In this document: one piece after another, positions 1-64,000 of the stretch | How positions within the stretch are numbered: the stretch's first letter is position 1 | Layout: each line of letters opens with the position of its first letter | Origin: Deltaproteobacteria bacterium SG8_13 | GTDB taxonomy: Bacteria > Desulfobacterota > Desulfobacteria > Desulfobacterales > SG8-13 | Assembly: GCA_001303025.1 (NCBI GenBank) | Contig: LJNK01000014.1 | Coordinates: 2,998-66,997, forward strand | Reading direction: 5' to 3' | Length of the DNA stretch: 64,000 nucleotides | The notes under the pieces: generated by a model | Databases searched by the model: none | Told to the model about the DNA's origin: nothing | The model's input: only the letters and a program-made list of their open reading frames with translations | Position numbers and translations under genes: made by a program

Positions 1-4
1 GACC

Positions 5-1846
5 TTGGACGCCGAAGGCGCCTTTCCTTCACAGAAGCATTTCTCGCCCTATGCGGGTCGCAGCTTCCCAACCCAGGTTTATTGGGGTGACACCCACCTT
101 CACACCGGCATGTCGATGGATGCGGGTGCATTCGGAGCGCGGCTTCTACCGGAAGACGCCTATCGCTTTGCACGCGGCGAAGAACTCACCTCTTCGACAG
201 GTCTCAAAGTCAAACTCGATCGGCCGCTTGATTTTCTGGTGGTAGCCGACCACTCCGACAACATGGGATTTTTCCCGCGTCTGTACGAGGGTGATCCAGA
301 GTATCTTGCCGATTCGACCGGTAAGCGGTGGTACGAGATGATCCAGGCCGGGGGACAGGAAGGCGTCAAGGCCGCTGCTGAGATCATTGTGGCTTTCTCC
401 CAGGGCACCTTCCCGGAAAAGCTTCAATCGCTTCCCGGCAGTGCAGCCTACCGTTCTGCCTGGGAAGAGACCATCGAAGCGGCCGAAAAATACAACGATC
501 CGGGCCACTTTACCGCTTTCATCGGCTACGAGTGGACCTCCAACACGGGCGGCAACAACCTGCACCGGGTCGTAATATACCGTGACGGCGGCGAAAAGGC
601 CGGCCGCTTGGAACCCTACACAACTCTCAAGCCCTTGGGCAGCGACAACCCGCGCGATCTCTGGAAATGGTTGCAAGGATACCAGGACAAAACCGGCGGC
701 CAGGTGCTCGCCATTGGCCACAACGGCAACCTGAGCAACGGGATCATGTTTCCTGTTGTCGAGTCGTTCACCGGCAAGCAGGTCGATCTCGAGTATGCCC
801 GGACGCGGTCAAAGTGGGAGCCGCTGTACGAGGTCACACAGATCAAAGGCGACGGCGAGGCTCATCCGTTCCTGTCTCCGAACGACGAATTTGCCGACTA
901 CGAGACCTGGGATCAGGGGAATCTGGACCTGAGCGTTCCGAAGAAAAACGACATGCTGCGCTACGAGTATGCCCGCAGCGCGTTGCAAACCGGCCTGGAG
1001 CTCGAAAAAAGGCTCGGCATCAACCCTTACAAGTTCGGGATGATCGGCTCCACCGACAGCCACACGGCCCTGGCAACTGCCGGTGAGGACAATTTTTTCG
1101 GCAAACACTCGGGCGCCGAGCCGGGGCCGAAACGCTGGGAGCACCCCATGGCCCAGGTGGGTGACGCAAAATATGAGGGTTGGTCCATGGTCTCATCCGG
1201 ATATGCCGCTGTTTGGGCAAAGGAGAACACCCGTGCTGCGATCTTCGATGCGATGAAACGCAAGGAGACCTATGCCACCACCGGACCGCGCATGATCGTC
1301 CGTTTTTTCGGCGGCTGGGACTTCACCGACAAGGATGCACAGAATCGGCTTCCGGCTTATGCCGGCTACTCGAAGGGTGTCCCCATGGGCAGCGACTTGC
1401 CCCCGAATTCGGATGGCAAACAACCGACGTTCCTTGTTGCGGCCCTAAAAGATCCGCTCAGCGGCAACCTCGATCGAATCCAGATCGTCAAGGGCTGGCT
1501 GGGTGCCGACGGCAAGCCCCGCGAGAGGATTTTCAACGTCGCCTGGTCCGACGGTCGCAAGGCGGATGCGAAGGGCAAACTGCCGCCGGTGGGCAACACG
1601 GTGGACGTTGCCAACGCCACTTGGACCAACACGATCGGGGCAACCGAGTTGATTACCGTTTGGAAGGACCCGGATTTCGATCCATCGCTACGGGCCTTCT
1701 ATTACGCCCGCGTGATCGAGATTCCGACGCCGCGATGGACTGCCTACGAGGCGAAGCGCTATGGCATAAAAATGCCCTCGGAGGTGCCCATGGTTACCCA
1801 GGAGCGGGCCTACACCTCGCCGATCTGGCATACACCGAAAAAATAG
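5..1846 (+). CDS. DUF3604 family metal-dependent hydrolase-like protein (probably 5'-truncated by the window edge)
   Basis: 613-aa ORF with WGDTHLHT, DHSD, GYEWT, GHNGNLSNG, GSTDSHT and C-terminal ERAYTSPIW motifs typical of DUF3604 (PHP-like fold); no signal peptide or RBS visible, frame open at the window start. Confidence 0.85.
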   Translation: MDAEGAFPSQKHFSPYAGRSFPTQVYWGDTHLHTGMSMDAGAFGARLLPEDAYRFARGEELTSSTGLKVKLDRPLDFLVVADHSDNMGFFPRLYEGDPEYLADSTGKRWYEMIQAGGQEGVKAAAEIIVAFSQGTFPEKLQSLPGSAAYRSAWEETIEAAEKYNDPGHFTAFIGYEWTSNTGGNNLHRVVIYRDGGEKAGRLEPYTTLKPLGSDNPRDLWKWLQGYQDKTGGQVLAIGHNGNLSNGIMFPVVESFTGKQVDLEYARTRSKWEPLYEVTQIKGDGEAHPFLSPNDEFADYETWDQGNLDLSVPKKNDMLRYEYARSALQTGLELEKRLGINPYKFGMIGSTDSHTALATAGEDNFFGKHSGAEPGPKRWEHPMAQVGDAKYEGWSMVSSGYAAVWAKENTRAAIFDAMKRKETYATTGPRMIVRFFGGWDFTDKDAQNRLPAYAGYSKGVPMGSDLPPNSDGKQPTFLVAALKDPLSGNLDRIQIVKGWLGADGKPRERIFNVAWSDGRKADAKGKLPPVGNTVDVANATWTNTIGATELITVWKDPDFDPSLRAFYYARVIEIPTPRWTAYEAKRYGIKMPSEVPMVTQERAYTSPIWHTPKK

Positions 1847-1907
1847 TGTCGAATTTCGAACCCTACACATCGGAGCTTACTGCGGACGGTTGCCGGGTTA
1901 CGATCAC

Positions 1908-1926
1908 TGTACCCGAATTGTGCCCG
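1908..1926 (+). repeat. Tandem direct repeat TGTACCCG-aat-TGTGCCCG, putative integrase arm-type site
   Basis: Two 8-bp near-identical repeats about 130 bp upstream of a tRNA 3' remnant. Confidence 0.4.
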
Positions 1927-2049
1927 TCAAGGTCAAAATTTCCGAACGGTTCCAAACAAAACCGACCGTCGGACGCAAAAGTTGAATAGATTTAACTATT
2001 TGTAGTTACTAAATTTCTGAATTCTAAGATACCTGCTCTTCGTATCCGC

Positions 2050-2081
2050 AGGCCGCAGGTTCGAATCCTGCCGGCCGTACC
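2050..2081 (+). mobile_element. tRNA 3'-half remnant (T-arm plus acceptor strand), probable att site at a genomic island boundary
   Basis: GCAGG-TTCGAAT-CCTGC T-arm (2055-2071) followed by CGGCCGT-A-CC; no D-arm or matching 5' acceptor strand upstream. Confidence 0.7.
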
Positions 2082-2091
2082 CGTAAATGTA

Positions 2092-2129
2092 AAGGCTTAT
2101 CGATATGATCGGTAAGCCTTTTTTCTTTT
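2092..2129 (+). terminator. Rho-independent terminator-like hairpin after the tRNA remnant
   Basis: AAGGCTTATCGAT-atg-ATCGGTAAGCCTT stem followed by a T-rich run. Confidence 0.7.
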
Positions 2130-2248
2130 GGAAAGCGAAGTGATCAACAGAGGAAGCGCTGTCTATCGTTTTGCCAGAGTTGGTGTTTTCGGATCACGCT
2201 GCATCGCGCATGGCGCAAGTTGTCAGCCGTACCGGCCGGGATGTATGT

Positions 2249-3541
2249 TTACATTATCAATATTTGTCGAATGATTCCGGCCGCAGACCCGGCGGGAACC
2301 AGATAGTGGATCGGCAGGTGAAATTTTTGAAGCAGCACGAGCGATACGACCGTAGATGCCAATGTGAATGAATCGAGCACGCCGCTGGGCAAAATCACCT
2401 TATGCCCGAACCAGACCGCCAGATTGAGAACAACGCCCACCACGGCTGCGGTGATGCCGGTAAGTGCAGCCTGCAGCCGCTGGTTGCCGGCCATGGCTTC
2501 GACAAACGGAGCTCCGGCAAATATGAAAAAAAAGCAGGGCAGGAACGTCACGTAGGTGGTGATAGCAGCACCGAAAATGGCGGCTGTTAACGGATTCATC
2601 CCTCCCGGCAGATTCCAGGCCGCCAGAAAACCGGCATACTGGGTCACCATGATCAACGGGCCGGGGGTCGATTCGGCCAGGCCAAGGCCGACCAGCATCT
2701 GCTGGGTGGAAAGCCATCCACTGGAAACTGCAAAGTCCGTTATGTAGCTCAGCACCGCATAGGCGCCGCCAAAGGTGACAAAGGCAGCCTTGGTGAAGAA
2801 CAAGCCAATTTGCGTCAGCGTATCGCCATAGCCCAAACCGATCCATAGGAGACCGACCGGAATTGCCCATAAGACGAGGCAGACGCCAAAGATCTTCAAG
2901 ACATGCGCAACCGAAGGTTGAACATCATTCTTTGCGGCCGATTGATCCGACTCGATCTGACATTCACGGGTTTGCGGGTCAAAATCGCCGATGCAAAAAA
3001 CATGCGGCAACCAGCGCTGTAAAAACAATCCACTCATCGCTGCTGTGGCGATGATGACGGGAAAAGGGACTTTGAAAAAATAGATGGTTACAAACGCAAG
3101 AGCCGCGAAGGCATACAGGATGTGATGTTTGAGCGCCTTCTTCCCGATGCGCAGCACCGCTTCGATAACCACGGCCACCACCACCGGCTGGATGCCGTAA
3201 AAGGCAGCCGCCACCGCAGGTACATCAATATGGGCCACGGCCAGGTAGCTGAGCAGCAACATGATAAAGACCGACGGTATCACGAACAGGCTGCCGGCAG
3301 CGATGCCGCCGACGGTGCCATGGAGCCGCCAGCCGATGTAGGTTGCCAGCTGCTGGGCTTCGGGGCCGGGCAGCAACATGCAAAAGTTTAGCGCCCTGAG
3401 AAACTGGTTTTCACCGATCCACTTCCGACGTTCGACCACCTCCTGGTGCATGATGGCAATCTGACCGGCCGGTCCGCCGAAGCTGATAAATCCCAGCTTG
3501 GTCCAGAATTTCAGCGCATCTGTGAAAGTTGTTTCCTGCAT
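2249..3541 (-). CDS. chrA: Chromate efflux transporter ChrA (long-chain CHR family)
   Basis: 430 aa; KLGFISFGGPAGQIA, LPGPEAQQLA and second-half FGGAY / ESTPGPL motifs; RBS AAGGA. Confidence 0.93.
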   Translation of the reverse strand: MQETTFTDALKFWTKLGFISFGGPAGQIAIMHQEVVERRKWIGENQFLRALNFCMLLPGPEAQQLATYIGWRLHGTVGGIAAGSLFVIPSVFIMLLLSYLAVAHIDVPAVAAAFYGIQPVVVAVVIEAVLRIGKKALKHHILYAFAALAFVTIYFFKVPFPVIIATAAMSGLFLQRWLPHVFCIGDFDPQTRECQIESDQSAAKNDVQPSVAHVLKIFGVCLVLWAIPVGLLWIGLGYGDTLTQIGLFFTKAAFVTFGGAYAVLSYITDFAVSSGWLSTQQMLVGLGLAESTPGPLIMVTQYAGFLAAWNLPGGMNPLTAAIFGAAITTYVTFLPCFFFIFAGAPFVEAMAGNQRLQAALTGITAAVVGVVLNLAVWFGHKVILPSGVLDSFTLASTVVSLVLLQKFHLPIHYLVPAGSAAGIIRQILIM

Positions 3542-3558
3542 GGATTTCTTCCTTATGA

Positions 3559-4803
3559 TTAAACGGTAGAGACGTCCCGGCCAAATATCCAGAACCCCAT
3601 GGTGCCGATGACGCCGAAAACGAATGCGGTTACCAGGTTCGTTTCCGGGCTGATTTGCCAGAGAAACGCACCGCCAAGCGCGGCAACGGAGACAAACACG
3701 TCGCGGATCAGGTAGTAAAGCCCGAACATGCCTGCTTTGCAGCTATCCGGGGAAAGGTCCATGATCAGCGCCTTGCGGGTGGGTTCGCCAAACTCTTTGA
3801 GCCCCCGCAGGATGAACGCCAAGATCAACCATTGAAGCGACTGGCTGAAAAGCAGCACCAGGGGAAACAAAGAGAAAAAGAAAAAGGTGACCACGACAAA
3901 CGGCTTTTTGGTGCTGCGATCCGCCAGGTACGCCACCGGGATATAGACCAGCACCGCCGTGGTCATCTCTATTGTGGTCAGTGCACCAAATTGCAGCGCG
4001 GTTACCGGCTCGGCGATGGTTTTCATGCACCAGATTACCACGAAAGCGTAGGGGATCTGCTCGCAGAACCGGACGAGAATGTCGGTTACCAGCAGACCCT
4101 TCATCGACGGGTTCATCAACTTGAACAGTTTCAGGGGGTTTTTTTCCGGTGCCGGCTTTTCGGGGTTTGCGGGATTTGCCACCGGCGCCGTGTCGGCTTC
4201 AATCATCCGCTGCTGCATGAATAGCGCGACGGTTGCCATAAAAAGGGCCGCCGCGAAAGCCAGCCTGACCCCATCGCGCTCTCCCCATATACCGATGAAG
4301 ACCCCACCGACCACAGGGCCGAGGGCCATGGGAATACGGCGAACCAGCGAGTGCATGCTGACTCCCATGGTGCGCTTGTTTTGGGGCAGCACCTTGTATA
4401 TCAGGCTCATGGTGGCCGGCAGGGAGATGGCCGACCAGGAGATAAAGAGCACGGCTCCGACCAGCACCGCCTGCCAGGTGGGAACGATGATCACGAGGGC
4501 AAAGCCGCACATGGCCACCAGGTTGAACAGGATGAGCGATTTTTTCGTGCCGATTTTATCCGACAGGTACCCTCCCGGAAATGAATAGAGGGCCGAAAGA
4601 AAGTTGTCCATGGCCTGCAGCAGACCGATGGCCAGGGCTCCGCCTCCCAGAGCCAGCATGTAAATGGGCAGAAAGCGCTCGGCCATCCGTTCTCCCATGC
4701 CCACCAGCACCACCATGGCCAGCACACCGGAGGTGCTTCGCCGCAGCCCAAGAAAACCGGTTAACCGCGAAGCATGGGATTTTACGGATTTTAAGGTGTC
4801 CAC
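3559..4803 (-). CDS. MFS transporter
   Basis: About 12 hydrophobic segments; GGYLSDKIG and AYLADRST loop motifs; GTG at 4803 with AAGGAA RBS preferred over 4848. Confidence 0.88.
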   Translation of the reverse strand: MDTLKSVKSHASRLTGFLGLRRSTSGVLAMVVLVGMGERMAERFLPIYMLALGGGALAIGLLQAMDNFLSALYSFPGGYLSDKIGTKKSLILFNLVAMCGFALVIIVPTWQAVLVGAVLFISWSAISLPATMSLIYKVLPQNKRTMGVSMHSLVRRIPMALGPVVGGVFIGIWGERDGVRLAFAAALFMATVALFMQQRMIEADTAPVANPANPEKPAPEKNPLKLFKLMNPSMKGLLVTDILVRFCEQIPYAFVVIWCMKTIAEPVTALQFGALTTIEMTTAVLVYIPVAYLADRSTKKPFVVVTFFFFSLFPLVLLFSQSLQWLILAFILRGLKEFGEPTRKALIMDLSPDSCKAGMFGLYYLIRDVFVSVAALGGAFLWQISPETNLVTAFVFGVIGTMGFWIFGRDVSTV

Positions 4804-4814
4804 GGGGCATTCCT

Positions 4815-5077
4815 TTACGCTTCGATTTTCACACTTGCCAGCCGACACCGTGTATAGGGGACGTCGCAGACTTCGAACCGACTTTCGATATGCTCCAAAT
4901 CGTCCGGATAGCGAAACATGCAGCCGACGGCGGTGGCCTCCAAACCGGATGCCGGCGGCTATGCATCCAGGTTGCCCGTGTCTGCCGCGTTGGTCACGCT
5001 GGTCATTGCCGGCAGGCCGTACCCGTTAGCTTTTCATCTTCTACCGTCGGCTCAAAGATACATCGATTGTCGCGGTG
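4815..5077 (-). pseudogene. chrB: Decayed chromate-resistance regulator ChrB (C-terminal domain), with frameshift and internal stop
   Basis: Hand translation: HRDNRCIFEPTVEDEKLT in one frame, then YGLPAMTSVTNAADTGNLDA*PPASGLEATAVGCMFRYPDDLEHIESRFEVCDVPYTRCR in another. This matches the ChrB pattern H-RC-F...ADT...GL-A...Y-DDLE...D-Y-WCR. It lies directly upstream of MFS-chrA. Confidence 0.65.
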
Positions 5078-5670
5078 TTGCCGGCCGGACCCCACCGGCT
5101 GCCATCTCCGCCAAATTTTTATCCTGAGGGCATTGGATTCGGGGAGACCCGGTGAATCGGCTCCAGCCAGCTCTTACGGGTGTTTGCTGTTATTTATTTC
5201 TCAATGAAGTTGTCGCACCCATATTGTATCAACCGTTTCATTATAGCAATGCTGTCTTTGTCCCCTTATTGTCCGGCGGTTTACCAGCCTCGACAGTGCC
5301 ATGTTGAGACCAGGGAAAGCGTGCTGTAGCTTATGGATAATAATTATATTCTGAGAAACAATATTCATGTGTATGCGGAAATGGAAAAACAGCCCGATTC
5401 GGTTACCGCCCGGCAGCGACAGAACCAGATGCTTTCATAGCCCAGAGACCCTGGTTTCCGGATCACACCCCAACGGCTGGCGGTGTTGAAAGTGCTGGCG
5501 GTCAGGGAAGACAACGTCCGGTAAGTTGAAAAGCCGGCGGAACCTGTTATAAATGCCTCGGCGATTCCTCCCGCCCACTGTTACTTTGTAAAGAGAAAAA
5601 AATTTCCTGGCGCGTCAGCCGGTGTATGCAAGCGTTTCCGAAACAGCCGCAGGATGGTTTGCGTTTTCCC

Positions 5671-5699
5671 TTGACACGTTCAACTCTGTTGAATATAGT
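5671..5699 (+). promoter_or_regulatory. sigma70 promoter of the IclR gene with an overlapping palindromic operator
   Basis: TTGACA-17 nt-TATAGT; the spacer contains TTCAAC-TCT-GTTGAA (5679-5693); second palindrome TTTCAT-TCT-ATGAAA at 5711-5725. Confidence 0.7.
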
Positions 5700-5739
5700 T
5701 TGTGTATGGTTTTCATTCTATGAAACACCTTTCAAATCC

Positions 5740-6510
5740 ATGAAATCTACATCGACCCACCAATCGCTCAAGCGAGGACTGCAGATCGTCGAAACTGTGG
5801 CCGTCATGTCCGAACCGCCGACGTTGTCGGCGATTGCCCGCAAGACCAACTTGAACCGCAGTACGACCCACCACATCCTGAAGGCGCTGGTAGAGTTCGG
5901 GTACCTGGTTCAGGCTCCCGAAACGCTGACCTACTCCCTGTCATCGAAGCTCTACCGGATCACCAAGCGGACCTGGACAACAGAGCAACTGGCAGAGATT
6001 GCCGCCTCTTATCTCGAGGAGCTGGGGAAAGTGACCGGTGAAGGCACGAGCCTGGCGGTTTTCCGGGATGGGCAGGTGATTGTCGCGGCCAAGCGGGAGC
6101 AGGAAGGCCCGTTGCGGGTGGTGCAGCGGATTGGCGAATCGAGGCCGGTTCACTGCACCGCGGTTGGCAAAGTGCTGGCGGCTGGGTTGACGGACCAGGA
6201 GTTGGAGGAGCTCATCGCACGAACCGACTTTACAAGAAAGACGCCAAAAACGATAACCTCACCGGCCGTCTTTCGCAAGGAGATGTCCAGGGTCAGAGAG
6301 AAGGGCATTGCCTACGATTACGAAGAGCATATCAAAGGCGTTCGCTGTCTTGCCGCGCCTGTCAGAGATTATTCAGGGCAGACACGGGCAGCCCTTTGTG
6401 TGCTAGGCCCCAAAGACAACCTGTCGGCGAAACGCCTCAGCAAACTGCAACACGACCTGATCAGCTCAGCAGCCGCGCTGTCGGCGCGGCTGGGATACAA
6501 GCCTCGGTAA
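5740..6510 (+). CDS. IclR family transcriptional regulator
   Basis: N-terminal HTH (QSLKRGLQIV...LNRSTTHHIL) and C-terminal HCTAVGKVL / GVRCLAAPV; ATG 5740 lies downstream of the promoter. Confidence 0.92.
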   Translation: MKSTSTHQSLKRGLQIVETVAVMSEPPTLSAIARKTNLNRSTTHHILKALVEFGYLVQAPETLTYSLSSKLYRITKRTWTTEQLAEIAASYLEELGKVTGEGTSLAVFRDGQVIVAAKREQEGPLRVVQRIGESRPVHCTAVGKVLAAGLTDQELEELIARTDFTRKTPKTITSPAVFRKEMSRVREKGIAYDYEEHIKGVRCLAAPVRDYSGQTRAALCVLGPKDNLSAKRLSKLQHDLISSAAALSARLGYKPR

Positions 6511-6863
6511 GTTTTGGGGTATTGTTCGAAACACAGGAAGTCCTGCAACAGTTTAGATGTACGGTAAATCGCCGGCCCGGAAAGGAGGGTTGGAGCCGGC
6601 GCAATGACTGGATGAACCACTCGGAAGCGGTGCAGCAGCGGCCAGAGCCGTGTGACCGATCGCCGGTCACTGTCAACGGCTGCAACTGCCGAGGCGACTC
6701 GCGGGTGCGAAAGTCTCGAGAAGGTCACGGCGGGGGACAAGAGGCGGCCGTAGGCTGCCGGAACGGTTCGGTTACACCCAGCGCAGGCGGTGGCGCCCGG
6801 GGCGGAAGGTCGGTGTACAACAAACTTACATCATTTCGATGCGTGGAGAAGGAGGCTTTTATC

Positions 6864-7859
6864 ATGAAGAATACCAGAAGAGTAATCGTGTTGGCCACAG
6901 TGGTGGCCCTGGCGTTGCTGCTTGTCTGCTCACCGGCAATGGCCAAAGCAAAATATACCTTGAAGTTTAACCATGTACTGTCGCCGAAGGACCCGTTCCA
7001 CGCTGGTTTCAAAAAGTGGGCCGAGGCCGTCGAGAAGAGGACCAACGGCGATCTGGAAGTTCAGGTTTTCCACAGCGCCCAGCTGGGGGTGGAAGAAGAC
7101 ATCATCGAGCAGATTCGTGCCGGTGCGAACCTGGGCCAAAATACCGACTCGGCCAGAATGGGCAACTATGTGCCCGAAATTGCCGTCATGAACGGTCCCT
7201 ATTTCGTCAGCGACTATAACGACGTGTTCAAGCTGGGCAACCTGCCGACAGTCAAAGCCTGGAAAGCCAGACTGGAAAATGAGTTCGGTATCAAAATTCT
7301 ATCATTTTACTGGGTCCAGGGTTTCCGCCACATGGTCACCAGCAAACCGATCCGCAAGCCCGAGGACCTGAACGGCATGCGCATCCGGACACCCGGTGCC
7401 CCGATCTGGCAGGAGTCGATCCGTTCGATCGGCGCCACTCCGGTGGCCATGGCCTTCGGCGAGATCTATCCGGCCATGCAGCAAAAGGTGATCGACGGCT
7501 GTGACAATGTTTACAACGCCACTTATGCCGGCAAACTCTACGAGGTCGCCACGCACTTCAGCGAAACGGCCCACATCCTGCTGATCAATTTTGAGATTGT
7601 CAGCGCCAAATGGTTCAACAGCCTGCCGCCCGCATACCAGAAAATTCTGGAAGAGGAAATGGAGAAGGCGGCCATCGAGACTTCCCGGCTGGTAATGGAC
7701 GTCAAGTCGGCTGAATCAAAGGAGAATTTGAAGAAGAAGGGGATGGTTATCGTAGAAGACGTCGACCTGGATGCCTTCCGGAAAGCCGGAATGAAAGCCT
7801 ACGAGGTACTGGGCATCTCCGACGCTCTCAAGCAGGTTCACAAGGAACTGGGGAAGTAG
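6864..7859 (+). CDS. dctP: TRAP transporter substrate-binding protein DctP
   Basis: Signal peptide, GMRIRTP motif, GEIYPAMQQKVIDG; RBS GGAGG before ATG 6864. Confidence 0.92.
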   Translation: MKNTRRVIVLATVVALALLLVCSPAMAKAKYTLKFNHVLSPKDPFHAGFKKWAEAVEKRTNGDLEVQVFHSAQLGVEEDIIEQIRAGANLGQNTDSARMGNYVPEIAVMNGPYFVSDYNDVFKLGNLPTVKAWKARLENEFGIKILSFYWVQGFRHMVTSKPIRKPEDLNGMRIRTPGAPIWQESIRSIGATPVAMAFGEIYPAMQQKVIDGCDNVYNATYAGKLYEVATHFSETAHILLINFEIVSAKWFNSLPPAYQKILEEEMEKAAIETSRLVMDVKSAESKENLKKKGMVIVEDVDLDAFRKAGMKAYEVLGISDALKQVHKELGK

Positions 7860-7985
7860 TCCGCTGCCGAAAAAGGAGAGTTTTATTTCGACGGAAGTCG
7901 GATGCCGCAAATCCATGTCTTCGCCGGGTGGCAGTCTACGGTGTCGACTGCGGCCGAACGGTAGACGGGCTGCACAGGTGATCTG

Positions 7986-8468
7986 ATGAAAAAGCTTTAT
8001 GAGTATCTATGTCTCGGGGAATTGTTCCTGGTGAAAGTGGCGTTTGTTTCCCTGGTGTTCCTGGTTTTTATCGCCGCTTTTACCCGCTACATCGGGTATC
8101 CGATCAACTGGTCGGTGGACATGGCCCAGTGTCTGTTTGCCTGGTGCACCTTTATCGCCGCCGATATCGCCATGCGAAGCAACAAACTCATGAGGGTCGA
8201 TTTTTTCGTCGCCAAATTGCCCGAGCGATACAGAAACCAGATCGAACTGGTGAACCTGATCATCATTCTGGCGTTTCTGCTGGCGCTGATCGGCTATGGT
8301 TCCCATCTCAGCTACACGACGCGGTTCAGAACCTTTCAGGGTATTCCCGGTTTCAGCTACACCTGGGTGACGCTCAGCGTACCGGTGGGCGGGTTGTTGA
8401 TGTCCATTACCACTGCGCTGAACATCAGGGCGATTTTTCGTAAAATCCGGGAAGTGAGCTCGGCGTAA
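7986..8468 (+). CDS. dctQ: TRAP transporter small permease DctQ
   Basis: 160 aa, 4 TM segments, lies between dctP and dctM. Confidence 0.88.
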   Translation: MKKLYEYLCLGELFLVKVAFVSLVFLVFIAAFTRYIGYPINWSVDMAQCLFAWCTFIAADIAMRSNKLMRVDFFVAKLPERYRNQIELVNLIIILAFLLALIGYGSHLSYTTRFRTFQGIPGFSYTWVTLSVPVGGLLMSITTALNIRAIFRKIREVSSA

Positions 8469-8513
8469 GACCGCCCGATAATACCGGAAGGCCTGAACAA
8501 AAGAGGGGGAACA

Positions 8514-9797
8514 GTGCTGCTGGTGGTTATATTGTTCATTGTTTTTCTGATAATGGGTATGCCGATTGCCTTTGCCATCGGAATATCCGGCGCCACTTTC
8601 TTTCTACAGTATACGGACTCGCTGCCGTTTACGATGACGGTCCAGTTGGCCATTTCCCAGACCCAGAACTTTCCGCTTCTGGCGATTCCGCTGTTTATCT
8701 TTTCGGCCAACCTGATGAACGAGACCGGTCTGACCCAGCGGCTCATCAATCTGGCATCGGTGCTCACGGGCCACATGCGCGGCGGCCTGGCGCAGGTCAG
8801 CGTGGTTCTCAGTGCCATGATGGGCGGAGTGTCCGGATCGGCCATCGCCGATGCGGCCATGGAAGCTAGAATCCTGGGACCGGAGATGGTCAACGACGGA
8901 TATTCCAAAGGATATGCTGCCTCGGTTCTGACCATTCCGTCCAACATCACCGCCATCATTCCGCCGAGCATCGGTCTCATCCTTTATGGTACCATCGGTG
9001 AGGTGTCCATCGGACGGCTGTTTGCGGCCGGTTTGCCGGTAGGCGTGCTGATGGTGTTCGCCCTGATGGGTGCCGTATCGATCACATCCAAAAAGAAGGG
9101 CTATCTGGCCAAAAGAAAACGGGCCTCGATCAAAGAGGTCGTCACCGCCTTTATCGACAGCATATGGGCTTTTTTGTTCCCCGTGCTTCTGATCGGCGGC
9201 ATCCGGTTCGGCTTTTTCACCCCGGCCGAGGCCGGTGCGTTTGCGGCCGTGTATGCTATCGGCATCGGGGTGTTTTTCTACAGGGAGCTGACGTGGGAAA
9301 AGTTCAAAAACACCCTGGTCTTCACCATTCTTGATATCGGCGCGATCATGTTCATTATCGCCATGTCCGGTATTTTCGGCTATGGCCTGGCTTACGAGCA
9401 GATGGGCGACCTGTTCGCCGAAGCGATGCTCGGCATATCCGAAAACCCGCATGTGGTGCTGCTGCTGATCCTTTCCGCCCTGCTGGTTTTGGGCATGTTT
9501 ATCGAGAGCGTGGTGATCATCCTGCTGTTTACTTCCGTGTTGCTGCCGATGGTCGACCAGGTCGGGGTCGATCCGGTCCATTTCGGTTTGATCATGATGC
9601 TCATGGTCACCCTCGGGCTGGTAACCCCGCCGGTCGGGGTGTCGATGTACACGGTCTGTAGCATATTGGAATGCCCGCTGGAGAAGTATATCCGGGCGAG
9701 CATTCCGTTCATCGTCACCATCATTCTGGTGGATATACTGATCATCTTTGTTCCGGAGATCGCCCTTTTCCTGCCGAATCTGATATTCGGCAAGTGA
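8514..9797 (+). CDS. dctM: TRAP transporter large permease DctM
   Basis: AIPLFI, GGVSGSAIADAA, IIPPSI and GLVTPPVG motifs. Confidence 0.93.
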   Translation: MLLVVILFIVFLIMGMPIAFAIGISGATFFLQYTDSLPFTMTVQLAISQTQNFPLLAIPLFIFSANLMNETGLTQRLINLASVLTGHMRGGLAQVSVVLSAMMGGVSGSAIADAAMEARILGPEMVNDGYSKGYAASVLTIPSNITAIIPPSIGLILYGTIGEVSIGRLFAAGLPVGVLMVFALMGAVSITSKKKGYLAKRKRASIKEVVTAFIDSIWAFLFPVLLIGGIRFGFFTPAEAGAFAAVYAIGIGVFFYRELTWEKFKNTLVFTILDIGAIMFIIAMSGIFGYGLAYEQMGDLFAEAMLGISENPHVVLLLILSALLVLGMFIESVVIILLFTSVLLPMVDQVGVDPVHFGLIMMLMVTLGLVTPPVGVSMYTVCSILECPLEKYIRASIPFIVTIILVDILIIFVPEIALFLPNLIFGK

Positions 9798-9914
9798 CCG
9801 ATGTCCGGACGAAACCATCCGGCCGGCGCATTTGTTCGGAGGCAGCTTCAACGGGAGGGGAGGAATCTTTCCCGTTTAAAATGATATGGCCGGAAAGCGG
9901 ATTCGGGTGGTGTT

Positions 9915-11114
9915 ATGAGCGAATCAAAACAAATTATCCGGGTCGGGTTGGTCGGCAGCCGTTTTGCAGCCGAAATCCATTATGCAGCCTATCAACGCAT
10001 TGCCGGAAATGGCGTCGAAGTGGTGGGGGTCACATCCAATACCGAGGAGCATCGACGCACGTTCGCTGAAAAAAGGGGAATCGTCGCTTTTGAGTCCCTT
10101 GAGCAGATGTTGCCGGAAGTGGATGCAATCGACAACTGCACCCCTGGTTGGGCCCACGAGCCTGTGACAGTAGCGGCCCTGCAAGCCGGCAAGCACGTAA
10201 TTGTCGAAAAACCCTTTACAGGATACTACGGCCCTGCGGAAAGAACGGGGTTCAAAGGCAATCGCTTCCCCAAAAGCGAAATGCTGGAAGGCGCCATGGG
10301 CAGCGCCCGACGCATCATCGACGCTGCTGCAAAGAGCCATACAAAGCTCTGCTACGCAGAGAACTGGGTGTATGCCCCGGCCGTCCAGAAAGAGGCAGAG
10401 ATCATCTTCAAGACCAAAGCACAAATCATGTGGGCCCTGGCCGGCCACTCCCATTCCGGCAGCCCCTCTCCGGCCTACGGCACGTGGCGGCTGTCGGGCG
10501 GAGGATCGGTCGTAGGCAAGTCCTGTCATCCGCTGACCGCCATACTGTATCTAAAGCAGGTCGAGGGACTGGCTCACAGCGGCAAACCGATACGACCCAA
10601 AACGGTCAGCGCCCGAACCCATGAACTGACCCGCAATCCCGGGTTCATCGACAAGGGCTTTATCCGGACTCAATACGACGACATCGAGGATTACTGCCAG
10701 TTGCATGTTGTTTTCGACGACGGCATGGTGGCCGACGTCTTTGCATCGGAAATCGTGATGGGAGGAGTGCACAACTGGATCGAGTTGGTGGCCAACAACC
10801 ATCGGGTCAGGTGCAACCTGAGTCCGGTTGATGCCATGCAGTTTTACAATCCCCTGGAGGAGCAATTGGATGACGTCTACATCATGGAGAGGGTCGGCAC
10901 CAAGCAGGGATGGTTAAACCCGGCTCCGGATGAAAGCTTTATGTTCGGCTACCCCCAGGAGCTTCAGGACTTTATCGAAGCGATCGTCGAGGATCGCCCA
11001 CCGAAGTCGGGCCCGCTGCTGGCATCCGATACCGTAAGCGTCCTGTATTCAGCCTATGTATCGGCTGAAGAAAAAGGACGCGAAGTCGAAATTCCCATCG
11101 ATCGGAAATTATAA
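9915..11114 (+). CDS. Gfo/Idh/MocA family oxidoreductase
   Basis: Rossmann-like VGLVGSRF; AGKHVIVEKP motif. Confidence 0.88.
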   Translation: MSESKQIIRVGLVGSRFAAEIHYAAYQRIAGNGVEVVGVTSNTEEHRRTFAEKRGIVAFESLEQMLPEVDAIDNCTPGWAHEPVTVAALQAGKHVIVEKPFTGYYGPAERTGFKGNRFPKSEMLEGAMGSARRIIDAAAKSHTKLCYAENWVYAPAVQKEAEIIFKTKAQIMWALAGHSHSGSPSPAYGTWRLSGGGSVVGKSCHPLTAILYLKQVEGLAHSGKPIRPKTVSARTHELTRNPGFIDKGFIRTQYDDIEDYCQLHVVFDDGMVADVFASEIVMGGVHNWIELVANNHRVRCNLSPVDAMQFYNPLEEQLDDVYIMERVGTKQGWLNPAPDESFMFGYPQELQDFIEAIVEDRPPKSGPLLASDTVSVLYSAYVSAEEKGREVEIPIDRKL

Positions 11115-11244
11115 CCGCATAACCGCATATACCTGTCGACGTGCAGTGCCATCGGGTGTTTCTCTCCGCTGATGGTTTCGAGTCTGCCGCCCGGCGGCGA
11201 ACAGCTCGCAGCGCAGTAAAAAACAGGAAGGGTTGAGAAAAGCA

Positions 11245-11994
11245 ATGGAATTTGAAAATCGAGTCGTGCTGGTCACCGGTGCCGCCAGGGGAATCGGCCG
11301 CGCAATTGCCGCTGCTTTTGCCCTGGAAGGAGCCCGGGTGGTCGTTAATGATATCTGTTCGGAAAAATCGCTTGCCGCCATGCTCCACACCCCCCCTTTC
11401 GACAACGGGCGAACCCGGACGATGCGGGTTGATATCGGAGATTTGGCCGAGGTCGAGCGGATGTTCGGGGAGGTCGAGTCAGTCGAAAACCGCTTGGACA
11501 TACTGGTGAACAACGCCGGTATTATCCGCCGGGGCAGCGTGGAAACCGTTACCGAACAGGAATGGGACGACGTCATCCGCGTCAACCTGAAGGGAACGTT
11601 CAACTGTTTAACGGTGGCGGCCCGGATGATGATCCGGCAGGGCCACGGAAAAATGATCAACATTTCCTCTGTAGCAGCCAAACTGGGAGATATCACTTCC
11701 GCTCCGGGCTACGGTCCCTCTAAAGCGGCCATCGATGCGTTGACCAAGACATTTGCGCGGCAGCTGGCCAGCCACGGAATCACCGTCAACGGGGTTGCAC
11801 CGCATGCCATCGAAACCGAGATGAGCGCCGAATGGCCGGAGGAAAAACGCCGGGCCATCGTCGACGCGATCCCTCTCAAACGGCTGGGGCGTCCCGAGGA
11901 AGTCGCGGGGGCCGCCCTTTTCTTGGCCTCGGACAAGGCGGATTTCATTACCGGAGAGATCATCGATGTCAACGGCGGTTTTCTGATGGATTGA
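11245..11994 (+). CDS. Short-chain dehydrogenase/reductase (FabG-like)
   Basis: TGAARGIG, NNAG, YGPSK (YxxxK) motifs. Confidence 0.9.
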   Translation: MEFENRVVLVTGAARGIGRAIAAAFALEGARVVVNDICSEKSLAAMLHTPPFDNGRTRTMRVDIGDLAEVERMFGEVESVENRLDILVNNAGIIRRGSVETVTEQEWDDVIRVNLKGTFNCLTVAARMMIRQGHGKMINISSVAAKLGDITSAPGYGPSKAAIDALTKTFARQLASHGITVNGVAPHAIETEMSAEWPEEKRRAIVDAIPLKRLGRPEEVAGAALFLASDKADFITGEIIDVNGGFLMD

Positions 11995-12302
11995 ATTTTC
12001 ACTTCTTCGACATCGACGACCGGAAGTGGCGAACCGACAGGTTGTCCTACCACCGGCCTTGCATGCTGACCAGCCCGGCCGGACTCGGTGTTTCCGGATG
12101 TAAGGCCGCATTTGAGTGCAGCAGGCATTCGATATTTCCGTTTCCCTTTACGGCACCTCCCGTACCCTATCCCCATCACGATTTTCTTCTGGTTTGCCGC
12201 CCTGTGACATAGCCCCCATGAGCTTTGCCCACCAAGGGTTTTCCGGCTCCGGCGGGTTGCCGTGCCCAGCCTGACATATTCACTGTAGCTCCGATAAAAT
12301 GG

Positions 12303-12331
12303 TTGACACCACGGCGATGGTCACTTATATA
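12303..12331 (+). promoter_or_regulatory. sigma70 promoter upstream of the selenoprotein gene
   Basis: TTGACA-17 nt-TATATA. Confidence 0.65.
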
Positions 12332-12335
12332 AATA

Positions 12336-12351
12336 ATGAGCATATACTCAT
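12336..12351. promoter_or_regulatory. Palindromic operator ATGAG-CATATA-CTCAT (copy 1)
   Basis: Inverted repeat just downstream of the -10 box; near-identical copy at 14471-14494. Confidence 0.6.
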
Positions 12352-12482
12352 AACATAACGGGTTCGTTGGCGCCTCGGAAAGTACCGGTGCATTGCCGGC
12401 AGCAAGATCTTGGATGCTTGCAGCCGCTTTTCAGCAGGAGGCGGTACGGTGGTTGAAACGTTCACGTGAAAGGGGGGACCCC

Positions 12483-13802
12483 ATGTCTGATCAAGTCGTT
12501 TCGCTCGGCGGTAAAAAACGGTCGACCTTTATCGACAAGGTAAAAGAACTCCTTCCGGAAGGCGGCAATTTAAGTCTATGCCTGACCTGCGGCGCCTGCT
12601 CTTCCGGATGCCCGGCAACGGGTCTGGATGGCATGGATCCGCGCAAGTTTCTGCGCATGGCCGCGCTGGGCATGGATGAGGAAATCGAAAAGTCGGACTG
12701 GCCCTGGATGTGCACGATGTGCCAGCGCTGCATTTATGTTTGCCCCATGAAGATCGATATCCCCCAGCTGGTCTTCAATGCGCGGGCGCTCAGACCAAGG
12801 GAGCAGCGGCCCAAGGGGATATTGGGATCCTGTGATCTGGCGCTGAAAAATCCGAGCACCAGCGCTATGGGGGCAACACCGGAAGACTTTGCCTTCGTGG
12901 TGGAAGATGTCCTGGAAGAATACCGGGAAGCGCAGCCCGAATTTGCCGACATGCAGGCGCCCATCGACAAACAGGGGGCCGAGTTTTTTGTGAACCAGAA
13001 TTCGCGGGAGCCGGTGACCGAGCCCGATGAACTGGTTCCGCTGTGGAAAGTTCTGCATCTTGCCGGGGTGGACTGGACGTACGGCAGTCACGGCTGGGCC
13101 GGGGAGAACTACTGCATGTTCCTGGCAGACAACGACGCCTGGGAGCACATCACCCGCACCACCGCCAATCAGGCCGATAAGCTGGGCTGTAAAATCTTTC
13201 TCAACACCGAGTGAGGGCATGTGACCTTTTCGGTCCGGGCCGGACTGAAAAAATTCAACATCGACTATAATTTTGAAGTCAAAAACATTTACGAATATTA
13301 CGCCAAATGGATCCGTGAAGGTAAACTGAAGGTCAATTCCGACTGGAACAAGGACCTTCAAATCAAGTTTACCGTCCAGGATCCCTGCCAGATCGTGCGC
13401 AAAAGTTATGGGGATCCCATCGCCGAAGACCTCCGGTTTGTGGTCAAGACGATGGTGGGGGAAGAAAATTTTATCGAGATGCATCCCAACCGCTCCAACA
13501 ACTATTGCTGCGGCGGCGGAGGTGGCTTCCTGCAATCCGGGTACAAGGAACAGCGACTCGAATTCGGGAAACTGAAGGACCAGCAGATTCAAAAGACCGG
13601 GGCGGCCTATTGCATCGCCGGCTGCCACAACTGCCACGCCCAGATTCACGAGCTCAGCGATCATTACGGGGCAGGCTACCACGTGGTGCACCTGTGGACC
13701 ATTCTCTGTCTGGCCATGGGCGTGCTCGGACCCAACGAACGCGAGTACCTGGGAGACGATCTCAAGGAAGTGAACGTCTTTCATCCGGAGACGGCCATGT
13801 AG
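12483..13802 (+). CDS. HdrD/DsrK/TmcB-like (Fe-S)-binding CCG-domain oxidoreductase, selenoprotein (Sec244), 439 aa
   Basis: ORFs 12393-13214 and 13221-13802 are in the same frame, separated only by TGA (13212-13214) in N-T-E-[TGA]-G-H, the usual TECGH site. Two CxxCxxCxxxCP ferredoxin motifs, QDPCQ, NYCCGGGGG and GCHNC are present; a SECIS-like hairpin follows. Confidence 0.88.
13227..13251 (+). promoter_or_regulatory. Bacterial SECIS-like stem-loop
   Basis: TTTTCGGTCCG-GGC-CGGACTGAAAA: 11-bp stem with one G-U pair; G-containing apical loop 23 nt after the in-frame UGA. Confidence 0.75.
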
Positions 13803-13948
13803 TCTGTTTACCATCGAGCAAGTGCATCACCGCCGCCGGCCGGGTCCTTGGCAATGTGCGTGCAGGGGCACCCTTTGCGGGAAAAATCGCAACAAGGTGA
13901 CTGCCCGCTGCAGCAATACCTGCCATCTGAAAACATTGGGGCGATCCG

Positions 13949-14314
13949 ATGGATGACAGAATGACGGTTGAGGAATTGGAGCAGCGCTGGAAAAATGCGT
14001 TGGCCACGACCCAGTCCGCTGTTACCCGGCATCCAGGCGAATACCGTGAACTGAAGTCCCTGGCCGCCGAAATTGTCGCCAGGCCACTGGATATCGGTGA
14101 TTACCTGCCTGCCACGAAGAAGCTCGTTGCGCTGCTCCAGAAGATGGACCCCGGCGGAAAAGGTACGATTTTTTACTTTTTCAACAAGCGCTTCGCACCG
14201 TCGAGCATCTGGGATGTCTGCTGGCTGCGGCTGGAGTGCAGGGACCTGTTGGCCCATCTGGCGGTATTCGACAAGTGGCATATGAATACCTGCCGGCTGA
14301 AGGTCGTTAAATAA
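13949..14314 (+). CDS. Hypothetical protein (121 aa)
   Basis: ATG start, protein-like composition, fills the gap between the selenoprotein and TRAP operon 2; no family recognised. Confidence 0.6.
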   Translation: MDDRMTVEELEQRWKNALATTQSAVTRHPGEYRELKSLAAEIVARPLDIGDYLPATKKLVALLQKMDPGGKGTIFYFFNKRFAPSSIWDVCWLRLECRDLLAHLAVFDKWHMNTCRLKVVK

Positions 14315-14470
14315 AAATACCCCGATCCGAATGCGGGTGTTCTCGTGACACCTTTCGTTGTATGGCCGACCTTGCGCATGTCCTGCTGTTACTACCATTT
14401 TTGATATCATTTCCGTAAGTTCTGAATCTCCAGGTTTTTCCCTCATTTTGACGATGGTGCTTGACAAACA

Positions 14471-14494
14471 TATTATGAGAATATACTCATAATA
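14471..14494. promoter_or_regulatory. Palindromic operator TATTATGAG-AATATA-CTCATAATA (copy 2) next to TTGACA (14461-14466)
   Basis: Perfect 9-bp arms; same core as 12336-12351; upstream of the second dctP. Confidence 0.65.
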
Positions 14495-14704
14495 ATAGTG
14501 TCGGAGTTGAACGGGACGAATCCGGCAACCTCCCGTGCTGATGTTGAACCGATCGCGCGGATTTTCAAACAATATCGCCATTTCACACCCCATCCAGATC
14601 AGTCGGATCGAGATAAAACGATTTTAGCCCCGGATTCCGCAGGAAAGACAGGCAACCATCCGACAACGAAATGAACCAAATCGGGCACTGAAAGGAGGTC
14701 CTAA

Positions 14705-15712
14705 ATGAAAAGAAGAAGGGTACGGTTGTCAGCGCTGCTGCTGGCATTGGTAGCGATGCTTGCCGTCGAGCCGGCCACGGCGGCGGCCGATCAGTATCTG
14801 TTCAAGTACGCCAATACCCAATCGGAAAACCATCCCCGCAGCAAGTCGATGGTCTTTTTCAAAAACACACTCGAGAAAGCGTCCCAGGGGAAAATAAAAG
14901 TGGAGCTCTATTTTTCGGGGGTACTGGGAAAAGAGGCCGAAGTGCTGGACATGGTAAAAATGGGAACCGTGCAGGGTTGCCGCGGCGGGCTTTTCGAGAG
15001 GGCTAACAAGAAATACCTAATGTACACGCTGCCCTTTATGTTCGAAGATGCAGACACGGTGGTGGCGGTCATGCGCAGTGATCTCGGCAAGCGGATCAAC
15101 AAGGGTGCCATGGCCAACGGGTTTTATATTCCTGCCACGGGAGTGGCCGGCGGGATGCGCAACATTACCTGCAGCAAGCGGCCGGTTCGGACGGTGGCGG
15201 ATTTAAAAGGCTTGAAAATGAGGACGCCGCCGATCGATGTGACCATCCGAACCTTCAAGGCCCTGGGGGCCAATCCTCAACAGGTGGCTTACACCGAAAC
15301 GTACATGGCGTTGAAAACCGGTGTGGTGGACGGTCAGGAGAACCCATTTTCCAATGCGGTCGATATGAAATTTTACGAAGCCCAAAAATATCTTTCCGTG
15401 GTGAACTGGCAGGTTCATCCGGATCCGCTGTATGTCAATCCGGCATGGTACAACCGCCTGCCGAACGATCTGAAGGCCGTTTTCGATGCGGTGGCAGAAG
15501 CGACCATGATTTACAGCGATACGATCTGGTTGAATTCCGAACAGAATTATTTCAATACCCTCAAAGAGAAACTCGAGGTAAACCACTGCGATCCAAGTGC
15601 ACGGAAGGATTTTGTCAAAGGAGTCAAGAGCGTCTGGCAGTATTATGTCGACGAAGGCTATTTCACCTGGGATGAAATCAACGAGGCGCTGACGATCGCC
15701 GCAAAGCAGTAG
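14705..15712 (+). CDS. dctP: TRAP substrate-binding protein DctP
   Basis: Signal peptide, GLKMRTPP, ETYMALKTGVVDGQENP; RBS AGGAGG. Confidence 0.92.
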   Translation: MKRRRVRLSALLLALVAMLAVEPATAAADQYLFKYANTQSENHPRSKSMVFFKNTLEKASQGKIKVELYFSGVLGKEAEVLDMVKMGTVQGCRGGLFERANKKYLMYTLPFMFEDADTVVAVMRSDLGKRINKGAMANGFYIPATGVAGGMRNITCSKRPVRTVADLKGLKMRTPPIDVTIRTFKALGANPQQVAYTETYMALKTGVVDGQENPFSNAVDMKFYEAQKYLSVVNWQVHPDPLYVNPAWYNRLPNDLKAVFDAVAEATMIYSDTIWLNSEQNYFNTLKEKLEVNHCDPSARKDFVKGVKSVWQYYVDEGYFTWDEINEALTIAAKQ

Positions 15713-15787
15713 CGGATGTGTAATTTGACCGGTGCGCCGAATTCACGGCGAATTTGGCGCACAATTTGTCGATGAGGCAGAACCGGC

Positions 15788-16279
15788 ATGCAAGACCTGA
15801 TGAAGATCGAACAATTTGCCAATCGGATTCTGGAATTCCTGGTGACCGCACTCTTTTTCGCCATTCTCGTTCTGACCATTATCCTCGTAATCCTGCGATA
15901 CGGTTTCAATGCCGCCATCATCGGGGGCAATGAAGCCATGGAATACATGTTCATCTATACCACAGCCATCGGAGCGGCGGTCTCGCTGGGCAAAGGAGAG
16001 CACATAAAAATTTCCTTCCTCCTGGATCGATGGAAGCGACCGCTTCGGAATGCAATCAACATTGTCAATTACGTGTTGATCGCCTTCATCAACACCGTAA
16101 TGATCAAATACAGTTTCGGTTGGATCCGCTCGGCCGGCGGTTTCGAATCCCCGGTTTTGCGCATACCCAACTGGATCGTACAGGTCAGTGTGCCGATCGG
16201 CTGCGGGTTGGCCGTTTTGTACTGCCTCAACCACGTTTGCATTGAAATCCGCAACTGCAGGTCGTCCGCTAAGGATTAG
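15788..16279 (+). CDS. dctQ: TRAP small permease DctQ
   Basis: 163 aa, 4 TM segments, GEHIKIS motif. Confidence 0.88.
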   Translation: MQDLMKIEQFANRILEFLVTALFFAILVLTIILVILRYGFNAAIIGGNEAMEYMFIYTTAIGAAVSLGKGEHIKISFLLDRWKRPLRNAINIVNYVLIAFINTVMIKYSFGWIRSAGGFESPVLRIPNWIVQVSVPIGCGLAVLYCLNHVCIEIRNCRSSAKD

Positions 16280-16281
16280 CC

Positions 16282-17559
16282 ATGTTCATTCTGCTCGCAA
16301 GCCTGGCGGTCTGCCTGGCCCTGGGGATTCCCATCGCTTACTCACTCGGCTTGTCCGGGTTTGTGTACTTTGCGGTAGTGCATCCGGATATCCTTTCCAT
16401 CCTGCCCCAGCGCTTTCTCGCCGGCATGGACTCCTATGCAATGATCGCATTGCCGTTGTTTGTACTGATGGGTCTGCTGATGAATGCCGGTGGAATAACC
16501 AGCCGCCTGATCGATTTCAGCCTTCTTTTCGTCGGTCGCCTGCGCGGCGGATTGGGTGCGGTGAATGTGTTTGCCAGCATGGTATTCGGAGGCATTTCCG
16601 GTTCATCGGTATCCGATACGGCTTCGATCGGCGCGGTACTGATTCCCGAAATGAAGAAAAAGGGCTACACGGCGGAATTCGCCAGTGGGATCACCGTGGC
16701 TTCCTCGACGATGGGGATGATTATACCGCCGAGCGTTCCGATGATCATTTACGCTCTCGTTTCCGAAGAGTCGGTCGGTAAGCTCTTTCTCGGAAGCCTG
16801 ATCCCGGGTGTGGTGATCGGCGTGCTGATGCTCGGAATCACCATAATGGTTTCATACTATAAAAAATATCCGCGCGAAGAAATCACTCTGACCCGCAAGC
16901 AGAAGATCGATCGTACGCGTCAGTCGATACTCGCATTGATCATGCCGGTGTTTGTCGTAGGGGCTGTGGTTTTTGGGATTGCCACTGCTACCGAATCGGC
17001 TGGCGTCGGGGTGTTGTACGCTTTTCTTATCGGAACGTTTGTTCTCCGCCAACTGAAATTCAGGGCAATCCCTCCGCTGATGCGGGACTCCATCATGACC
17101 AGTGCCAACGTCATGATCATCATCGCCCTGTCCAAGCTTTACATCTGGATACTCGCACTGGAAAGGGTCCCCCAGGCTGTTGCCCTGTTTATCTCCGGGC
17201 TCGAACTGCCGACTTTCGTCATTTTGTTGTCTATCGACCTGATCATTTTGATCACCGGTACTTTCGTAGACGTCAGTCCGGCCATATTGCTTCTTACACC
17301 GGTATTTCTTCCCAGCATGGCCGTCCTCGGCGTATCCAGAGTTCAATTCGGAGTGATCCTGATCACAGGCCTTGCCGTCGGGCTGGTGACACCGCCGGTG
17401 GGCATGTGTCTGAACGTGGCATCGGCCATATCAAAGCTGGGTATCGGCACGATATTCCGAGCGGCGATTCCCTTTCTGCTGGCAAACATCATCACGCTGA
17501 TTTTAATTACGTACGTTCCGCAGCTGAGCGGCTGGCTGCCGTCACTATTTTTTGAGTAA
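16282..17559 (+). CDS. dctM: TRAP large permease DctM
   Basis: GGISGSSVSDTAS, IIPPSVP, GLVTPPVG motifs. Confidence 0.93.
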   Translation: MFILLASLAVCLALGIPIAYSLGLSGFVYFAVVHPDILSILPQRFLAGMDSYAMIALPLFVLMGLLMNAGGITSRLIDFSLLFVGRLRGGLGAVNVFASMVFGGISGSSVSDTASIGAVLIPEMKKKGYTAEFASGITVASSTMGMIIPPSVPMIIYALVSEESVGKLFLGSLIPGVVIGVLMLGITIMVSYYKKYPREEITLTRKQKIDRTRQSILALIMPVFVVGAVVFGIATATESAGVGVLYAFLIGTFVLRQLKFRAIPPLMRDSIMTSANVMIIIALSKLYIWILALERVPQAVALFISGLELPTFVILLSIDLIILITGTFVDVSPAILLLTPVFLPSMAVLGVSRVQFGVILITGLAVGLVTPPVGMCLNVASAISKLGIGTIFRAAIPFLLANIITLILITYVPQLSGWLPSLFFE

Positions 17560-17885
17560 CGAGACCTCAGAACCCTGGTAGTATCTTCAAGTGTTTTTCA
17601 GTATGCAAAAGCACCTGATTTCACTGCTTCGACGAGTACATCGCAACATCTCGCATCCGGGGTGTGCGTTGGTTGACAAGCAAATAATTGGTTTGTATTT
17701 TTGAATATACCCGATTTCCTGTGCAGCGGGTTCTCTGCCGAGAAGTCTCCTGCCACTCATTATGCTTCTTGCACCTGTTTTCGTTATCCGGTTGTCCGCA
17801 AACCAGCCTACTTTGTATCTTCATACCTCGCAGGGATATCCGGCGGGCAAGCTGTCTGAAAACCGTCAAGCGAAAGGAGAGCGGA

Positions 17886-18377
17886 ATGTATGAAAAAATC
17901 TTGGTTCCATTGGACGGATCGGACCTGGCCGAATGCGTTCTGCCGCATGTGGAAAAATTTGTTGCGAGCGGACTGGTTCGTACGGTTGTATTCGTTCGGG
18001 TCGTAGAACCGGCACCCACCCGGTTCGATGACACGGCGGCACTGAGCAGCAAGAGTCGCGACCAGATCATCGCAGGTGCCAGGATCATAGAGGAAAACAG
18101 GAAAACCCGTGCGGCCGAATATCTGGATTCGACGTTGAGCCGACTAAAGCGCGACAGCGTGGAGCTGAAGACCGAGGTCCTTTTCGGCAGTGTGGCCGAC
18201 AGCCTTGCGGATTATACCGAAACCAATGCCATCAATCTGATTATTATCGCAACGCACGGGCGTTCCGGAATCAGCCGCTGGGTGCGCGGCAGTGTGGCCG
18301 ACAGGGTTCTGCGGTTTTCGCGGGTTCCGGTATTGATGGTGCAGGCCGACAGAGCCGGGCAGCGAAAAGACGTGTAA
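17886..18377 (+). CDS. Universal stress protein (UspA family)
   Basis: YEKILVPLDGS and IIIATHGRSGISRWVRGSVADRVLR; RBS AAGGAG. Confidence 0.92.
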   Translation: MYEKILVPLDGSDLAECVLPHVEKFVASGLVRTVVFVRVVEPAPTRFDDTAALSSKSRDQIIAGARIIEENRKTRAAEYLDSTLSRLKRDSVELKTEVLFGSVADSLADYTETNAINLIIIATHGRSGISRWVRGSVADRVLRFSRVPVLMVQADRAGQRKDV

Positions 18378-18845
18378 ACCGATCGGGTTGCGCCGGAATT
18401 GAATCCGCGACATCCGTCCGGTTGCACCGGTACGCTCTGCTAAAGGGGATGGCGCTCCCCGGATTTTATTATCCACCTTTCTAGATTCTCTCCGATCACC
18501 TCTTGACAGAAATGTTCTGAGACGATTAACTCGACTACCACACCTTTTTCGGTCGTTGTTTTCATCGAAAATAGGTGTTACAAGGCGATTGGGCGGATTT
18601 GCGTCAAGTGCCCGTTTTCTTTACCCTGAACAATAACGTCCGTAACCGCATCCGTTTTTCATCACCTGCAGCCATAAATCGAATTCCCGGGCGAGTTGTT
18701 TCAGGTCGAAATGTTCGCCATACCATCCCACTCAGCCCCGAGCGATAGTCGACGACCGTTCGGCAAGGAGGCGGGGTTTTTCGCAAGCGGATACCCTGAT
18801 CCTGTCCGCCGTTTATCTGTTGAACTGAAATGAGGAAGGAGTCGC

Positions 18846-20066
18846 GTGGCAATGGAAAATGTTTGTAAAGGCCGGGTGATTATCAACGCGGAGGATTTCC
18901 GCGATATCAACCCCGGTGATCGAATATTGATGGGACCCGGTCCCAGCGATGTTCACGCAAGAACGCTGCAGGCGATGGCAGCCCCGTGTATCGGGCATCT
19001 TGATCCTTACTTTCTGGCGATCATGAATGAGGCGCAGCAACTGCTGCGGCACCTGTTTCAAACCGAAAATCAGCTGACGATTCCGGTGTCGGGTACCGGC
19101 AGTGCCGGCATGGAAACCTGTTTCGTAAATCTGGTGGAGCCCGGCGACGAAGTGGCGGTATGCGTCAACGGTGTTTTCGGCACGCGCATGGCCGATATCG
19201 TTCAGCGGATCGGCGGCAAACTGATCCGTATCGATGCCGAGTGGGGAACGGCGATAGACCCCCAGGCACTGAAGCACGCCATAAAAGACCGGGATCCGAA
19301 AGTGATCGCCGTTGTGCATGCCGAAACTTCCACCGGGGTCTGCCAGCCTTTGGAGGAACTGGCCCGGATCACCCACGATGCCGGGGCGCTTTTCCTGGTG
19401 GACTGCGTGACCTCTCTGGCCGGCATGCCCGTGGCGATTGATGAGATGAAAATCGATGCGGCCTACAGCGGCACGCAGAAATGCATCAGCGGACCTCCCG
19501 GTCTTTCACCGCTGACTTTCAGTCCGGCGGCTGTCAAAGCCCTCGAAGAGCGCAAAACCCCTGTTTTCAGCTGGTATTTAGACATGAGCATGGTTCGAGA
19601 CTACTGGGGCAGTGAACGAAAATATCATCACACCGCTCCCATCAACATGATTTACGGTCTGCGGGAGGCGCTTCGCCTGATTGCCGAAGAAGGACTGGAG
19701 GAGCGGTTTGCTCGACACCGCTTGAATCATCGTGCGCTGGTAGCCGGTATCGAGGCCATGGGGCTTTCCATGCTTGTTCCGGAGTCTATCCGGCTGCCGA
19801 TGCTAAACGCGGTGCAAATACCGCAAGGTGTCGATGACCTCAAGGTGCGGAAAACGCTCCTGGCCCACTATGGCATCGAGATCGGGGGCGGCCTGGGGCA
19901 ATTCGCCGGAAAAGTCTGGAGGATCGGATTAATGGGACAGTCCTGCCGTCGTAAAAACGTGTTTCTCCTGCTGGCGGCCCTCGAAACCGTTCTTCGCGCC
20001 GAAGGTTATCAGGCCAAACCGGGGGCACTCGCGGCAGCCACTGCTTTGTACGACCAGACATGCTGA
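18846..20066 (+). CDS. Alanine/serine-glyoxylate aminotransferase (class V PLP)
   Basis: [28 protein letters not shown] (PLP lysine), YHHTAP and WRIGLMG motifs. Confidence 0.92.
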
Positions 20067-20113
20067 GCCGGCAGATGTTCTAAACGAAACGGGAAGAGAC
20101 AGAGGGCCAGTAG

Positions 20114-22732
20114 ATGATAACCGATAGCTTCATTCGCGATTTACGCCGTATTGTCGGTGACACCCATGTGTCGGTGAACCGGGCGGCAGCCGAACTGTAT
20201 TCCTATGATGCCTCACTGGCCAGAGGCCAGCCGGGTGTTGTGGCATTTCCAGCCGACACCGGCGAAGCAGCCAAGATCGTCCGCACGGCATATCAGGCCG
20301 GTGTCCCGTTCGTCCCTCGCGGTTTCGGAACGAATCTTTCAGGCGGAACGGTGCTGCCTTCCGGCGGCCTGGTGGTCTGCCTGTCCCGTTTCAACCGCAT
20401 CCTCGGCATTTTTCCGCAAAGCCGCTATGCCGTAGTTCAACCCGGTGTCACCAATCTCGAACTTCAAAACGCGTTGGCTCCGCTCGGTTTTTTCTATGCC
20501 CCGGATCCCGCCAGTCAAAAAGTGGCCACCCTCGGCGGCAACGTGGGTGAAAATTCCGGGGGGCCCCGCTGTCTGAAATACGGCGTGACCACCAACCACG
20601 TGCTGGGAGTGGAACTGATACTGCCGGATGGAGAACTCGTTCGCATCGGCGGTCCGGCTCTCGACCCGCCGGGCTATGATCTGCGCGGTGCGATCGTCGG
20701 CAGCGAGGGGACCTTTGGTGTGGTTACCGAAGTTACGGTTCGCATTCTCCCCTCTCCGGCAGATATCATTACCATGCTCGCCATATACAACGATATCGGC
20801 GATGCCGCCCGCAGCGTATCGGACATCATTGCGGCCGGGATGGTGCCGACCACCCTGGAGATGATGGATGCACCTATCATCAAGGCGGTGGAGGACAGCT
20901 ATGCCTGCGGTTATCCCCGGGACGCTGCAGCGGTATTGATCATCGAGGTGGAGGGCGCGCATACCGGACTGAGAGAGCAGGCTCGGCAGATCGATGAAAT
21001 CTGCATGCGCAACCGCTGTCGCAGCATACGGGAAGCCAAGGACAATGCCGAGCGGAATCGACTCTGGGAAGGCAGGCGCGGTGCGTTTGGAGCAGTGGCC
21101 CGGTTGGCGCCGAATTATCTGGTAAACGACTGTACAGTGCCGCGAAATAAACTGCCGCAGGCGCTGGCCACGGTAGCGGACATCACCAAGAAATACCGCT
21201 TCGAACATGGAAACGTGTTTCACGCGGGGGACGGAAATCTGCATCCGCTGATATTCTTCGATTCCCGGGATCCGGATCAGCTCGAACGTGTGAAAAAGGC
21301 CGGCTGGGAAATCATGGTCGCCTGTGTCGATCTGGGTGGAACCATCTCCGGAGAGCACGGTATCGGCCTGGAAAAAATGGATGCCATGGGCCTGGTGTTT
21401 ACCGAAGAAGATTTTGAGGCGCAGCGAAGTCTCAAGCGTGCCTTTGACCCCGACAACCGGCTCAACCCCGGCAAAGTGATACCCGCACCGGCGACCCCTG
21501 CCGGATCGGATCCGCATCAGGCTGCAACGGCGGGTTTTTCGCCACCGCAGCCCGGTGCGGTAACGGCGGCCGAACAGGAGCTGCTGGAGAAAATACGGGA
21601 AGCCATTTCAGCCCGACAGCCGGTGCTGCCGCTCGGATGCGGAACATATCCGGATTTCGGAAATCTTACGGATCACCGGACCCTGCCGCTGCCTGCCAGC
21701 GGATTGAGCGAAATCATCGACTATGACCCACCCAACCAGGTTGTAACGGTCGGCGCCGGTGTTCCCCTGGCGGCACTGCAGAACGAGCTGCGGGCCAATG
21801 ACCAGTGGCTGCCGCTGCGTCCTCCGGTGTCGCTGCAGCAACATTCGATCGGCGGATTGGTTGCCCTGGCAGCCTGCGGTCCGGAGCGCATGGTCTATGG
21901 CGCTCCCCGGGATCTTTTGTTGGGGCTGCGGTTTATCAGTGGCAAAGGGAGTGTTATTTCGGCCGGCGGCAAAGTGGTGAAAAATGTGGCCGGCTACGAT
22001 ATGACGCGATTGATTACCGGTTCGGCGGGGACCCTCGGGTGTATCGTCCGGGCAACCCTGCGAGTGGCGACGATCCCTGAGTGTTGCATGGCGGTGACGG
22101 TCGCCGGCGATTTGGATACCTGCGCAGCTGTGGCCACCACCATCATCACTTCGAGCCATCTGCCGGCATTTACCGTCGCGACGCCTCCCGACAACGGCAG
22201 TGATTCCGCCACACACGGAAAGCCGGACTGGCATCTTCACATAGGCTTCGAGGGGTTTGGCGATACGGTTCGGGATCAAGCCGACCGGGTTGCCGAGCTG
22301 TGTGAGGCGGAGGGGCTGCGAAAGGTCGGCCTGGAGGAATACGATGTGTATGACGGCAAATTCAGCCGATTTTTCCGCCGCATCGACCGGCAGGCTTATA
22401 TTCTTAGAGCGGATTTACCGCTTGCCCATATTGCGGATTTTATCCGGTCCGGGAACGGTCGGCTTCCCCGTTCGGGCGTGATGCTCGATTTGGGATGCGG
22501 TCGGGTTCTGGGTGGATTGGATCAACTCAGCGATACCGACTGGACGCAATTGTGCGGCCGTGCGAAACAGTGCGGCGGACACCTGCTGCTGGAAAAGGCG
22601 CCTGTCGAATTTAAACGGCGCCATGACGTCTTCGGTCCCAAACGTTCCGCCTGGCAGGTCATGCACAAAGTCAAGGGCGAACTCGATCCCCAACGACTGT
22701 TCGCCCCCGGCAGGCTCCCCGGCAAAGTATGA
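20114..22732 (+). CDS. FAD-linked oxidoreductase, fused GlcD-like plus GlcE-like glycolate/D-lactate dehydrogenase subunits
   Basis: First about 460 aa: GFGTNLSGG, PDPAS, GGNVGENSGGP, HAGDGNLHP, GEHGIG, LNPGK. After a Pro/Ala linker, a second FAD domain: GGKVVKNVAGYD, LFAPGR. Confidence 0.88.
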   Translation: MITDSFIRDLRRIVGDTHVSVNRAAAELYSYDASLARGQPGVVAFPADTGEAAKIVRTAYQAGVPFVPRGFGTNLSGGTVLPSGGLVVCLSRFNRILGIFPQSRYAVVQPGVTNLELQNALAPLGFFYAPDPASQKVATLGGNVGENSGGPRCLKYGVTTNHVLGVELILPDGELVRIGGPALDPPGYDLRGAIVGSEGTFGVVTEVTVRILPSPADIITMLAIYNDIGDAARSVSDIIAAGMVPTTLEMMDAPIIKAVEDSYACGYPRDAAAVLIIEVEGAHTGLREQARQIDEICMRNRCRSIREAKDNAERNRLWEGRRGAFGAVARLAPNYLVNDCTVPRNKLPQALATVADITKKYRFEHGNVFHAGDGNLHPLIFFDSRDPDQLERVKKAGWEIMVACVDLGGTISGEHGIGLEKMDAMGLVFTEEDFEAQRSLKRAFDPDNRLNPGKVIPAPATPAGSDPHQAATAGFSPPQPGAVTAAEQELLEKIREAISARQPVLPLGCGTYPDFGNLTDHRTLPLPASGLSEIIDYDPPNQVVTVGAGVPLAALQNELRANDQWLPLRPPVSLQQHSIGGLVALAACGPERMVYGAPRDLLLGLRFISGKGSVISAGGKVVKNVAGYDMTRLITGSAGTLGCIVRATLRVATIPECCMAVTVAGDLDTCAAVATTIITSSHLPAFTVATPPDNGSDSATHGKPDWHLHIGFEGFGDTVRDQADRVAELCEAEGLRKVGLEEYDVYDGKFSRFFRRIDRQAYILRADLPLAHIADFIRSGNGRLPRSGVMLDLGCGRVLGGLDQLSDTDWTQLCGRAKQCGGHLLLEKAPVEFKRRHDVFGPKRSAWQVMHKVKGELDPQRLFAPGRLPGKV

Positions 22733-22861
22733 TCCTGCGACGCGCAAGGTCAGGCGATGCAGGAATGTTGCAGGGCAAGGCGATGATCGACCGTTCCCGC
22801 CACCGGGAGAGACGCACGGGTTACACCAACCATTTGCACATGGGTATTGGATCGGTGTCCA

Positions 22862-24106
22862 ATGGAAATTACTGCCTTTTACGATGAAATAGCACATTGC
22901 AATAAATGCGGGTTTTGCCAGGTAGCATGCCCGATCTTTCGATCCACCGGGCACGAGTCCGGAGTCGCGCGCGGCCGTCTGGCGCTGCTGCGCGGGATCA
23001 TCGAGGGGCGGTTGGACTGGACCGACAACCTCCAGGGGCCGCTCTTCGACTGCCTGCTCTGCGGCGCCTGCACAGCCAACTGCTTTCCAGCCATTCCCAC
23101 TTCCGACCTGGTCATACGGGCGCGAGCCCAGTACCTGGAGCGGGTGGGTCGCAAACCGGTTCACCGGCTGCTCTTCGAGCAGTTGCTGCCCCATCCGAGC
23201 CGGCTCCACATGGCTGCGCGGGCCGTCGCCCTGACGAAAAAAACCGGACTTTCGAGCCTGGCGCGTGCGTTGGGATTGTTGCGCATCTTCGGACGCGATT
23301 TCGCCAGTGCGGAGGGTATTGTCGAGACGTTTCCGCTGAAAGAACTGCGCGATAAAATCCGCCCCGGCATTTATGAAGGCAGCGGAAAAGATCATACCGT
23401 CGGTTACTTCATCGGCTGCGGCGTCGATATCGTTCAGCAGGAAACCGGCGCTGCCACCCTGCAGTTGCTTCGAAAAACAGCTCGACAGGTGCACGTATTA
23501 GACAACTGCTGCTGCGGTCTGCCGGCCTGGTCTTACGGGGATTTGCAGATCGCACGGAAACTGGCACAAAAAAACCTCCAAGCACTCGCTTCCGACCGGC
23601 TGGATGTCATCGTCACCGATTGTTCGAGCTGCGCATCCTTTTTGAAAAAGTATCCGGTGCTGTTTGCGGAAGATGACCGGCAGGAGGCAGCGGCAAAAAC
23701 TTTTTCCGCCAAAATTCGCGACATGGTTGAATGGCTCGACGACGTTGCGGACCCGCTGCCGGCGTCTGAAGCCCCCATCCGGGTAACCTATCACGATCCC
23801 TGCCACGCCGTCCGGGGGCAGGGTATTGTAAAGCAGCCCAGAGAAATGTTGAAAAAACTTCCGGGTATCGATTATGTCGAGTTGCCCGAAGCAGACTGGT
23901 GCTGCGGAGGTGCCGGCGCTTATGCACTGTCCCAGTATGATTTGTACCGCCAGGTGTTGGACCGTAAAATCGCCAACCTGAAGAAGACCGGAGCCGATGT
24001 GATCGCCACTTCCTGTCCGGCCTGCATTATTCACCTTTCCTATGGCGTTCGAAAGCACGGTCTGACAACGCGTGTCTGTCACCTGTCGGAAATTATCAAC
24101 CGATAG
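22862..24106 (+). CDS. glcF: Glycolate oxidase iron-sulfur subunit GlcF-like
   Basis: CNKCGFCQVACP, CLLCGACTANC, CCG, YHDPCH, WCCGGAG, TSCPAC. Confidence 0.85.
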   Translation: MEITAFYDEIAHCNKCGFCQVACPIFRSTGHESGVARGRLALLRGIIEGRLDWTDNLQGPLFDCLLCGACTANCFPAIPTSDLVIRARAQYLERVGRKPVHRLLFEQLLPHPSRLHMAARAVALTKKTGLSSLARALGLLRIFGRDFASAEGIVETFPLKELRDKIRPGIYEGSGKDHTVGYFIGCGVDIVQQETGAATLQLLRKTARQVHVLDNCCCGLPAWSYGDLQIARKLAQKNLQALASDRLDVIVTDCSSCASFLKKYPVLFAEDDRQEAAAKTFSAKIRDMVEWLDDVADPLPASEAPIRVTYHDPCHAVRGQGIVKQPREMLKKLPGIDYVELPEADWCCGGAGAYALSQYDLYRQVLDRKIANLKKTGADVIATSCPACIIHLSYGVRKHGLTTRVCHLSEIINR

Positions 24107-24142
24107 GATGAAAATCCCACTTTAACCAAACGGAGGGCAATT

Positions 24143-25741
24143 ATGGAGGCCACCATAAAAGTCAACGGCATTGAAGTTTTTGGCCCTGTTTCGCCGTCAT
24201 TTCAACAGATTCTAACTCTCGAGGCACTTCAGTTCGTCGGGGAGCTGGCCAGAGAGTTCGAATCCCGTAGAAAAGAACTGCTGCAGCGCCGCAAAGAGGT
24301 TCAAAAGGCGATCGACGGCGGGTCGTTTCCCGATTTTCTGCCCGAAACCCAGCACATCCGCGACGGTGACTGGAAAATAGCACCGGTCCCCGCGGATCTT
24401 CAGGACCGTCGGGTGGAAATTACCGGGCCGGTGGAACGCAAAATGGTGATCAATGCACTCAATTCCGGTGCTTCGACCTATATGGCCGACTTCGAAGATT
24501 CGCACTCGCCGACCTGGGAGGCCACGATTCAAGGCCAGATCAATCTCGTCGATGCGGTCAATGGAACCATCGAATTCGCCAGCCCGGAAGGCAAGCAGTA
24601 TCGCCTGGGCGACAAAACCGCGACCCTGATCGTGCGCCCCCGGGGATGGCACCTGGTGGAAAAGAACGTGCATGTGGACGGTGAGCCGATTTCGGCAAGC
24701 CTGTTCGATTTTGGCCTGTTCTTCTTTCACAATGCGAAGACCTTGATCAGCAAAGGAACCGGGCCGTACTTTTACCTGCCCAAACTGGAAAGTCACCTGG
24801 AAGCCCGCCTGTGGAATGACGTCTTCGTTCGCGCCCAGCAGCAGATGAACATCCCGGTGGGCACCATCAAAGCCACGGTGCTGATCGAAACCATCCTGGC
24901 GGCTTTTGAGATCGATGAAATCCTGTACGAGTTGCGCGATCACATGGCCGGCCTGAACTGCGGCCGGTGGGATTATATCTTCAGCTTTATCAAAAAGTTT
25001 AAAAACGTGCCGGACTATATCTTCCCGGACCGGGCGCAAATCACCATGACGCGCCATTGCATGCACGCGTATTCCCTGTTGGTGATCCAAACCTGCCATC
25101 GTCGCGGTGCTCACGCTATTGGCGGCATGGCGGCTCAAATTCCGATTAAGGGCGACCCGCAGCAAAACGAGGCCGCATTGCGCAAGGTGCGGGAGGATAA
25201 AACCCGCGAGGCCACCGATGGCCACGACGGAACCTGGGTCGCTCACCCCGGCCTGGTACACATCGCCCGTGAGGAGTTCGACAAAGCCATGCCGACCCCC
25301 AACCAGGTTTCCAAACTGCGCGAAGACGTCGTGGTCACGGCCAAGGATCTGCTCAAACTGCCCAAAGGCACCATTACCGAAGAAGGATTGCGCACCAACA
25401 TCAGTGTCGGAGTTCAGTACATGGCTTCCTGGCTGAACAACAACGGTTGCGTGCCGCTCTACAACCTGATGGAAGATGCCGCCACAGCGGAGATTTCGCG
25501 CACCCAGGTCTGGCAATGGGTTCATCATCCCAAAGGGATCCTTGAAGATGGGCGCAACGTTACGCTGGAGCTGTTCCGCCAGGTGATGGCCGAAGAAATG
25601 GACAAGATCAAGCAGTCGGTCGGAGAGGATCGTTTTGTCGGCGAGAAGTACGCCTTGGCGGCGCAACTGTTCGATGAGATTATTGCCGGCGATACGCTGG
25701 AAGAGTTTTTGACCTTGCGGGCGTACGACCATCTGGATTGA
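24143..25741 (+). CDS. aceB: Malate synthase A
   Basis: 532 aa; [51 protein letters not shown]. Confidence 0.96.
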
Positions 25742-25767
25742 TGAATCGGCGCCTGATGTTGTTGCGC

Positions 25768-26535
25768 CTATCCCCGGCCGATAAACGGCATCTTGGTCGC
25801 CATGATGGTCATAAACAGCACGTTCGCCTCCAGCGGCAGGCTTGCCATCTGCACGATGGCGCGCGCCACGTGATCCAGCTCCAGGCTCGGTTCGACGGCA
25901 ACCGAGCCGTCTGCCTGGGCGGCGCCCTTACCGTCCTGCATGATGGCCTTGATCAGATCGGTGGCCGCGTTGCCGATGTCTATCTGGCAGCAGGCGATGT
26001 CGTACTTGCGCCCGTCCAGAGACAACGATTTGGTCAGACCGGTGATGGCATGTTTGGTGGTGGTGTAGGCTGCAGAATTGGGCCGGGGTGAATGCGCCGA
26101 AATGGAGCCGTTGTTGATGATCCGCCCTCCCATCGGTTTCTGGGCCTTCATGATTCGGAAAGCCTCCCGGGCACAAAGAAACGCCCCGGTAACGTTGATG
26201 TCCACCACCGCTTTCCACTCTTCGTAGGGGATGTCTTCAAAAAGAACCGACGGTCCGAAAATCCCCGCGTTGTTGAACAGAACATCGATCCGCCCGAAAA
26301 AGCCTTTTGTCCGGGAGAACAGATCGCGAACCGCTTGTCGATCGGCCACGTCGGTGGGGACCACCAGCGACTTTGATCCGCTCGCTGCGGCCTCCGTCGC
26401 GGTTTTTTCCAACGGTGCCTTGCGGCGTCCGGCCAGGGCAACCGAATAACCGGCTTCGAGAAAGGCCAGCGCCGTTTGTTTGCCGATCCCGGATCCGGCT
26501 CCGGTGACAACCGCGACTTTAGGGTTCGAACTCAT
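25768..26535 (-). CDS. Short-chain dehydrogenase/reductase
   Basis: [23 protein letters not shown]; start reassigned to ATG 26535. Confidence 0.9.
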
Positions 26536-26578
26536 TTCCAACTCCTTTTCCCGCAGCGTGTGGGAGCTGTTCGCTTCC

Positions 26579-28108
26579 TTAGTCCGACATGGCTGCCATG
26601 GTGCCGTCCCAGGTGTCGACCGCTTTGCCTGCCTGCGCATCCTCTGAAAACCAGGTGCTGGTGACACACTTGGTCTCGGTAAAAAAGGCGAATCCGTCCC
26701 GTCCCATCACATGCAGGTCACCGAAAAAGGATTGCTTGTGTCCGGTAAAACCGAAGATGCCCACGGGTACGGGAATGCCGACGTTGATCCCCACCATCCC
26801 GGCATCGGTGCGTTTGGCGAACTCTCTGGCGTAATAGCCGCTTTGGGTGTAGATGGTCGAGCCGTTGGCAAACCGGCTGGCATTCATGATCGCAAGGCCC
26901 TCTTCGAAATCGTCGACGCGCTTGATGCACAGCACCGGTCCAAAAATTTCTTCCCTTCCCACCGACATTTCCTCGGTAACATGGTCAAAGATGGTGGGTC
27001 CGATGTAAAAACCGCCCTCATAACCGGGGACCGTTGGATTGCGTCCGTCCAGAATCAGCTTGGCTCCCTCGTCCACGCCGGTTTGAATCCAATCGGTCAC
27101 GAATTTCAAATGACCGGCATTGACCACCGGGCCCATGTCCGTGTCTTTTTCATAAGCGGGACCGAGTTTCATCTGGGAGGCGAGCTTTACCAGCAGTTCG
27201 GCCAGCTGGTCGGCAATGGCGTTTTCCACCACGATGGTCGGCAGCGCCATGCAGCGCTCTCCGGCGCAGCCGCAGAAAGCGTTAATGATACCTGAAGCGG
27301 TTCGCTCCAGTTTGCTGTCCCTCAGCACCAGCGCATGGTTCTTGGCTTCACACAAGGCCTGAACGCGTTTTCCGTTGGCCGCCGCCGTAGCGTAAATGTG
27401 CCGCCCCACCGAGGTGGAACCCACAAAGGAGACCCCCTTTACGGCCGGATGATTGAGCAGGATTTCCGCCTGCTGGCGCCCGGCGGTGATCACGTTCAGC
27501 ACGCCGCCGGGCAGACCGGCTTGCTGCCACAGTTCCATCAACCGCAGGGAGCTCTGGGGCACAAAGCTGGCCGCTTTCAAAACCATCGTATTTCCGGTTG
27601 CCAGACAAATGGGCGTCATCCAGCCATGGGGGATCATGGCCGGAAAGTTCCAGGGTGCGATTCCCGCAAAAACGCCGACGGGGTGATGATACAGGGTCGT
27701 ATCATAGTCTGTGGAGGCGTCCATCAAAGACTCACCTTTCATCAGATGGGGTGCTCCGCAGGCGAATTCGATCACCTCATTGACCTTGAGAACGTCGCCC
27801 ATGGCTTCGTCCCACTTTTTTCCGTGCTCCTGTGCCAGCAGATAGGTCAACTCATCCAGGTGCTTTTCCACCAGGGCCTTCATACGGTAAAGGACCTGCA
27901 CCCGTTTGATGACCGGTGTGTTCGACCAGCCGGCAAAGGCTTGCTGGGCGGCGCTGATGGCCGATTCCACTTCATCGGCCGTGCACTGGGGAGCCCGTGC
28001 GATCACTTCCCCCGTGGACGGGTTGAAGCAGTCCATGTATGCGTCGGTTTTGGATTCGTGCCATTGGCCCCCGACGCAATATTTCAGTTTTTTCGCTTCG
28101 GTCGTCAT
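26579..28108 (-). CDS. mmsA: CoA-acylating methylmalonate/malonate-semialdehyde dehydrogenase
   Basis: [49 protein letters not shown]. Confidence 0.9.
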
Positions 28109-28311
28109 TTCAAGCCCCCTTTGCAGATGAGTCGGTGCGCTGTCGAACGATGGTTCTGGTTTTTGACAGAATTTAATTCAATATCCGATCAAATCGATTA
28201 TGGCAATATAAATATTATAATATTTCGATATTTTAATATTTATTGACAATCGATTTGGGCCTTGATAGAAGCAAAAAATAAAATAATATTATTAGTAGGT
28301 TATTTGAAATA

Positions 28312-29061
28312 ATGTTCACGCCGATCGCCAGCCGTAAAGCTCCCCAGCTGATTATCAACCAGATCCGGGGCGCAATTTTGCAGGGGAAAATTGCGCCGGG
28401 GCAGAAACTGCCTTCTTCCGCTGAGCTGACGGAACGATTCGGCGTCAGCAAGGCCACCTTGAGGGAAGCCCTGCGGGCTTTGGAGTTTCTGGGGCTGATC
28501 GACATCAGAAAGGGCGCCAAAGGGGGCATATATGCCAGCGAGGTGGACATTCGGGTTTCCCGGGACAGTCTGATCAATTTCTTCCACTTTCAAAATGTAT
28601 CGGTACAGAACCTGTCCGAGGTCCGCAAGGTCCTGGAACCCTATGCGGCAAAGGTCGCCGCGCAAAGGATTATGGACGATGATATTGAAGTGCTGAAGAA
28701 AATTAACCAGGACTGCGAACTGGCGCTGGCGAACGATCAACACGATAGGATCAGCAAGGAGATGGTCAATTTCCATCGGGTGATTGCACGATGCACGGCA
28801 AACCCGGTTTTGATATTCATTCTGACGTTCGTCGAGGACCTGCTGCAGGACACCAAGGACCTGTTGAGACCGGACAGACGATTTTTCCAGACGGTCGTCG
28901 AGGCGCACAAGCGCATCGTTAGCGCCTTGGTGAAACGCGACGCTGAAAAGGCATCTGTAGAAATGTATAAAGATGTTTCCAAAGTGGAAGAATATCTGAT
29001 ATCGATGAAAAACGATTCCCGGTTTGCACGACCGAAAAAGAGACACGTGAAAGCAAAATAG
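28312..29061 (+). CDS. GntR/FadR family transcriptional regulator
   Basis: Winged HTH LPSSAELTERFGVSKATLREAL plus FCD-like domain; divergent from mmsA. Confidence 0.92.
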   Translation: MFTPIASRKAPQLIINQIRGAILQGKIAPGQKLPSSAELTERFGVSKATLREALRALEFLGLIDIRKGAKGGIYASEVDIRVSRDSLINFFHFQNVSVQNLSEVRKVLEPYAAKVAAQRIMDDDIEVLKKINQDCELALANDQHDRISKEMVNFHRVIARCTANPVLIFILTFVEDLLQDTKDLLRPDRRFFQTVVEAHKRIVSALVKRDAEKASVEMYKDVSKVEEYLISMKNDSRFARPKKRHVKAK

Positions 29062-29219
29062 AAATCGAAGTTTTGCAAAACGATTCTGTGCATCGGGTTT
29101 TCGCTTTGATTTGACTGGGGACGGGCAACATTCTATACCGGCAGTAAATGGACGGGAATTGGAATGGCTTGCTGTTTTGGATTCATTAACCATTAATGCT
29201 CAGTGAGGAGGATTCGGTT

Positions 29220-30377
29220 ATGAAGAAGGAAAAAGCAAAAAAGACCGTCGACAAAAAAGAGAATGTGAAAATTGGTCGCCGCAAATTTCTGAAGAAGGCG
29301 GCAGTGGCAGGCGCCGCCGGTGCGGCCACCATCGGTTTCCCGATGGTCTCGCGGGCCCAGACCACCGTCTTGAAGATGCAGGGAGCCTGGGGCGCGAAGG
29401 ACATTTTCAACGATTACGCCACAGACTACGTCAAACGCGTCAATGAGATGGCCGGTGGTCGGCTGAAAATCCAGTATCTGATCTCCGGCGCCGTGGTCAA
29501 GGCCTTTCGCGTGCAGGACGCCGTTCACAAGGGCGTGCTCGACGCCGGGCACCAGGTAACCGTTTACTGGTACGGCAAGAGCAAGGTGGCCTCGCTGTTC
29601 GGCTCGGGACCCGTCTTCGGCCAGAATGCCCACCAGGGCCTGGCCTGGATCTATTACGGCGGCGGACAGGAGCTCTATGACGAGCTCATCCAAAAACTGG
29701 GAATCAATACCGTCGGGTTCTTCTGCATGCCGATGCCGACCCAGCCGCTCGGGTGGTTCAAAAAACCGGTGAATAACGCCGATGATCTGGTGGGCCTCAA
29801 ATACCGCACGGTGGGTCTGGCGGCCGACTTGATGCAGGAGATGGGGGTTAAGGTGACCCAGCTTCCCGGTGGTGAGATTGTACCGGCCCTGGAACGCGGC
29901 GTGATCGAGGCCTTCGAGTTTAACAACCCGACTTCCGACAGAAGCTTCGGGGCCCAGGACGTGAGCAAGGTCTACATGCTGGGCAGCTACCATCAGGCGG
30001 CGGAGTACTTCGAGATCATTTTCAACAAGGACAAATTCAACGCCCTGGAGAAGGAACACCAGGCCATCCTGAAGTACGCGGCCGAGGCTGCCTCTTCGAA
30101 CAACTACTGGAGGGGGCTGGATCAGTACTCCAAAGACCTGCAGTGGCTGAAAGGCAGTGCCGGCGTGAAGGTTTACCGCACGCCGACGTCGGTTATGGAG
30201 GCCCAGTTGAAGGCATGGGACAAGCTCCTGGTAGAACTGGACAAGGACCCGTATTTCAAAAAGGTCGTAGCATCGCAGAAGGCATTCGCGCGCCGCTGTG
30301 CATATTACGATATCCTCAACTCTTGCGACTACAAACTGGCCTACGATCACCACTTCCCGGGCGAACTGGGATTCTAA
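29220..30377 (+). CDS. dctP: TRAP substrate-binding protein (TakP-like) with twin-arginine signal
   Basis: GRRKFLK Tat motif; GLKYRTVG, GEIVPALERGVIEAFEFNNP. Confidence 0.9.
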   Translation: MKKEKAKKTVDKKENVKIGRRKFLKKAAVAGAAGAATIGFPMVSRAQTTVLKMQGAWGAKDIFNDYATDYVKRVNEMAGGRLKIQYLISGAVVKAFRVQDAVHKGVLDAGHQVTVYWYGKSKVASLFGSGPVFGQNAHQGLAWIYYGGGQELYDELIQKLGINTVGFFCMPMPTQPLGWFKKPVNNADDLVGLKYRTVGLAADLMQEMGVKVTQLPGGEIVPALERGVIEAFEFNNPTSDRSFGAQDVSKVYMLGSYHQAAEYFEIIFNKDKFNALEKEHQAILKYAAEAASSNNYWRGLDQYSKDLQWLKGSAGVKVYRTPTSVMEAQLKAWDKLLVELDKDPYFKKVVASQKAFARRCAYYDILNSCDYKLAYDHHFPGELGF

Positions 30378-30419
30378 TGCGACGGTTCGTCCCGTATCGC
30401 ATTGGTTTACTATAAATCA

Positions 30420-30445
30420 GGCGCGGCGCTTACGAGCGCCGCGCC
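30420..30445 (+). terminator. GC-rich hairpin between dctP and dctQ (mRNA stabiliser or partial terminator)
   Basis: GGCGCGGCGCT-TACG-AGCGCCGCGCC perfect 11-bp stem. Confidence 0.55.
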
Positions 30446-30493
30446 GCCTTCTATATTCGGTAAGTCGCTGAAATCCCATTAAAGGATGATAAA

Positions 30494-31138
30494 ATGAATC
30501 AGTTTCTTTTTTTCATCGATCGCTTGAGCGCGTGGGTGGGAAAGGCTTTTGCCTGGTGCATCCTGATTCTGGCCTTTGCTACCACCTACGAGGTGTTTGT
30601 CCGCTACGTTCTGAGGGCTCCCACCTCGTGGGCTTTCGACATCAGCTACATCATGTACGGGACGTTGTTTATGATGGCAGGCGGCTATGCCCTTTCCCGC
30701 AACGCGCATGTGCGCGGGGACTTCGTTTATCGGCTCTGGCCCCCTCGTGTTCAGGCAGCGGTCGAGTTTGTGCTCTACTTCGTCTTTTTCTTTCCCGGGA
30801 TGATAGCCCTGATCTATGCTGGAATCGATTATGCCGCCGAGTCATGGTCGTTTAGACCCTATGGTCCCGAAGGACCCTTCGGTGAGATCAGCATCAACAG
30901 CCCAGCCGGGGTACCGGTGTTTCCTCTGAAAACCATCCTTCCCATCGCCGCGTTCATTCTGCTGCTGCAGGGGATTGCAGAAACCATCCGCTGTGTGCAG
31001 TGCCTGAAAACCGGTAAGTGGCCGACGCGGCTGCACGATGTGGAGGAATTGGAAAAAGAACTGGTCGAAAAGAAGCGTCGGGAAGAGGCCGAGATGGCCG
31101 CCCGGGAGGGTGGCGAGGGAAAGGAGGATGCGATATGA
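30494..31138 (+). CDS. dctQ: TRAP small permease DctQ
   Basis: 4 TM segments, AHVRGD motif. Confidence 0.88.
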   Translation: MNQFLFFIDRLSAWVGKAFAWCILILAFATTYEVFVRYVLRAPTSWAFDISYIMYGTLFMMAGGYALSRNAHVRGDFVYRLWPPRVQAAVEFVLYFVFFFPGMIALIYAGIDYAAESWSFRPYGPEGPFGEISINSPAGVPVFPLKTILPIAAFILLLQGIAETIRCVQCLKTGKWPTRLHDVEELEKELVEKKRREEAEMAAREGGEGKEDAI

Positions 31139-32490
31139 CCGATCCTCAAGTTGCAATGCTGATGATGGGGTCCTTTATTTTCTGTATTCTCCTGGGTTTT
31201 CCCATCTGCTTCACGCTGATCGCCATGGGTACGGGTTTTGGCTATTATGCATACGCCACGTCCGACCAGCTCAGCCACATTTTTCTAAACAACATCTTCG
31301 ACCTGCTGGTCAACCAGACCTACTCTGTCATGATCAACGACGTTCTGGTGGCGGTGCCGCTGTTTCTGTTCATGGGCTATATCGTCGAGCGCGCCAATAT
31401 CGTCGAGCGGCTGTTTTACAGTCTGAACATCGCCGCCCGCATGGTGCCCGGCGCTATGGCCGTCGCGGCGTTGATGACCTGTGCGATCTTTGCCACGGCG
31501 GTGGGCATTGTCGGTGCCGTGGTGACCCTGATGGGGTTGCTGGCCTTCCCGGCCCTGCTGAAAGCGGGCTATGACGAGAAGTTGTCCGCCGGTGTCGTCT
31601 GCGCCGGAGGGTGCCTCGGTATTCTGATCCCGCCGAGCATCATGCTGATCGTCTACGGAGCGGTGTCCGGCGTTTCCGTGGTCAGGCTTTATGCCGGGGC
31701 GTTGATCCCCGGGTTCGTGCTGGCCGGCCTCTATATCATCTACGTGATCGGGCGAGCCTACCTGAACCCCAAATTGGCACCGAAGCCGCCCAAAGAGCAG
31801 TGGGATATTCCGAAAAAAGAGCTGTTCTTGATGCTGTTGACCTCCTTCGTTCCGCTGGCCGTCCTGATTCTGGCCGTGCTGGGGGCCATTTTGTTCGGGC
31901 TGGCAACACCGTCGGAGGCGGCCTCTGTGGGCGCGTTCGGCAGCCTGGCCCTGGCTGCGGCCTATCGCGAGCTGACCTGGGACCGCCTGAAGCAATCGGT
32001 CTACCTGACGGTGCGCACATCGGCCATGGTGTGCTGGCTGTTCGTCGGCTCCTGGACGTTCTCGTCGGTGTTTTCGTACCTCGGCGGCCACATGGTAATC
32101 GAGGAGTTTGTGATCGGCCTCAACCTCTCCCCCATCTTCTTTCTGATCCTGGCCCAGATCATCATCTTCCTTCTGGGATGGCCGCTGGAGTGGAGCGAGA
32201 TCATCATCATATTCGTGCCGATCTTTCTGCCGCTGCTGGACGCCTTTAACATCGATCCGCTCTTTTTTGGGATCCTGGTGGCGCTCAATTTGCAGACCTC
32301 TTTTCTGACGCCGCCGATGGCGATGTCGTGCTACTACCTCAAGGGGATTGCGCCGCCGCATATTCAGCTCACGACGATCTTCAAGGGGGCGTTGCCGTTT
32401 TTAGCAATGGTGCTGATTGCCATGGTCATTTTGTATAACTTCCCGGTGATCACGACCTGGCTGCCCGGCTTAGTGTACGGCTCCCACTAA
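31135..32490 (+). CDS. dctM: TRAP large permease DctM
   Basis: ATGA overlap with dctQ; AVPLFLFMG, LIPPSIMLI, SFLTPP. Confidence 0.92.
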   Translation: MTDPQVAMLMMGSFIFCILLGFPICFTLIAMGTGFGYYAYATSDQLSHIFLNNIFDLLVNQTYSVMINDVLVAVPLFLFMGYIVERANIVERLFYSLNIAARMVPGAMAVAALMTCAIFATAVGIVGAVVTLMGLLAFPALLKAGYDEKLSAGVVCAGGCLGILIPPSIMLIVYGAVSGVSVVRLYAGALIPGFVLAGLYIIYVIGRAYLNPKLAPKPPKEQWDIPKKELFLMLLTSFVPLAVLILAVLGAILFGLATPSEAASVGAFGSLALAAAYRELTWDRLKQSVYLTVRTSAMVCWLFVGSWTFSSVFSYLGGHMVIEEFVIGLNLSPIFFLILAQIIIFLLGWPLEWSEIIIIFVPIFLPLLDAFNIDPLFFGILVALNLQTSFLTPPMAMSCYYLKGIAPPHIQLTTIFKGALPFLAMVLIAMVILYNFPVITTWLPGLVYGSH

Positions 32491-32530
32491 CGGGGGCAAA
32501 GGCCTCTTTGCGGCCTGCCTGGAGCAAGAT

Positions 32531-33856
32531 ATGCAGTTACACCTGATGAGTGCCACTGAAGCGGCAGCGGCGATGCGCGCCGGCGAGATTACATCCGCAG
32601 AGCTGGTGCGCGCTTGCCTCGATCACATCGCAGCGCTTGAGGAACAAGTCGGCGCCTGGGAATTTTTAGACCCCGAGCATGCCCTCAAACAGGCGAGTGA
32701 AGCAGACAAGGCCATGCGGGAGGGCAGGGGCTTGGGGCCGCTGAACGGCATCCCGGTGGGCGTAAAAGATATCTTCGACACCAGGGACATGCCCACCGAG
32801 GATGGTACGGTTTTGCACGCCGGTCGCCAGCCGGCCGAGGATGCCACCGCCGTCTCGCGGCTGCGTGCGGCCGGTGCGGTCGTTCTGGGCAAAACCGTCA
32901 CCACCGAGCTGGCAGTCTACTCACCGGGCAAGACCCGCAATCCGCACGATCTGCAGTGCACTCCCGGCGGCTCTTCGAGCGGTTCTGCCGCTGCCGTTGC
33001 GGCGGCTATGGTGCCCCTGGCCCTTGGCACCCAGACCAACGGGTCGGTAATCCGTCCGGCCTCTTACTGCGGGGTCTATGGATACAAGCCGACCTACGGT
33101 CTGATCCCCCGGCATCGTGTGCTGCAGCAGTCGCGACCGTTGGATCAGATCGGTGTGTTTGCCCGCACTATCGAGGACGCGGCCTTGATTGCCGAACAGA
33201 TCATGGCATACGACGACCGTGATCCCGACACGGTTCTGCGGGCACGGCCGGCCCTGGTTGAGATGCTGGCCGAGGAGCCTCCGGTCCAGCCGCGCCTGGC
33301 TTTTGTCAAATCGCCGGTGTGGGATCAGGCAGAAACAGATACGAAAGAAGCCTTTGCGGAGTTGGTTGCGCATCTGGGCGAAAACATTGTCGAGGTCGAA
33401 CTGCCGGAAATATTCACTGACGCCGTCGAACAGCACCGCAGGATCATGGAGGCAGACCTCGCCAGAAGTTTCGCGCGCGAATATGCGCGCGGCAAAGACA
33501 AGCTGAGCTCCATTTTGCGGGAAATGATCGAACGCGGGCAGAAGGTTCTGGCCGTAGATTACAACAGTGCGGTGAGCCGAATACCGATTTTCAACCGTGC
33601 GCTGGACAAATTGTTTGAATGGCATGACGCCATTTTAACCCCCGCCACTACCGGCGAGGCCCCCGTCGGCCTGGAATCGACGGGAAGCCCGATTTTTTGT
33701 ACCCTGTGGACCCTGTGCGGTATGCCCGCGATCACCCTTCCGATCCTGCAGGGCGCGCGCGGCATGCCGCTGGGGGTGCAACTGGTGGGACCCAGATTTG
33801 ACGACGCGCGACTGCTGCAAACCGCGCGCTGGCTTCAGCATGTCGCCGCTCGATAA
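32531..33856 (+). CDS. Amidase (amidase-signature family)
   Basis: GVKD, GKTVTTE, TPGGSSSGSAAAVAA, GTQTNGSVIRPASYCG. Confidence 0.93.
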   Translation: MQLHLMSATEAAAAMRAGEITSAELVRACLDHIAALEEQVGAWEFLDPEHALKQASEADKAMREGRGLGPLNGIPVGVKDIFDTRDMPTEDGTVLHAGRQPAEDATAVSRLRAAGAVVLGKTVTTELAVYSPGKTRNPHDLQCTPGGSSSGSAAAVAAAMVPLALGTQTNGSVIRPASYCGVYGYKPTYGLIPRHRVLQQSRPLDQIGVFARTIEDAALIAEQIMAYDDRDPDTVLRARPALVEMLAEEPPVQPRLAFVKSPVWDQAETDTKEAFAELVAHLGENIVEVELPEIFTDAVEQHRRIMEADLARSFAREYARGKDKLSSILREMIERGQKVLAVDYNSAVSRIPIFNRALDKLFEWHDAILTPATTGEAPVGLESTGSPIFCTLWTLCGMPAITLPILQGARGMPLGVQLVGPRFDDARLLQTARWLQHVAAR

Positions 33857-33915
33857 CATTTTTTGCGGCAGTAGAAGCGGCTGGGAAAAAATATTGAAAG
33901 GAGTTTGGTGACGGT

Positions 33916-34089
33916 ATGAGCAACATAATCACTGGATCGATCGCAGTATTGATGGCCACGGTGTTCTTGCTTTTTTACGCCATACGGCTGCAATCTGTTG
34001 TGCTTTGGATCATTATCGTCGGAAACCTTGTACTGCTGGTATACGACCTTTACAAGGGGATTAAAGAAGGCGAGGATCCAATTTATTAA
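33916..34089 (+). CDS. 57-aa small two-helix membrane protein (not in the ORF track)
   Basis: MSNIITGSIAVLMATVFLLFYAIRLQSVVLWIIIVGNLVLLVYDLYKGIKEGEDPIY; AGGAG upstream; fits between the amidase and dehydrogenase genes on the same strand. Confidence 0.7.
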   Translation: MSNIITGSIAVLMATVFLLFYAIRLQSVVLWIIIVGNLVLLVYDLYKGIKEGEDPIY

Positions 34090-34128
34090 GGCGGAAACAG
34101 GTCGCACATTTTCCCGGAGAATAAAACC

Positions 34129-35088
34129 ATGAAGCCCGTCGTTCTCGTTACCCGCAAACTGCCGGATGCCGTAGAAGACCGTCTCAGGCGGGAATACGAA
34201 CCGATTTTAAATCCTGACGACACACTGTACACCAGCGATCAGATCATCGAGCGTGCCAAGGGCGCCGATGCCATTTTGCCCTGTCACACAGAGAAGTTTA
34301 CCGCCGAAGTGATTGCCCGATTGCCGGAAAGCGTGCGGGTCATTGCGAACTATTCCGTCGGCTACGACCACGTGGACACCGAAGCGGCCACAGCCAGGGG
34401 GTTGATTGTCACCAACACGCCCGAAGTGCTGTCCGACGCCACGGCCGAATTGACCATCATGCTGATGCTGGGTGCAGCGCGGCGTGCCAGCGAAGGCGAG
34501 CAACTGGTCCGCTCCCGGCAGTGGAAGGATTGGAGCCCCAGTTTTATGGTGGGTACCCAGATGACGGGCAAGCGGCTGGGTATCATCGGATTCGGCCGTG
34601 TCGGGCGGGTGGTTGCCAGGCGAGCCCGCGGATTCGACATGCAGATCCACTACCACAACCGCAAACGCGTGCCGACCGAGTTCGAGGAGGGTGCCGTATA
34701 TCACGAAACCTGCGAGCAGCTGATGCCCCACTGTGATTTTCTGACGATCCACTGCGTGGCGTCGCCGGAGACCACCAAGCTGCTGAACGCCGAGCGCATC
34801 GCCCTGCTGCCGGATGGCGCCATCGTCGTCAATGCCGCCCGCGGTGTCGTGATCGACGACGAAGCCCTGATTGCGGCTCTGAAATCGGGCAAGCTGGCTG
34901 CCGCGGGTCTGGACGTTTACAATGACGAGCCCGACATCCATCCGCAATACCGCAAGTTGCCCAACGTCTTTTTGATGCCGCATATCGGCAGCGCCACGAA
35001 GGAAACGAGAGATGCCATGGGCTTCCGGGCGCTCGATAACCTGGATGCGTTTTTTGCAGGGCGCGAACCCCGCGACCGCGTGGCCTGA
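34129..35088 (+). CDS. D-2-hydroxyacid dehydrogenase (glyoxylate/hydroxypyruvate reductase-like)
   Basis: SVGYDHVD, NTPEVL, GIIGFGRVG, NAARG, GLDVY, PHIGSAT. Confidence 0.9.
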   Translation: MKPVVLVTRKLPDAVEDRLRREYEPILNPDDTLYTSDQIIERAKGADAILPCHTEKFTAEVIARLPESVRVIANYSVGYDHVDTEAATARGLIVTNTPEVLSDATAELTIMLMLGAARRASEGEQLVRSRQWKDWSPSFMVGTQMTGKRLGIIGFGRVGRVVARRARGFDMQIHYHNRKRVPTEFEEGAVYHETCEQLMPHCDFLTIHCVASPETTKLLNAERIALLPDGAIVVNAARGVVIDDEALIAALKSGKLAAAGLDVYNDEPDIHPQYRKLPNVFLMPHIGSATKETRDAMGFRALDNLDAFFAGREPRDRVA

Positions 35089-35162
35089 AGCTGCCTTTTT
35101 TTCGTTTCGCGCTTTTCACGAATATCGCGGGCAGTCCGCCAGAAGATGCCCCCCACCGATCA

Positions 35163-37388
35163 TCATTGACCGCCCGCAGGATTTTTTTCTAACATCGTGC
35201 TGCGGACGCCATTTCGATAAAACGATCGCGCTATCAACTGTCCGTCTGCGCTCCATTCCATCGCTACGCCGTGGGGCACCCCGTTGGAATAGTCGACATA
35301 GCGTTTTAGCTCTCCACTTTCATACCACTGCGTCCAGGCCCCTTCAGGAATGTACCGTCCTTCGGCGTTGGGCTGCACCTGTGTGATGCTGTGCGGCATC
35401 CCGGACCGGTATCTTTTGAGGGAGATTTTCGGGGGATGAATCGTTTGGATTTCCGGCCCGAGTCGTTTCCGCACTAAAGAAAGCAGCGCTTCGGTCTCAT
35501 CGTTCTGGGGATTCAACCGCTGGGCCTCCAGCAGGTTCGAATATGCCGCCGCAAATCGATTCCGCTGGGCCATGATACGACCCAGCAGTTGATGTGGCAG
35601 GTCCCGGTGGCTTTCCGACCAAAAAACACTGGCAAACAGGATGTGGGAAGCGGCTGTCTCGAGTTCCCGCCGCCGGTTTTTCAGAATCTGCAACCCGAGC
35701 TGGAAGTGCACGTCCGGGTTGTCCGGTTTGGCATTCAGGGCGATTCGGAAATACTTTTTTTCCTGTTCGACATCGCCCTGCTGGGCATAATAGATGGCCA
35801 GAATATTCGCCGACTCAACGATGACGGCCGGATTATTGCTTCCGGAAGCGATTGCCTGGTGGGCGAGCCGGCTGGCATCCTCGAACTTGCCGGCCCAAGC
35901 CAGCACTTTGGCCAGGTTCGACATTGCCTTCGATCGCAGCTCGACGTCCACCCGACCCTCGACTTGCGATGCGACGGCAGCGATCGCTTCGTCGTTCCAG
36001 GTGGGGGCGGGATGCACGATACCGCGCGCGATCATTGTCTCCACCAGCTGCAGGGCCAGTATGCGGTTGCCTTCGATCGTCGGGTGAACGTGGTCAAGGA
36101 AGTACTCCTCGCCAAGAATGGGATGGCCTTTTTCGGCCCGGAGGCGCTGTTCGAGATGATCGATAAAGTCAACCAGCGCGGCGTCTGATTGCTGTGCGAC
36201 CTCCGCAAGGGTTGCGCGCATCGGTGACAAGGCGCGCAAGGGACACACGTCCTCATCCCGGGCCCTTACAAAGGCTGCCTTAGCCTCCGGGTAGCGGCCC
36301 AGCTCGAACAGGCCCTTTCCGCGACGGTAATGGATTTCTGCGTAGCGAGGATCGACGGTGACCGCTCGGTCTAAGATGTCCAGGGCTTCGGATGTTTTGT
36401 CTTCCCGCATCCGTGCCAGTGCATCTGACAGCATCTGGTTTACGCGGGATTGATCCGCTTGGCTCAGCCCTTCCGTGTGTTCGCTTTTAAACGGAGAGCT
36501 GTCTTTGAGATTCGAGGCCGGCGTGACGAAGATGATATCCGCACCTGCCGATCGTGCGATCTCGACCATGCGCTCGAGGCTGATCTGGTAGTGAAGCAGA
36601 ACTTGATCGCGCAGCGGATCGTTGCGCTGATAGATGTCGGGCCCAAACCGCCGGAGCATGGTGTCCGCCTCTGCGCTGAGCTGGGCGCGCTCTTTCGGGT
36701 CCATACGCGAGGATGCGCCCATTCGGGCCAGCAGGTTTTTCATCGCTGCCCATGTTCGAGTGCGGGCGAGCACCGCCGCCGTCGATTTGACTGGAGCCGG
36801 AATGTCCCGCAGTGCGCCGTAACTTCGCTCTTCCAGAAACTCGTTGTGCCCCGAGTATACGATAAACAGGTCCGGCTGATACCGGACCAGCTCCTCCATC
36901 AAATGAGCCACACGGTAGCTGGCATAGCTGATGCCGCCGGCATTGATGACCTCCCAGCGGAGTCGCGGGTCGGCGACGGGCAGCAGTTCCCGCAGCCAGC
37001 CGCTAAAAGAGGTTGTGTCTTCGTAAGGGCGCCCATAAGTGGTCGATCCGCCCACGCAGAAGATGCGGTAGGTAGCGGGCTGCTTATCCATGGAAAACTG
37101 TTGGCGGTTGAACAGGTTCTTGTTCTCGCTGGTTACCAGGATCTGCCGGCCGTCAGGCCCCGTATTTTTGACGAACAGGGGGACATTGGCAGCGAATCCC
37201 ACGAAGGGGTCTTCCCGGCGCAGTGTCGGCTGCACGCCAGCTAGGGCCAGCAGCGCCTCCAGCAGTCCAAAAAACAGGCCGACTGCCGCAGCCGACAAGA
37301 CGATCCCTTTCCACAAGGGAAGTGCGCGCGGCGCCGGCTGTTTTCCAGCCGCAGTTTTTTCGGTCGGTGTCTTCGATGGCATATCCAT
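35163..37388 (-). CDS. Membrane-anchored SGNH/GDSL-like hydrolase with TPR repeats and C-terminal MORN-variant repeats
   Basis: N-terminal TM; GGSTT, NAGG, GHNE, DHVHP blocks; TPR helices; C-terminal GAWTQWYESGELKRYVDYSNGVPHG; RBS CAGGAG. Confidence 0.8.
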   Translation of the reverse strand: MDMPSKTPTEKTAAGKQPAPRALPLWKGIVLSAAAVGLFFGLLEALLALAGVQPTLRREDPFVGFAANVPLFVKNTGPDGRQILVTSENKNLFNRQQFSMDKQPATYRIFCVGGSTTYGRPYEDTTSFSGWLRELLPVADPRLRWEVINAGGISYASYRVAHLMEELVRYQPDLFIVYSGHNEFLEERSYGALRDIPAPVKSTAAVLARTRTWAAMKNLLARMGASSRMDPKERAQLSAEADTMLRRFGPDIYQRNDPLRDQVLLHYQISLERMVEIARSAGADIIFVTPASNLKDSSPFKSEHTEGLSQADQSRVNQMLSDALARMREDKTSEALDILDRAVTVDPRYAEIHYRRGKGLFELGRYPEAKAAFVRARDEDVCPLRALSPMRATLAEVAQQSDAALVDFIDHLEQRLRAEKGHPILGEEYFLDHVHPTIEGNRILALQLVETMIARGIVHPAPTWNDEAIAAVASQVEGRVDVELRSKAMSNLAKVLAWAGKFEDASRLAHQAIASGSNNPAVIVESANILAIYYAQQGDVEQEKKYFRIALNAKPDNPDVHFQLGLQILKNRRRELETAASHILFASVFWSESHRDLPHQLLGRIMAQRNRFAAAYSNLLEAQRLNPQNDETEALLSLVRKRLGPEIQTIHPPKISLKRYRSGMPHSITQVQPNAEGRYIPEGAWTQWYESGELKRYVDYSNGVPHGVAMEWSADGQLIARSFYRNGVRSTMLEKNPAGGQ

Positions 37389-37645
37389 TGGCTCCTGATG
37401 ACCGCGAATATAGGGGGGTTTGTCATTCGTGTCAATCAGCGGGATCCAGATCCACCATACGACCGGCGAGCTACCGCAGCCGGGACGGTTATCGATAAAG
37501 GGAAACGGTGAATGAACCCCGGACAAAACGGCTGATTCGATAAAGGTGAAAAAACCGGCGTCAGAAATTGAATCTATGCTGAAAGTGGTTATAGAGTTAA
37601 TTCAGGTATGAGAATCATTGCATCGGTTTTCCGGGGAACAACAGT

Positions 37646-39463
37646 ATGAACCTTCTTGGCATATCGGCATTTTATCACGACAGCGCTGCCTGCCTGCTCA
37701 CAGACGGCAAAATCGTTTCTGCCGCCCAGGAAGAGCGTTTTACGCGAAAAAAGCATGACGCTTCATTTCCGTCGAATGCAATCGCTTACTGCCTGGAGAG
37801 CGGCGGCATCAGCGGTTGCGATCTGGATCTGGTTGCTTTTTACGACAAGCCCTTTCTCAAATTTGAACGCATTTTAGAAACCTATTTATCGTATTCACCG
37901 TTCGGCATTCGATCGTTTCTGAAAGCCATACCCCTCTGGATCAAGAAAAAGCTCTGGATCAAAGACCTGATCAAAAGCGAAATTGATTATCCCGGCACGA
38001 TCCTCTTCCCCCAGCATCACGAATCTCACGCCGCCTCGGCTTTTTTCCCTTCACCTTTTCAGCAAGCCGCCTTTGTCACAATGGACGGCGTGGGAGAGTG
38101 GGCGACCACCAGTTTTGGGTTTGGGGAAAATAACCGGATTGAATTGATGGCAGACATCCGATTCCCGCATTCCCTGGGGCTGCTCTATTCTGCATTTACC
38201 TATTATGCCGGCTTCAAGGTAAATTCCGGCGAGTACAAGCTGATGGGCCTGGCTCCCTATGGCCAACCTGCCTACAAGGATTTGATTTACCGGCACCTGA
38301 TCGATGTGAAAGACGATGGTTCTTTCAAATTGAATATGGACTACTTTGATTACGGTGTCGGCCTGACCATGACGAGTTCAGCGTTTCACCGGCTTTTTGA
38401 TGGTCCACCCCGGAAACCGGAATCCAGGCTTACCCAAAAAGAAATGGACATCGCTGCATCCATCCAGAAAGTAACCGAAGAAATTGTACTCAAAATTGCA
38501 CGGCATGTAAAAAAAGAAACCGGAATGAAACATTTATGTCTGGCAGGCGGCGTTGCCTTGAACTGCGTTGCCAACGGGAAACTCCTGCGCGAGGAGCTCT
38601 TCGACGATATCTGGATTCAACCCGCTGCCGGTGACGCCGGCGGCGCTGTTGGGGCCGCGTTGTTGAGCTGGTATCAGTATCTGGGCAACGAGCGAAAGAC
38701 CGACGGGCGCACCGATTTTGTCAACGGCGCATATTTGGGTCCCGAATTCAGCGATGCAAGCATTGAGCATTTTCTGTCAAATAACGGATACCCGTTTTTA
38801 AAGATGGAAGATGCAGCACTGTTTGAAAAAGTGGCCGATTTAATCGCCGATGAAAAAGTGATCGGCTGGTTTCGCGGCCGAATGGAATTCGGCCCACGGG
38901 CCCTTGGCGCGCGCTCGATTATCGGTGATGCCCGCTCCCCGGTAATGCAGGAAAAAATGAACCGCAAAATAAAATTTCGGGAAAGCTTCCGGCCGTTTGC
39001 CCCCTCGGTCATGAAAGAGTACGTCTCGGATTATTTTGACATCGATCGCGAGAGCCCTTACATGCTGCTGGTTGCAAAGGTCAAAGAAGACAAGCGGGTA
39101 AAGGTGACCGACCTGCAAAAAGGTCCTTTCGGACTTGAAAGGCTCAATGTTGTGCGATCCGTGCTGCCCGCCATCACGCATGTAGATTATTCGGCTAGAA
39201 TTCAATCCGTCGATGAAAAAACAAATCCCGCCTATCACCAGCTGATTTCCACATTTCATGAAAGACACGGCTGCCCGGTTATTGTCAATACATCTTTCAA
39301 CGTGCGCGGGGAGCCGATTGTCTGCAGCCCTGAAGATGCCTATCTGTGTTTCATGCGTACGGATATGGATTATCTGGTTATGGGCAATTATTTATTGGAC
39401 AAAACAAGACAAAAACCGTTAGGGTCCGATGTGAATTGGCGCAGCACGTTTGAATTGGATTGA
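37646..39463 (+). CDS. Carbamoyltransferase (NodU/CmcH/SxtI family)
   Basis: HDSAA, QEERFTRKKH, HHESHAASAF, GEYKLMGLAPYG, EFGPRALGARS, FRPFAPS, NTSFNVRGEPIV. Confidence 0.93.
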   Translation: MNLLGISAFYHDSAACLLTDGKIVSAAQEERFTRKKHDASFPSNAIAYCLESGGISGCDLDLVAFYDKPFLKFERILETYLSYSPFGIRSFLKAIPLWIKKKLWIKDLIKSEIDYPGTILFPQHHESHAASAFFPSPFQQAAFVTMDGVGEWATTSFGFGENNRIELMADIRFPHSLGLLYSAFTYYAGFKVNSGEYKLMGLAPYGQPAYKDLIYRHLIDVKDDGSFKLNMDYFDYGVGLTMTSSAFHRLFDGPPRKPESRLTQKEMDIAASIQKVTEEIVLKIARHVKKETGMKHLCLAGGVALNCVANGKLLREELFDDIWIQPAAGDAGGAVGAALLSWYQYLGNERKTDGRTDFVNGAYLGPEFSDASIEHFLSNNGYPFLKMEDAALFEKVADLIADEKVIGWFRGRMEFGPRALGARSIIGDARSPVMQEKMNRKIKFRESFRPFAPSVMKEYVSDYFDIDRESPYMLLVAKVKEDKRVKVTDLQKGPFGLERLNVVRSVLPAITHVDYSARIQSVDEKTNPAYHQLISTFHERHGCPVIVNTSFNVRGEPIVCSPEDAYLCFMRTDMDYLVMGNYLLDKTRQKPLGSDVNWRSTFELD

Positions 39464-39466
39464 CCG

Positions 39467-39880
39467 GTGCTAGAGGAATTAAAAAACATCCAGGACTCCA
39501 GGAAAAACCTGCGGAATTTCGGGCTGTCCGTCGGATCGGTCTGCATGGCAGTCGGCGGCTTTCTTTTCTGGAAAGAGATGGGTGCATACCCTTACTTGCT
39601 TGCCATCGGCCTGATGCTGGCATGTTGCGGCAGCATATGGCCGCTTATCCTTAAGCCCGTATATCTGGCTTGGATGGGGCTTGCCGTTGTCCTTGGCTCG
39701 ATTATGACCCGGCTGATTCTGGGTCTGCTTTTTTATCTGATCATAACGCCGATTGCCCTGGTTTCGAAACTAACAGGCAACCGCTTCATCGATTTGCGGT
39801 GGGGTTTCAGGCAACCCACCTACTGGAACGATCTCAAATCGAAGCGGCCGACGCGCGAAAGGTACGAAAAGCAATTCTAA
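39467..39880 (+). CDS. SxtJ family membrane protein
   Basis: LRNFGL...YLAWMGLAVVLG...ITPIALV...YW...ERYEKQF pattern; follows the carbamoyltransferase. Confidence 0.82.
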   Translation: MLEELKNIQDSRKNLRNFGLSVGSVCMAVGGFLFWKEMGAYPYLLAIGLMLACCGSIWPLILKPVYLAWMGLAVVLGSIMTRLILGLLFYLIITPIALVSKLTGNRFIDLRWGFRQPTYWNDLKSKRPTRERYEKQF

Positions 39881-40039
39881 ATGTCCAAACTCGCAATTAT
39901 TGTCGAATTCTGGGATTTTTTGAAACATCGAAAAAAATGGTGGCTGGCGCCCATCATTTTGGTGTTACTCATCTTTGGCGCTCTGATCATTCTGACAGAA
40001 GGATCGGCCATCGCCCCGTTTATTTATACACTGTTTTAG
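39881..40039 (+). CDS. DUF5989 / SxtK-like small membrane protein (52 aa, not in the ORF track)
   Basis: MSKLAIIVEFWDFLKHRKKWWLAPIILVLLIFGALIILTEGSAIAPFIYTLF, with the characteristic RKKWWLAP...APFIYTLF motif. Confidence 0.88.
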   Translation: MSKLAIIVEFWDFLKHRKKWWLAPIILVLLIFGALIILTEGSAIAPFIYTLF

Positions 40040-40376
40040 CGAGCGAACCCTCCGCAGCGTGAAGCGGCGGGCGGAGCCAAATGGCTCCCGCAACATGCTT
40101 GAGGGTCGAATTTGTTTTTCCGGCGACCCATCGGGTCGGTGATCCCGAAAGACGATTCGGCAGTCATAACGTGGCGAACCGACAAATGGGGAAGCGGATT
40201 TACCGCATATAAAATGCGTCGCAGCTCTCTTCGAGCAAGGGGCTGCACGCAACGGCCATTTCGTGCCATTGCAGGTTATGGCAGCCCACCATTCGCCAGC
40301 TGGCCGTTGGCCTGCGCACAGACCCGTCAGAGGAAAGCGCCTTTCCGAACATCGATTGCGACAGTGGGGTGTGACA

Positions 40377-41276
40377 ATGCCGCAGGAGCCAGGTTACGCT
40401 ATCGTTTTGTTTGCCGATATCGCTCGCAGCACGCAAATGTATGAGCAACTCGGCGACCGGTTGGCCCAGAAGGTGGTGGACGACTGCCTTACCAGGCTGT
40501 CGGAGACGACCCGCAAACACCGGGGAGATGTGATCAAGACCATCGGCGACGAAATCCTGTGCACCTTCAAAGAGGCCGACGATGCGATCCAGGCAGCCGT
40601 TGAGATGAATCGGGGTTTCGATCAGAAGCAGGGAAAAGAGAATGCGGATTCGCCGTCCCCTCAGGTCGCCATCGGAATGCACTGCGGTCCGTTGATCCAG
40701 ACACGCAGAGATGTTTTCGGCGACACGGTTAACGTGGCGGCCCGGATCGTCAAGCTGGCCAAGCCACGGCAGATTCTTCTCACCGAGCCGGTGGCCCAAT
40801 CCGTTCAGCCCTCCTTGCGAGGCAAGATCCGTTATGTCGATACGCAAACCCTCAGAGGTAAAAGCGGACGGATGAGCATACAGGAGTATCTCTGGGAACC
40901 GGGGGATGCCACGGTGCTGCTGAAACGATCGGCATTGCCGAAAAATGCGCAGTCCGGGCTGGTGCTGACATGGGCAGAGAACACCATCCGGTTGGACCCC
41001 GACCGACCGGCGGTTTCCCTGGGCCGCCAGGATCACAACGATCTGATCCTAAATTACGAGCGGGTTTCCAGATTCCATGCGCGGATTGAGTATCGTCGCG
41101 GGAAATTTCACCTTATCGACCACAGCTCCAACGGCACTTACCTGCAGCGTCCCGGAACAGATGCCGTCTTCATCAAAAGAGATGAAACCCTGCTGTCGGG
41201 CAGCGGCATCATCAGTCTCGGCAGGCTCGCAACCCCGGGATCGCCCGGTGCCGTCCACTTTGCCGTAGAAGCGTAA
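40377..41276 (+). CDS. Class III adenylate/guanylate cyclase domain plus FHA domain protein
   Basis: FADIARST, KTIGDEILC, DVFGDTVNVAARI; C-terminal LGRQDHND...VSRFHARI...DHSSNGT. Confidence 0.88.
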   Translation: MPQEPGYAIVLFADIARSTQMYEQLGDRLAQKVVDDCLTRLSETTRKHRGDVIKTIGDEILCTFKEADDAIQAAVEMNRGFDQKQGKENADSPSPQVAIGMHCGPLIQTRRDVFGDTVNVAARIVKLAKPRQILLTEPVAQSVQPSLRGKIRYVDTQTLRGKSGRMSIQEYLWEPGDATVLLKRSALPKNAQSGLVLTWAENTIRLDPDRPAVSLGRQDHNDLILNYERVSRFHARIEYRRGKFHLIDHSSNGTYLQRPGTDAVFIKRDETLLSGSGIISLGRLATPGSPGAVHFAVEA

Positions 41277-41313
41277 ACACCGCCTGCATGCCTTCAGTGC
41301 GATCTGGGCATCT

Positions 41314-41676
41314 TCAAAGCTGCACGCTCAGGCATTCGACCTCATGGGATCCAACGACTTTCGTGACATGACCCCGTCCGCGGGTGTCTTCCAGCACAAC
41401 GGCTTCTCCCGGACCGAAGCGGCGCGACTGGCCGCCGTCGACGGTCATTTCGAACTGTCCGGACAAACAGACGATTAGCTGGCGCACCGGCGTAGGGTGC
41501 CAGCTGCCGTCCCAGCCGACCGGAAGGCGCAGGATACCCCATCGACTTGCCGGATGAAATTCGGAAACCTGCAGTGGTGCCGCCGGCGGGGCAAAATCCT
41601 TGCGTTCCATTTCCACATCCGTTTCCGCAAATCGGGAGCGCTCTTCATCATCGATGACAATGCGTACAATCTTCAA
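41314..41676 (-). CDS. Cupin domain protein
   Basis: WHPTPVRQLIVCLSG...LEDTRGRGH cupin motifs; TTG start. Confidence 0.8.
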   Translation of the reverse strand: MKIVRIVIDDEERSRFAETDVEMERKDFAPPAAPLQVSEFHPASRWGILRLPVGWDGSWHPTPVRQLIVCLSGQFEMTVDGGQSRRFGPGEAVVLEDTRGRGHVTKVVGSHEVECLSVQL

Positions 41677-41747
41677 AACGATTCTCCTGTTCGATAAATA
41701 AGGCGGCGTTGCGAATTTGGTGAGGCCGGGACATTACCAACGGCTGC

Positions 41748-41825
41748 TGGCGTCCCCAAGAGGATTTGAACCTCTGTCTTCCCGCTGAGAACGGGATATC
41801 CTGGGCCTGGCTAGACGATGGGGAC
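41748..41825 (-). tRNA. tRNA-Glu (anticodon CUC), encoded CCA
   Basis: GTCCCCA/TGGGGAC acceptor stem, TCCCG-TTCTCAG-CGGGA anticodon arm, AGAGG-TTCAAAT-CCTCT T-arm, short variable loop, 78 nt. Confidence 0.93.
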
Positions 41826-41830
41826 GCGTA

Positions 41831-41859
41831 AAGATAAATCGGTTTTAGTCGGGTCGCAA
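41831..41859 (-). promoter_or_regulatory. sigma70 promoter of tRNA-Glu, overlapping the end of the 18-heme cytochrome gene
   Basis: TTGCGA-17 nt-TATCTT on the minus strand, 5 nt before the tRNA 5' end. Confidence 0.55.
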
Positions 41860-44112
41860 GATCCGCTTGTCCGGTTGATGAAAATAGAGGTAGCGAAAGG
41901 GGGCTTCTTCCGCGTGGCAGTTTACACAAACGGTTTTGTAGCTTGCCGTCCGCAAAAATTTACTGGCCCCCGACCCTTGCAGGATTTTCACAGGGCGTGC
42001 GGCATTTCCGAGAAAACCCCACCGGTGGCTGTCGTGACAGGACGGGCAAGAGATATTTCCGATATCGACCCTGTGGCCATTGCCGTCAAACAGGGGCGTA
42101 TAAAAACCACGGCGTTTGTCAAACAGGGCCGTATTGATAATCAACCGGTCCGTCGGGTGGGAAGCGATGCGGGGGATCTTTTTTTCTGCGATATTTCCCC
42201 TGGAATGACAGCTGGTGCACAGCGAATCGACAACGCTGTCGGATCTGTCGGCCGGGCCGGCGCGTCTCACCCAGAGCCGGATCCGACCGGGGCTGTTGTG
42301 AACGACGTGACACGCGCCGCACGGACCAGATTGTCGTACCGTCTGATTCCGCAAATTTTTTTCCAACGGAGCGGTGACGTTCAGATCGTGGGCGGTGCCG
42401 ATGATCTGCGCCTGATCCCTATGACAGCTGTTGCAAAGTGCGGACGAAGGCGCGTTCGCCATCCGAAGGAAGCTGTCGGCAGGGCTTCCCTCCACATTCT
42501 CAAACGAATAAGAGCCGCCGGCGTTCGTCGTTTTCGGATCCCAGCGATGGGGCTCGTGGCAGGTCAGACAGGCGATTTTTTCATCCGCCTTACGGTTTCC
42601 GTCACTGTCGTACAAGGGAAGATCACCGGTCGTTGGATCCGTGGATACGGTTATGGCCTGCAGGTCGGGCTTTACTTCGATCGGGTGATCACTGCCGCCG
42701 ACAATTTTTAACTTGGCCGCACCGCCTCGATTGTGACAGCCGGTGCACATTTGCATCGCAAAACTGCTGCCGGCGGAGCGATCTTTGGCCCAGAGTCTGG
42801 TGCCGACGGCATGGTGGGGGAGGTGACACGCGCTGCAGGGACCGGATACGTTCGGGGTGAGACCGGAAACATTTTTTTCATCCGGTGCCGTCACACTCAG
42901 GTTGTGATCGGAGGCCAGCACCGGCTTGTTGTCGCGGTGACAGGTCACACAAAGGGTGGATATACCGCTGTTGGATATCCGTAAAAAGCTGTTGTTCGCA
43001 TCGCCGGCAACATCTCTGTCGGCGAAATAAACGGGTTTTTCCGGCGCCCACTGATGAACATCATGGCAGGTGAAACACTGCATCCTGCCCGCCGGATTTC
43101 GGGTTGCATCATCGGCAAACAACGGCAAGTCGGTGGGGATCGAGCTGTTTGAAAGGGGCTCGACGTTGACGGGGTGAGAATAAACCCCCACTTGCCTGAT
43201 GTTGCCGTTGCTTGGGTGATCGTGGCACACCAGGCACATCTGCGATGGATTGTTGACGATAGCAAAGGGTCTGGCCCATAGTTTTTTATTGGCCGCATGA
43301 TGCGGAACATGGCACGCACCGCAGGGGCCGGATTCAGCCGGCAGCTGCTGCTTGAGGTTCTTTGATTCGGACATCGTCAATCGCAGGTCGTGCTTTGAAT
43401 GTAATACCTGCTTTTGCTTCCGATGGCATTCGGTGCACAACTCGGAGCTGTAGTTTTCGATGGCGACGATCTTTTTGCCTTTTGCGCCGTGCACCTTGTG
43501 GCACGTCTGACAGACGATGTTGGGATTGTCTGCCGCTTCGCTGCCCTGCAGATTCAGCGATGCGGTCGATATGCGACCGCGGGGCACTTGCAGGGGGTGA
43601 CCGTTGGTGAGGGTAAAACGCGCTTCGTTTCGGTGGCACATCGCACAGAGGCTCGAATCTACGTTTTTTTCCCGGAAAAACGATGTGATCCCCTCCACGC
43701 CGCCTTTGGGGGCCGATCCGGCACCATGAGGAGAATGGCAGGTTCCGCAGTAAAGTTCATCCTTGTTGCTTAGCGGAAGAGATTTCGGCACGTTCACTTT
43801 TCGAGAAGGTTTTACAAATGTTTTGTGGCTGTTGTGTTTCCACACCAGATGCCGGGAGTCCTGGACATAGCCGTCATGGCAGCTGTAGCAGATATCCTCG
43901 GAGCTCACTACTCCCTGCGTGTCCTTCATGAGCACATTGCCGGGCTGCCAGTCGATCAGGGTTTCTTTGTCGGTGCGAAAATCATCCAGCCACATGACGT
44001 GGCAGATGGCGCAGTCCCTTTTGGAAGACATTTCAAATGCCGGCGCAGCCGAAGGAAGCATCAGAAGTGCCATTATGGCAAACAGGAGCATGGTGGGCGT
44101 TGATTTGACCAT
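41845..44112 (-). CDS. Multiheme cytochrome c, 18 CXXCH (paired-CXXCH type)
   Basis: Signal peptide; 18 CXXCH motifs counted, CAICH through CVNCH. Confidence 0.93.
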   Translation of the reverse strand: MVKSTPTMLLFAIMALLMLPSAAPAFEMSSKRDCAICHVMWLDDFRTDKETLIDWQPGNVLMKDTQGVVSSEDICYSCHDGYVQDSRHLVWKHNSHKTFVKPSRKVNVPKSLPLSNKDELYCGTCHSPHGAGSAPKGGVEGITSFFREKNVDSSLCAMCHRNEARFTLTNGHPLQVPRGRISTASLNLQGSEAADNPNIVCQTCHKVHGAKGKKIVAIENYSSELCTECHRKQKQVLHSKHDLRLTMSESKNLKQQLPAESGPCGACHVPHHAANKKLWARPFAIVNNPSQMCLVCHDHPSNGNIRQVGVYSHPVNVEPLSNSSIPTDLPLFADDATRNPAGRMQCFTCHDVHQWAPEKPVYFADRDVAGDANNSFLRISNSGISTLCVTCHRDNKPVLASDHNLSVTAPDEKNVSGLTPNVSGPCSACHLPHHAVGTRLWAKDRSAGSSFAMQMCTGCHNRGGAAKLKIVGGSDHPIEVKPDLQAITVSTDPTTGDLPLYDSDGNRKADEKIACLTCHEPHRWDPKTTNAGGSYSFENVEGSPADSFLRMANAPSSALCNSCHRDQAQIIGTAHDLNVTAPLEKNLRNQTVRQSGPCGACHVVHNSPGRIRLWVRRAGPADRSDSVVDSLCTSCHSRGNIAEKKIPRIASHPTDRLIINTALFDKRRGFYTPLFDGNGHRVDIGNISCPSCHDSHRWGFLGNAARPVKILQGSGASKFLRTASYKTVCVNCHAEEAPFRYLYFHQPDKRILRPD

Positions 44113-44239
44113 TTGCTGTACCGCAATGAAGTCGACCGTCCAGTGTCTGTCAGGGGTCGTGCAAATCCCGTCGGGCCGGGATCGATTCTTTTTTCGATTG
44201 TTTCAGGTACCGGTGGATTTCATGGAAACACCTGCGGCA

Positions 44240-45232
44240 TCAATCAGCTATCGACAATACACTGATCTTGTTCGCACGCATTTCCACCACATACAGCCGT
44301 CGGTGCCGGCTGTCGAATGCAATTCCGACAGGAGTCGTAAATTGTTTTTTGCCGCTGTTTTCACAAACAACACCGAGGAATCGTCCCGGGGCAGTAAACA
44401 CCTGGATGAGGCCCATGTAACTGTCACTGACAAATATGCGGTCGTTTTCATCGATGGTCACGCCTTTGGGCCTGAAGAGATTTCCAGGGAGCACACCCCA
44501 TGAACCGATTTCGCTCAGAAAATTTCCGTGGGGATCAAAGACCTGGACGCGTGTATTGAGAACATCGACGACAAAAACCTGGTTGTACTGGTTAACCGCC
44601 AGCATGCCCGGGTACCTGAATTCACCAGGCCCCTCACCGAATTTGCCCCATTCGAATTCAAACCGGCCATCTTGCGAAAAAACCCGTATTTTGTGATTGT
44701 CGTTATCGGATACGTACAAGTAGCTGTTAAAATCCGATACGAGCACATCGACCGGATCGGCCGGCTTTTCGCCCGGTTTTGTTTCCACCCGAAACTGGTA
44801 TAAAAACTTCCCCGTCAGATCGAACGCCTGAATGCGATGATTGCCCGTATCGGCGATAAACACCTTGCCGTCTGCGGATATGTCGATCCCCAGCGGGCGT
44901 GCGAATTCACCGTTCCCACTGCCGTCTTTGCCGAAAGAAAAATGCCGACTGCCGTTGCTGCCGATCACCAGGATTCGGCTGTTGACGCCGTCGACCAGGT
45001 ACAGATCGCCGTTGGGCCCGATCGCGATATCGCTGGGCTGGTCGGAATCCGGTTGTATATCGAAAAGCAATCGGCCGGTGGTGCATTCCACGGCATCGGA
45101 TAGACCCGGCAGGATCAGGATAGAAAGGCTGACGATCAGATATTGTAAGATGCGGTAGGGCCGATACAAATCTTCACCTGCACCATCATCTGGATTGCCC
45201 GGGTGTCCGGATGGTTGATTTTCATGCGACAT
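44240..45232 (-). CDS. NHL-repeat beta-propeller protein
   Basis: Repeated F..P.GI...G..YV.D..N.RIQVF units after a hydrophobic N-terminal segment. Confidence 0.9.
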   Translation of the reverse strand: MSHENQPSGHPGNPDDGAGEDLYRPYRILQYLIVSLSILILPGLSDAVECTTGRLLFDIQPDSDQPSDIAIGPNGDLYLVDGVNSRILVIGSNGSRHFSFGKDGSGNGEFARPLGIDISADGKVFIADTGNHRIQAFDLTGKFLYQFRVETKPGEKPADPVDVLVSDFNSYLYVSDNDNHKIRVFSQDGRFEFEWGKFGEGPGEFRYPGMLAVNQYNQVFVVDVLNTRVQVFDPHGNFLSEIGSWGVLPGNLFRPKGVTIDENDRIFVSDSYMGLIQVFTAPGRFLGVVCENSGKKQFTTPVGIAFDSRHRRLYVVEMRANKISVLSIAD

Positions 45233-45262
45233 TCAGGCAGCCGTGTTCGCGGGCCCGGTTAT

Positions 45263-46093
45263 TTACTTGAACAGGGCCGGCAAGTGAAATTCCTTATATT
45301 TGGTGATCATGCCCTTGATGTTCATCTGCTGTAAATCGACCGCCCGGTTGGCCTCGAATCCGAGCGCTTCAAAATCGAGCACGCCGGTTTTCGAATGGCA
45401 AACTTCGCATTCATATCCTTTGGGCTTGATGTTTTCATGAAATTTCATCTTGAAAACATCCCGCTGTTCGGGGGAAAGTGAATCTCTGACCTTGACGAAA
45501 TCCCTGGCCAGGGGGGCATCCTGCGCCTGAATGGCCGAAACCAGCTTATCCTCTTTTTTAAAGTAGGGGGCAATCTTGGACAGAAGATCGGTCCCGGTTG
45601 CAAGGGCTCCCGTTTCGGGGTCATAGCGGGTGCCGAAAAACGGCCCGGTCGGATTTTCGTCGCCGGGATTGTACCATTTGTAAACGACGGTCTTCTCTTC
45701 GCTTTCCTTGATGTGACAGGTTTCACACACAAAGTATTGGGTGTGCATGTTGAGCAGAGAGCGTATTTTTTTGTTTTTTACGTGCGGGTAGTCGGAATGA
45801 CAGATGTAACAGGCGGGACGCTGGCCTTCAGCGAGCTGCGGGAAGTCGACGATATTGTGAAAATGCCGGTGGATTTCCAGCTCCTGAAGCCGCTTGGCTT
45901 CTTCCAAAACGGCCGATTTGTGTTCGGTGAAGTATTTTTCGACCACCGGTTTCAACAGCTCGGGACCGTGCGGAGATACGGCCAGGTGGTGCAACACACC
46001 AATGAACACCAGAAAGGTGACCGTTAGCACCACAAATCCGATGAGGTAGGCAATTTTCGGATGATCCGTTCTCTTATCGGTTGTTTGGCTCAA
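45263..46093 (-). CDS. Membrane-anchored triheme cytochrome c
   Basis: N-terminal TM; CYICH, CETCH, CEVCH; TTG start at 46093 after AGGGG, downstream of the cytochrome b stop. Confidence 0.82.
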   Translation of the reverse strand: MSQTTDKRTDHPKIAYLIGFVVLTVTFLVFIGVLHHLAVSPHGPELLKPVVEKYFTEHKSAVLEEAKRLQELEIHRHFHNIVDFPQLAEGQRPACYICHSDYPHVKNKKIRSLLNMHTQYFVCETCHIKESEEKTVVYKWYNPGDENPTGPFFGTRYDPETGALATGTDLLSKIAPYFKKEDKLVSAIQAQDAPLARDFVKVRDSLSPEQRDVFKMKFHENIKPKGYECEVCHSKTGVLDFEALGFEANRAVDLQQMNIKGMITKYKEFHLPALFK

Positions 46094-46143
46094 TTTGAGA
46101 GTCCCCCTATGACGGTTGACATGCAGTGGTGTTGCTGTCCGGT

Positions 46144-47103
46144 TTAGTGAATACGGGACAAATCGGCAATCGATACGCTTGCCGGTTTGGAAAATCCCTT
46201 CTCCTTTAGCAGGTTTTTCATATACTCTTTTTCCTCGGGGATTTCCTCGAGATTGCGAATATACTCCAGAAAGTGCTCTTCGATCTGATGTTCCCGTGTG
46301 ATCTTTCCGGTCAAAAACGCCCATTGAAATGGAAAACGACCCGGGACGAAGTGAACGTTCAGCAAATGCCAGAATGATATCACCAGCAGCGCCATCACCG
46401 CTTCATCGGCGTGCATGAGCCTTGCGAGCTCCTGAAAAAAAGCCGGGAAGGATCCCGCGCTTTTACCGGCTGCCGGCAGCAACCGTGCCAATGTTTCGGG
46501 AAATATTTTGGCCATCAAATCGGGGAAAAGCAAGGCCGCTCCGGCGGTGATCAGCACGGTATTTCCCCAGATGATGGCCAGATAATGCAGCTTTTGTTTG
46601 TACATGAATTTTTCCATTTTCGGCCGATAAGGGGCCAGGCCGAAAAAATACTTCATGTCGTGAATCAGATCGAACAGATCTTTCGGCACGGGGATTTGCG
46701 TTCTTTTGTAATCGAACTGGTTTTTCAGCAGTTTTCGAGCGGTCCCGCCGACAATGGTAATGACATGGTACAGGCAGGTAAATATCATCAAAAATGCCGC
46801 TACCCGGTGAACGATTCGGGCCGTGTCGGCGCCGCCGAACATCGATATCAAGTGAGGGGCCCAGAACAGGTCGCTGTAATACAGCGGCAGCCCTGTGAGC
46901 ACCAATACCAAAAAAGTGACGACCACCAGAAAGTGCTGGATCACGATGTGCACAGAATACCTGGGCAGATCCCCCAAAGGGTCCGAGGTCACGTATTTGT
47001 AAATGTCCCTGGGGATGTTGCCCACACCTTCCACGTGGGTGTAGTATTCTTCAGCGTCCGCCCGCTGGTCCGGCACGGCCATTGCTTCCGATGGATTCGA
47101 CAT
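46144..47103 (-). CDS. Cytochrome b subunit (FdnI/CbcB-like), quinone-interacting membrane protein
   Basis: 4 TM segments with His in QHFL, VHRV and MHADEAVMALLVISFWHLL; KFMYKQKLHY loop. Confidence 0.85.
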   Translation of the reverse strand: MSNPSEAMAVPDQRADAEEYYTHVEGVGNIPRDIYKYVTSDPLGDLPRYSVHIVIQHFLVVVTFLVLVLTGLPLYYSDLFWAPHLISMFGGADTARIVHRVAAFLMIFTCLYHVITIVGGTARKLLKNQFDYKRTQIPVPKDLFDLIHDMKYFFGLAPYRPKMEKFMYKQKLHYLAIIWGNTVLITAGAALLFPDLMAKIFPETLARLLPAAGKSAGSFPAFFQELARLMHADEAVMALLVISFWHLLNVHFVPGRFPFQWAFLTGKITREHQIEEHFLEYIRNLEEIPEEKEYMKNLLKEKGFSKPASVSIADLSRIH

Positions 47104-47121
47104 GGTACATCTCCCGGGTAG

Positions 47122-48192
47122 TTATCGGTTTTTGGGGTTTCCCCGCCATGCGGTTCCGCGGCGCAGCAGAAACTTGACACCGTCTTTCCTCCTGCCGTAG
47201 GTTTCAACGGCCATCAGTCCGACCATGCTGAACAGCGAACCATAGAGCGCCAGTCGGAAAAAAATGCTCGCGAAATAGACAATCGGATTTTTCTCCCGTT
47301 CAATGCGCGGATGGACGGCTATTTTAATAAACCAGCTGTTTGTTTGCTCATGGCATTGTCTGCAGGTGGTCATCAGGTTGTCTTTGTGAATCGTGGCCTT
47401 CACATTGTCTTTTTTGTAAATATCATGCAGTGCGTTGGAGGCGTGACAGCTAATACAATCCGCTGTCATTTCAGATCCCAGCGCGATCGATTTACCGTGG
47501 ATCGATCGGTTGTAGGTTTCCACCGCCAGCAGGGCTTCCTCGGAAACGTTTATCTTTTTCATCATTTCCCTGTCGTCGTGGCACTTGCTGCACAGCTGCA
47601 CGATTTGCTGGGGGGAGCGGGAGGTCTTTTTGCGCAGCCGGTGGGTTACGTGCATGTACGCCACTGTAACCCCCTTTTGCTCATGACAATTCAGGCAGCG
47701 CTGCAAGGTCTTTTCGTAGTCGATCAGTTTTTCTTCGACCCGTGTGTACAACGGGTTGAGATGACAGAACTTGCAATTCGGCTTGGCGGCTTTTACCTCG
47801 GGAGGATCTTCCGGTCTAACCGCATGCGCGCTTTGACTGTAGATATCGATGATCTTCGTGTGGGAGAATTTCTCCTGTGAATGGGGCGGTTTGAGATGAC
47901 ATGCGTTGGCGCAGTTTACGTCCTCGGTAACCGGATCGTGCGGTATCTTCTTGATGGAAGCGTGGCATTCGCGGCAGGCAATATTTCGGTGAACACTGCC
48001 GGCGAAGAAATGCTCATCCACATTGTAGTTGAACTGTTTGCCGTTTTCGTCGATCCGACCCAGATAGCGATATTTATGGCACATCAAACAGTTTTCTTTG
48101 TCTTGCGCCTCAGCCGGAAGGCCGATAATTAGTGTGATCCAAACGGCAGTAAAAACAAGGCAGAAATTTAGGAAGAACCTGGTTGGTCTCAA
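47122..48192 (-). CDS. Multiheme cytochrome c with C-terminal membrane anchor (CbcA-like), 7 CXXCH plus 1 CX3CH
   Basis: Signal peptide; CLMCH, CRECH, CANACH, CKFCH, CLNCH, CSKCH, CISCH, CRQCH; C-terminal TM; TTG start with GGAG (start uncertain). Confidence 0.85.
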   Translation of the reverse strand: MRPTRFFLNFCLVFTAVWITLIIGLPAEAQDKENCLMCHKYRYLGRIDENGKQFNYNVDEHFFAGSVHRNIACRECHASIKKIPHDPVTEDVNCANACHLKPPHSQEKFSHTKIIDIYSQSAHAVRPEDPPEVKAAKPNCKFCHLNPLYTRVEEKLIDYEKTLQRCLNCHEQKGVTVAYMHVTHRLRKKTSRSPQQIVQLCSKCHDDREMMKKINVSEEALLAVETYNRSIHGKSIALGSEMTADCISCHASNALHDIYKKDNVKATIHKDNLMTTCRQCHEQTNSWFIKIAVHPRIEREKNPIVYFASIFFRLALYGSLFSMVGLMAVETYGRRKDGVKFLLRRGTAWRGNPKNR

Positions 48193-48497
48193 TTTTCTTC
48201 TCCATGAAGTTTCGAAAAAGGGTGAGCCAAACAAACCGCACAACCAAAAACAAGGTGGCAAAACAATGAGCGAAAAACGGAGCCGGCGGCAAAGAACAGG
48301 TTTCGATGTGCAGGGTCAAACCGCCCCTCGGGCGCTGTGGGGTCATTGCCGGCAACTTATTCTACCCGGGAGTGCTCCTGTTGTTGCGCTACCACTTTGT
48401 GGTTTTCCTGTCAAGCAGCAGATTCTATCCAATCTGCTTTCGGACACACGGTTTTCGATTGACGATGGAAACGATACCCGGCGAACCGTGCGTGTTC

Positions 48498-49481
48498 TCA
48501 GAGCTGCCTCATCGGATGACACTTCAGGCACATGTTTCCGGTCAGCCGGTGACGGTGAGCCTCTCCGGCGCCGGCCGCCCCTGCCCGTTTGTCCGGGATT
48601 AATCCTTTTTGATGCGGGTTGTGGCAGGTCACGCACGTGACCCTGCCTTCCTGGTCGAGCGGCAAAACGATGTTGAACCGTATCTGCATCTGGGTGATCT
48701 GCGCCAGCACATCATCGGACGGTTTGCGCAGGTGTCTCTGATGCAGTGGCTGTTTGGCGGCGGTGTTGTGACATCCGATGCAAATCGCCCCGTAATTGCC
48801 GATGAGCTTCACATCCTCGGCCCCGGTCTTTTTCTCGTCTGGCACCTCCGAATGGCAGTACAAACATTTTTCTTTAACGATTTCCCCGTTTGCATTTAGT
48901 TGCTGATGGGGGTTGTACTTCGGGTACTTGTTTTTATCGTGGCATCGGAAGCAGATGTCGATTTGGTTGCCGTACGGCGCTCCCCGCAAAATTCCCTGCT
49001 TCAATATTTTGTCCGAGGGGCTGTCCTGGCACTGCTGAACGATATCGTGGCAGGTGATGCAGGTCATCTTTTTGTCTTGAAGCGGAAACCCGGTGGCGAT
49101 TTTTACATCGCCGGACGGCGGATAGTCAACCGGGTGCGGGTGCATTTTCCCGCTGTTATAATGACAGCTGCACAGGTATTGCGTGTTTCCGTCGTATTTC
49201 AAGTACGGTTCCGATTTTGCGATGGGCAGTTTTTCATGACACTCCAGGCAATATCTGCTGTCAAAGTGAATATTGGTCGTGTCGGGTATGCTGCGTTGAA
49301 CGATGACCGCTTCCTGTGAACCGGCTTGGGGGGCAGCGCCGACTTTTCGAGAAAATATGGAATCTTTCTGGTTGTACTGGCAACCGTAAACACCCCAGAT
49401 CAGCACCACGGGAGTCAACAGCGCGAGGCACCATTTGAACCGCGGCCGGTTATCGTTTTGCCGGGAAGTGAAAGTACTCAT
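48498..49481 (-). CDS. Lipoprotein multiheme cytochrome c, 7 CXXCH plus 1 CXCH
   Basis: Lipobox-like VYG-C; CLECH, CSCH, CITCH, CFRCH, CLYCH, CIGCH, CVTCH, CLKCH; start reassigned to MSTFTSRQ. Confidence 0.82.
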   Translation of the reverse strand: MSTFTSRQNDNRPRFKWCLALLTPVVLIWGVYGCQYNQKDSIFSRKVGAAPQAGSQEAVIVQRSIPDTTNIHFDSRYCLECHEKLPIAKSEPYLKYDGNTQYLCSCHYNSGKMHPHPVDYPPSGDVKIATGFPLQDKKMTCITCHDIVQQCQDSPSDKILKQGILRGAPYGNQIDICFRCHDKNKYPKYNPHQQLNANGEIVKEKCLYCHSEVPDEKKTGAEDVKLIGNYGAICIGCHNTAAKQPLHQRHLRKPSDDVLAQITQMQIRFNIVLPLDQEGRVTCVTCHNPHQKGLIPDKRAGAAGAGEAHRHRLTGNMCLKCHPMRQL

Positions 49482-51936
49482 ATTTGAATAATGCCTCCGG
49501 ACCGTGACAGTCCATGCAGATCGTGTTGTAACTCCTGTTTCGCAAAAAGCTGCTCGCGACGCTGCCAGCCGGCTTGACGGAGCCCCTGTTTTGCATTTCC
49601 CCCAAACTCCAGCGGTGCACATTATGACACGACGGGCAGGAAAGGGGGCCGTTGCCAACCTGTTTGCCGGATGCGGGGTCGAAAAGCGGAAAATAGATGC
49701 TTTCGTCTTTGATGTTTCGGCCGGTGTTGTGAATGGCGATGTCCTCCGGGTGGTAGCTGATCGCGGGAATCTTGCCCGGTGCGGATCCACGCTTGGAATG
49801 GCAACCGGTGCACATTTTTTCCATTATACTGCTTCCGGGCCCAAACCGCTGGCCCCATCGCAGCAGTTGGTTCTTGCTGTTGTGCGGCAGATGACAAACA
49901 CCGCACGGTCCTGACTCGACAGGAGTTTGGCCGGACGTGTTTTTCGCCTGCGGAGCAGCTGCAAGCAGGTTGTGATCGGTCGGCTCGATCAGGGCCTGGC
50001 TGCCGTGGCAGTCGCCGCAAAGTTGTGAGGACGGGGAAGCCGGCAGCCGCAGGAAGCTGCTGCGGGCATCTCCCTCTGTTTCGGTACCGGACATGGTTTT
50101 ACTATCGGCGGGCTGCCAGCGGTGTGGATCATGGCAGGTGTAACAGGACATTCGACCGTCCGCAGACGGGCGAACGGACGGGTCAAATACCGGCAGACGG
50201 GTCCTCATACCCATATCCCGCGGAGAAACCTGTAGCGGATGAGAATGGTCGTGAAGCTGCTTTTTGGTTGCCGGGCCGTCTTTGACATGACAACTGAAGC
50301 ACACCGGCCGCTGCTTGTTATCCTCGACCGGGGGCTGCTGTTTGGCCCACAGAAAAACCCGCCCGCCACCGTGCACCAGGTGACAGTTGTCGCACAGACC
50401 GGCTTCCGATGCTCTGCGGCCCAGCAAATTGGTTTCGGTCGGGGCACTGCGGCGCAGGTTGTGTCGGGTATCGGCGACAAGGAACTTGGCGTCGTGGCAT
50501 TGCCGGCAGATCTCCGGAGACGGTTTGCGTAAATACTGATTTTGGTTTTTGGTGCGGGGTCTTTCCCCGGTCGGTTCGGTGGCCGTATCCAGCGGAAGCC
50601 GGTGCGGATCGTGACAGGTGGCGCAGGTGATACCCCCGCCTTGGGATCGAACGCCAAAGGCAGTAAAAAGGGGAAGGATCATCTGATCCGGATCGGCCTG
50701 AGCCGATGTCAGCAGAAGTTCGTCGTCTTTTTTTTCGAAAGGATTGACGGCAAGGGGGTGGTTGTTTCCGAGCAGTTTCTCTCGGACCGCAAAAGTGCCT
50801 TCGCCGTGGCAGCTCATGCACATTTGGGTCGTGAAATCAGCGCTGCCGCTGTGTTCCCGGGCCGGTTTGTGTGGCAGGTGGCAGGCCGAACAGACGCCGG
50901 CTTCGGCAACGCTTTGTCCCTGGAGGTTTTTCGACTGCGGGGCCGATTTGTCCAGATTGTGTCCGGTCTCGGCCACTGTCTGCTTGTCGGCATGGCAGCT
51001 CAGACACAGGGTGGATTGGTTGTCATCGACCATCAGCAGCAAATGGCTGTCGGTTGGGCTGCCGTGTGTCTTGTGGCAGGTGGTGCAGATGATTTCGCCA
51101 CCTGCACCCGTGCGGGCCCCCTTTTCCATGAAAGATGCAGGAATCGAAGCGGTTGTCGGTCGGACGTTGACTACATGGCCGGGATTTCGTCGGCCGTCCG
51201 GGGTGATCAGCCCTTTATCATGGTGGCAGGCCAGGCAAAGACTCGAGTTTCGGGAGCTCTGGATCAGATAGGCTTCATGCGTCGATCCATGGGCCGTGTG
51301 ACAGGTCTCGCATGCGATGCGGCTCGGTTTCTGGCCGGCTGCCGTGCTCAATTCAAGCATGTTGTCCGGGATCCGGGTTTTCACGGGACCGACGGTGTGG
51401 TTGCGGGCCGATTTGCCGCCGTTTTTCCCGGGATGGCACATCCAGCACATGGCAGAGTCTTTGTTGGATATGCGCATGAAAATGGTGGTGTCTTCCCCGA
51501 CTCCGCTCGGAACGCCGTGGGCCGTGTGGCACGTGGCGCATTGCACCATGCCGTTGTCATCCAGCGGGAAGACGGCCGGGATGTTCATCCCTTCCGGCGG
51601 GCGGGTATTGGTCTTATGTCCGGCTCCGATCGTCATGCGTGCTCGGGAATCCATAACGCTTCCGTCATGACAGGAGATGCACATATCAGGGGTGGCGACC
51701 ACTTTTTCCGATTGATACGGCACCAGATCCGATCCTGTGCCTTCGACGAAAAAGGTGTCGACCCAGCGGTAGTGACAGATTGCGCAGCCCTTGGCCGATT
51801 TGGGGTTCTGGGGTGCAGCGGTGATCGCCCCGGCCTCAGACAGCGGCAAAAAGCCGATCGAAATGATCAGGAAAATCAGCGTTCGCATCGAATGCGGTTC
51901 GTTTCGTATGTTATGCCTGGTTGCCGGTGCGGTCAC
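49450..51936 (-). CDS. Multiheme cytochrome c, 20 CXXCH (paired-CXXCH type)
   Basis: Signal peptide (alternative start 51888); 20 CXXCH motifs counted, CAICH through CMDCH; paralog of 41845-44112. Confidence 0.93.
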   Translation of the reverse strand: MTAPATRHNIRNEPHSMRTLIFLIISIGFLPLSEAGAITAAPQNPKSAKGCAICHYRWVDTFFVEGTGSDLVPYQSEKVVATPDMCISCHDGSVMDSRARMTIGAGHKTNTRPPEGMNIPAVFPLDDNGMVQCATCHTAHGVPSGVGEDTTIFMRISNKDSAMCWMCHPGKNGGKSARNHTVGPVKTRIPDNMLELSTAAGQKPSRIACETCHTAHGSTHEAYLIQSSRNSSLCLACHHDKGLITPDGRRNPGHVVNVRPTTASIPASFMEKGARTGAGGEIICTTCHKTHGSPTDSHLLLMVDDNQSTLCLSCHADKQTVAETGHNLDKSAPQSKNLQGQSVAEAGVCSACHLPHKPAREHSGSADFTTQMCMSCHGEGTFAVREKLLGNNHPLAVNPFEKKDDELLLTSAQADPDQMILPLFTAFGVRSQGGGITCATCHDPHRLPLDTATEPTGERPRTKNQNQYLRKPSPEICRQCHDAKFLVADTRHNLRRSAPTETNLLGRRASEAGLCDNCHLVHGGGRVFLWAKQQPPVEDNKQRPVCFSCHVKDGPATKKQLHDHSHPLQVSPRDMGMRTRLPVFDPSVRPSADGRMSCYTCHDPHRWQPADSKTMSGTETEGDARSSFLRLPASPSSQLCGDCHGSQALIEPTDHNLLAAAPQAKNTSGQTPVESGPCGVCHLPHNSKNQLLRWGQRFGPGSSIMEKMCTGCHSKRGSAPGKIPAISYHPEDIAIHNTGRNIKDESIYFPLFDPASGKQVGNGPLSCPSCHNVHRWSLGEMQNRGSVKPAGSVASSFLRNRSYNTICMDCHGPEALFKYEYFHFPAKR

Positions 51937-51951
51937 GCGCGATTGTCACCA

Positions 51952-52953
51952 TCACTTCGATTCGCCGTTGATGCGGTAGACACTCACCTTGTTGGCGAGC
52001 ATCTCCACGACATATAATCGACGGTTGTGATCGATAAACAAACCGACCGGCGTTCTGAATTTTTTTACGGCACGATTCGAAGGCTCCCCCGCGACAGCGT
52101 GAAATTCGCCCATGGGGTTGAAAATCTGAATGACCCCCATATAGCTGTCGGATATGAAAACCCTGCCGGCTGGATCGATCGCAATCCCCTTGGGCCGGAA
52201 AAACTCTCCCGGTTCGACTCCCCAGTCGCCAATGGTGCCGGCGTATGTTCCTCCGGGTTTGAGCACCTGAACCCTCGTGTTGGTGACATCCACCACGTAG
52301 AGTCGTTTTTGTTTGTCCAGGGTGATCAGAAACGGATATTTGAATTCCAGTTTCGCGGTGCCCGGTTTCCCGTAGACGTCGATCAACTGTAGGTCCGACA
52401 GCCGATAGTCGAGAACGCGATGGTTGTCGTTATCGACCACGTAGCACCGGTTTCCGGCCTCATCCACAACCACGTCGGTCGGGTCCGCCGCGTGCTTGGC
52501 AGTGCCGGTGATGTTGATTTGGGCGATGAAATCACCGTCGGGTCCGAGGATTTGCACCCGATGATTTCCTGAATCGGCGATGAAGACCCTGCCGGAAGTG
52601 TCGATGTCGATTCCGAGCGGTTGACGAAATTCTCCGCTGCCGGAGCCCTCGCGGCCGAAAGAAGAGATGAACCCTCCGCTGTAGTTGAAAATTTTGATCT
52701 GGTTGTTGACACCGTCGACGACGTAAATGCGGTCGGTTGTCGATACCGCCACATCGCTGGGGGCATTGAACCGATAGGCAACATCAAACAGGTGATCGAC
52801 ATAGGTCAGACGGATTGCTTGCACCGGCGACGCGAACAACCAGAAGACGGCCAGCGCCGGAATGAGAAGGCTGCTAGCGCAAGATCGCCCGGGTTTGCCG
52901 CGGGGTTCTTTCCGGTGAAAAACCGCCTTATTGGTTTCTGAGCGGTGTTGCAT
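51952..52953 (-). CDS. NHL-repeat beta-propeller protein
   Basis: NHL units; hydrophobic signal; paralog of 44240-45232. Confidence 0.9.
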   Translation of the reverse strand: MQHRSETNKAVFHRKEPRGKPGRSCASSLLIPALAVFWLFASPVQAIRLTYVDHLFDVAYRFNAPSDVAVSTTDRIYVVDGVNNQIKIFNYSGGFISSFGREGSGSGEFRQPLGIDIDTSGRVFIADSGNHRVQILGPDGDFIAQINITGTAKHAADPTDVVVDEAGNRCYVVDNDNHRVLDYRLSDLQLIDVYGKPGTAKLEFKYPFLITLDKQKRLYVVDVTNTRVQVLKPGGTYAGTIGDWGVEPGEFFRPKGIAIDPAGRVFISDSYMGVIQIFNPMGEFHAVAGEPSNRAVKKFRTPVGLFIDHNRRLYVVEMLANKVSVYRINGESK

Positions 52954-52975
52954 CCGATCGGGTTACCCTTTCAGC

Positions 52976-53977
52976 TTAGTTTTCAAACAGCTTGGGAAAG
53001 TAAAACGTTTTGTATTTGGTCACCAATCCCTTGATGTTCAGATTGACAAGGTTGTTCGTTGTTTTTTCATCGAAGCCGAGTTTTTGAAAATCAAGGATGC
53101 TGCTGGCCGAATGGCATTCATCGCAGGCGACGCTGATCTCTTTTCTGTTGATGTTTCGGTGAAAGAATTCCAGGCGTTTTTCTTTTTCAGCCGGCATTAA
53201 GCTGGTTACCGACCGAACAAAGTCCTTCGCTTCGACGGAGTCCTGGGTGTTGACCAATGATTTTTTCTGTCCGCCGACCGGCAGAAAGACGGAGATCCTG
53301 GAGATAAAATGTTTTGATTTGCGGGCTTTTTTTAAATTGGGATTGTAGAAAGTGCCGTAAGGCTCACCGCTGAACTCGGCAATTTCGGCTCCATTCCAGT
53401 CAAAGTAGGCCCCCGGGAATTTGGCCTTGTTCAAATGGCAGACCTCGCAGACCATAAACCCGGTATGCAGGTTCAGCAGGCCGCGAACCATGTTGTTTTC
53501 ACTGTGGGGGTAGAGCTCATGACAGATCCTGCAGGAGGAGGGGTCCTGCAAAGTGGTGATCGCGGACTGTTCTTTGCGGTGAAACCGGCTCAACGGATGT
53601 TTGGCGACCAGGCGCTTTTCCTTGTCGGTAAGGTGGCATTCGGTGGTGCAGTCCACCTGCAGCTGCCCGGTGTGCGGAATCTTTTCGATGGTTGTATGGC
53701 ATTTCCGGCAGGCAAATTTTCCGTGTGACGATGCGGTGTACCTGGATTCATCGATGTGCAAAATGCTAAGCGTTTTGTCCTCTTTCACCGTGGCCAGCCC
53801 CGGATACTGGTGGCATGTCAAACATCCTTCCGGGTCCATGGCGAGGCTGCTGCCGGTAAAACCCAGCCATATCCAGACGGCGGCTGTCAGCAGGATCGGC
53901 ATGCAGTGGGGTTTCATCTCATCCACATCCATGGTCCGTATTTTCTTCTGAATGTCGTGCGTGGTGGGTTTTTTCAC
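52976..53977 (-). CDS. Periplasmic multiheme cytochrome c, 5 CXXCH plus 1 CX3CH
   Basis: Signal peptide; CLTCH, CRKCH, CTTECH, CRICH, CEVCH, CDECH. Confidence 0.87.
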   Translation of the reverse strand: MKKPTTHDIQKKIRTMDVDEMKPHCMPILLTAAVWIWLGFTGSSLAMDPEGCLTCHQYPGLATVKEDKTLSILHIDESRYTASSHGKFACRKCHTTIEKIPHTGQLQVDCTTECHLTDKEKRLVAKHPLSRFHRKEQSAITTLQDPSSCRICHELYPHSENNMVRGLLNLHTGFMVCEVCHLNKAKFPGAYFDWNGAEIAEFSGEPYGTFYNPNLKKARKSKHFISRISVFLPVGGQKKSLVNTQDSVEAKDFVRSVTSLMPAEKEKRLEFFHRNINRKEISVACDECHSASSILDFQKLGFDEKTTNNLVNLNIKGLVTKYKTFYFPKLFEN

Positions 53978-54031
53978 GCGATAGCTTCTCTTGCCTTTTT
54001 ATACCGGATTCAAGCCTCCATCCCCGGATAA

Positions 54032-54048
54032 GGCAAATACCATACCAG
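54032..54048 (-). promoter_or_regulatory. sigma54 -24/-12 promoter for the leftward cytochrome operon
   Basis: Minus strand CTGGTAT-GGTAT-TTGCC (GG-N10-GC), about 55 nt upstream of the GTG at 53977. Confidence 0.7.
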
Positions 54049-54331
54049 ATTTTGTTCCGCTTCTCTTTATGACGGCGCCCGCCACATTCTGCTCAAAAAC
54101 AGTCCCATTTTTGAGCCCACACCGGCCGGGAACCTGGGCCGCCCTTCGATCGGATGCGGGGCATACTGACCTCTGCCAACCGGCAAACCTGGTGAAATGC
54201 CCAACCGCTGGTGGGGATATCACCAGATAGATGTGGTCCTTTCGTCGGTTTTCCGTGCAGATCGCTGACAAATACTCTGGAAAGTGTACAGTGAACAAAG
54301 TGTTATCGTATGATTTTCTGCAAATTGCCAT

Positions 54332-54348
54332 TTGGCATATTCATTGCA
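54332..54348 (+). promoter_or_regulatory. sigma54 -24/-12 promoter for the rightward cytochrome operon
   Basis: TTGGCAT-ATTCA-TTGCA (GG-N10-GC), about 65 nt upstream of the TTG at 54414. Confidence 0.78.
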
Positions 54349-54413
54349 GAATGTATTACATCCTGTATGCACACGCTTCAAGTGTTTTTTGATTCCGTTC
54401 AAGGAGAAATCCA

Positions 54414-55580
54414 TTGCGGCTGAGCGCATTTATGATTGGCACAATTTTATTGGTCACGGCCTTTTGGCTGGTGGCGGGCTCCGGCACCGCCATGTCCGCC
54501 ACCGAGGCCCTGCCGGACACGGAAAACTGTTTGTTCTGCCACCGATACCCCGGCATGGGCCGGTTCGACGAATCCGGCGCCAAACGAATTTTTTATGTAA
54601 ACGACCAGCTCTTCGCCCGTTCGAACCACGGCAAACTCAAATGCACCAACTGTCACGTGGGATTGGACAAGATTCCGCACACCGACGTCAAGAAGGTCGA
54701 CTGCACCACCCAATGCCACCTGACCGAGCCCTCCACCGACCGAGAGTTTTCCCACAGCAACATGGTAAACAAATATATGGCGAGCGTGCACGGTGCGGGC
54801 GATGCCGACAATCCAAAACCTTTTCCAGAAGATTTGCCCACCTGCAAGTACTGTCACCAAAACAAGGTTCAGATGCCGATGGCAGGCTTGTGGGGAAAAA
54901 GCGAAGCGCTGGCCAATGAAACGCTGTCGCGCTGTGTCGGCTGCCACACCAAGCATCCGTGGGCCCAGAATTTTTACCTGCATTTTACCCATCGCATGCG
55001 GCGTGTCCGCAGCCAGCAGGAGATCGTCGCGCTTTGCACCAGCTGCCATGAAGACAGCGAAAAAATGGCCCGTCACGGCCTGGAAAGCATCGCGACGTTC
55101 AAGGACACTTTTCATTGGAACCTGGTCAAATACGGCGTCAAGGATGCTCCCGACTGTATCAGCTGCCACGTGCCGGTCGGCTACACGACCCACGATATCC
55201 GCCCGAAAACCGATCCGGCATCGTCCATCAACACCTTCAACCGGATCAGCACCTGCAGCAACCAGGGCGGTATCCAGTCCTGCCACCCCGGAGCGACGGC
55301 CGGCTTTGCCACCGGCCGGGTGCATGCGTACGGCACGAAAGTGCAGGTGGCCGCCGGCAAAACGAACGCCGTCGTTGAGGGTGTCGACAACACGCTGTTG
55401 ATCGAGCGGGCCGGCAAAGAAATGACCGAGGAGGAAATCTTCCGGCACACGGTGCTGTCCTACATTCGACTCTTCTACAAAGTGTTTATCCCCCTCGTTG
55501 TCGGATTTATGTTCTACCACCAGTGGATGGATTTTCTGGCAGCGCTGCGCAGAAGAAGAAAATCCCGAAAAGCGAAATGA
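54414..55580 (+). CDS. Multiheme cytochrome c with C-terminal anchor (CbcA-like), 6 CXXCH plus CX3CH and CX8CH
   Basis: AAGGAG RBS, TTG start, signal peptide; CLFCH, CTNCH, CTTQCH, CKYCH, CVGCH, CTSCH, CISCH, CSNQGGIQSCH; C-terminal TM. Confidence 0.87.
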   Translation: MRLSAFMIGTILLVTAFWLVAGSGTAMSATEALPDTENCLFCHRYPGMGRFDESGAKRIFYVNDQLFARSNHGKLKCTNCHVGLDKIPHTDVKKVDCTTQCHLTEPSTDREFSHSNMVNKYMASVHGAGDADNPKPFPEDLPTCKYCHQNKVQMPMAGLWGKSEALANETLSRCVGCHTKHPWAQNFYLHFTHRMRRVRSQQEIVALCTSCHEDSEKMARHGLESIATFKDTFHWNLVKYGVKDAPDCISCHVPVGYTTHDIRPKTDPASSINTFNRISTCSNQGGIQSCHPGATAGFATGRVHAYGTKVQVAAGKTNAVVEGVDNTLLIERAGKEMTEEEIFRHTVLSYIRLFYKVFIPLVVGFMFYHQWMDFLAALRRRRKSRKAK

Positions 55581-55596
55581 TTGGTTGCATGCAAAA

Positions 55597-56358
55597 ATGG
55601 AAGAAGCCGCCGTTGCAGAAAAAATAGACGAACCCCGCGAAGAAACCCTTCCCGCGGAGCAGCAGAAATTGCTGTTCGTGCGGTTGAACAAGCCTGAAAG
55701 ATGGCAGCATACGGTTTTCATGGGGTGTTTTATCGTGCTGGCTGTTACCGGATTTATGCTGAAGATTCCGGAAGACATTGTCCAAAAACTCGGAGGGTTT
55801 GGCGAAACCGTCTTTTTTATTCGAAGTCTTTTGCACCGAATTGCCGGCACCGTCATGATTCTCACCGCAATTTATCATCTGTTCTACCTCGTTTTCCATC
55901 CAGCCGGCCGCCGGTGGCTCTTCGATATGCTGCCGCGTCCCAAAGATCTCTTCGACCTGGTTCACAACATGCTCTATTTCATCAATGTGAAAAAAGAGCC
56001 CCCGGAATTTGACCGCTTCTCGTACAAGCACAAGATGGAATACGGCGCACTGATCCTTGGAACCACCCTGATGTCTGTAACCGGGCTGCTTTTGTGGAGC
56101 GAGTGGAGGTGGAGCAAATTTATTCTGGATATCTCCGCCCTGGTGCATGGGATGGAAGCTGTGCTGGCGTGCCTGGCCATCATCGTGTGGCACATGTACG
56201 ATATCCACTTCAAATTCCACAAATCACCTGTGGATGATGTGTGGATTACCGGAGTCATCGACGAAGAGGAGATGAAAGAGGAGCATTTGCTGCACTACAG
56301 AAAGATCATGGCAGATCCACGCCTGCAGGAGATCTACATTAAAAGAGAGAATCAATGA
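55597..56358 (+). CDS. Cytochrome b subunit (FdnI/CbcB-like)
   Basis: WQHTV, LHRIAG, VHGMEAVLACLAIIVWHMY; RFSYKHKMEY loop; paralog of 46144-47103. Confidence 0.85.
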   Translation: MEEAAVAEKIDEPREETLPAEQQKLLFVRLNKPERWQHTVFMGCFIVLAVTGFMLKIPEDIVQKLGGFGETVFFIRSLLHRIAGTVMILTAIYHLFYLVFHPAGRRWLFDMLPRPKDLFDLVHNMLYFINVKKEPPEFDRFSYKHKMEYGALILGTTLMSVTGLLLWSEWRWSKFILDISALVHGMEAVLACLAIIVWHMYDIHFKFHKSPVDDVWITGVIDEEEMKEEHLLHYRKIMADPRLQEIYIKRENQ

Positions 56359-57200
56359 AGAAAGACATCATCAAACGGGTTATCGGCAGATCGGGTCCGG
56401 GCGGGCAAAAGGATAGAAAACCGCCTTCGAAAACGGCGAAGCTGGTAATCAAAACAGCGTTCGTATTGCCGATCATTCTTTTTGCCCTGTGGCTGCTCAA
56501 GCTGGTCTACTTTCCCCATGCCGAAGCCCGCAAACATGAGTCGGTCGCCAAGCCAGCGGCAGAGCAGGGCATTTTTACGCAAATACTGCGTGACGACGGG
56601 CCGATTCCGAAAGAGCATTTTCATATCATAGACGAACACATTTCGCAGGCCGAACCCTACCACCCGATATGCCTGGAGTGTCACGGATCCTATCCCCACA
56701 GCAAGGAGAAAAAAGTTCGGGCCATCCTCAATTTTCACAACGGATTTCTCGCCTGCATGGTCTGTCATGTCCGCAAAAAACCTGACGATAAAAGTTTTTC
56801 TTTCGTGTGGGTCGACCGGCAGACCGGTGCGACTTCGATGAGAGTCGAGGGCGGATTCGGCAAGTATCCGGCCAAAATCTTTCCCATCAGGGAAACTGCC
56901 GGAAGACGCCTGGAGATCATCCACCCCGTCGATGAGAAGGCCGCCGCCGAGTTCATGAGGCTGAAAAATCAATTCTCCGCCGACCAGATGGCCAAAGCGA
57001 AGATCAAGCTGCATGAAAACATTTCCAAGAAACCGGTGTTCTGCAACGAATGCCACAAAAAAGACGGATATTTCGATTTTGCCAAACTCGGGTTTCCGGG
57101 CAACCGTGTCGATCATCTGACCTCGACGGAAATTACCGGTATGATCGAGAAATACGAAACCTTTTACATGCCGGAGACCATCGACTTTGGCTCCAAGTAA
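56355..57200 (+). CDS. Membrane-anchored triheme cytochrome c
   Basis: N-terminal TM; CLECH, CMVCH, CNECH; paralog of 45263-46093; ATGA overlap. Confidence 0.87.
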   Translation: MKKDIIKRVIGRSGPGGQKDRKPPSKTAKLVIKTAFVLPIILFALWLLKLVYFPHAEARKHESVAKPAAEQGIFTQILRDDGPIPKEHFHIIDEHISQAEPYHPICLECHGSYPHSKEKKVRAILNFHNGFLACMVCHVRKKPDDKSFSFVWVDRQTGATSMRVEGGFGKYPAKIFPIRETAGRRLEIIHPVDEKAAAEFMRLKNQFSADQMAKAKIKLHENISKKPVFCNECHKKDGYFDFAKLGFPGNRVDHLTSTEITGMIEKYETFYMPETIDFGSK

Positions 57201-57355
57201 GGCTTCCCCCGGGAGCTCGTCGCCAGCATCCGAAGCTCGACAAACCATTAAACCGTTGGTAAAAGATGTGACGCTGTGGTAGAGAGGCATGAGGGGGTGA
57301 TCGCCCATCGGGGCCACCCCGAATCCTAAAAAAATGAACACCAACCGACCTTCCC

Positions 57356-59557
57356 ATGAAAAAGCGTATTGCCATCGTTCTAAGTGTCTGTATTTTGCTT
57401 TTTATTGCCGGCGGCATTTACATCGTCGTCACCATCAGTTCCAGCACCGCTAAGCTCGACCACCTCATTATGCTCCACCAGGTCGAAATCCTGAGAGAGC
57501 ATCTCCTGTTGCAGATTCGCAAGGTCCAATCCGATCTGATGCTCAAAGACAGTGCCTTTGCCAGCAGCGACGAAACGATTGCGGCCAACGTGCGCGCCAT
57601 GCAGATGATATCCACCACCTGCAAGGACTGTCACCACCGGCAGTCCGTGCAGAAACGGCTCGATGTGCTGATCAACGATGTCGCCGACTACAAGATGTCT
57701 CAACAGATGTTCATGGATTCCCGGAATCCGTCGAAACGCTCAGAACTTCAATCCGTAGCCTTCCGTAAAACCGAAAAACTGGAATCGATGGTCAACGGCA
57801 TGATCCACATTGCCAACAGCAAGCTCGCCGACAGCACCCAGGCATCGCTTGCCGATATCGCGCGATCAAAGACCATCCTGTACGTGCTGGTCGCCATCAC
57901 CCCGCTGATTGCCGGCGGGCTGGGTTTTTTTTTCATACGCGATCTGGCCAAACCGGTCGGTGTTCTGTTGAATGCCACCCGCCGGCTGAAAAGCGGTGAT
58001 CTGGACTATCGGGTAGAGGGGCTTTCCAAAGAGTTCGCTGAAGTGGCTACATCCTTTAACCAGATGTCCGAAGCACTGAAGCAACAATTGCTGCAGCTGC
58101 AGGAGAGCGAAAAGCGCTACCGGATGCTGTTCGAAAGTGCCGGGGATGCGATCTTCATCCTCGAGGCAGAAGGTGCGAATCGGGGCAGGATCGTGGCTGC
58201 CAACCGGGCTGCCGCAACCATGCACGGGTACACCGTGGAAGAAATGCTGAAGATGTCGATTCAGGACCTGGATGCCCCTGCCGCTGCCGAACAGGCCTCT
58301 AGAAGAATTCAGCAGATCCTTTCCGGAAAATGGATTACGGCCGAGATCGAACACATCCGACGGGACGGATCGGTTTTTCCGGTTGAAATCAGTGCGGGCC
58401 TGCTGGAACTGGAAGGCCGGAAGTATGTCCTGGCTTTTGACCGAGACATCACCGAGCGCAAGCAGATGGAGGACATGCTCCGACAGACCAAGCAGGAATG
58501 GGAAGACACCTTTGACACCATTACCGACATGATCTCCATCCACGATCGAGAATTTAACATCGTCAGGGCCAACAAGGCCGCCCAAGAGATTCTCGGCTTG
58601 CCCCTGCTGGACCACACCCGGGCCAAGTGCTACGAATACTATCACGGTAAAAACGCTCCGCCGGAGGGCTGTATCAGCTGCGAGTGTTTCAGAACCGGAG
58701 AGCCGGCCTCCTTCGAGGTGTTCGAGCCGCATCTGGACCGGCTGTTCGAGGTCCGGGCCATGCCGCGTTTCGACTCCGACCGCCGCCTGACTGCCGTGAT
58801 CCATGTGCTGCGGGACATCACCGAACGCAAACGGATCGAAGAGACGCTCCAGCGGGCCGAACAGATGAAGCTGGTCGGCGAGTGGGCCACTGCCCTGGCC
58901 CATGAAATCAAAAATCCGCTGGCCGGCATCAAGGTGTCGGTGGAAGTGCTGTCCGAGGAGCTGGAGCTGAAGGAAGACAAACAAGTGGTGAAACGGGCGG
59001 TGGAAGAAATCAAGCGAATCGAGAATCTGCTCAAGAGCCTGCTCAACTTTGCCAAACCGCCCAAACCACAGTTGAGCCAGACCGATCTAAACGACCTGCT
59101 GGACAAAACCGCGGCCTTTTCCCTAAAACAGCCGACCGTGTCAAAAAATACAGAGGGTATCATCCACATCGTCAAGGAATTCACGCCCGGCTTGCCCCAC
59201 ATTCTAGCGGACCCGATGCAGCTGCAGCAAATCTTTCTCAACCTGCTGCTTAACAGCATCGAGGCCATGCCCGACGGCGGCACCTTGCTGCTAAAAACCG
59301 ATCTCGATCCGGCCGCCAAGGCCGCCCGGATCGAGATCGCCGACACCGGCAAGGGGATCGAACTGCAGGTGCAGGAGAAGATTTTCGAACCGTTCTTCAC
59401 CACCAAAAAGAAAGGCAGCGGACTGGGGCTGGCGGTTACCAAGCGCTTGATCGAACAGCACAGGGGCGACATTCACCTGACCAGCGAACCCGGCAAGGGG
59501 ACGGTGTTTACCATCACCTTTCCCATTGAAGTCGACAGGGAGGAACAGGCCGCATGA
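57356..59557 (+). CDS. Sensor histidine kinase: periplasmic CXXCH domain, HAMP, two PAS, HisKA, HATPase
   Basis: Two TM segments flank CKDCH; HAMP (PVGVLLNATRRLKSGDL); PAS/PAC; H-box AHEIKNPL; N/G1/F/G2 boxes. Confidence 0.93.
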   Translation: MKKRIAIVLSVCILLFIAGGIYIVVTISSSTAKLDHLIMLHQVEILREHLLLQIRKVQSDLMLKDSAFASSDETIAANVRAMQMISTTCKDCHHRQSVQKRLDVLINDVADYKMSQQMFMDSRNPSKRSELQSVAFRKTEKLESMVNGMIHIANSKLADSTQASLADIARSKTILYVLVAITPLIAGGLGFFFIRDLAKPVGVLLNATRRLKSGDLDYRVEGLSKEFAEVATSFNQMSEALKQQLLQLQESEKRYRMLFESAGDAIFILEAEGANRGRIVAANRAAATMHGYTVEEMLKMSIQDLDAPAAAEQASRRIQQILSGKWITAEIEHIRRDGSVFPVEISAGLLELEGRKYVLAFDRDITERKQMEDMLRQTKQEWEDTFDTITDMISIHDREFNIVRANKAAQEILGLPLLDHTRAKCYEYYHGKNAPPEGCISCECFRTGEPASFEVFEPHLDRLFEVRAMPRFDSDRRLTAVIHVLRDITERKRIEETLQRAEQMKLVGEWATALAHEIKNPLAGIKVSVEVLSEELELKEDKQVVKRAVEEIKRIENLLKSLLNFAKPPKPQLSQTDLNDLLDKTAAFSLKQPTVSKNTEGIIHIVKEFTPGLPHILADPMQLQQIFLNLLLNSIEAMPDGGTLLLKTDLDPAAKAARIEIADTGKGIELQVQEKIFEPFFTTKKKGSGLGLAVTKRLIEQHRGDIHLTSEPGKGTVFTITFPIEVDREEQAA

Positions 59558-60948
59558 AAGAGATGCGCAAGGTGTTCTTGCTCGACGACGACGACCTGAT
59601 TATCTCCATGCTCAGCAGGGCCTTGCAAAAGGCCGGTTTCGAGGTTCAGACGGAAACCGAATCCGGCGGTGCATTGCAGAAAATCAGATCCTTCAGCCCG
59701 GATGTCGTTATGCTCGACATCAAGATGCCGAAACCCGATGGAATGGACATCTTACGGGAAATTCAGGATCTACGGATCGATACCCAGGTCGTGATGCTGA
59801 CCTCCGACGACACCGCCGAAACAGCGGTCAAGGCGATGAAACTCGGTGCGGCCGATTACCTCACCAAGCCGTTTCACACCGATGAGGTCAAGATCGTCAT
59901 CAACAACGTGATCGAAAAAGAGCGCCTGAAGCAGGAGGTGCGCTTTCTGCGCAAGGCCTACTCCGATTTTGTCGAAAAGGACATCATCGGCAGCTCCGGA
60001 GCCATTGAGAGCCTGTTGGAGAAGGTGGATCGCATCGCCAAGGCCCGGGTCAACAACATCCTGATTACCGGGGAGAGCGGAACGGGCAAGGAAGTCGTGG
60101 CCCGGCACATTCACAACCTGATGTTCGAGCAGAGCGGCAGCGGGCATGCGCCGTTTATCTCCGTCAACTGTGCAGCAATGCCCGAATCACTGTTGGAAAG
60201 TGAGTTGTTCGGTTACATCAAGGGCTCTTTTACCGATGCGAAGTCCGACAAGAAAGGCCTGTTCGAACTGGCCTCCGGCGGTTCGATCCTGCTGGACGAG
60301 ATCGGTGAGATGAAAATGGATTTGCAGAGCAAACTGCTGCGGGTGCTGGAAGATCGAACCATCCGAAGAATCGGTGGAAAAAGCGAGATGCCCATCGATG
60401 CCACGGTGATTGCCACCACCAACAAAAACCTTTCCGATGCGGTGAGCAATGGAGAGTTTCGTAAAGACCTGTTTTTCCGCCTCAGCACGTTTTACCTGCA
60501 TATCGTCCCCCTGCGGGAGCGAAGGGAGGACATTGCGCCGCTGGCCGATCACTTCCTGAAAATTTTTACGACCAAATACAACAACCGTTGTATTAAGGGC
60601 TTTACCCCGGAGGCCGGGCGGGTGCTCCGGTCCGCCAGCTGGCCCGGGAATGTGCGCGAGTTGAAAAACCTGATCGAACGGATCGTTGTGCTGGAAAACA
60701 CGGAAATGATCGGTCCCGAACACATACCCGGCTGGATCACCGGTGGGACCATGTACAACGGACCCAAACCCAGCAACGGGTTTCAGCTTCCGGATTCGGG
60801 CATCGACTTGGAAAACCTGGAGAAAAACCTGATTCAGCAGGCCCTGAAAAAGGCGGAAAACAACAAGGCCCTTGCCGCCAAGCTGCTGAACATCAGCTAC
60901 GACAGCCTTCGCTACCAGGTAAAAAAATTCGGCCTGGAAGGCGGTTAA
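59554..60948 (+). CDS. sigma54-dependent response regulator (NtrC family)
   Basis: Receiver (LLDDDD, MLDIKMP, KPF); AAA+ (GESGTGKE, ESELFG-GSFTDA, LDEIGE, WPGNVREL); Fis-type HTH. Confidence 0.95.
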   Translation: MKEMRKVFLLDDDDLIISMLSRALQKAGFEVQTETESGGALQKIRSFSPDVVMLDIKMPKPDGMDILREIQDLRIDTQVVMLTSDDTAETAVKAMKLGAADYLTKPFHTDEVKIVINNVIEKERLKQEVRFLRKAYSDFVEKDIIGSSGAIESLLEKVDRIAKARVNNILITGESGTGKEVVARHIHNLMFEQSGSGHAPFISVNCAAMPESLLESELFGYIKGSFTDAKSDKKGLFELASGGSILLDEIGEMKMDLQSKLLRVLEDRTIRRIGGKSEMPIDATVIATTNKNLSDAVSNGEFRKDLFFRLSTFYLHIVPLRERREDIAPLADHFLKIFTTKYNNRCIKGFTPEAGRVLRSASWPGNVRELKNLIERIVVLENTEMIGPEHIPGWITGGTMYNGPKPSNGFQLPDSGIDLENLEKNLIQQALKKAENNKALAAKLLNISYDSLRYQVKKFGLEGG

Positions 60949-60984
60949 GCCGGGTTCACTTTACGGAAGGGATACTCCCCAACT

Positions 60985-62118
60985 TTATCGTTCCAGGGTG
61001 GCCACCGCCCCGTTTACCATGGCCGCGGCCAGGCCATGGGCCGTGCGGATGGTCCCCCAGTCGAAAACAACCACCCCGTCGTCTCCGTCCCGGCAACTGC
61101 TGGCAGCCCATGCGGACTCTCGGGTCTGATGCTCGATAAGCGATGCCGAGAAACAGACTTTGGCCGGTCCTCCGGCTCCCTGGTAATCCTCGTAGTCGAA
61201 TACCCGCCCTGAGAGAATCAGATCGACGTTCATACGGCTGAACAATGCGGTGGCATCGGCCAGCGACAGACCGTCTTGCATCACGATTCGGAAATTCAGC
61301 AGTGTCTGCCGCACCTGGCCCGGTTCCACGGGCTGCATATTGGCAAGCCCCTTCAGCGCGGCCGTGAAATGGTGCGTCATCATCTGCCCGGCGTGCCTGC
61401 GAGTGCTCAGATTCAAAAAGGGCAGCACCACAACGCTGTAAGTTCTGTTCGGCAGCAGCAGACGGCTGTTGAACACGATTTGGGGTTCGAAGGTACGCCG
61501 GGTTTCCGCCGCTGTCGCATGTTGACCGGACAGATGGCCCACCAGTGATGTCGTCAGTTGAAATATCGCGCGGCGCAGCAGTATGTCGGGGTCTTCCACC
61601 AGGGAGAGTTCCAGGAAACCGGGTGCATCGTCACCGGCTGCACCCACCCCGTCCATCCACAGAATCCGCGGCCGGTCTCCGGCGGTCACCAGCCTTGCAG
61701 AAAGGGCAATTTTTGGAGGGGGCTGGCCATTGTAATATTCCAGTGCGGTGAACAGGACCGCATCTGCACCGATCTCCTCTTTGAGCAGCCGGGCCGTTTC
61801 GTTGTCCATTCCGCCGGTATAGCGAAGGCGGTGCCGGACGATAAAGCCCTCGATTTGATCATCTGGAACGACGCTCACCGCGCTTTTTTCCAGGTGAAAT
61901 ACGATTTCGCTGCGGATGCCGATCAGCGGAGCCGCGATACCGCTCAGATTGTCGATGGGCATGACGGCAATGACCGGCGAATCCTGAACTTTCTCAACGG
62001 TGGTCGCAGGGCCGCTGGTCGAACACCCGGCTATGCAGAGAAGCAGGCAGCATCCCGCCAGCGTGATTTTAGTAAAGGAGTTTGTTGATGAGATCATTGA
62101 CTGCTGCCTGGGTGACAT
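60985..62118 (-). CDS. Lipoprotein with two tandem PelC/CsgG-like (GNA1162/DUF799-like) domains
   Basis: Lipobox IAG-C; AVMPIDNLS...ILWMD and VVLPFLNLS...SAWAA repeats. Confidence 0.7.
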   Translation of the reverse strand: MSPRQQSMISSTNSFTKITLAGCCLLLCIAGCSTSGPATTVEKVQDSPVIAVMPIDNLSGIAAPLIGIRSEIVFHLEKSAVSVVPDDQIEGFIVRHRLRYTGGMDNETARLLKEEIGADAVLFTALEYYNGQPPPKIALSARLVTAGDRPRILWMDGVGAAGDDAPGFLELSLVEDPDILLRRAIFQLTTSLVGHLSGQHATAAETRRTFEPQIVFNSRLLLPNRTYSVVVLPFLNLSTRRHAGQMMTHHFTAALKGLANMQPVEPGQVRQTLLNFRIVMQDGLSLADATALFSRMNVDLILSGRVFDYEDYQGAGGPAKVCFSASLIEHQTRESAWAASSCRDGDDGVVVFDWGTIRTAHGLAAAMVNGAVATLER

Positions 62119-62659
62119 CGTTCATGGGCCTCCCGCCGCCTCCGAGCAGACGGTCTGCCATAGAGATCCCACCGCGCGTGGCGGATGCCGTCCACACCAC
62201 CCGCTGGGTGCTGGATTCAAACATCTGCAATCCAACGGAAACGACGTTGGCGGACGTGGCCCCGGAACGGACTTCGCCGTATTCTCGAACGACACCGGTA
62301 ATCAGGGCGTCGGCCTGGACGATGGCGGCGATTTTGGTGACGTCGTCCTTCGAGGGCGATGACGGATTGGTAATGCCGGCCCTGGCGATGCCCCGGGCAA
62401 CCTCTCCGGGGGGCACCACGTACAATGCGCCGGTTGACATGAGGCTGTTGATAAAGGTGTCGCGCACGCGGTCGGCGGCCTGTTGATCCCGCGAAAGATT
62501 GGCAAGCGGCATCACGGCAATGCTGCGCAGGGCCGAAAAATCGATGTCGGGGTCGTGAAAGCTCTCGGGTACGGACTTCGCGCCGCAGCCCGTCAGCAGC
62601 AAAGCCGCTGCCATCCAAATACAGCATATCCATCGCATGAGGGGAGACGTTGGGTTCAT
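62069..62659 (-). CDS. PelC/GNA1162-like lipoprotein
   Basis: Lipobox LTG-C; AVMPLANLS, LITGVVREY, RVVWTAS; start reassigned to ATG 62659. Confidence 0.75.
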   Translation of the reverse strand: MNPTSPLMRWICCIWMAAALLLTGCGAKSVPESFHDPDIDFSALRSIAVMPLANLSRDQQAADRVRDTFINSLMSTGALYVVPPGEVARGIARAGITNPSSPSKDDVTKIAAIVQADALITGVVREYGEVRSGATSANVVSVGLQMFESSTQRVVWTASATRGGISMADRLLGGGGRPMNDVTQAAVNDLINKLLY

Positions 62660-62787
62660 CCGAAGTTCCTTTACGCTGTCAGCGCCGGTCATCCCGGAGC
62701 AGGTTTGTTTTCCGGTCTTCCTATTTTTATCCCAATCCGCACCCGGGGTCAACACCAACGGAAACCTCATACGGCAGGTTTCGCCGT

Positions 62788-64000
62788 TCACCAGGTAAAG
62801 ATCAGTTCCGAGCGAAAGGTGCGCGAGTCAATATTCTGCAGCGGATCCTCCGAGTCTGTCAATGTGTACTGGGACTCCAACAGCAGATGGCGACTGATGT
62901 TCCAGGCCAGAAACGGTCCATAGTTGCGGTCCCGGCGACCTTCCTCCAGCCGCAGAATTTCAGCGTACGTGAGAGAAAACTGGATCGCACCGTCCGGAAA
63001 CGGCGACCAGCTTACCGAGTAGTTCTGCACGGTGGTGGTTTCATCATCCCGATCCCGGATCGTGACCTTGCCGAACAAAGACAGGGCCGGGTAGGGAGTG
63101 AAGAACATCTGGAGGTTGTAGGCGTTGTCGGTGTAATCTCCTCCCTGGTCTTCGAGGTTTTCCACCAGCCGCAGCGTCGCATCCAGGTTGAATGTAAGGG
63201 TTCGGTGCGGTACCAGGTTGGTTCCGAGTCGGACGGTCGCCGTGTCCTGCCGGCCGATCGCCAAAAGGTCTTCCCGGCTGTAGCCGAGATCCAGATATGC
63301 GCTCCAGTCGCGGTACAAAATGGCGTTGCTGCGCAAAAAAACCGAATCGGTGGTGCCGGTGCCTTCGTCGAGTTCCGTGCGTGTGCCGCTGAAGGTCAGG
63401 ATTTGATTGAAAGTTCTCAGATAGTCGGCCCGCAATGATAAACCGTAGGTGTAGTCGATTACCGTATCATCGTTTACCGTTGTGTCCGTGCGCAGCAGGC
63501 GGGCGTTGGTGGAAAAAACCGGGTTGAAGATGTGGCGCAAAAACAGCCCGTTGGCGAGCTCGGACCGCTCGTCGGTAACGGCCGAAAAGGCAAATTCCTG
63601 TTTCCGGGTCCGCCAGTTGAGATCGTACCCGGTCGACGTTCGCGGCGAGATGCGACCGGTGAGGGTGAGGTTGACATTATGATCGACCGTTTCCTGCTCG
63701 GCGGTGACGGGCAGCCCCGATAGGGTCAGGAAGGGCTCCATTTCGGTGACGAAGATGTTGGGAAAGCTGGCTGCGCCGGGAACGAGCGGCGATAGAGGGC
63801 GTACAACCACCTTGAGGTAGCGGGTCGTCACCGTCGGGAAGGTGATGTCGAATCGGAATTCGAAGGTGTCGAACAGGGCCGGGAACACGGTGGCCACCTG
63901 GGTCCAGGTGCTGGTGTCGAGATTGTCGGGACTGGTGTACACCGCCCAGGAGAACGAATTGGACACTGCGGCGGTCAGTCTTTGATCGACCCACACCCGT
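62788..64000 (-). CDS. Outer-membrane beta-barrel protein with an inserted discoidin-like domain (5'-truncated)
   Basis: About 300 aa of alternating amphipathic beta-strands ending in RSELIFTW (aromatic C-terminus), preceded by a ...TRYLKVVV... segment; frame open at the window edge. Confidence 0.72.
   Translation of the reverse strand, partial: RVWVDQRLTAAVSNSFSWAVYTSPDNLDTSTWTQVATVFPALFDTFEFRFDITFPTVTTRYLKVVVRPLSPLVPGAASFPNIFVTEMEPFLTLSGLPVTAEQETVDHNVNLTLTGRISPRTSTGYDLNWRTRKQEFAFSAVTDERSELANGLFLRHIFNPVFSTNARLLRTDTTVNDDTVIDYTYGLSLRADYLRTFNQILTFSGTRTELDEGTGTTDSVFLRSNAILYRDWSAYLDLGYSREDLLAIGRQDTATVRLGTNLVPHRTLTFNLDATLRLVENLEDQGGDYTDNAYNLQMFFTPYPALSLFGKVTIRDRDDETTTVQNYSVSWSPFPDGAIQFSLTYAEILRLEEGRRDRNYGPFLAWNISRHLLLESQYTLTDSEDPLQNIDSRTFRSELIFTW

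What the first reader, a model, noticed from the sequence alone, without database searches (positions are those of the whole stretch)
12483..13802. Hidden selenoprotein: UGA-recoded HdrD/DsrK-like Fe-S oxidoreductase split by the ORF caller
The two ORFs are one reading frame with a single TGA at the Cys position of the conserved TE-C-GH CCG-domain motif. An 11-bp hairpin with a G-containing loop sits 23 nt downstream, which is bacterial SECIS geometry. Selenium would then be a ligand or near-ligand of a non-cubane-type cluster site. The first CCG motif is also degenerate (ENYCMF). No membrane partner or electron donor is adjacent, so its pathway is open.
Basis: partly seen in the sequence, partly recalled or inferred. 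Interest (0 to 1): 0.75.

Follow-up and report, generated by a model that had tools for sequence, protein, structure and literature searches.

The report
Known-family selenoprotein: HdrD-like Fe-S reductase
The two adjacent ORFs are one gene for a soluble iron-sulfur oxidoreductase whose in-frame TGA encodes selenocysteine, but the selenoprotein family and its "UGH" motif are already published, so this is a correct annotation fix rather than a discovery.

Summary
Window 12483-13802 (+) is one 439-codon frame with a single TGA at 13212-13214. Every full-length homolog has Cys at that position (LNTE-C-GH).

All 20 orthologs read at the DNA level carry TGA in the same column. It is followed by a conserved hairpin with a GGC or GGA loop and two covarying pairs. 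Cys-encoding homologs lack this hairpin. The genome has selA, selB, tRNA-Sec and a selD that itself contains TGA.

The protein is a fusion of an HdrC-like and an HdrB-like part, i.e. an HdrD-type architecture. It has two ferredoxin-type cluster motifs, one complete CCG motif and a vestigial first CCG motif (ENYC...TE-U-GH).

Sec244 aligns with the conserved Cys of the T/GECGH motif in DsrK and HmcF, which has been proposed to be catalytic. It also aligns with Cys581 of mycobacterial EtfD. His246 aligns with EtfD His583, a ligand of the noncubane cluster.

The family is not new. "Fe-S oxidoreductase (GlpC)-like" selenoproteins with the motif UGH were published in 2006 and listed again in a 2026 review, and Desulfobacterium autotrophicum HdrD4 is annotated as a selenoprotein.

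Orthologs and a second copy in this genome mostly sit in hdrA-mvhD-X-metV-metF clusters. The window copy is detached from such a cluster and is followed by a conserved 121-aa ORF of unknown function.

The parts
12483..13802 (+). Complete selenoprotein gene: 439 codons plus TAG stop. Encodes a soluble HdrD-like (HdrC+HdrB fusion) Fe-S oxidoreductase.
   Evidence: One frame with a single TGA. Full-length homologs are 64-74% identical over 95-100% of the query. Pfam finds Fer4 and CCG domains. NCBIfam's nearest families are TmcB, HmcF and DsrK, all below their cut-offs.
12570..12755 (+). HdrC-like ferredoxin domain (residues about 30-91) with two 4-Cys motifs: C33/36/39/43 and C77/80/83/87.
   Evidence: Pfam Fer4_8 covers residues 30-91. 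PDB HdrC chains match residues 15-105. The Cys residues are invariant in alignment A4.
13113..13115 (+). Cys211 codon in ENYCMF, the only Cys left at the 'CC' position of the vestigial first CCG motif.
   Evidence: ENYCMF occurs in 121 of 121 homologs. The residue is invariant in A4. It is not conserved in HmcF or DsrK.
13212..13214 (+). UGA = selenocysteine 244, in the motif NTE-U-GH.
   Evidence: Cys in all full-length homologs. TGA in 20 of 20 orthologs. Aligns to the T/GECGH Cys of this genome's own HmcF and DsrK. Also aligns to HdrB TE-C-NGC and EtfD Cys581.
13227..13251 (+). SECIS-like hairpin. It is 11 bp in this copy; the conserved core is 8 bp (13230-13237 with 13241-13248). Loop GGC is at 13238-13240.
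   Evidence: Fold. 91.8% of cells are paired, against 35-54% for slid controls. Two pairs show compensatory changes. Present in all Sec forms and absent in the three Cys-form genes (four loci: L034-L037).
13371..13646 (+). Complete CCG domain (C302, C342, C343, C381, C384), the predicted site of a noncubane [4Fe-4S] cluster.
   Evidence: Pfam CCG covers residues 297-388, E = 1.8e-10. Aligned to the C-terminal CCG motif of HdrB. The five-Cys motif binds a noncubane cluster in HdrB and EtfD (PMC10861901; PMC13083937).
13949..14314 (+). orf121, a conserved small ORF of unknown function immediately downstream. Candidate partner protein.
   Evidence: No Pfam match. Homologs lie directly downstream of the same gene in L023, L027, L036, L042, L043 and a JGI contig. 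It has one invariant Cys.
12334..12353 (.). 20-nt palindrome about 130 nt upstream of the start codon. It is repeated at 14473-14492, upstream of the second TRAP transporter operon. Possible shared operator.
   Evidence: A third near-identical copy lies at G000:C118:73370.

Best explanation
This is a real selenocysteine-containing gene. UGA244 is decoded as Sec by SelB and tRNA-Sec, directed by a hairpin whose GGC loop begins 23 nt (conserved 8-bp stem 15 nt) downstream of the UGA.

The product is a soluble HdrD-type protein. An HdrC-like domain with two [4Fe-4S] clusters passes electrons to an HdrB-like domain. That domain keeps one complete CCG motif, predicted to bind a noncubane [4Fe-4S] cluster. 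From the second cluster site it retains only Cys211 and Sec244.

Sec244 sits in the T/GECGH motif shared with DsrK, HmcF and TmcB. In that class a single noncubane cluster plus this conserved Cys is thought to reduce a disulfide or trisulfide substrate.

I infer the following. His246 helps ligate the noncubane cluster, as His583 does in EtfD. The selenolate next to it is the nucleophile or leaving group that attacks an S-S type substrate, possibly cycling through a Se-S bond with Cys211. Electrons normally arrive from an HdrA/MvhD flavoprotein module, as in Hdr-type methylene-tetrahydrofolate reductase complexes.

What is shown: the gene structure, the Cys/Sec column, SECIS conservation, the Sec machinery, the domain architecture, and the gene neighbourhoods of relatives.

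What is inferred: cluster types, the chemical role of Sec, and the partners of this detached copy.
For: Recoding:
- There is a single in-frame TGA.
- Cys occupies that column in all full-length homologs.
- TGA is in the same column in 20 of 20 orthologs at 78-88% identity, and most of about 94 relatives' hits are flagged '1 TGA'.
- The hairpin is conserved with compensatory changes, G-C to U-A and G-C to A-U.
- The hairpin is missing in TGC-encoding homologs, including a tandem Cys/Sec pair on one contig.
- selA scores 608 bits, selB scores 328 bits, selD carries its own TGA, and tRNA-Sec is present.

Architecture:
- Pfam finds Fer4 and CCG domains.
- PDB sequence searches hit HdrC and HdrB.
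- The AF2 model has pLDDT 85.
- The best fold matches are EtfD 9ojn (TMq 0.65), then HdrB.

Position of Sec:
- E243-U244-G245-H246 are invariant with this genome's own HmcF (920 bits) and DsrK (720 bits).
- The literature states that the T/GECGH Cys is the remnant of the missing noncubane cluster and is probably catalytic (PMC10861901).
- The profile alignment puts U244 on EtfD Cys581 and H246 on EtfD His583, a ligand of noncubane cluster D2.

Partners:
- Orthologs, and the paralog at C118:67377-68681, lie between hdrA-mvhD and metV-metF.
- The Hdr-type MTHFR (methylene-tetrahydrofolate reductase) concept is described in PMC9430772.

Prior knowledge of the family:
- PMC1794560, PMC13188914 with motif 'UGH', and PMC2702500 on HdrD4.
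Against: - There is no direct evidence of selenium incorporation or of expression.
- The hairpin's energy is unremarkable against shuffles (z = -1.16). No Rfam family matched at the gathering threshold.
- At this locus there is no hdrA, mvhD, metVF, etf or membrane partner within the window. The neighbours are an SDR, a GFO/IDH/MocA dehydrogenase and TRAP transporters, and this arrangement is not conserved. The partner assignment therefore rests on relatives only.
- The role of Sec as a nucleophile rather than an Fe ligand cannot be decided.
- One HMMER alignment (5odc_B) places the column on the second Cys of HdrB's CNGC rather than the first.
Confidence: 0.85

Rival explanations
1. Sec244 is mainly a metal ligand rather than a redox nucleophile. 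The selenolate would bind an Fe of the noncubane cluster, or, together with Cys211, a residual small cluster, and so tune its potential. The gene is still a selenoprotein, but the chemistry would be electron transfer rather than Se-S exchange.
For: U244 aligns with ligand cysteines of the first cluster in HdrB and EtfD. The DsrMKJOP paper itself notes that the conserved Cys 'might be binding the cluster' to give the open S=1/2 state. EtfD, the best fold match, uses its CCG clusters purely as an electron wire.
Against: Only two of the four or five ligand positions of the first site survive. From general knowledge, Sec for Cys replacement in bacteria is most often at catalytic redox residues. 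The DsrK class acts on a protein trisulfide.
Confidence: 0.2
2. The TGA is a true stop. The locus would be a pseudogene, or would encode two separate polypeptides: a 243-aa HdrC-like protein and a 193-aa HdrB-like protein starting at GTG 13221.
For: Gene callers output exactly these two pieces, here and in metagenome contigs. HdrC and HdrB are separate subunits in methanogens.
Against: The stop falls precisely on an invariant Cys codon inside a conserved motif. It is kept in the same column in 20 of 20 orthologs across many families of the order, and flanking sequence is conserved in frame on both sides. A conserved hairpin follows it and is absent from Cys forms. The break would cut through the first CCG-like domain, not between the HdrC and HdrB parts. 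The full Sec machinery is present.
Confidence: 0.03
3. The TGA is a sequencing or assembly error for TGC or TGT.
For: None specific. The source appears to be a draft assembly of 125 contigs.
Against: The same TGA occurs in independent genomes and metagenome contigs. It also occurs in the second paralog of this genome.
Confidence: 0.01

Closest known systems
'Fe-S oxidoreductase (GlpC)-like' bacterial selenoprotein family (Zhang, Gladyshev and co-workers; motif UGH). Includes Desulfobacterium autotrophicum HdrD4.
   Same: It is an Fe-S oxidoreductase with a CCG domain. It has a single Sec in a U-G-H motif with Cys homologs. It occurs in Deltaproteobacteria / Desulfobacterales. It is linked to hdrA and frhD (= mvhD) genes in relatives.
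   Different: This copy is detached from hdrA/mvhD and is followed by a small conserved ORF. I could not fetch the review's reference accession to confirm that it belongs to the same subfamily rather than to the roughly 37%-identical WPE-U-GH subfamily.
DsrK / HmcF / TmcB, the cytoplasmic catalytic subunits of sulfate-reducer membrane redox complexes.
   Same: It has two ferredoxin-type clusters, one complete CCG motif and the T/GECGH motif. Sec244 aligns with the motif's Cys, which is proposed to be catalytic.
   Different: Scores are far below the family cut-offs: 120 vs 400, 169 vs 750 and 174 vs 735 bits. It is soluble with no adjacent cytochrome b partner. It has an extra invariant Cys211. 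It uses Sec instead of Cys.
HdrB/HdrC of HdrABC, and the HdrCBA-MvhD-MetVF (Hdr-type) methylene-THF reductase of acetogens.
   Same: It has an HdrC-like plus HdrB-like fold. Orthologs and the paralog sit between hdrA-mvhD and metV-metF.
   Different: HdrC and HdrB are fused here. The first CCG motif is degenerate, so two noncubane clusters are not possible. The window copy is not in such a cluster.
Mycobacterial EtfD (PDB 9ojn).
   Same: It is the best structural match (TMq 0.65). The C-x-H motif of EtfD's first CCG domain aligns with U-G-H. His583 ligates the noncubane cluster in EtfD.
   Different: EtfD is membrane-anchored with a heme b. It keeps four Cys for a linear [3Fe-4S] cluster, is a pure electron wire and has no Sec.

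Membership tests
Bacterial selenoprotein (SelB/SECIS-dependent UGA recoding) | In-frame UGA aligned with Cys in homologs | tested here: met
Bacterial selenoprotein (SelB/SECIS-dependent UGA recoding) | Stem-loop shortly downstream of the UGA with G in the apical loop, conserved among Sec forms | tested here: met
   The hairpin has loop GGC or GGA, with the conserved stem starting 15 nt after the UGA. It occurs in 20 of 20 Sec forms, has 2 covarying pairs and is absent from Cys forms. No Rfam model matched.
Bacterial selenoprotein (SelB/SECIS-dependent UGA recoding) | selA, selB, selC (tRNA-Sec) and selD in the genome | tested here: met
   selA is at C123 and selB at C22. selD is at C34 with its own TGA. 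tRNA-SeC(tca) was found by ARAGORN.
Bacterial selenoprotein (SelB/SECIS-dependent UGA recoding) | Selenium demonstrably incorporated | not testable with these tools
   This needs 75Se labelling or mass spectrometry.
Fe-S oxidoreductase (GlpC)-like selenoprotein family | Sec in a U-G-H motif of a CCG-domain Fe-S oxidoreductase | tested here: met
   The gene has NTE-U-GH. The review lists 'UGH' for this family.
Fe-S oxidoreductase (GlpC)-like selenoprotein family | Operon association with hdrA and frhD/mvhD | tested here: inconclusive
   Met for most orthologs and for the paralog on C118. Not met at this locus.
Heterodisulfide reductase HdrD/HdrB | Two complete CX(31-39)CCX(35-36)CXXC motifs, giving two noncubane clusters | tested here: not met
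   Only the second motif is complete (C302, C342/343, C381, C384). The first retains only C211 and U244.
Heterodisulfide reductase HdrD/HdrB | HdrC-like 2x[4Fe-4S] domain plus HdrB-like fold | tested here: met
DsrK / HmcF / TmcB | Single CCG motif plus a conserved T/GECGH cysteine | tested here: met
   Alignment with this genome's own HmcF and DsrK. The motif is defined in PMC10861901. Here Sec takes the place of the Cys.
DsrK / HmcF / TmcB | Score above the NCBIfam equivalog cut-off, and an adjacent membrane cytochrome b-type partner | tested here: not met
   Scores are 119.6 vs 400, 168.5 vs 750 and 173.5 vs 735 bits. No such neighbour is present.
Hdr-type MTHFR complex (HdrCBA-MvhD-MetVF) | Gene clustered with hdrA, mvhD, metV and metF | tested here: not met
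   Not clustered at this locus. Clustered for the paralog C118:62683-70430 and for loci L017, L019 and L024-L026.

The most novel reading that the evidence does not exclude
Sec244 may directly ligate an iron of the noncubane [4Fe-4S] cluster in the resting enzyme. That would be a natural Fe-Se(Cys) bond in an iron-sulfur cluster, opening on substrate binding. In the same reading, the conserved single-Cys protein orf121 downstream would be its dedicated protein-thiol substrate, analogous to DsrC for DsrK. The hdrD(Sec)-orf121 pair would then be a stand-alone module.
Probability: 0.12. Interest if true: 0.65.

Novelty: new member of a known kind. Interest (0 to 1): 0.25.

Why it matters
In practical terms, this gene and its many orthologs are routinely split into a 243-aa and a 193-aa 'protein' in genome and metagenome annotations. 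As a result, the catalytic domain architecture is lost from databases.

In scientific terms, Sec replaces exactly the Cys of the T/GECGH motif. That fits the current proposal that this residue is a redox-active catalytic residue next to the single noncubane cluster in the DsrK/HmcF/TmcB class. A metal-ligand role, as Sec has in [NiFeSe] hydrogenase or formate dehydrogenase, is not excluded.

It also marks the unknown HdrCB-type site of Hdr-type methylene-THF reductase clusters in Desulfobacterales as doing demanding thiol or selenol chemistry.

None of this changes the picture of selenoproteomes, because the family has been known since 2006.

Tried and rejected
- **Rfam scan of the window:** only a tRNA was found and no SECIS family matched. 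This is uninformative for bacterial SECIS elements.
- **Thermodynamic significance of the hairpin:** weak (z = -1.16). I relied on comparative evidence instead.
- **Functional inference from the immediate neighbours:** I tested whether the SDR, the GFO/IDH/MocA dehydrogenase and the two TRAP transporters are conserved next to the gene. They are not found next to any ortholog, so this route was dropped.
- **Single-sequence PDB search:** it aligned only the second CCG domain. A profile that included HmcF and DsrK was needed to align the U-G-H region.
- **Distance from residue 244 to the cluster site in the AF2 model:** coordinates are not exposed, so this could not be measured.
- **A hidden hdrD-like gene between the two hdrA-like genes on C71:** tblastn found none.
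- **Whether orf121-linked copies form one clade:** they do not. The linkage is therefore either old or recurrent.

Full report
**1. Observation**

ORF listing and the raw sequence show two table-11 ORFs in one frame: 12393/12483-13214 and 13221-13802. Only TGA at 13212-13214 separates them. Reading TGA as Sec gives a 439-residue protein with ...KIFLNTE-U-GHVTFSVRAGLKKF....

TTTTCGGTCCG (13227-13237) pairs with CGGACTGAAAA (13241-13251) around a GGC loop. The loop begins 23 nt after the UGA. On its own the fold is not statistically striking (z = -1.16 for an 85-nt stretch).

**2. Is it a selenocysteine codon?**

A homology search returned 2426 proteins at E <= 1e-10. The best 120 are full length (about 432-447 aa) and 57-74% identical. 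In 119 of these 120, plus the query, the motif is [LIV][NS]TE-C-GH. ENYCMF is present in all 121.

Six-frame searching of 60 related genomes found the gene in 52. Nearly all hits at 59% identity or more, about 81 of 94, carry exactly one in-frame TGA. One of these is a second copy in the same genome at C118:67377-68681.

I read 20 of these loci at the DNA level. TGA is in the same column in 20 of 20, flanked by ACN-GAR and GGN-CAY.

Downstream, all Sec forms keep an 8-bp stem, C(A/G)(G/A)UCC(U/G) with its complement, and a GGC or GGA loop. 91.8% of cells are paired, against 35-54% when the partner is slid. Two pairs show compensatory double changes, U-A to G-C and G-C to A-U.

The three Cys-encoding relatives read at the DNA level (TGC) have no such hairpin. 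On one contig (L037) a Cys copy without the hairpin lies next to a Sec copy with it.

The genome encodes the following:
- selA, 608 bits
- selB, 328 bits
- selD, which itself contains a TGA
- a tRNA-SeC with anticodon tca

**3. What the protein is**

Pfam finds a ferredoxin-type dicluster domain (residues 30-91) and one CCG domain (297-388). NCBIfam's nearest families are TmcB, HmcF and DsrK, all far below their cut-offs.

PDB sequence searches match HdrC with the N-terminal part and HdrB with the C-terminal part. The protein is therefore an HdrC-HdrB fusion, which is the HdrD architecture.

An AlphaFold2 model built on 41 homologs has mean pLDDT 85 and pTM 0.86. Its best structural neighbours are mycobacterial EtfD (9ojn, TMq 0.65) and then several HdrB chains.

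The invariant cysteines are:
- C33/36/39/43 and C77/80/83/87, giving two cubane clusters
- C302, C342, C343, C381 and C384, a full CCG motif
- C117
- C211
- residue 244

**4. Where the Sec sits**

I aligned the protein with this genome's own HmcF (C62:64315-65724, 920 bits vs cut-off 750) and DsrK (C108, 720 bits vs cut-off 400). E243-U244-G245-H246 fall on an invariant E-C-G-H.

The DsrMKJOP paper (PMC10861901) makes three relevant statements:
- DsrK, HmcF and TmcB have only one CCG motif.
- The strictly conserved Cys in T/GECGH is a leftover from the missing second noncubane cluster.

A profile that included HmcF and DsrK aligned the region to solved structures. U244 matches the first Cys of HdrB TE-C-NG-C. 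One of the HdrB alignments shifts it to the second Cys. U244 also matches Cys581 of EtfD in T-C-P-H-C, and H246 matches EtfD His583. In the EtfD structure, Cys581 ligates the first (linear 3Fe-4S) cluster and His583 completes the coordination of the adjacent noncubane cluster (PMC13083937).

So the selenium atom is predicted to sit at the vestigial first-cluster site, two residues from a probable ligand of the surviving noncubane cluster. This is inferred from alignment. I could not measure distances because model coordinates are not exposed.

Cys211 occupies the old 'CC' position. It is invariant in this soluble family but absent from HmcF and DsrK. It is therefore a candidate resolving partner for a Se-S bond.

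**5. Mechanism proposed**

- *Shown:* a SECIS-directed Sec in a soluble HdrD-like protein with one complete CCG motif.
- *Inferred, about 0.6:* electrons pass through the two cubane clusters to the noncubane cluster. Sec244, next to that cluster, attacks an S-S or S-S-S type substrate, or takes the second sulfur that HdrB would bind on its second cluster. The result is a ferredoxin:thioredoxin-reductase-like 'one cluster plus one chalcogen' site.
- *Alternative, about 0.2:* Sec is chiefly an Fe ligand that tunes the cluster.

**6. Partners and pathway**

The immediate neighbours here are a GFO/IDH/MocA oxidoreductase, an SDR, two TRAP transporter operons and, further on, a glycolate-oxidase-like GlcD/GlcF pair with malate synthase. 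None of the immediate neighbours is conserved next to orthologs.

Clustering of flanking ORFs shows the recurrent neighbours instead. These are an HdrA-like flavoprotein and MvhD (Pfam FlpD) upstream, and MetV (Pfam PF12225/DUF5981, described as methylene-THF reductase C-terminal) plus MetF (MTHFR) downstream.

The second copy in this genome lies in exactly this arrangement: C118:62683-70430, hdrA/L-mvhD-X-metV-metF. A further mvhD-metV-metF set on C72:97508-99403 lacks an hdrD-like gene.

This is the gene order of the Hdr-type methylene-THF reductase of acetogens. The HdrCB site of that enzyme still has no known substrate (PMC9430772).

A roughly 37%-identical subfamily with WPE-U-GH and its own hairpin also sits directly after an hdrA-mvhD fusion.

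A maximum-likelihood tree places the window copy inside a well-supported Sec clade whose members are mostly hdrA/metVF-linked. Cys forms lie outside this clade under the drawing-only midpoint root, and there is one apparent Sec-to-Cys reversal.

The window copy is thus a detached member of a family that normally works with HdrA/MvhD. Whether it serves the C72 cluster in trans is untested.

**7. Small downstream ORF**

orf121 (13949-14314) has no Pfam match. Its homologs are found directly downstream of this same gene in several places:
- two related genomes
- Desulfonema magnum, next to a Cys form
- two short metagenome contigs
- a JGI contig where the caller lists 243 aa + 193 aa + 121 aa in a row

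It has one invariant Cys, in LR-x-E-C-x-DLL. It is a candidate partner or substrate. This is speculation.

**8. Comparison with what is known, and novelty**

[quoted passage not shown] It was found again in Olavius symbionts (PMC1976440).

A 2026 review lists 'Fe-S oxidoreductase-like protein, motif UGH, one Sec' among families predicted with high confidence and of unknown function (PMC13188914).

The D. autotrophicum genome paper annotates HdrD4 and HdrF2 as selenoproteins (PMC2702500).

The finding is therefore a correct re-annotation of a new member of a published family.

I did not find one link stated in the papers searched: that the family's Sec coincides with the T/GECGH Cys, proposed to be catalytic, of DsrK/HmcF/TmcB and with the C-x-H of EtfD. 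This is a modest interpretive addition, not a new kind of system.

**9. Verdict**

Novelty is low and interest is 0.25.

Noticed in passing
window 13949-14314 (+): A 121-aa ORF with no Pfam match lies directly downstream of this selenoprotein gene. The same pairing recurs in at least six other places, including next to a Cys form in Desulfonema magnum. The ORF has a single invariant Cys.
   Followed up: partly
window 12334-12353 and 14473-14492; G000:C118:73370: A near-identical 20-nt palindrome, TTATGAG-N-ATATACTCATAA, lies upstream of the selenoprotein gene and upstream of the second TRAP transporter operon. A third copy lies upstream of NifX-like and MinD-type Fe-S ATPase genes on another contig. 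It may be a shared operator; the regulator is unknown.
   Followed up: partly
G000:C118:62683-70430: A second Sec-containing paralog (72% identical, TGA in LNTE-U-GH) lies in an hdrA/L-mvhD-hdrD-metV-metF cluster. C72:97508-99403 carries mvhD-metV-metF without an hdrD-like gene.
   Followed up: partly
G000:C34:9626-10549 (-): The selD gene of this genome itself contains an in-frame TGA, so it is probably a Sec-containing SelD.
   Followed up: no
L038:5546, L039:5683, L040:5348, L041:5254: A subfamily about 37% identical to the window protein has Sec in WPE-U-GH and a different short hairpin (GACCAGGUCUGGUC). In the one locus whose neighbours were read (L038) it lies directly downstream of an hdrA-mvhD fusion gene.
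   Followed up: partly
window 20114-25741 (+): This stretch encodes an 872-aa FAD-linked oxidase (GlcD-like) fusion, a 419-aa protein matching the Pfam CCG domain in two stretches (GlcF-like) and malate synthase. It looks like a glycolate or 2-hydroxyacid utilisation block downstream of the second TRAP transporter.
   Followed up: no
L037:8001-9320 and 9822-11140: On one metagenome contig a Cys form (no hairpin) and a Sec form (with hairpin) of the gene lie in tandem. In the tree, the Cys form P0002 is nested inside the Sec clade, which suggests a Sec-to-Cys reversal.
   Followed up: partly
G000:C108 (DsrK, about 75827-77485 on the reverse complement): This genome's own DsrK has Asp in place of the last Cys of the CCG motif (C-A-I-D). 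The DsrMKJOP paper reports the same substitution for many sulfate reducers.
   Followed up: no

What the first reader, a model, noticed from the sequence alone, without database searches (positions are those of the whole stretch)
41845..64000. 22-kb putative extracellular electron transfer locus, from inner membrane to outer membrane, with its own regulators
Seen in sequence: 8 c-type cytochromes (18, 3, 7+1, 7+1, 20, 5+1, 6+2 and 3 hemes), two cytochrome b proteins, two NHL propellers, a lipoprotein cytochrome, two non-heme lipoproteins, a beta-barrel and a two-component system. There are 70 canonical CXXCH motifs including the kinase motif, plus 5 atypical ones. Established: Geobacter uses Cbc-type cytochrome b/c quinol oxidases, periplasmic carriers and porin-cytochrome conduits. 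Inference: this is a complete quinone-to-surface conduit in a probable sulfate-reducer-lineage organism, for metal or electrode respiration or interspecies electron transfer. I do not recognise this architecture as a characterised system.
Basis: partly seen in the sequence, partly recalled or inferred. Interest (0 to 1): 0.9.

Follow-up and report, generated by a model that had tools for sequence, protein, structure and literature searches.

The report
Cytochrome nanowire plus quinone-module gene island
This stretch of an uncultured sulfate-reducer-type bacterium joins two membrane "quinone-to-cytochrome" modules, two 18-20-heme cytochromes and a redox-sensing regulator to the export machinery of a Geobacter-like OmcS cytochrome nanowire. 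It is a real extracellular electron-transfer island, but it is built from parts that are already described.

Summary
The region has 8 c-type cytochromes, 70 CXXCH motifs plus 5 atypical ones, 2 cytochromes b, 2 NHL propellers, a sigma54 two-component system, 2 lipoproteins and a barrel.

The barrel and both lipoproteins are not a porin-cytochrome sheath. They are orthologues of Geobacter OscE, OscF and OscG, with an OscD-like propeller and an OmcS-like hexaheme gene just past the window end. Identities to a Geobacter omcS locus are 32-56% (E 1e-70 to 1e-95), in the same gene order. The rest of the osc cluster (PPIase, 26-heme, 16-heme, NHL) lies on contig C79, which abuts this contig.

The other 15 kb holds two paralogous three-subunit modules: an octaheme c with a C-terminal anchor, an FdnI-type dihaem b, and an anchored triheme c. 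Each pairs with an NHL propeller and an 18- or 20-heme cytochrome. This unit is conserved in about 35 Desulfobacterales-type MAG loci and is built like Geobacter CbcBA/BccR.

Sigma54 promoters precede both a cytochrome operon and the omcS/osc operon. The genome carries dsrAB.

Verdict: a linked new variant of known systems, of moderate interest. Sequence orthology to Geobacter CbcBA and expression could not be tested.

The parts
41845..44112 (-). MHC18: 18-haem soluble cytochrome c (755 aa) with a Sec signal peptide; last gene of module 1
   Evidence: 18 CXXCH. Paired_CXXCH_1 117 bits. 34% identical to MHC20. Only an N-terminal hydrophobic segment.
44240..45232 (-). NHL1: NHL-repeat beta-propeller partner of MHC18
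   Evidence: NHL 96 bits and DUF5128. Always adjacent to the large cytochrome in related loci.
45263..46093 (-). C1: trihaem cytochrome c with an N-terminal membrane anchor (module 1)
   Evidence: 3 CXXCH. TM at residues 11-29. 33% identical to C2. Likely TTG start at 46093.
46144..47103 (-). B1: FdnI-type cytochrome b with 4 TM helices (module 1)
   Evidence: PF01292, 23 bits, below the gathering score. 31% identical to B2. 4 TM segments.
47122..48192 (-). A1: octahaem cytochrome c (7 CXXCH + CX3CH) with a signal peptide and a C-terminal TM anchor (module 1)
   Evidence: 33% identical to A2.
48498..49481 (-). Lipo7h: lipoprotein cytochrome c, 7 CXXCH plus a conserved CXCH site
   Evidence: Lipobox-type Cys and the CXCH motif are conserved in orthologues. 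ATG with a Shine-Dalgarno sequence at 49481.
49450..51888 (-). MHC20: 20-haem soluble cytochrome c with a Sec signal peptide
   Evidence: 20 CXXCH, all invariant in 18 orthologues. Tetrahaem repeat spacing.
51952..52953 (-). NHL2: NHL-repeat beta-propeller partner of MHC20
   Evidence: NHL 100 bits. Synteny.
52976..53917 (-). C': hexahaem cytochrome c (5 CXXCH + CX3CH); its C-terminal half is homologous to the trihaem C subunit
54032..54047 (-). Weak sigma54-type -24/-12 element before the C'-NHL2-MHC20 operon
   Evidence: TGGTATGGTATTTGCC, with GG and GC kept and 3 mismatches.
54333..54348 (+). Sigma54-type -24/-12 promoter before the A2-B2-C2-HK-RR operon
   Evidence: TGGCATATTCATTGCA, 1 mismatch, 66 nt before the A2 start. 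Only 59 such sites occur in the 3.8-Mb genome.
54414..55580 (+). A2: octahaem cytochrome c (6 CXXCH + CX3CH + CX8CH) with a C-terminal TM anchor (module 2)
   Evidence: All haem sites and the TM His369 are 100% conserved in 41 orthologues.
55597..56358 (+). B2: FdnI-type dihaem cytochrome b (module 2)
   Evidence: PF01292, 64.5 bits, above the gathering score. The family profile aligns with FdnI 1kqf_C, and all four haem-b His ligands are matched.
56355..57200 (+). C2: trihaem cytochrome c with an N-terminal membrane anchor (module 2)
57356..59557 (+). Sensor histidine kinase with a periplasmic domain carrying one CXXCH (a haem-c sensor), then HAMP, 2 PAS, HisKA and HATPase
   Evidence: Two TM segments flank residues 26-173. 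The CXXCH is kept in all 15 orthologues, with varying X residues.
59554..60948 (+). Sigma54-dependent response regulator (REC-AAA+-HTH_8)
   Evidence: Sigma54_activat 212 bits. 65-73% identical orthologues sit beside osc clusters in L008, L027, L046, L094 and L096.
60985..62118 (-). Large lipoprotein, OscG-position orthologue
   Evidence: 42% identical over 330 aa, E 5e-85, to the Geobacter gene after the OscF position.
62069..62659 (-). Small GNA1162/LpoB-like lipoprotein, OscF-position orthologue
   Evidence: 56% identical, E 1e-70, to Geobacter. PF05643.
62788..64000 (-). C-terminal 403 aa of a 735-aa outer-membrane barrel, the OscE-position orthologue; the gene runs to 65001 on the contig
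   Evidence: 32% identical over 696 aa, E 2.5e-80, to Geobacter. AlphaFold pLDDT 87, about 28 strands plus an inserted beta-sandwich. About 140 relatives, all unannotated.

Best explanation
The region is most of one extracellular-electron-transfer super-locus of a dsrAB-carrying Desulfobacterales-type bacterium. It has three functional blocks.

(1) Two paralogous inner-membrane modules, A-B-C. B is an FdnI-type dihaem cytochrome b that exchanges electrons with menaquinone/menaquinol. A is an octahaem c held by a C-terminal helix. C is a trihaem c held by an N-terminal helix. A and C carry the electrons on the periplasmic face. This is the architecture of Geobacter CbcBA with an extra subunit.

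(2) Each module hands electrons to, or takes them from, a soluble 18- or 20-haem cytochrome encoded next to an NHL propeller. The propeller is inferred to be a scaffold. Module 2 has in addition a hexahaem C' and a lipoprotein heptahaem.

(3) The barrel, the two lipoproteins and the propeller lipoprotein just past the window are OscE, OscF, OscG and OscD orthologues. By analogy with Geobacter, they export and organise a filament of the OmcS-like hexahaem encoded immediately upstream.

A kinase with a periplasmic haem-c sensor and its sigma54 activator sit between the blocks. They probably switch on the cytochrome operons and the omcS/osc operon together through -24/-12 promoters.

Shown here: gene content, orthology of the Osc part, conservation, linkage, and the promoter motifs. 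Inferred: complex formation, the order of electron carriers, co-regulation, and the direction of flow. Flow could be outward to minerals or electrodes. It could also be inward from a partner or cathode to the quinone pool and sulfate reduction; in that case an FdnI-like b would conserve energy as a redox loop.
For: Osc block:
- The 6-haem gene upstream of the propeller lipoprotein in relatives matches OmcS 6EF8 over its full length, E 1.7e-74.
- This genome's own contig-end fragment matches OmcS residues 276-407, E 5.8e-17.
- A Geobacter omcS locus was fetched. It gives 41% (E 2e-95), 32% (E 2.5e-80), 56% (E 1e-70) and 42% (E 5e-85) identity for the OscD, OscE, OscF and OscG positions, in the same order.
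- Contig C79 carries OscH-, OscI- (26 haems) and OscJ-like (16 haems) genes, an NHL gene, an OscA-like gene and the N-terminal part of the omcS-like gene. C79 overlaps the end of C44 by 16 bp, in frame.

Cbc-like block:
- The paralogues are 31-34% identical.
- The four FdnI haem ligands align with invariant His of the B family.
- Membrane topology fits the proposed anchoring.
- The unit A-B-C-(C')-NHL-MHC is conserved in about 35 loci.

Linkage:
- The same super-architecture occurs in L008, L027/L089, L046, L094 and L096.
- In 200 genomes of the same order, all 3 with a close barrel homologue are among the 8 with B2.

Regulation:
- A sigma54 element with 1 mismatch precedes A2. A perfect TGGCAC-N5-TTGCA precedes the oscA/omcS operon. 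Only 59 such sites exist genome-wide.
- Two rpoN candidates are present.
- The haem motif of the kinase is conserved in 15 of 15 orthologues.

Organism and literature:
- dsrAB is confirmed.
- CbcBA/BccR features are described in bioRxiv 10.1101/2021.04.15.440034.
- Osc roles are taken from PMC13194489, which cites Shen et al. 2025.
Against: - No Geobacter CbcBA sequence could be reached, so 'Cbc-like' rests on architecture only. The gene order (A-B-C) and the third subunit differ from cbcBA.
- In most related loci the A-B-C/NHL/MHC unit has no osc cluster within 10 kb. In one genome (G085) the two are 3.2 Mb apart. Functional coupling is therefore not obligatory.
- MHC18 and MHC20 carry only Sec signal peptides and may stay periplasmic.
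- Their AlphaFold model was poor (pLDDT 53), and there is no PDB relative by sequence.
- The C79-C44 join rests on a 16-bp overlap plus frame continuity.
- The Osc letter assignment is inferred from GSU numbers and gene order. The primary paper is not held.
Confidence: 0.72

Rival explanations
1. First reader's model. The barrel is the sheath of a porin-cytochrome conduit of the MtrAB/Pcc/OetABI type. One of the window's multihaem cytochromes is threaded through it, and the lipoprotein cytochrome sits on the outside.
For: The barrel is very large, at about 28 strands. Its best TM-score among solved structures is to MtrB 6r2q_B, 0.41-0.44. A lipoprotein heptahaem and 18-20-haem cytochromes are encoded nearby.
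Against: The barrel is orthologous and syntenic to the Geobacter OscE-position protein. In every locus its operon contains no multihaem gene other than the OmcS-like one. The lipoprotein cytochrome belongs to another operon and occurs in many loci that have no barrel. The fold-search hits are generic large barrels with rmsd above 13 A.
Confidence: 0.1
2. The A-B-C/NHL/MHC units are periplasm-confined respiratory modules of a sulfate reducer, analogous to Qrc/Tmc/Hmc/Nhc. They link periplasmic hydrogenase or formate dehydrogenase and the cytochrome pool to menaquinone. Their position next to the osc cluster would then have no functional meaning.
For: Most of the roughly 35 related loci carry the unit without an osc cluster within 10 kb. 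In G085 the two are 3.2 Mb apart. All soluble cytochromes have plain Sec signals. The genome has dsrAB.
Against: The unit, the kinase-regulator pair and the osc cluster are juxtaposed repeatedly. At least five further loci show this, and the three sampled genomes that hold both belong to three different families. Sigma54 promoters precede both the cytochrome and the osc operons, with the activator encoded between them. NHL-plus-multihaem pairs are a hallmark of EET clusters: the osc cluster itself, D. ferrophilus and Uet. No periplasmic reductase or dehydrogenase is encoded in the window.
Confidence: 0.15
3. The barrel and PelC/LpoB-like lipoproteins are a polysaccharide or amyloid export system unrelated to electron transfer.
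For: The lipoproteins hit GNA1162-like/LpoB families. The barrel has a weak galactose-binding-like insert.
Against: An OmcS-family gene and/or multihaem cytochromes lie in the same operon in all 12 contexts examined, Geobacter included. No glycosyltransferase or synthase is present in the operon.
Confidence: 0.03

Closest known systems
omcS-companion (osc) cluster of Geobacter sulfurreducens (omcS GSU2504 to oscJ GSU2494; Shen et al. 2025, Cell Chem Biol 32:239, as summarised in PMC13194489)
   Same: An OmcS-family hexahaem gene is followed by a YNCE propeller lipoprotein, a roughly 720-aa barrel, a roughly 200-aa GNA1162-like lipoprotein and a roughly 380-aa lipoprotein, in the same order. 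Identities are 41, 32, 56 and 42%. A PPIase, a 26-haem cytochrome, a 16-haem cytochrome and an NHL protein are also present in the genome. A kinase and a sigma54 regulator sit beside the cluster in Geobacter too.
   Different: There is one omcS-like gene instead of omcS, omcT and oscC. The spermine-synthase-like OscB homologue is on another contig, C122. The OscD-like protein lacks the CXXCH that the Geobacter protein carries at its N-terminus. The OscH-J genes are divergent rather than collinear. The cluster abuts Cbc-like modules.
CbcBA (Cbc5, GSU0593-0594) with the regulator BccR (GSU0598) of G. sulfurreducens (Joshi, Chan and Bond 2021)
   Same: A multihaem c with a C-terminal membrane anchor plus a dihaem FdnI/'thiosulfate-reductase-like' cytochrome b. 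A sigma54 promoter and a REC-sigma54-HTH regulator lie next to it.
   Different: The gene order is A-B-C, with a third, anchored trihaem subunit. There are 8 rather than 7 haem sites. It is duplicated, or triplicated in relatives. It is always followed by an NHL propeller and an 18-20-haem cytochrome. The regulator has a cognate haem-c kinase. Sequence orthology is untested.
Cytochrome operon of SEEP-SRB1 / Ca. Desulfofervidus (six-bladed propeller, 16-haem, 26-haem, PPIase; Skennerton et al. 2017, PMC5539420) and CbcBA use in Seep-SRB2 (Murali et al. 2023, PMC10553843)
   Same: The same four-gene core is present on contig C79. It occurs in a dsrAB-carrying Desulfobacterota genome. A Cbc-type module has been proposed as the route between periplasmic cytochromes and quinone.
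   Different: Here the core is physically joined to omcS/oscDEFG and to A-B-C modules. No OetABI-type conduit was seen in the locus.
NHL-propeller / multihaem 'outer-membrane cytochrome' clusters of Desulfovibrio ferrophilus IS5 (DFE_0448-0451, DFE_0461-0465; Deng et al. 2018)
   Same: NHL propeller genes are interleaved with multihaem cytochromes in a sulfate reducer and are proposed to stabilise a cytochrome complex.
   Different: Those clusters are not described as holding a cytochrome b or a barrel. Deleting them did not stop Fe(III) oxide reduction. Sequence relationship is untested.
Porin-cytochrome conduits (MtrCAB, Pcc/Ext, OetABI, Uet)
   Same: A large outer-membrane barrel is encoded among multihaem cytochromes. 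The barrel's best structural TM-score is to MtrB.
   Different: There is no periplasmic/extracellular cytochrome pair in the barrel operon. There is no sequence or Pfam relationship to known porins. The barrel has an inserted beta-sandwich domain and two dedicated non-haem lipoproteins.

Membership tests
osc (omcS-companion) nanowire assembly cluster | OmcS-family hexahaem subunit gene at the head of the operon | tested here: met
   The contig-end fragment matches OmcS 6EF8 residues 276-407, E 5.8e-17. The N-terminal part, with 4 CXXCH, is on C79. The full-length relative L096 matches at E 1.7e-74. The gene lies just outside the window.
osc (omcS-companion) nanowire assembly cluster | Homologues of the beta-propeller OscD and the channel-like OscE, OscF and OscG, in that order | tested here: met
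   tblastn against a Geobacter omcS locus gives 41% (E 2e-95), 32% (E 2.5e-80), 56% (E 1e-70) and 42% (E 5e-85), collinear. The letter names are inferred from GSU numbering in PMC13194489.
osc (omcS-companion) nanowire assembly cluster | PPIase chaperone OscH and large periplasmic cytochromes OscI and OscJ | tested here: met
   C79 carries homologues at 33%, 44% (26 CXXCH) and 42% (16 CXXCH) identity, plus an NHL protein. These are outside the window.
osc (omcS-companion) nanowire assembly cluster | The OmcS-like protein is exported and polymerises into a filament | not testable with these tools
   Needs microscopy or biochemistry of the organism or a heterologous host.
CbcBA (Cbc5) quinol:cytochrome c oxidoreductase | Periplasmic multihaem c anchored by a C-terminal TM helix (CbcA) | tested here: met
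   A1 and A2 each have a signal peptide, 8 haem sites and a C-terminal hydrophobic helix.
CbcBA (Cbc5) quinol:cytochrome c oxidoreductase | Dihaem b-type membrane subunit of the FdnI/PhsC type (CbcB) | tested here: met
   PF01292 at 64.5 bits for B2. The profile aligns with FdnI 1kqf_C and matches all four His ligands. B1 is below the Pfam gathering score but 31% identical to B2.
CbcBA (Cbc5) quinol:cytochrome c oxidoreductase | Sigma54 promoter and an adjacent BccR-type (REC-sigma54-HTH) regulator | tested here: met
   For module 2 only; no element was found before A1.
CbcBA (Cbc5) quinol:cytochrome c oxidoreductase | Two-gene cbcB-cbcA organisation | tested here: not met
   The order is A-B-C, with a conserved third trihaem subunit and NHL/MHC partners.
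CbcBA (Cbc5) quinol:cytochrome c oxidoreductase | Sequence orthology to GSU0593/GSU0594 | not testable with these tools
   No Geobacter cbcBA sequence could be fetched.
Porin-cytochrome conduit (MtrAB/Pcc/OetABI) | Barrel co-operonic with a periplasmic multihaem cytochrome that inserts into it and an outer lipoprotein cytochrome | tested here: not met
   The barrel operon is oscA-like, omcS-like, OscD, E, F, G, with no other cytochrome gene.
Porin-cytochrome conduit (MtrAB/Pcc/OetABI) | Barrel related to MtrB/OmbB/OetI | tested here: inconclusive
   No Pfam or NCBIfam hit. Foldseek gives TM 0.41-0.44 to MtrB among many generic barrels.
NHL/multihaem clusters of D. ferrophilus IS5 | NHL propeller genes adjacent to multihaem cytochromes | tested here: met
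   Sequence homology to the DFE proteins was not tested because no sequences were reachable.

The most novel reading that the evidence does not exclude
The super-locus may encode one contiguous, sigma54-switched route for taking electrons in. Electrons would pass from an OmcS-type filament exported through the OscE barrel to NHL-scaffolded 18-26-haem periplasmic 'cables'. From there they would reach a three-subunit A-B-C complex whose FdnI-like cytochrome b reduces menaquinone at the cytoplasmic side. Electron uptake from a partner, mineral or cathode would then itself generate proton-motive force for sulfate reduction.

Several residues hint at extra cofactors not found in CbcBA or FdnI: a fifth invariant His in B, an invariant His in the membrane helix of A2, and conserved atypical CX3CH, CX8CH and CXCH sites.
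Probability: 0.25. Interest if true: 0.7.

Novelty: new variant of a known kind. Interest (0 to 1): 0.45.

Why it matters
How sulfate reducers that exchange electrons with minerals, cathodes or methane-oxidising archaea connect the cell surface to the quinone pool is still inferred piecemeal from scattered genes. Here the candidate inner-membrane modules, the periplasmic multihaem cytochromes, the redox-sensing regulator and the nanowire export machinery lie in one locus. They have shared promoter types, and the arrangement recurs in several families.

That gives a concrete set of genes that should be co-expressed and should interact, which can be tested. It also shows that the 'unknown barrel plus lipoproteins' seen next to cytochromes in such genomes is the Osc nanowire machinery, not a new porin-cytochrome type.

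Tried and rejected
- NCBIfam gave no specific family for A1, the large lipoprotein (LipoL) or the barrel. For A2 and C2 it gave only weak hits far below each family's cut-off.
- PDB sequence searches with MHC20, A2 and the kinase sensor domain found nothing useful.
- The AlphaFold model of MHC20 was too poor to search with (pLDDT 53), so no fold search was run on it.
- Foldseek with the barrel model returned only generic large barrels.
- The sigma-70 promoter and terminator scan was at background level and did not define operons.
- The idea that Geobacter Cbc5 (cbcEDCBA) contains the NHL/20-haem pair was checked in the literature and not supported: GSU0592 is the 12-haem OmcQ.
- MHC18 and MHC20 are not orthologues of OscI/OscJ. 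Similarity is only 21-24%, at repeat level.
- The two other cytochrome-b loci of the genome (C72) are unrelated to A/B.
This blocked a search of the phylum's genomes with the OmcS sequence, intended to reach Geobacter-like genomes.
Osc functions are therefore quoted second-hand and from memory of the abstract.

Full report
**Observation.**
- On the minus strand lie an 18-haem cytochrome (41845-44112) and an NHL propeller (44240-45232).
- Next come a trihaem cytochrome (45263-46093), a cytochrome b (46144-47103) and a 7+1-haem cytochrome (47122-48192).
- They are followed by a 7+1-haem lipoprotein cytochrome (48498-49481), a 20-haem cytochrome (49450-51888), a second NHL propeller (51952-52953) and a 5+1-haem cytochrome (52976-53917).
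- On the plus strand lie a 6+2-haem cytochrome (54414-55580), a second cytochrome b (55597-56358), a second trihaem cytochrome (56355-57200), a histidine kinase with one CXXCH (57356-59557) and a sigma54 response regulator (59554-60948).
- Converging on these are two lipoproteins (60985-62118 and 62069-62659) and a barrel ORF cut by the window end (62788-64000).
- The total is 70 CXXCH plus three CX3CH, one CX8CH and one CXCH.
- Pfam confirms the domain calls.
- The motifs are under selection. All 20 CXXCH of the 20-haem protein are invariant in 18 orthologues. The CX3CH and CX8CH sites of A2 are invariant in 41 orthologues.

**Two paralogous inner-membrane modules.** I call the subunits A, B and C.
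- Pairwise BLASTP shows the region holds two copies of the three-gene unit. Identities are 33% for A, 31% for B and 33% for C.
- A is an octahaem cytochrome c with a signal peptide and a C-terminal transmembrane helix.
- B is a cytochrome b with four helices.
- C is a trihaem cytochrome c with an N-terminal transmembrane helix.
- The 18- and 20-haem proteins are 34% identical.
- The C-terminal half of the 5+1-haem protein (C') is homologous to C.
- A profile of the B family aligns end to end with E. coli FdnI (1kqf_C). The four haem-b histidines of FdnI fall on invariant histidines of the family: H38, H80, H184 and H199 of B2.
- B is therefore a dihaem, quinone-reactive cytochrome b of the formate-dehydrogenase-gamma type.

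**Conservation of the cytochrome unit.**
- B2 has hundreds of 60-89% identical relatives, mostly unnamed or called 'formate dehydrogenase gamma'.
- I fetched 80 loci from species-representative genomes and ran tblastn with all 18 locus proteins.
- The unit A-B-C-(C')-NHL-large cytochrome-(lipoprotein cytochrome) is conserved in about 35 loci of Desulfobacterales/'Deltaproteobacteria' MAGs.
- Some loci hold up to three A-B-C modules (L002, L005, L008, L014, L035).
- Verrucomicrobial and other distant loci keep only the A-B pair.
- The kinase-regulator pair follows the unit in the closer relatives.

**Comparison with Geobacter CbcBA.**
- The architecture matches what Joshi, Chan and Bond describe for G. 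sulfurreducens CbcBA. That system has a seven-haem cytochrome with a C-terminal anchor, a dihaem quinone-oxidoreductase-like cytochrome b, a sigma54 promoter and the REC-sigma54-HTH regulator BccR. The authors note homologues in other phyla.
- Murali et al. propose that such a complex runs in reverse in Seep-SRB2.
- I could not fetch a Geobacter CbcBA sequence. 'Cbc-like' is therefore an architectural statement, not a tested orthology.
- The gene order, the third subunit and the obligatory NHL/large-cytochrome partners differ from cbcBA.
- The Geobacter Cbc5 cluster does not contain the NHL pair.

**The barrel operon is an osc cluster.**
- On the contig the barrel ORF is 735-737 aa. It is preceded by a YNCE-type propeller lipoprotein and then by the 3' end of a CXXCH gene at the contig end.
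- In a sample of 200 genomes of the same order, close barrel homologues occur in only three. All three are among the eight genomes that carry B2. My hypergeometric estimate is about 4e-5, uncorrected for phylogeny; the three belong to different families.
- In every context examined the barrel operon is headed by a roughly 350-390-aa hexahaem cytochrome and usually an NHL-like protein. This holds even where the operon lies 3.2 Mb from the Cbc-like locus.
- That hexahaem is a full-length OmcS homologue (PDB 6EF8, E 1.7e-74). This genome's own contig-end fragment matches OmcS residues 276-407 (E 5.8e-17).
- Starting from the OmcS sequence I reached 'c-type cytochrome OmcS [Geobacter]' and fetched two Geobacter loci.
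- The Geobacter gene order is: NHL-like, OmcS, OmcT, a spermine-synthase-like protein, an OmcS-like protein, a YNCE propeller, a 718-aa protein without Pfam hits, a 199-aa GNA1162-like lipoprotein, a 392-aa lipoprotein, a PPIase, a 26-haem cytochrome, a 16-haem cytochrome and an NHL protein.
- The window's propeller, barrel, small lipoprotein and large lipoprotein match the corresponding Geobacter genes at 41% (E 2e-95), 32% over 696 aa (E 2.5e-80), 56% (E 1e-70) and 42% (E 5e-85).
- PMC13194489, citing Shen et al. 2025, names this the omcS-companion (osc) operon. It assigns OscH to folding, OscE/F/G to secretion and OscD to filament morphology, and gives GSU2501 = oscC, GSU2495 = oscI and GSU2494 = oscJ.
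- On that numbering the window proteins sit at the OscD, OscE, OscF and OscG positions.
- Earlier notes of this scan reached the same identification for similar clusters in other genomes. I treated them as leads and tested the claim independently.

**The locus continues on contig C79.**
- tblastn with the Geobacter proteins finds the rest of the cluster at the end of C79. It holds an NHL protein, a 16-haem OscJ-like protein, a 26-haem OscI-like protein and an OscH-like PPIase on one strand.
- On the other strand are an OscA-like propeller and the first 286 codons of the omcS-like gene, with 4 CXXCH.
- The last 16 bases of C79 equal the reverse complement of the end of C44, and the reading frame is continuous.
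- The true locus is therefore about 35 kb and carries about 118 haem-c motifs.
- The same super-architecture is seen in the metagenome contig L096 and in part in L008, L027/L089, L046 and L094. That architecture is: OscH-J divergent from oscA-omcS-oscDEFG, which converges on regulator-kinase-large cytochrome-NHL-C'.

**Barrel structure.**
- AlphaFold with 38 homologues gives a confident model (pLDDT 87, pTM 0.71).
- It has about 11-12 strands, an inserted beta-sandwich (residues about 246-400, with a weak galactose-binding-like Pfam hit) and 17 further strands. That makes a barrel of about 28 strands.
- Foldseek against the PDB returns only generic large barrels. The highest TM-score is to MtrB, at 0.41-0.44.
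- This does not discriminate between a sheath and a secretion pore. The orthology and operon content favour the Osc role.

**Regulation.**
- The kinase has two transmembrane segments flanking a 150-residue periplasmic domain with CKDCH.
- The CXXCH is kept in all 15 orthologues while the X residues vary. This supports a covalently bound haem sensor.
- A -24/-12 element with one mismatch (TGGCATATTCATTGCA) lies 66 nt before A2. A weaker one faces the divergent C' operon.
- A perfect TGGCACATGGCTTGCA lies just before the oscA-like/omcS-like operon on C79.
- Only 59 sites with at most one mismatch exist in the 3.8-Mb genome. About 0.01 would be expected in these two gaps.
- Two rpoN candidates are present.
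- Co-regulation by the encoded activator is an inference from these motifs and from the conserved position of the regulator between the blocks.

**Organism and surroundings.**
- The genome is 3.8 Mb, 91% complete.
- It carries dsrA and dsrB above NCBIfam equivalog cut-offs.
- Its nearest relatives are labelled Desulfobacterales/Desulfobacteraceae MAGs.
- The super-locus holds 11 of the genome's 27 ORFs with at least three CXXCH, and 115 of 212 motifs.
- The left flank of the window encodes unrelated metabolism (TRAP transporters, an FAD/CCG oxidase, malate synthase, aldehyde dehydrogenase, amidase). It encodes no periplasmic reductase.

**Mechanism proposed.**
- *Shown:* gene content, orthology of the Osc part, paralogy, conservation, linkage and promoter motifs.
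- *Inferred:* B exchanges electrons with menaquinone. A and C receive or deliver them at the periplasmic face. C', the 18/20-haem cytochromes (with NHL propellers as scaffolds) and the lipoprotein cytochrome relay them across the periplasm. The OscI/J-like cytochromes may take part as well. The OmcS-like filament, exported through OscE with OscF/G and organised by OscD, is the surface contact.
- *Direction of flow:* this is open. In FdnI, electrons flow from the periplasmic haem to a quinone site at the cytoplasmic side, which conserves energy. The same topology would make electron uptake energy-conserving in a sulfate reducer. It would make outward flow dissipative, in line with the higher growth yield of the Geobacter cbcBA deletion mutant reported by Joshi et al..

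**Limits.**
- There is no test of orthology to Geobacter CbcBA, no expression data and no localisation data.
- The model of the 20-haem protein was too poor to use.
- The contig join is inferred.
- Osc functions are quoted second-hand.

**Verdict.** The finding is real, and it is an extracellular-electron-transfer locus. The barrel part is an already described system (osc). The cytochrome b/c part is a widespread but uncharacterised three-subunit relative of Cbc complexes. What is new is the recurrent physical and probably regulatory coupling of the two in dsrAB-carrying Desulfobacterales-type bacteria. That makes it a new variant of a known kind, of moderate interest.

Noticed in passing
beyond the window: contig C44 bases 66998-69903 (window coordinates 64001-66906) and contig C79 65849-74219: The rest of the locus lies here. 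It includes the OscE N-terminus, the OscD-like propeller lipoprotein and an omcS-like hexahaem gene split between two contig ends that overlap by 16 bp. It also includes an OscA-like propeller, an OscH-like PPIase, a 26-haem cytochrome, a 16-haem cytochrome and an NHL protein.
   Followed up: yes
contig C79 72240-72255 (+): A perfect sigma54 consensus (TGGCACATGGCTTGCA) lies immediately upstream of the oscA-like/omcS-like operon. Only 59 sites with at most one mismatch exist in the whole genome.
   Followed up: partly
48498-49481 (-), residue 102 of the lipoprotein cytochrome: A C-X-CH motif (CSCH here, CRCH in most orthologues) is conserved. It aligns with a canonical CXXCH in the most distant homologues (L008, L049, L050). 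This suggests an eighth haem attached through a one-residue spacer, which I do not know from characterised cytochromes.
   Followed up: partly
54414-55580 (+), residues 97-102, 281-291 and 369: The CX3CH and CX8CH sites of A2 and a histidine inside its C-terminal membrane helix are 100% conserved in 41 orthologues. The B family also has a fifth invariant histidine (H94) beyond the four FdnI haem ligands. A1 lacks the membrane histidine. An extra cofactor at the A-B interface is possible.
   Followed up: partly
loci L002, L005, L008, L014, L035: Relatives carry a third, more divergent A-B-C module (30-40% identical to module 2) between the divergent operons. This genome lacks it.
   Followed up: no
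64967-66376 (-) in window coordinates, beyond the window: The OscD-like propeller lipoprotein has a plain lipobox (SSGC). It lacks the CXXCH (CSGCH) found at the N-terminus of the Geobacter protein at the OscD position.
   Followed up: partly
contig C72 76612-81726: Two further multihaem (8- and 7-CXXCH) plus cytochrome b pairs exist in the genome. They have strong PF01292 scores but no similarity to A or B.
   Followed up: partly
contig C99 6606-9107: dsrA and dsrB are adjacent and score above the NCBIfam equivalog cut-offs (614 and 491 bits).
   Followed up: yes
contig C122 3438-5912: A spermine-synthase-like membrane protein is 30% identical to the Geobacter protein at the OscB position. 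It is encoded away from the locus. In L094 the equivalent gene follows OscG directly.
   Followed up: no
20114-24106 (+) and 12393-13814: The left part of the window holds an FAD-linked oxidase plus a CCG/4Fe-4S protein next to malate synthase (glycolate-oxidase-like).
   Followed up: no

Follow-up and report, generated by a model that had tools for sequence, protein, structure and literature searches.

The window analyzed here, a stretch of 64,000 nucleotides from contig LJNK01000014.1 of Deltaproteobacteria bacterium SG8_13, contains two clusters of three cytochrome genes in opposite orientation, at 48192-45263 (-) and 54414-57200 (+). The locus raises the question to which kind of complex these genes belong and what sets the two versions apart. 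In the first cluster, A1 (47122..48192, -) encodes an octaheme c-type cytochrome with seven CXXCH motifs and one CX3CH motif, B1 (46144..47103, -) a four-TM diheme cytochrome b of the FdnI/HydC type and C1 (45263..46093, -) a triheme cytochrome with an N-terminal anchor. The second cluster has the same order, with an octaheme cytochrome containing six CXXCH, one CX3CH and one CX8CH motif (A2, 54414..55580, +), a diheme cytochrome b (B2, 55597..56358, +) and an N-anchored triheme cytochrome (C2, 56355..57200, +). Hereafter, the clusters are called modules of type 1 and type 2. All six genes are intact open reading frames. The start of A1 was refined to a TTG codon at 48192, which follows GGAG and gives a signal peptide beginning with MRPTRFF, that of C1 to a TTG codon at 46093, which follows AGGGGGA. 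B2 probably starts with the ATG at 55597, 17 nt past the A2 stop codon. Its reading frame is open from 55498, and the longer frame runs into A2. Pairwise BLASTP revealed 33% identity over 312 amino acids for A1 and A2 (E 1.7e-52), 30% over 248 for B1 and B2 (E 1.3e-28) and 33% over 202 for C1 and C2 (E 4e-34). These similarities are well above chance and, together with the intact frames, bear out the original prediction of two paralogous, diverged three-gene modules; judged by their sequences, the triplets are clear but old paralogs.

To A, about eight hemes had been ascribed. This is correct, since eight heme motif columns are all conserved in 33 members of the A family. The CX3CH motif reads CANACH in A1 and CTTQCH in A2, the CX8CH motif of A2 is made up of C281 and C290-H291. 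A1 possesses a signal peptide and a C-terminal TM anchor devoid of histidine, while the anchor of A2 contains a conserved histidine (H369). For B, PF01292 scored 64.5 bits with B2, above the cut-off of 30.1, and 23.4 bits with B1, which is below the cut-off but 30% identical to B2. TIGR01583 was matched weakly, with scores far under the equivalog cut-offs. B2 residues His 71, 113, 217 and 232 are 100% and His 127 is 93% conserved, and the same five histidines are present in B1 (57, 99, 113, 231 and 246). As in FdnI and HydC (HyaC), which share the fold family of B, they lie in TM1, TM2 and, two of them about 15 residues apart, in TM4. On the basis of the profile matches and the conserved histidines, B is an FdnI-like cytochrome b.

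The modules had been described as CbcA-like. In its gross layout, a multiheme cytochrome c with a C-terminal TM helix followed by a PF01292 cytochrome b on a second gene, each module indeed resembles CbcBA (Cbc5, GSU0593-0594) of Geobacter (Joshi 2021, 10.1101/2021.04.15.440034). A TM histidine like that of A2 has been reported for CbcA (10.1101/2021.04.15.440034), and both systems are adjoined by a sigma-54 activator and a heme-motif kinase. An orthologous or paralogous relationship to CbcBA, and thereby a role as the very-low-potential quinol oxidase, was considered. Reference genomes of the Geobacter type were recognized by PpcA (86% identity to the query) and by an exact match of the gene architecture to the literature; one family of the phylum sample (f21), which had been taken for Geobacteraceae, was ruled out because PpcA was missing. 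The B profile gave 207-219 bits (E 1e-62 to 1e-66) with three CbcL orthologs from PpcA-bearing genomes, but only 36 bits with the true CbcB of a Geobacter-family genome. Likewise, the A profile scored 80-86 bits with CbcL versus 20-31 bits with CbcA. In BLAST searches against the window proteins, CbcL orthologs were 26% identical to A1 (E 2e-23) and 27-28% identical to B1 (E 5e-23 and 1.5e-21), while true CbcA and CbcB yielded E-values of 1e-6 and 7e-4, respectively. Orthology to GSU0593 and GSU0594 was thus not found by profile or BLAST, and the CbcBA identity was dropped once the true Cbc5 cluster had been located. Besides, the C profile detected no homolog in the Cbc5 cluster, whose CbcC (a soluble dodecaheme protein) and CbcD (monoheme) gave E > 2 and are unrelated to C. 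Orthology or paralogy of the modules to CbcBA is thus very improbable and the label "CbcA-like" was wrong.

The better counterpart is CbcL (GSU0274) of Geobacter sulfurreducens, on which Zacharoff reportedly published a study in 2016. How much energy Geobacter retains with an acceptor of a certain potential depends on three gates in the inner membrane, one of which is CbcL; to our knowledge, the mechanism of CbcL, including the redox "shut-off", is unsolved. Like the window modules, CbcL combines a multiheme c domain and a diheme b bundle of the FdnI type with a TM helix as linker, and a CbcL ortholog shows the same pattern of conserved b-heme histidines as B. In the B tree, CbcL forms a clade that is nested within the B family of the window. 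CbcL acts as a menaquinol oxidase in Geobacter, and homologs of CbcL, MtoC and MtrH occur in Fe(III) reducers and Fe(II) oxidizers alike (10.1101/2021.04.15.440034; PMC6295460). The window modules and the CbcL family share ties to cytochromes of extracellular electron transfer and a distribution over many phyla. According to a survey of the CbcL/MtrH/MtoC family, its members are fused proteins of 416-1034 residues (Zhong & Shi 2018, PMC6295460), with c and b parts in one six-TM polypeptide, whereas A and B of the window are separate genes. Fused relatives are nevertheless found in the same clades as the window modules (L028, an A1-B1 fusion, and P0170, P0168, P0182 and P0257). A second difference is the number of heme motifs, nine in CbcL and eight in A, CX3CH and CX8CH included. 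By their sequences, the modules are split complexes of the CbcL/MtrH/MtoC type.

The window modules also differ from CbcL in the membrane-anchored triheme protein by which they are always accompanied. C1, C2 and all 32 C homologs in the retrieved loci contain exactly three CXXCH motifs. In an alignment of 30 sequences, these motifs as well as three additional histidines (H90, H115 and H128) and N126 are invariant, H88 and H220 are conserved in at least 90%. The HFH, YPH.K...R..LN.H and HENI motifs, which had been noted in the two window proteins, are therefore real and conserved. C is located directly 3' of B in 25 neighbor pairs from 19 of the sampled genomes of the phylum; it adjoins B in 19/19 loci retrieved with C as query and also in every type-II locus retrieved with B. 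Moreover, the trees of B and C have identical clade memberships. Natural fusions comprise A-B-C (P0170, P0168, P0182 and P0257), B-C (at least ten clusters plus L013, L019 and L029), A-B (L028) and A-C proteins (P0153), in all of which the topology fits c domains on the periplasmic side. Adjacency, co-phylogeny and natural fusions argue that C is a real third subunit, and the earlier view, by which the triheme protein helps to define such complexes, is supported. Since C has a TM anchor of its own, free movement in the membrane as an independent carrier is conceivable, or a role as a quinol dehydrogenase similar to NapC/CymA with no more than the operon in common with A and B, and CbcL-type proteins of Geobacter do work without it. 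Against this stand the repeated independent fusions that join C to B or to A-B, its strict position 3' of B, the congruence of the two trees and the lack of similarity to the NapC/NrfH families, so that an independent C has little probability. Many CbcL-type lineages, among them Geobacter CbcL, function without C, indicating that the core function does not need this subunit. In place of C, Geobacter CbcL ends with a bare sixth TM helix, an extension that was found in the CbcL clade only (L038, L040, L043-45) and not in other C-less lineages. Similarity of this helix to C was not detectable; to regard it as a vestige of the C anchor is speculative. Published work describing the triheme subunit was not found. 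Sequence searches of the PDB with A2, B2 and C2 gave nothing useful, and an AF2 monomer model of C2 with a moderate pLDDT of 74 had no Foldseek match in the PDB at E < 1. The fold of C may thus either be new or have been missed in a heme-free model. The triplet branch comprises 631 clusters at 50% identity, is present in about 6% of the sampled genomes of the phylum and also occurs in MAGs labelled Gammaproteobacteria and Nitrospinaceae; a cultured carrier is Desulfosudis oleivorans (cluster L017).

Since B belongs to the FdnI/HydC family, the usual anchor of formate dehydrogenase and hydrogenase, the triplet might be an ordinary anchor or electron wire for a periplasmic Mo/W, NiFe or octaheme dehydrogenase or reductase. 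However, the periplasmic partner of B is a pair of multiheme cytochromes instead of an Fe-S/Mo or Ni enzyme. Pairing of the triplet with a catalytic Mo or Ni subunit elsewhere, which would have contradicted the original prediction, was not observed: no Mo, Ni or other catalytic gene lies beside A-B-C in any of about 27 loci, and catalytic dimers of formate dehydrogenase or hydrogenase are absent from all triplet loci examined. In a gammaproteobacterial MAG (L021), the triplet even stands alone amid housekeeping genes. Its constant neighbors across loci are NHL propellers and cytochromes with 11 to 31 hemes, and an anchor function for a catalytic enzyme is hardly to be expected.

In the window, such neighbors belong to both modules. 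Module 1 is accompanied by the six-bladed NHL beta-propeller NHL330 (44240..45232, -; PF01436, 96 bits), which has an N-terminal hydrophobic segment, and by an 18-heme periplasmic cytochrome (41845..44112, -). The partner set of module 2 is encoded on a divergent operon. Its first gene, X333 (52976..53977, -), codes for a hexaheme chimera, in which an A-like N-terminus with three hemes (CX3CH included) is fused to a C-like triheme domain; this domain falls into a 17-member clade that is sister to the C1 type. A search of the host genome yielded no further C homolog. X333 is followed by the propeller NHL333 (51952..52953, -), a 20-heme periplasmic cytochrome (49450..51936, -) and the heptaheme cytochrome Y430 (48498..49400, -), whose listed reading frame overlaps the 20-heme gene and probably contains the true start in its interior. 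By description, a six-bladed NHL propeller beside cytochromes with 16-26 hemes is also a feature of the clusters DFE_0448-0465 of Desulfovibrio ferrophilus (PMC5815863), the SEEP-SRB1 operon (PMC5539420) and Tenderia Uet (10.1101/2022.05.06.490989). These clusters of sulfate reducers and electrotrophs have been proposed to serve extracellular electron exchange (PMC5815863; PMC5539420; 10.1101/2022.05.06.490989) but, unlike the window, they were described without an A-B-C inner-membrane module.

The partner genes show that the duplication is wider than the triplets, as NHL330 and NHL333 are 43% and the 18- and 20-heme cytochromes 34% identical (E 6e-111). The two copies could be redundant, without any tuning to potential or direction, their differences reflecting partner specificity or drift. 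The eight and three c-heme motifs and the five histidines of B are kept in both copies, and no measured property sets them apart, as would be expected for redundancy. On the other hand, B1 and B2 reside in separate clades of the B tree, each with orthologs in other phyla, and CbcL and C-less lineages lie in between; they are not a recent duplicate. Three module types exist among the relatives, and they are combined differently from one relative to another. The TM histidine and a histidine at A2 position 221 are kept in types 2 and 3, while in A1-type proteins the former is absent and the equivalent of H221 mostly so; A1 itself lacks both. In addition, an NHL propeller and an 18- or 20-heme cytochrome are dedicated to each triplet. 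Redundancy is thus rather unlikely. For the original idea that the copies may be tuned to different potentials or directions of electron flow, the separate ancient clades, the two histidines found in A2 but not in A1 and a differing promoter context are no more than indirect hints.

Upstream of module 2, possible regulatory elements were detected. A -24/-12 element of the sigma-54 type (TGGCATATTCATTGCA, 54333..54348, +) is located 65 nt upstream of A2, a second one (TGGTATGGTATTTGCC, 54032..54047, -) 54 nt upstream of X333, and in related loci operon-first genes are preceded by elements of the same motif class. For module 1, neither a sigma-54 element in front of A1 nor any other promoter was found; scans for sigma-70 promoters and terminators remained at background level. 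Downstream of C2, there are genes for a sensor histidine kinase (57356..59557, +) with HAMP, PAS, HisKA and HATPase domains and a periplasmic CXXCH motif, and for an NtrC-type sigma-54 activator (59554..60948, +) with receiver, AAA+ and HTH_8 domains. These neighbors are similar to those of CbcBA, whose expression is sigma-54 dependent, with an NtrC-type activator and a heme-motif kinase nearby. The 40% identity between the activator and the BccR-like neighbor of Geobacter Cbc5 is at family level only, and the similarity of response regulator and kinase to the Cbc5 regulators is likewise generic. The conserved, putative sigma-54 promoters and the kinase/activator pair point to redox-regulated expression.

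Taken together, each triplet can be regarded, with a probability of roughly three in four, as a quinol:cytochrome c oxidoreductase of the inner membrane that belongs to the CbcL/MtrH/MtoC lineage and is composed of three subunits, encoded by separate genes. Most likely, each copy connects the quinone pool with a separate chain of giant cytochromes in the periplasm. The analysis shows the CbcL homology, the subunit composition, the co-inheritance, the fusions and the lack of catalytic partners; that the subunits associate physically, react with quinone, are controlled by the adjacent regulators and divide labor between the two systems is inferred. B would form an FdnI-type four-helix bundle with two b hemes and a menaquinone site. 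A would contribute eight periplasmic c hemes, its C-terminal helix being packed on B, and C three further bis-His c hemes, with its N-terminal helix at the other end of B. Via the b hemes and two c-heme arms, electrons might be exchanged between menaquinone pool and periplasm and then be passed on to dedicated carriers, namely the hexaheme protein X333, Y430 and an NHL propeller with an 18- or 20-heme cytochrome. The window would hold two complete systems, A1-B1-C1-NHL330-18 heme and A2-B2-C2 with the divergent X333-NHL333-20 heme-Y430, derived from two anciently separated module types. Their expression is probably driven by the sigma-54 promoters under control of the adjacent heme-motif kinase and NtrC-type activator. 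Contrary to Geobacter, the host possesses dsrAB, and the direction may therefore be either quinol oxidation or the reduction of quinone with electrons from outside. A bolder and doubtful proposal is that A-B-C is an unrecognised "c-b-c" respiratory machine with a diheme b core and arms of eight and three hemes, of which two types with opposite bias are paired, one for menaquinol oxidation and export, the other for Qrc-like energy-conserving menaquinone reduction and uptake, switched by the heme-sensing kinase via sigma-54.

For the family, the finding means that a large branch of CbcL proteins is assembled from three subunits, among them an additional triheme arm, and travels with NHL-propeller/giant-cytochrome sets. 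This changes what is to be annotated in sulfate reducers as the quinone-linked site at which electrons of extracellular transfer enter or leave. Structural work can draw on split and fused forms that occur naturally, and two module types side by side in one genome constitute a natural experiment on how a potential window or a direction is encoded.

Two three-gene modules of identical order were located in the window, as the original prediction had stated. Each encodes an octaheme cytochrome with a C-terminal anchor (A), an FdnI-type dihaem cytochrome b (B) and an N-anchored triheme cytochrome (C). Module 1 occupies 48192-45263 on the minus strand and comprises A1 (48192-47122), whose start was assigned from a ribosome-binding site and a signal peptide, B1 (47103-46144) and C1 (46093-45263; start from a ribosome-binding site). 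Module 2 (54414-57200, plus strand) consists of A2 (54414-55580), B2 (open reading frame from 55498, probable ATG at 55597, end at 56358) and C2 (56355-57200). PF01292 matched B2 above the cut-off (64.5 bits) and B1 below it (23.4 bits); both proteins also matched formate-dehydrogenase gamma models, with scores far under the equivalog cut-offs. Pairwise BLASTP yielded identities of 33% for A1/A2 (E 1.7e-52), 30% for B1/B2 (E 1.3e-28) and 33% for C1/C2 (E 4e-34), in line with the predicted diverged paralogy, which by sequence is clear but old. A1 contains seven CXXCH motifs and CANACH (CX3CH), A2 six CXXCH motifs, CTTQCH and one CX8CH. All eight motif columns are kept in 33 family members, which agrees with the earlier estimate of about eight haems. 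C1 and C2 have three CXXCH motifs each.

The A subunit had been labelled CbcA-like, an assignment that had to be corrected. Geobacter-type genomes were detected in the phylum sample with a PpcA sequence (best match 86% identity, five paralogs). A locus in one of them (G102) corresponds gene for gene to the published Cbc5 cluster (10.1101/2021.04.15.440034; PMC13591261): a 7-haem CbcA with a C-terminal TM helix, a 230-residue CbcB, a 12-haem CbcC, a one-haem CbcD and, as regulators, a kinase with one haem motif and a divergent NtrC-type activator. CbcL was located as a 633-residue protein with nine CXXCH motifs followed by six TM helices, as published. Of the family profiles built from relatives of the window proteins, the B-part profile gave 207-219 bits with CbcL versus 36 bits with CbcB, and the A-part profile 80-86 bits with CbcL versus 20-31 bits with CbcA. 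The C profile did not match CbcL, and CbcD showed no similarity to it (E > 2). A phylogeny with Cbc proteins was calculated for B; it placed the CbcL clade inside the family of the window, while CbcB was a distant outgroup. On the grounds of profile scores and tree position, the modules are assigned as split members of the CbcL/MtrH/MtoC family, and an identity with CbcBA was rejected. Members of this widespread family range from 416 to 1034 residues in length and from 3 to 23 in the number of haem motifs; they are known from organisms that reduce Fe(III) as well as from those that oxidise Fe(II) (PMC6295460). CbcL unites the haem motifs and TM helices in one protein, whereas in the window A and B are on separate genes. 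In the literature outside subscription journals, no description of a separate triheme subunit or of a three-gene split form was found.

That the triheme protein is a third subunit, as had been proposed, is well supported by sequence comparisons. At 25 places in 19 genomes (places with a listed B match), C directly follows B on its strand, and the trees of B and C agree in their clades and in the membership of each: a type-1 clade with the window, a gammaproteobacterial MAG and G035, a type-3 clade of seven or eight loci shared by both trees, and a type-2 clade whose subclades are identical. Moreover, natural fusions exist in every combination, namely B-C (L013, L019, L029 and at least ten cluster representatives), A-B (L028), A-C (P0153) and A-B-C with 861-908 residues (P0170, P0168, P0182, P0257). 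The domain order within the fusions fits their topology, i.e. periplasmic A, an inward TM helix, the four-helix B with both ends inside, an outward TM helix and a periplasmic triheme domain. In an alignment of 30 C sequences, the three CXXCH motifs and His90, His115 and His128 are invariant, a number sufficient for three haems with bis-His ligation; with His88 and His220 also nearly invariant, the motifs HFH, YPH...LN.H and HENI noted in the two window proteins are confirmed as conserved. An AF2 model of C2 (pLDDT 74) showed, besides the N-terminal helix, a domain of mixed alpha/beta structure; Foldseek found no match for the model in the PDB below E = 1. Sequence searches yielded no solved structures of A2, B2 or C2 relatives. 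Only in the CbcL clade (L043:8129-10030, L044, L045, L038:1896-2873, L040:8141-9079) is the cytochrome b domain followed by a further, bare TM helix. It takes the place of the C anchor helix in B-C fusions and may be left over from a triheme subunit that was lost; sequence similarity to C was not detectable.

The triplet could also have been an ordinary dehydrogenase anchor. This reading was rejected, since no molybdopterin, NiFe or other catalytic gene adjoined it in any locus examined; even the most distant triplets are bordered by housekeeping genes, propellers or cytochromes.

With C2 as the query, species genomes yielded 19 loci, which belong to Desulfobacterales-labelled MAGs, a Desulfosudis oleivorans MAG and MAGs with the labels Nitrospinaceae (one) and Gammaproteobacteria (two); every sufficiently long locus showed the order A, B, C. 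Many relatives harbor a tandem pair of triplets, a type-3 A'B'C' (~37% identical to module 2) and a module-2 ortholog, followed by X-NHL-20 haem; in L007 all three module types are united. B2 relatives were detected in 149 of 400 genomes of the phylum, and 20 fetched loci fell cleanly into two kinds, one with C, NHL/giant cytochromes and an A with 6 CXXCH (plus CX3CH), the other with 9-13 CXXCH in A and without C. Of 401 genomes, 28 matched the C profile at E <= 1e-8, with values < 1e-30 in 23 of them; among 1.84 billion cluster representatives, the profile matched 631 clusters at E <= 1e-3 (116 at E <= 1e-30). In a gammaproteobacterial MAG (L021:5977-8588), A-B-C stands alone among housekeeping genes, without NHL or giant cytochrome. 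A C homolog straight after a B gene (G289:C19:22614-23372) contains six in-frame stops (three TGA, one TAG, two TAA) and appears to be degenerating, next to intact copies.

The predicted paralogy of the triplets held, but its extent proved larger. The NHL propellers NHL330 and NHL333 are 43% identical, the 18-haem and 20-haem cytochromes 34% (E 6e-111). X333 (52976-53977, minus strand) is a hexaheme chimera, in which an N-terminus similar to the part of A with its first three haems, including CX3CH (39% to A1, E 2e-16), is joined to a C-type triheme domain (35% to C1, E 4e-39; nearest to the C1 type) that makes up the C-terminal two thirds. Because paralogy thus extends beyond the triplets, the locus is made up of two complete systems, A1-B1-C1-NHL330-18 haem and A2-B2-C2 opposite X333-NHL333-20 haem-Y430. 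X333 is conserved in 16 related loci, always adjoining an NHL propeller and a 20-haem cytochrome, and might dock on the A-B-C complex by mimicry of both arms. The open reading frame of the heptahaem cytochrome Y430 as listed (48498-49790, minus strand) overlaps the 20-haem gene by 340 nt; its start is likely near MSTFTSRQ. As the N-terminus is then lipoprotein-like (LIWGVYGC), Y430 may be lipid-anchored. Three genes at 60985-63996 (minus strand) point towards the cytochrome locus, two of them with matches to the GNA1162-like lipoprotein family (62069-62791, PF05643 39.6 bits, cut-off 25.9; 60985-62118, 17.7 bits and hence below it), while a 402-residue protein had no Pfam match. A recognisable porin for an outer-membrane conduit was not found at the locus.

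Elements of the -24/-12 class were detected 65 nt upstream of A2 (TGGCATATTCATTGCA, plus strand) and, weaker, 54 nt upstream of X333 (TGGTATGGTATTTGCC, minus strand). The same class (GG-N10-GC, at least 9 of 11 consensus positions) precedes the corresponding operon-first genes in L005, L007, L008, L013, L017, L018, L019, L020 and L021; in L021, a sigma-54-like element (TGGCAATACCGTTGCT) lies 75 nt ahead of the solitary triplet. Scans of the 305-nt gap preceding A1 yielded no promoter signal, and module 1 may be transcribed by read-through from the X333 promoter. Downstream of C2, a PAS/HAMP kinase with a periplasmic CXXCH (57356-59557, plus strand; TTCKDCH) and an NtrC-type activator are encoded. 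Such a pair also follows the triplet in L005, L012 and L037, whose kinases have one CXXCH each, and in L004 the kinase alone precedes the contig end. The Geobacter-type Cbc5 kinase (L046:4299-5948) likewise possesses a periplasmic CXXCH. Similarity to the Cbc5 neighbours is at family level only (activator 40%, kinase 36% over the kinase core). Judging from these sequences, such cytochrome operons seem to be accompanied repeatedly by a haem-sensing kinase.

Redundancy of the two copies is the less likely explanation. B1 and B2 belong to different clades, with C-less lineages and CbcL itself between them, and each copy has orthologs in other phyla; on this phylogenetic evidence the copies were kept or acquired as distinct types and are not recent duplicates. 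A2-type proteins keep H369 ('HQxLD') in the anchoring helix, like CbcL with a His after its first TM helix, and contain an insert of ~40 residues, whereas A1-type and type-3 proteins are without the anchoring-helix His. H221 of A2 ('RHGL') is conserved in types 2 and 3 and missing in A1 and most type-1 proteins; it is not certain to be a haem ligand, since A has nine conserved non-motif His for eight haems. Each module furthermore has its own NHL/giant-cytochrome set. Differences in clade, His and partners are no demonstration of the different potentials or directions of electron flow originally suggested.

The host genome, a 3.8 Mb MAG (91% complete), contains no further C homologs. Since dsrA (614 bits) and an adjoining dsrB-like gene are present, the organism is a sulfate or sulfite reducer. 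Two additional strong PF01292 cytochrome b genes (94-97 bits), 3 kb apart on another contig (G000:C72:78265-78822 and 81169-81726), are presumably hydrogenase or formate dehydrogenase anchors. Within the window's own order, the triheme family occurred in none of 13 sampled genomes and a weak B relative in only two; the nearest loci belong to MAGs with other labels, and the cluster may have been acquired horizontally.

Menaquinol or menaquinone would react at B, and electrons would cross the membrane via the two b haems. The b haem on the periplasmic side would exchange electrons with c haems of A and/or C, and these would hand them to X333, to Y430 and to the giant cytochromes associated with the NHL propellers. 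According to earlier work (10.1101/2022.08.31.506072 or PMC10553843), the main barrier in CbcL may be the gap that separates the b haem from the first c haem. It can be speculated that a triheme arm anchored beside B could shorten or duplicate this step. In Fdh-N, the quinone site of FdnI is on the cytoplasmic side, and we infer by analogy the same for B. If so, quinol oxidation would be dissipative, and energy would be conserved when periplasmic electrons reduce quinone. This is consistent with the low yields reported for Geobacter CbcL (10.1101/2022.08.31.506072). An electron-uptake role, as proposed for CbcBA in Seep-SRB2 (PMC10553843), would thus be plausible in a sulfate reducer.
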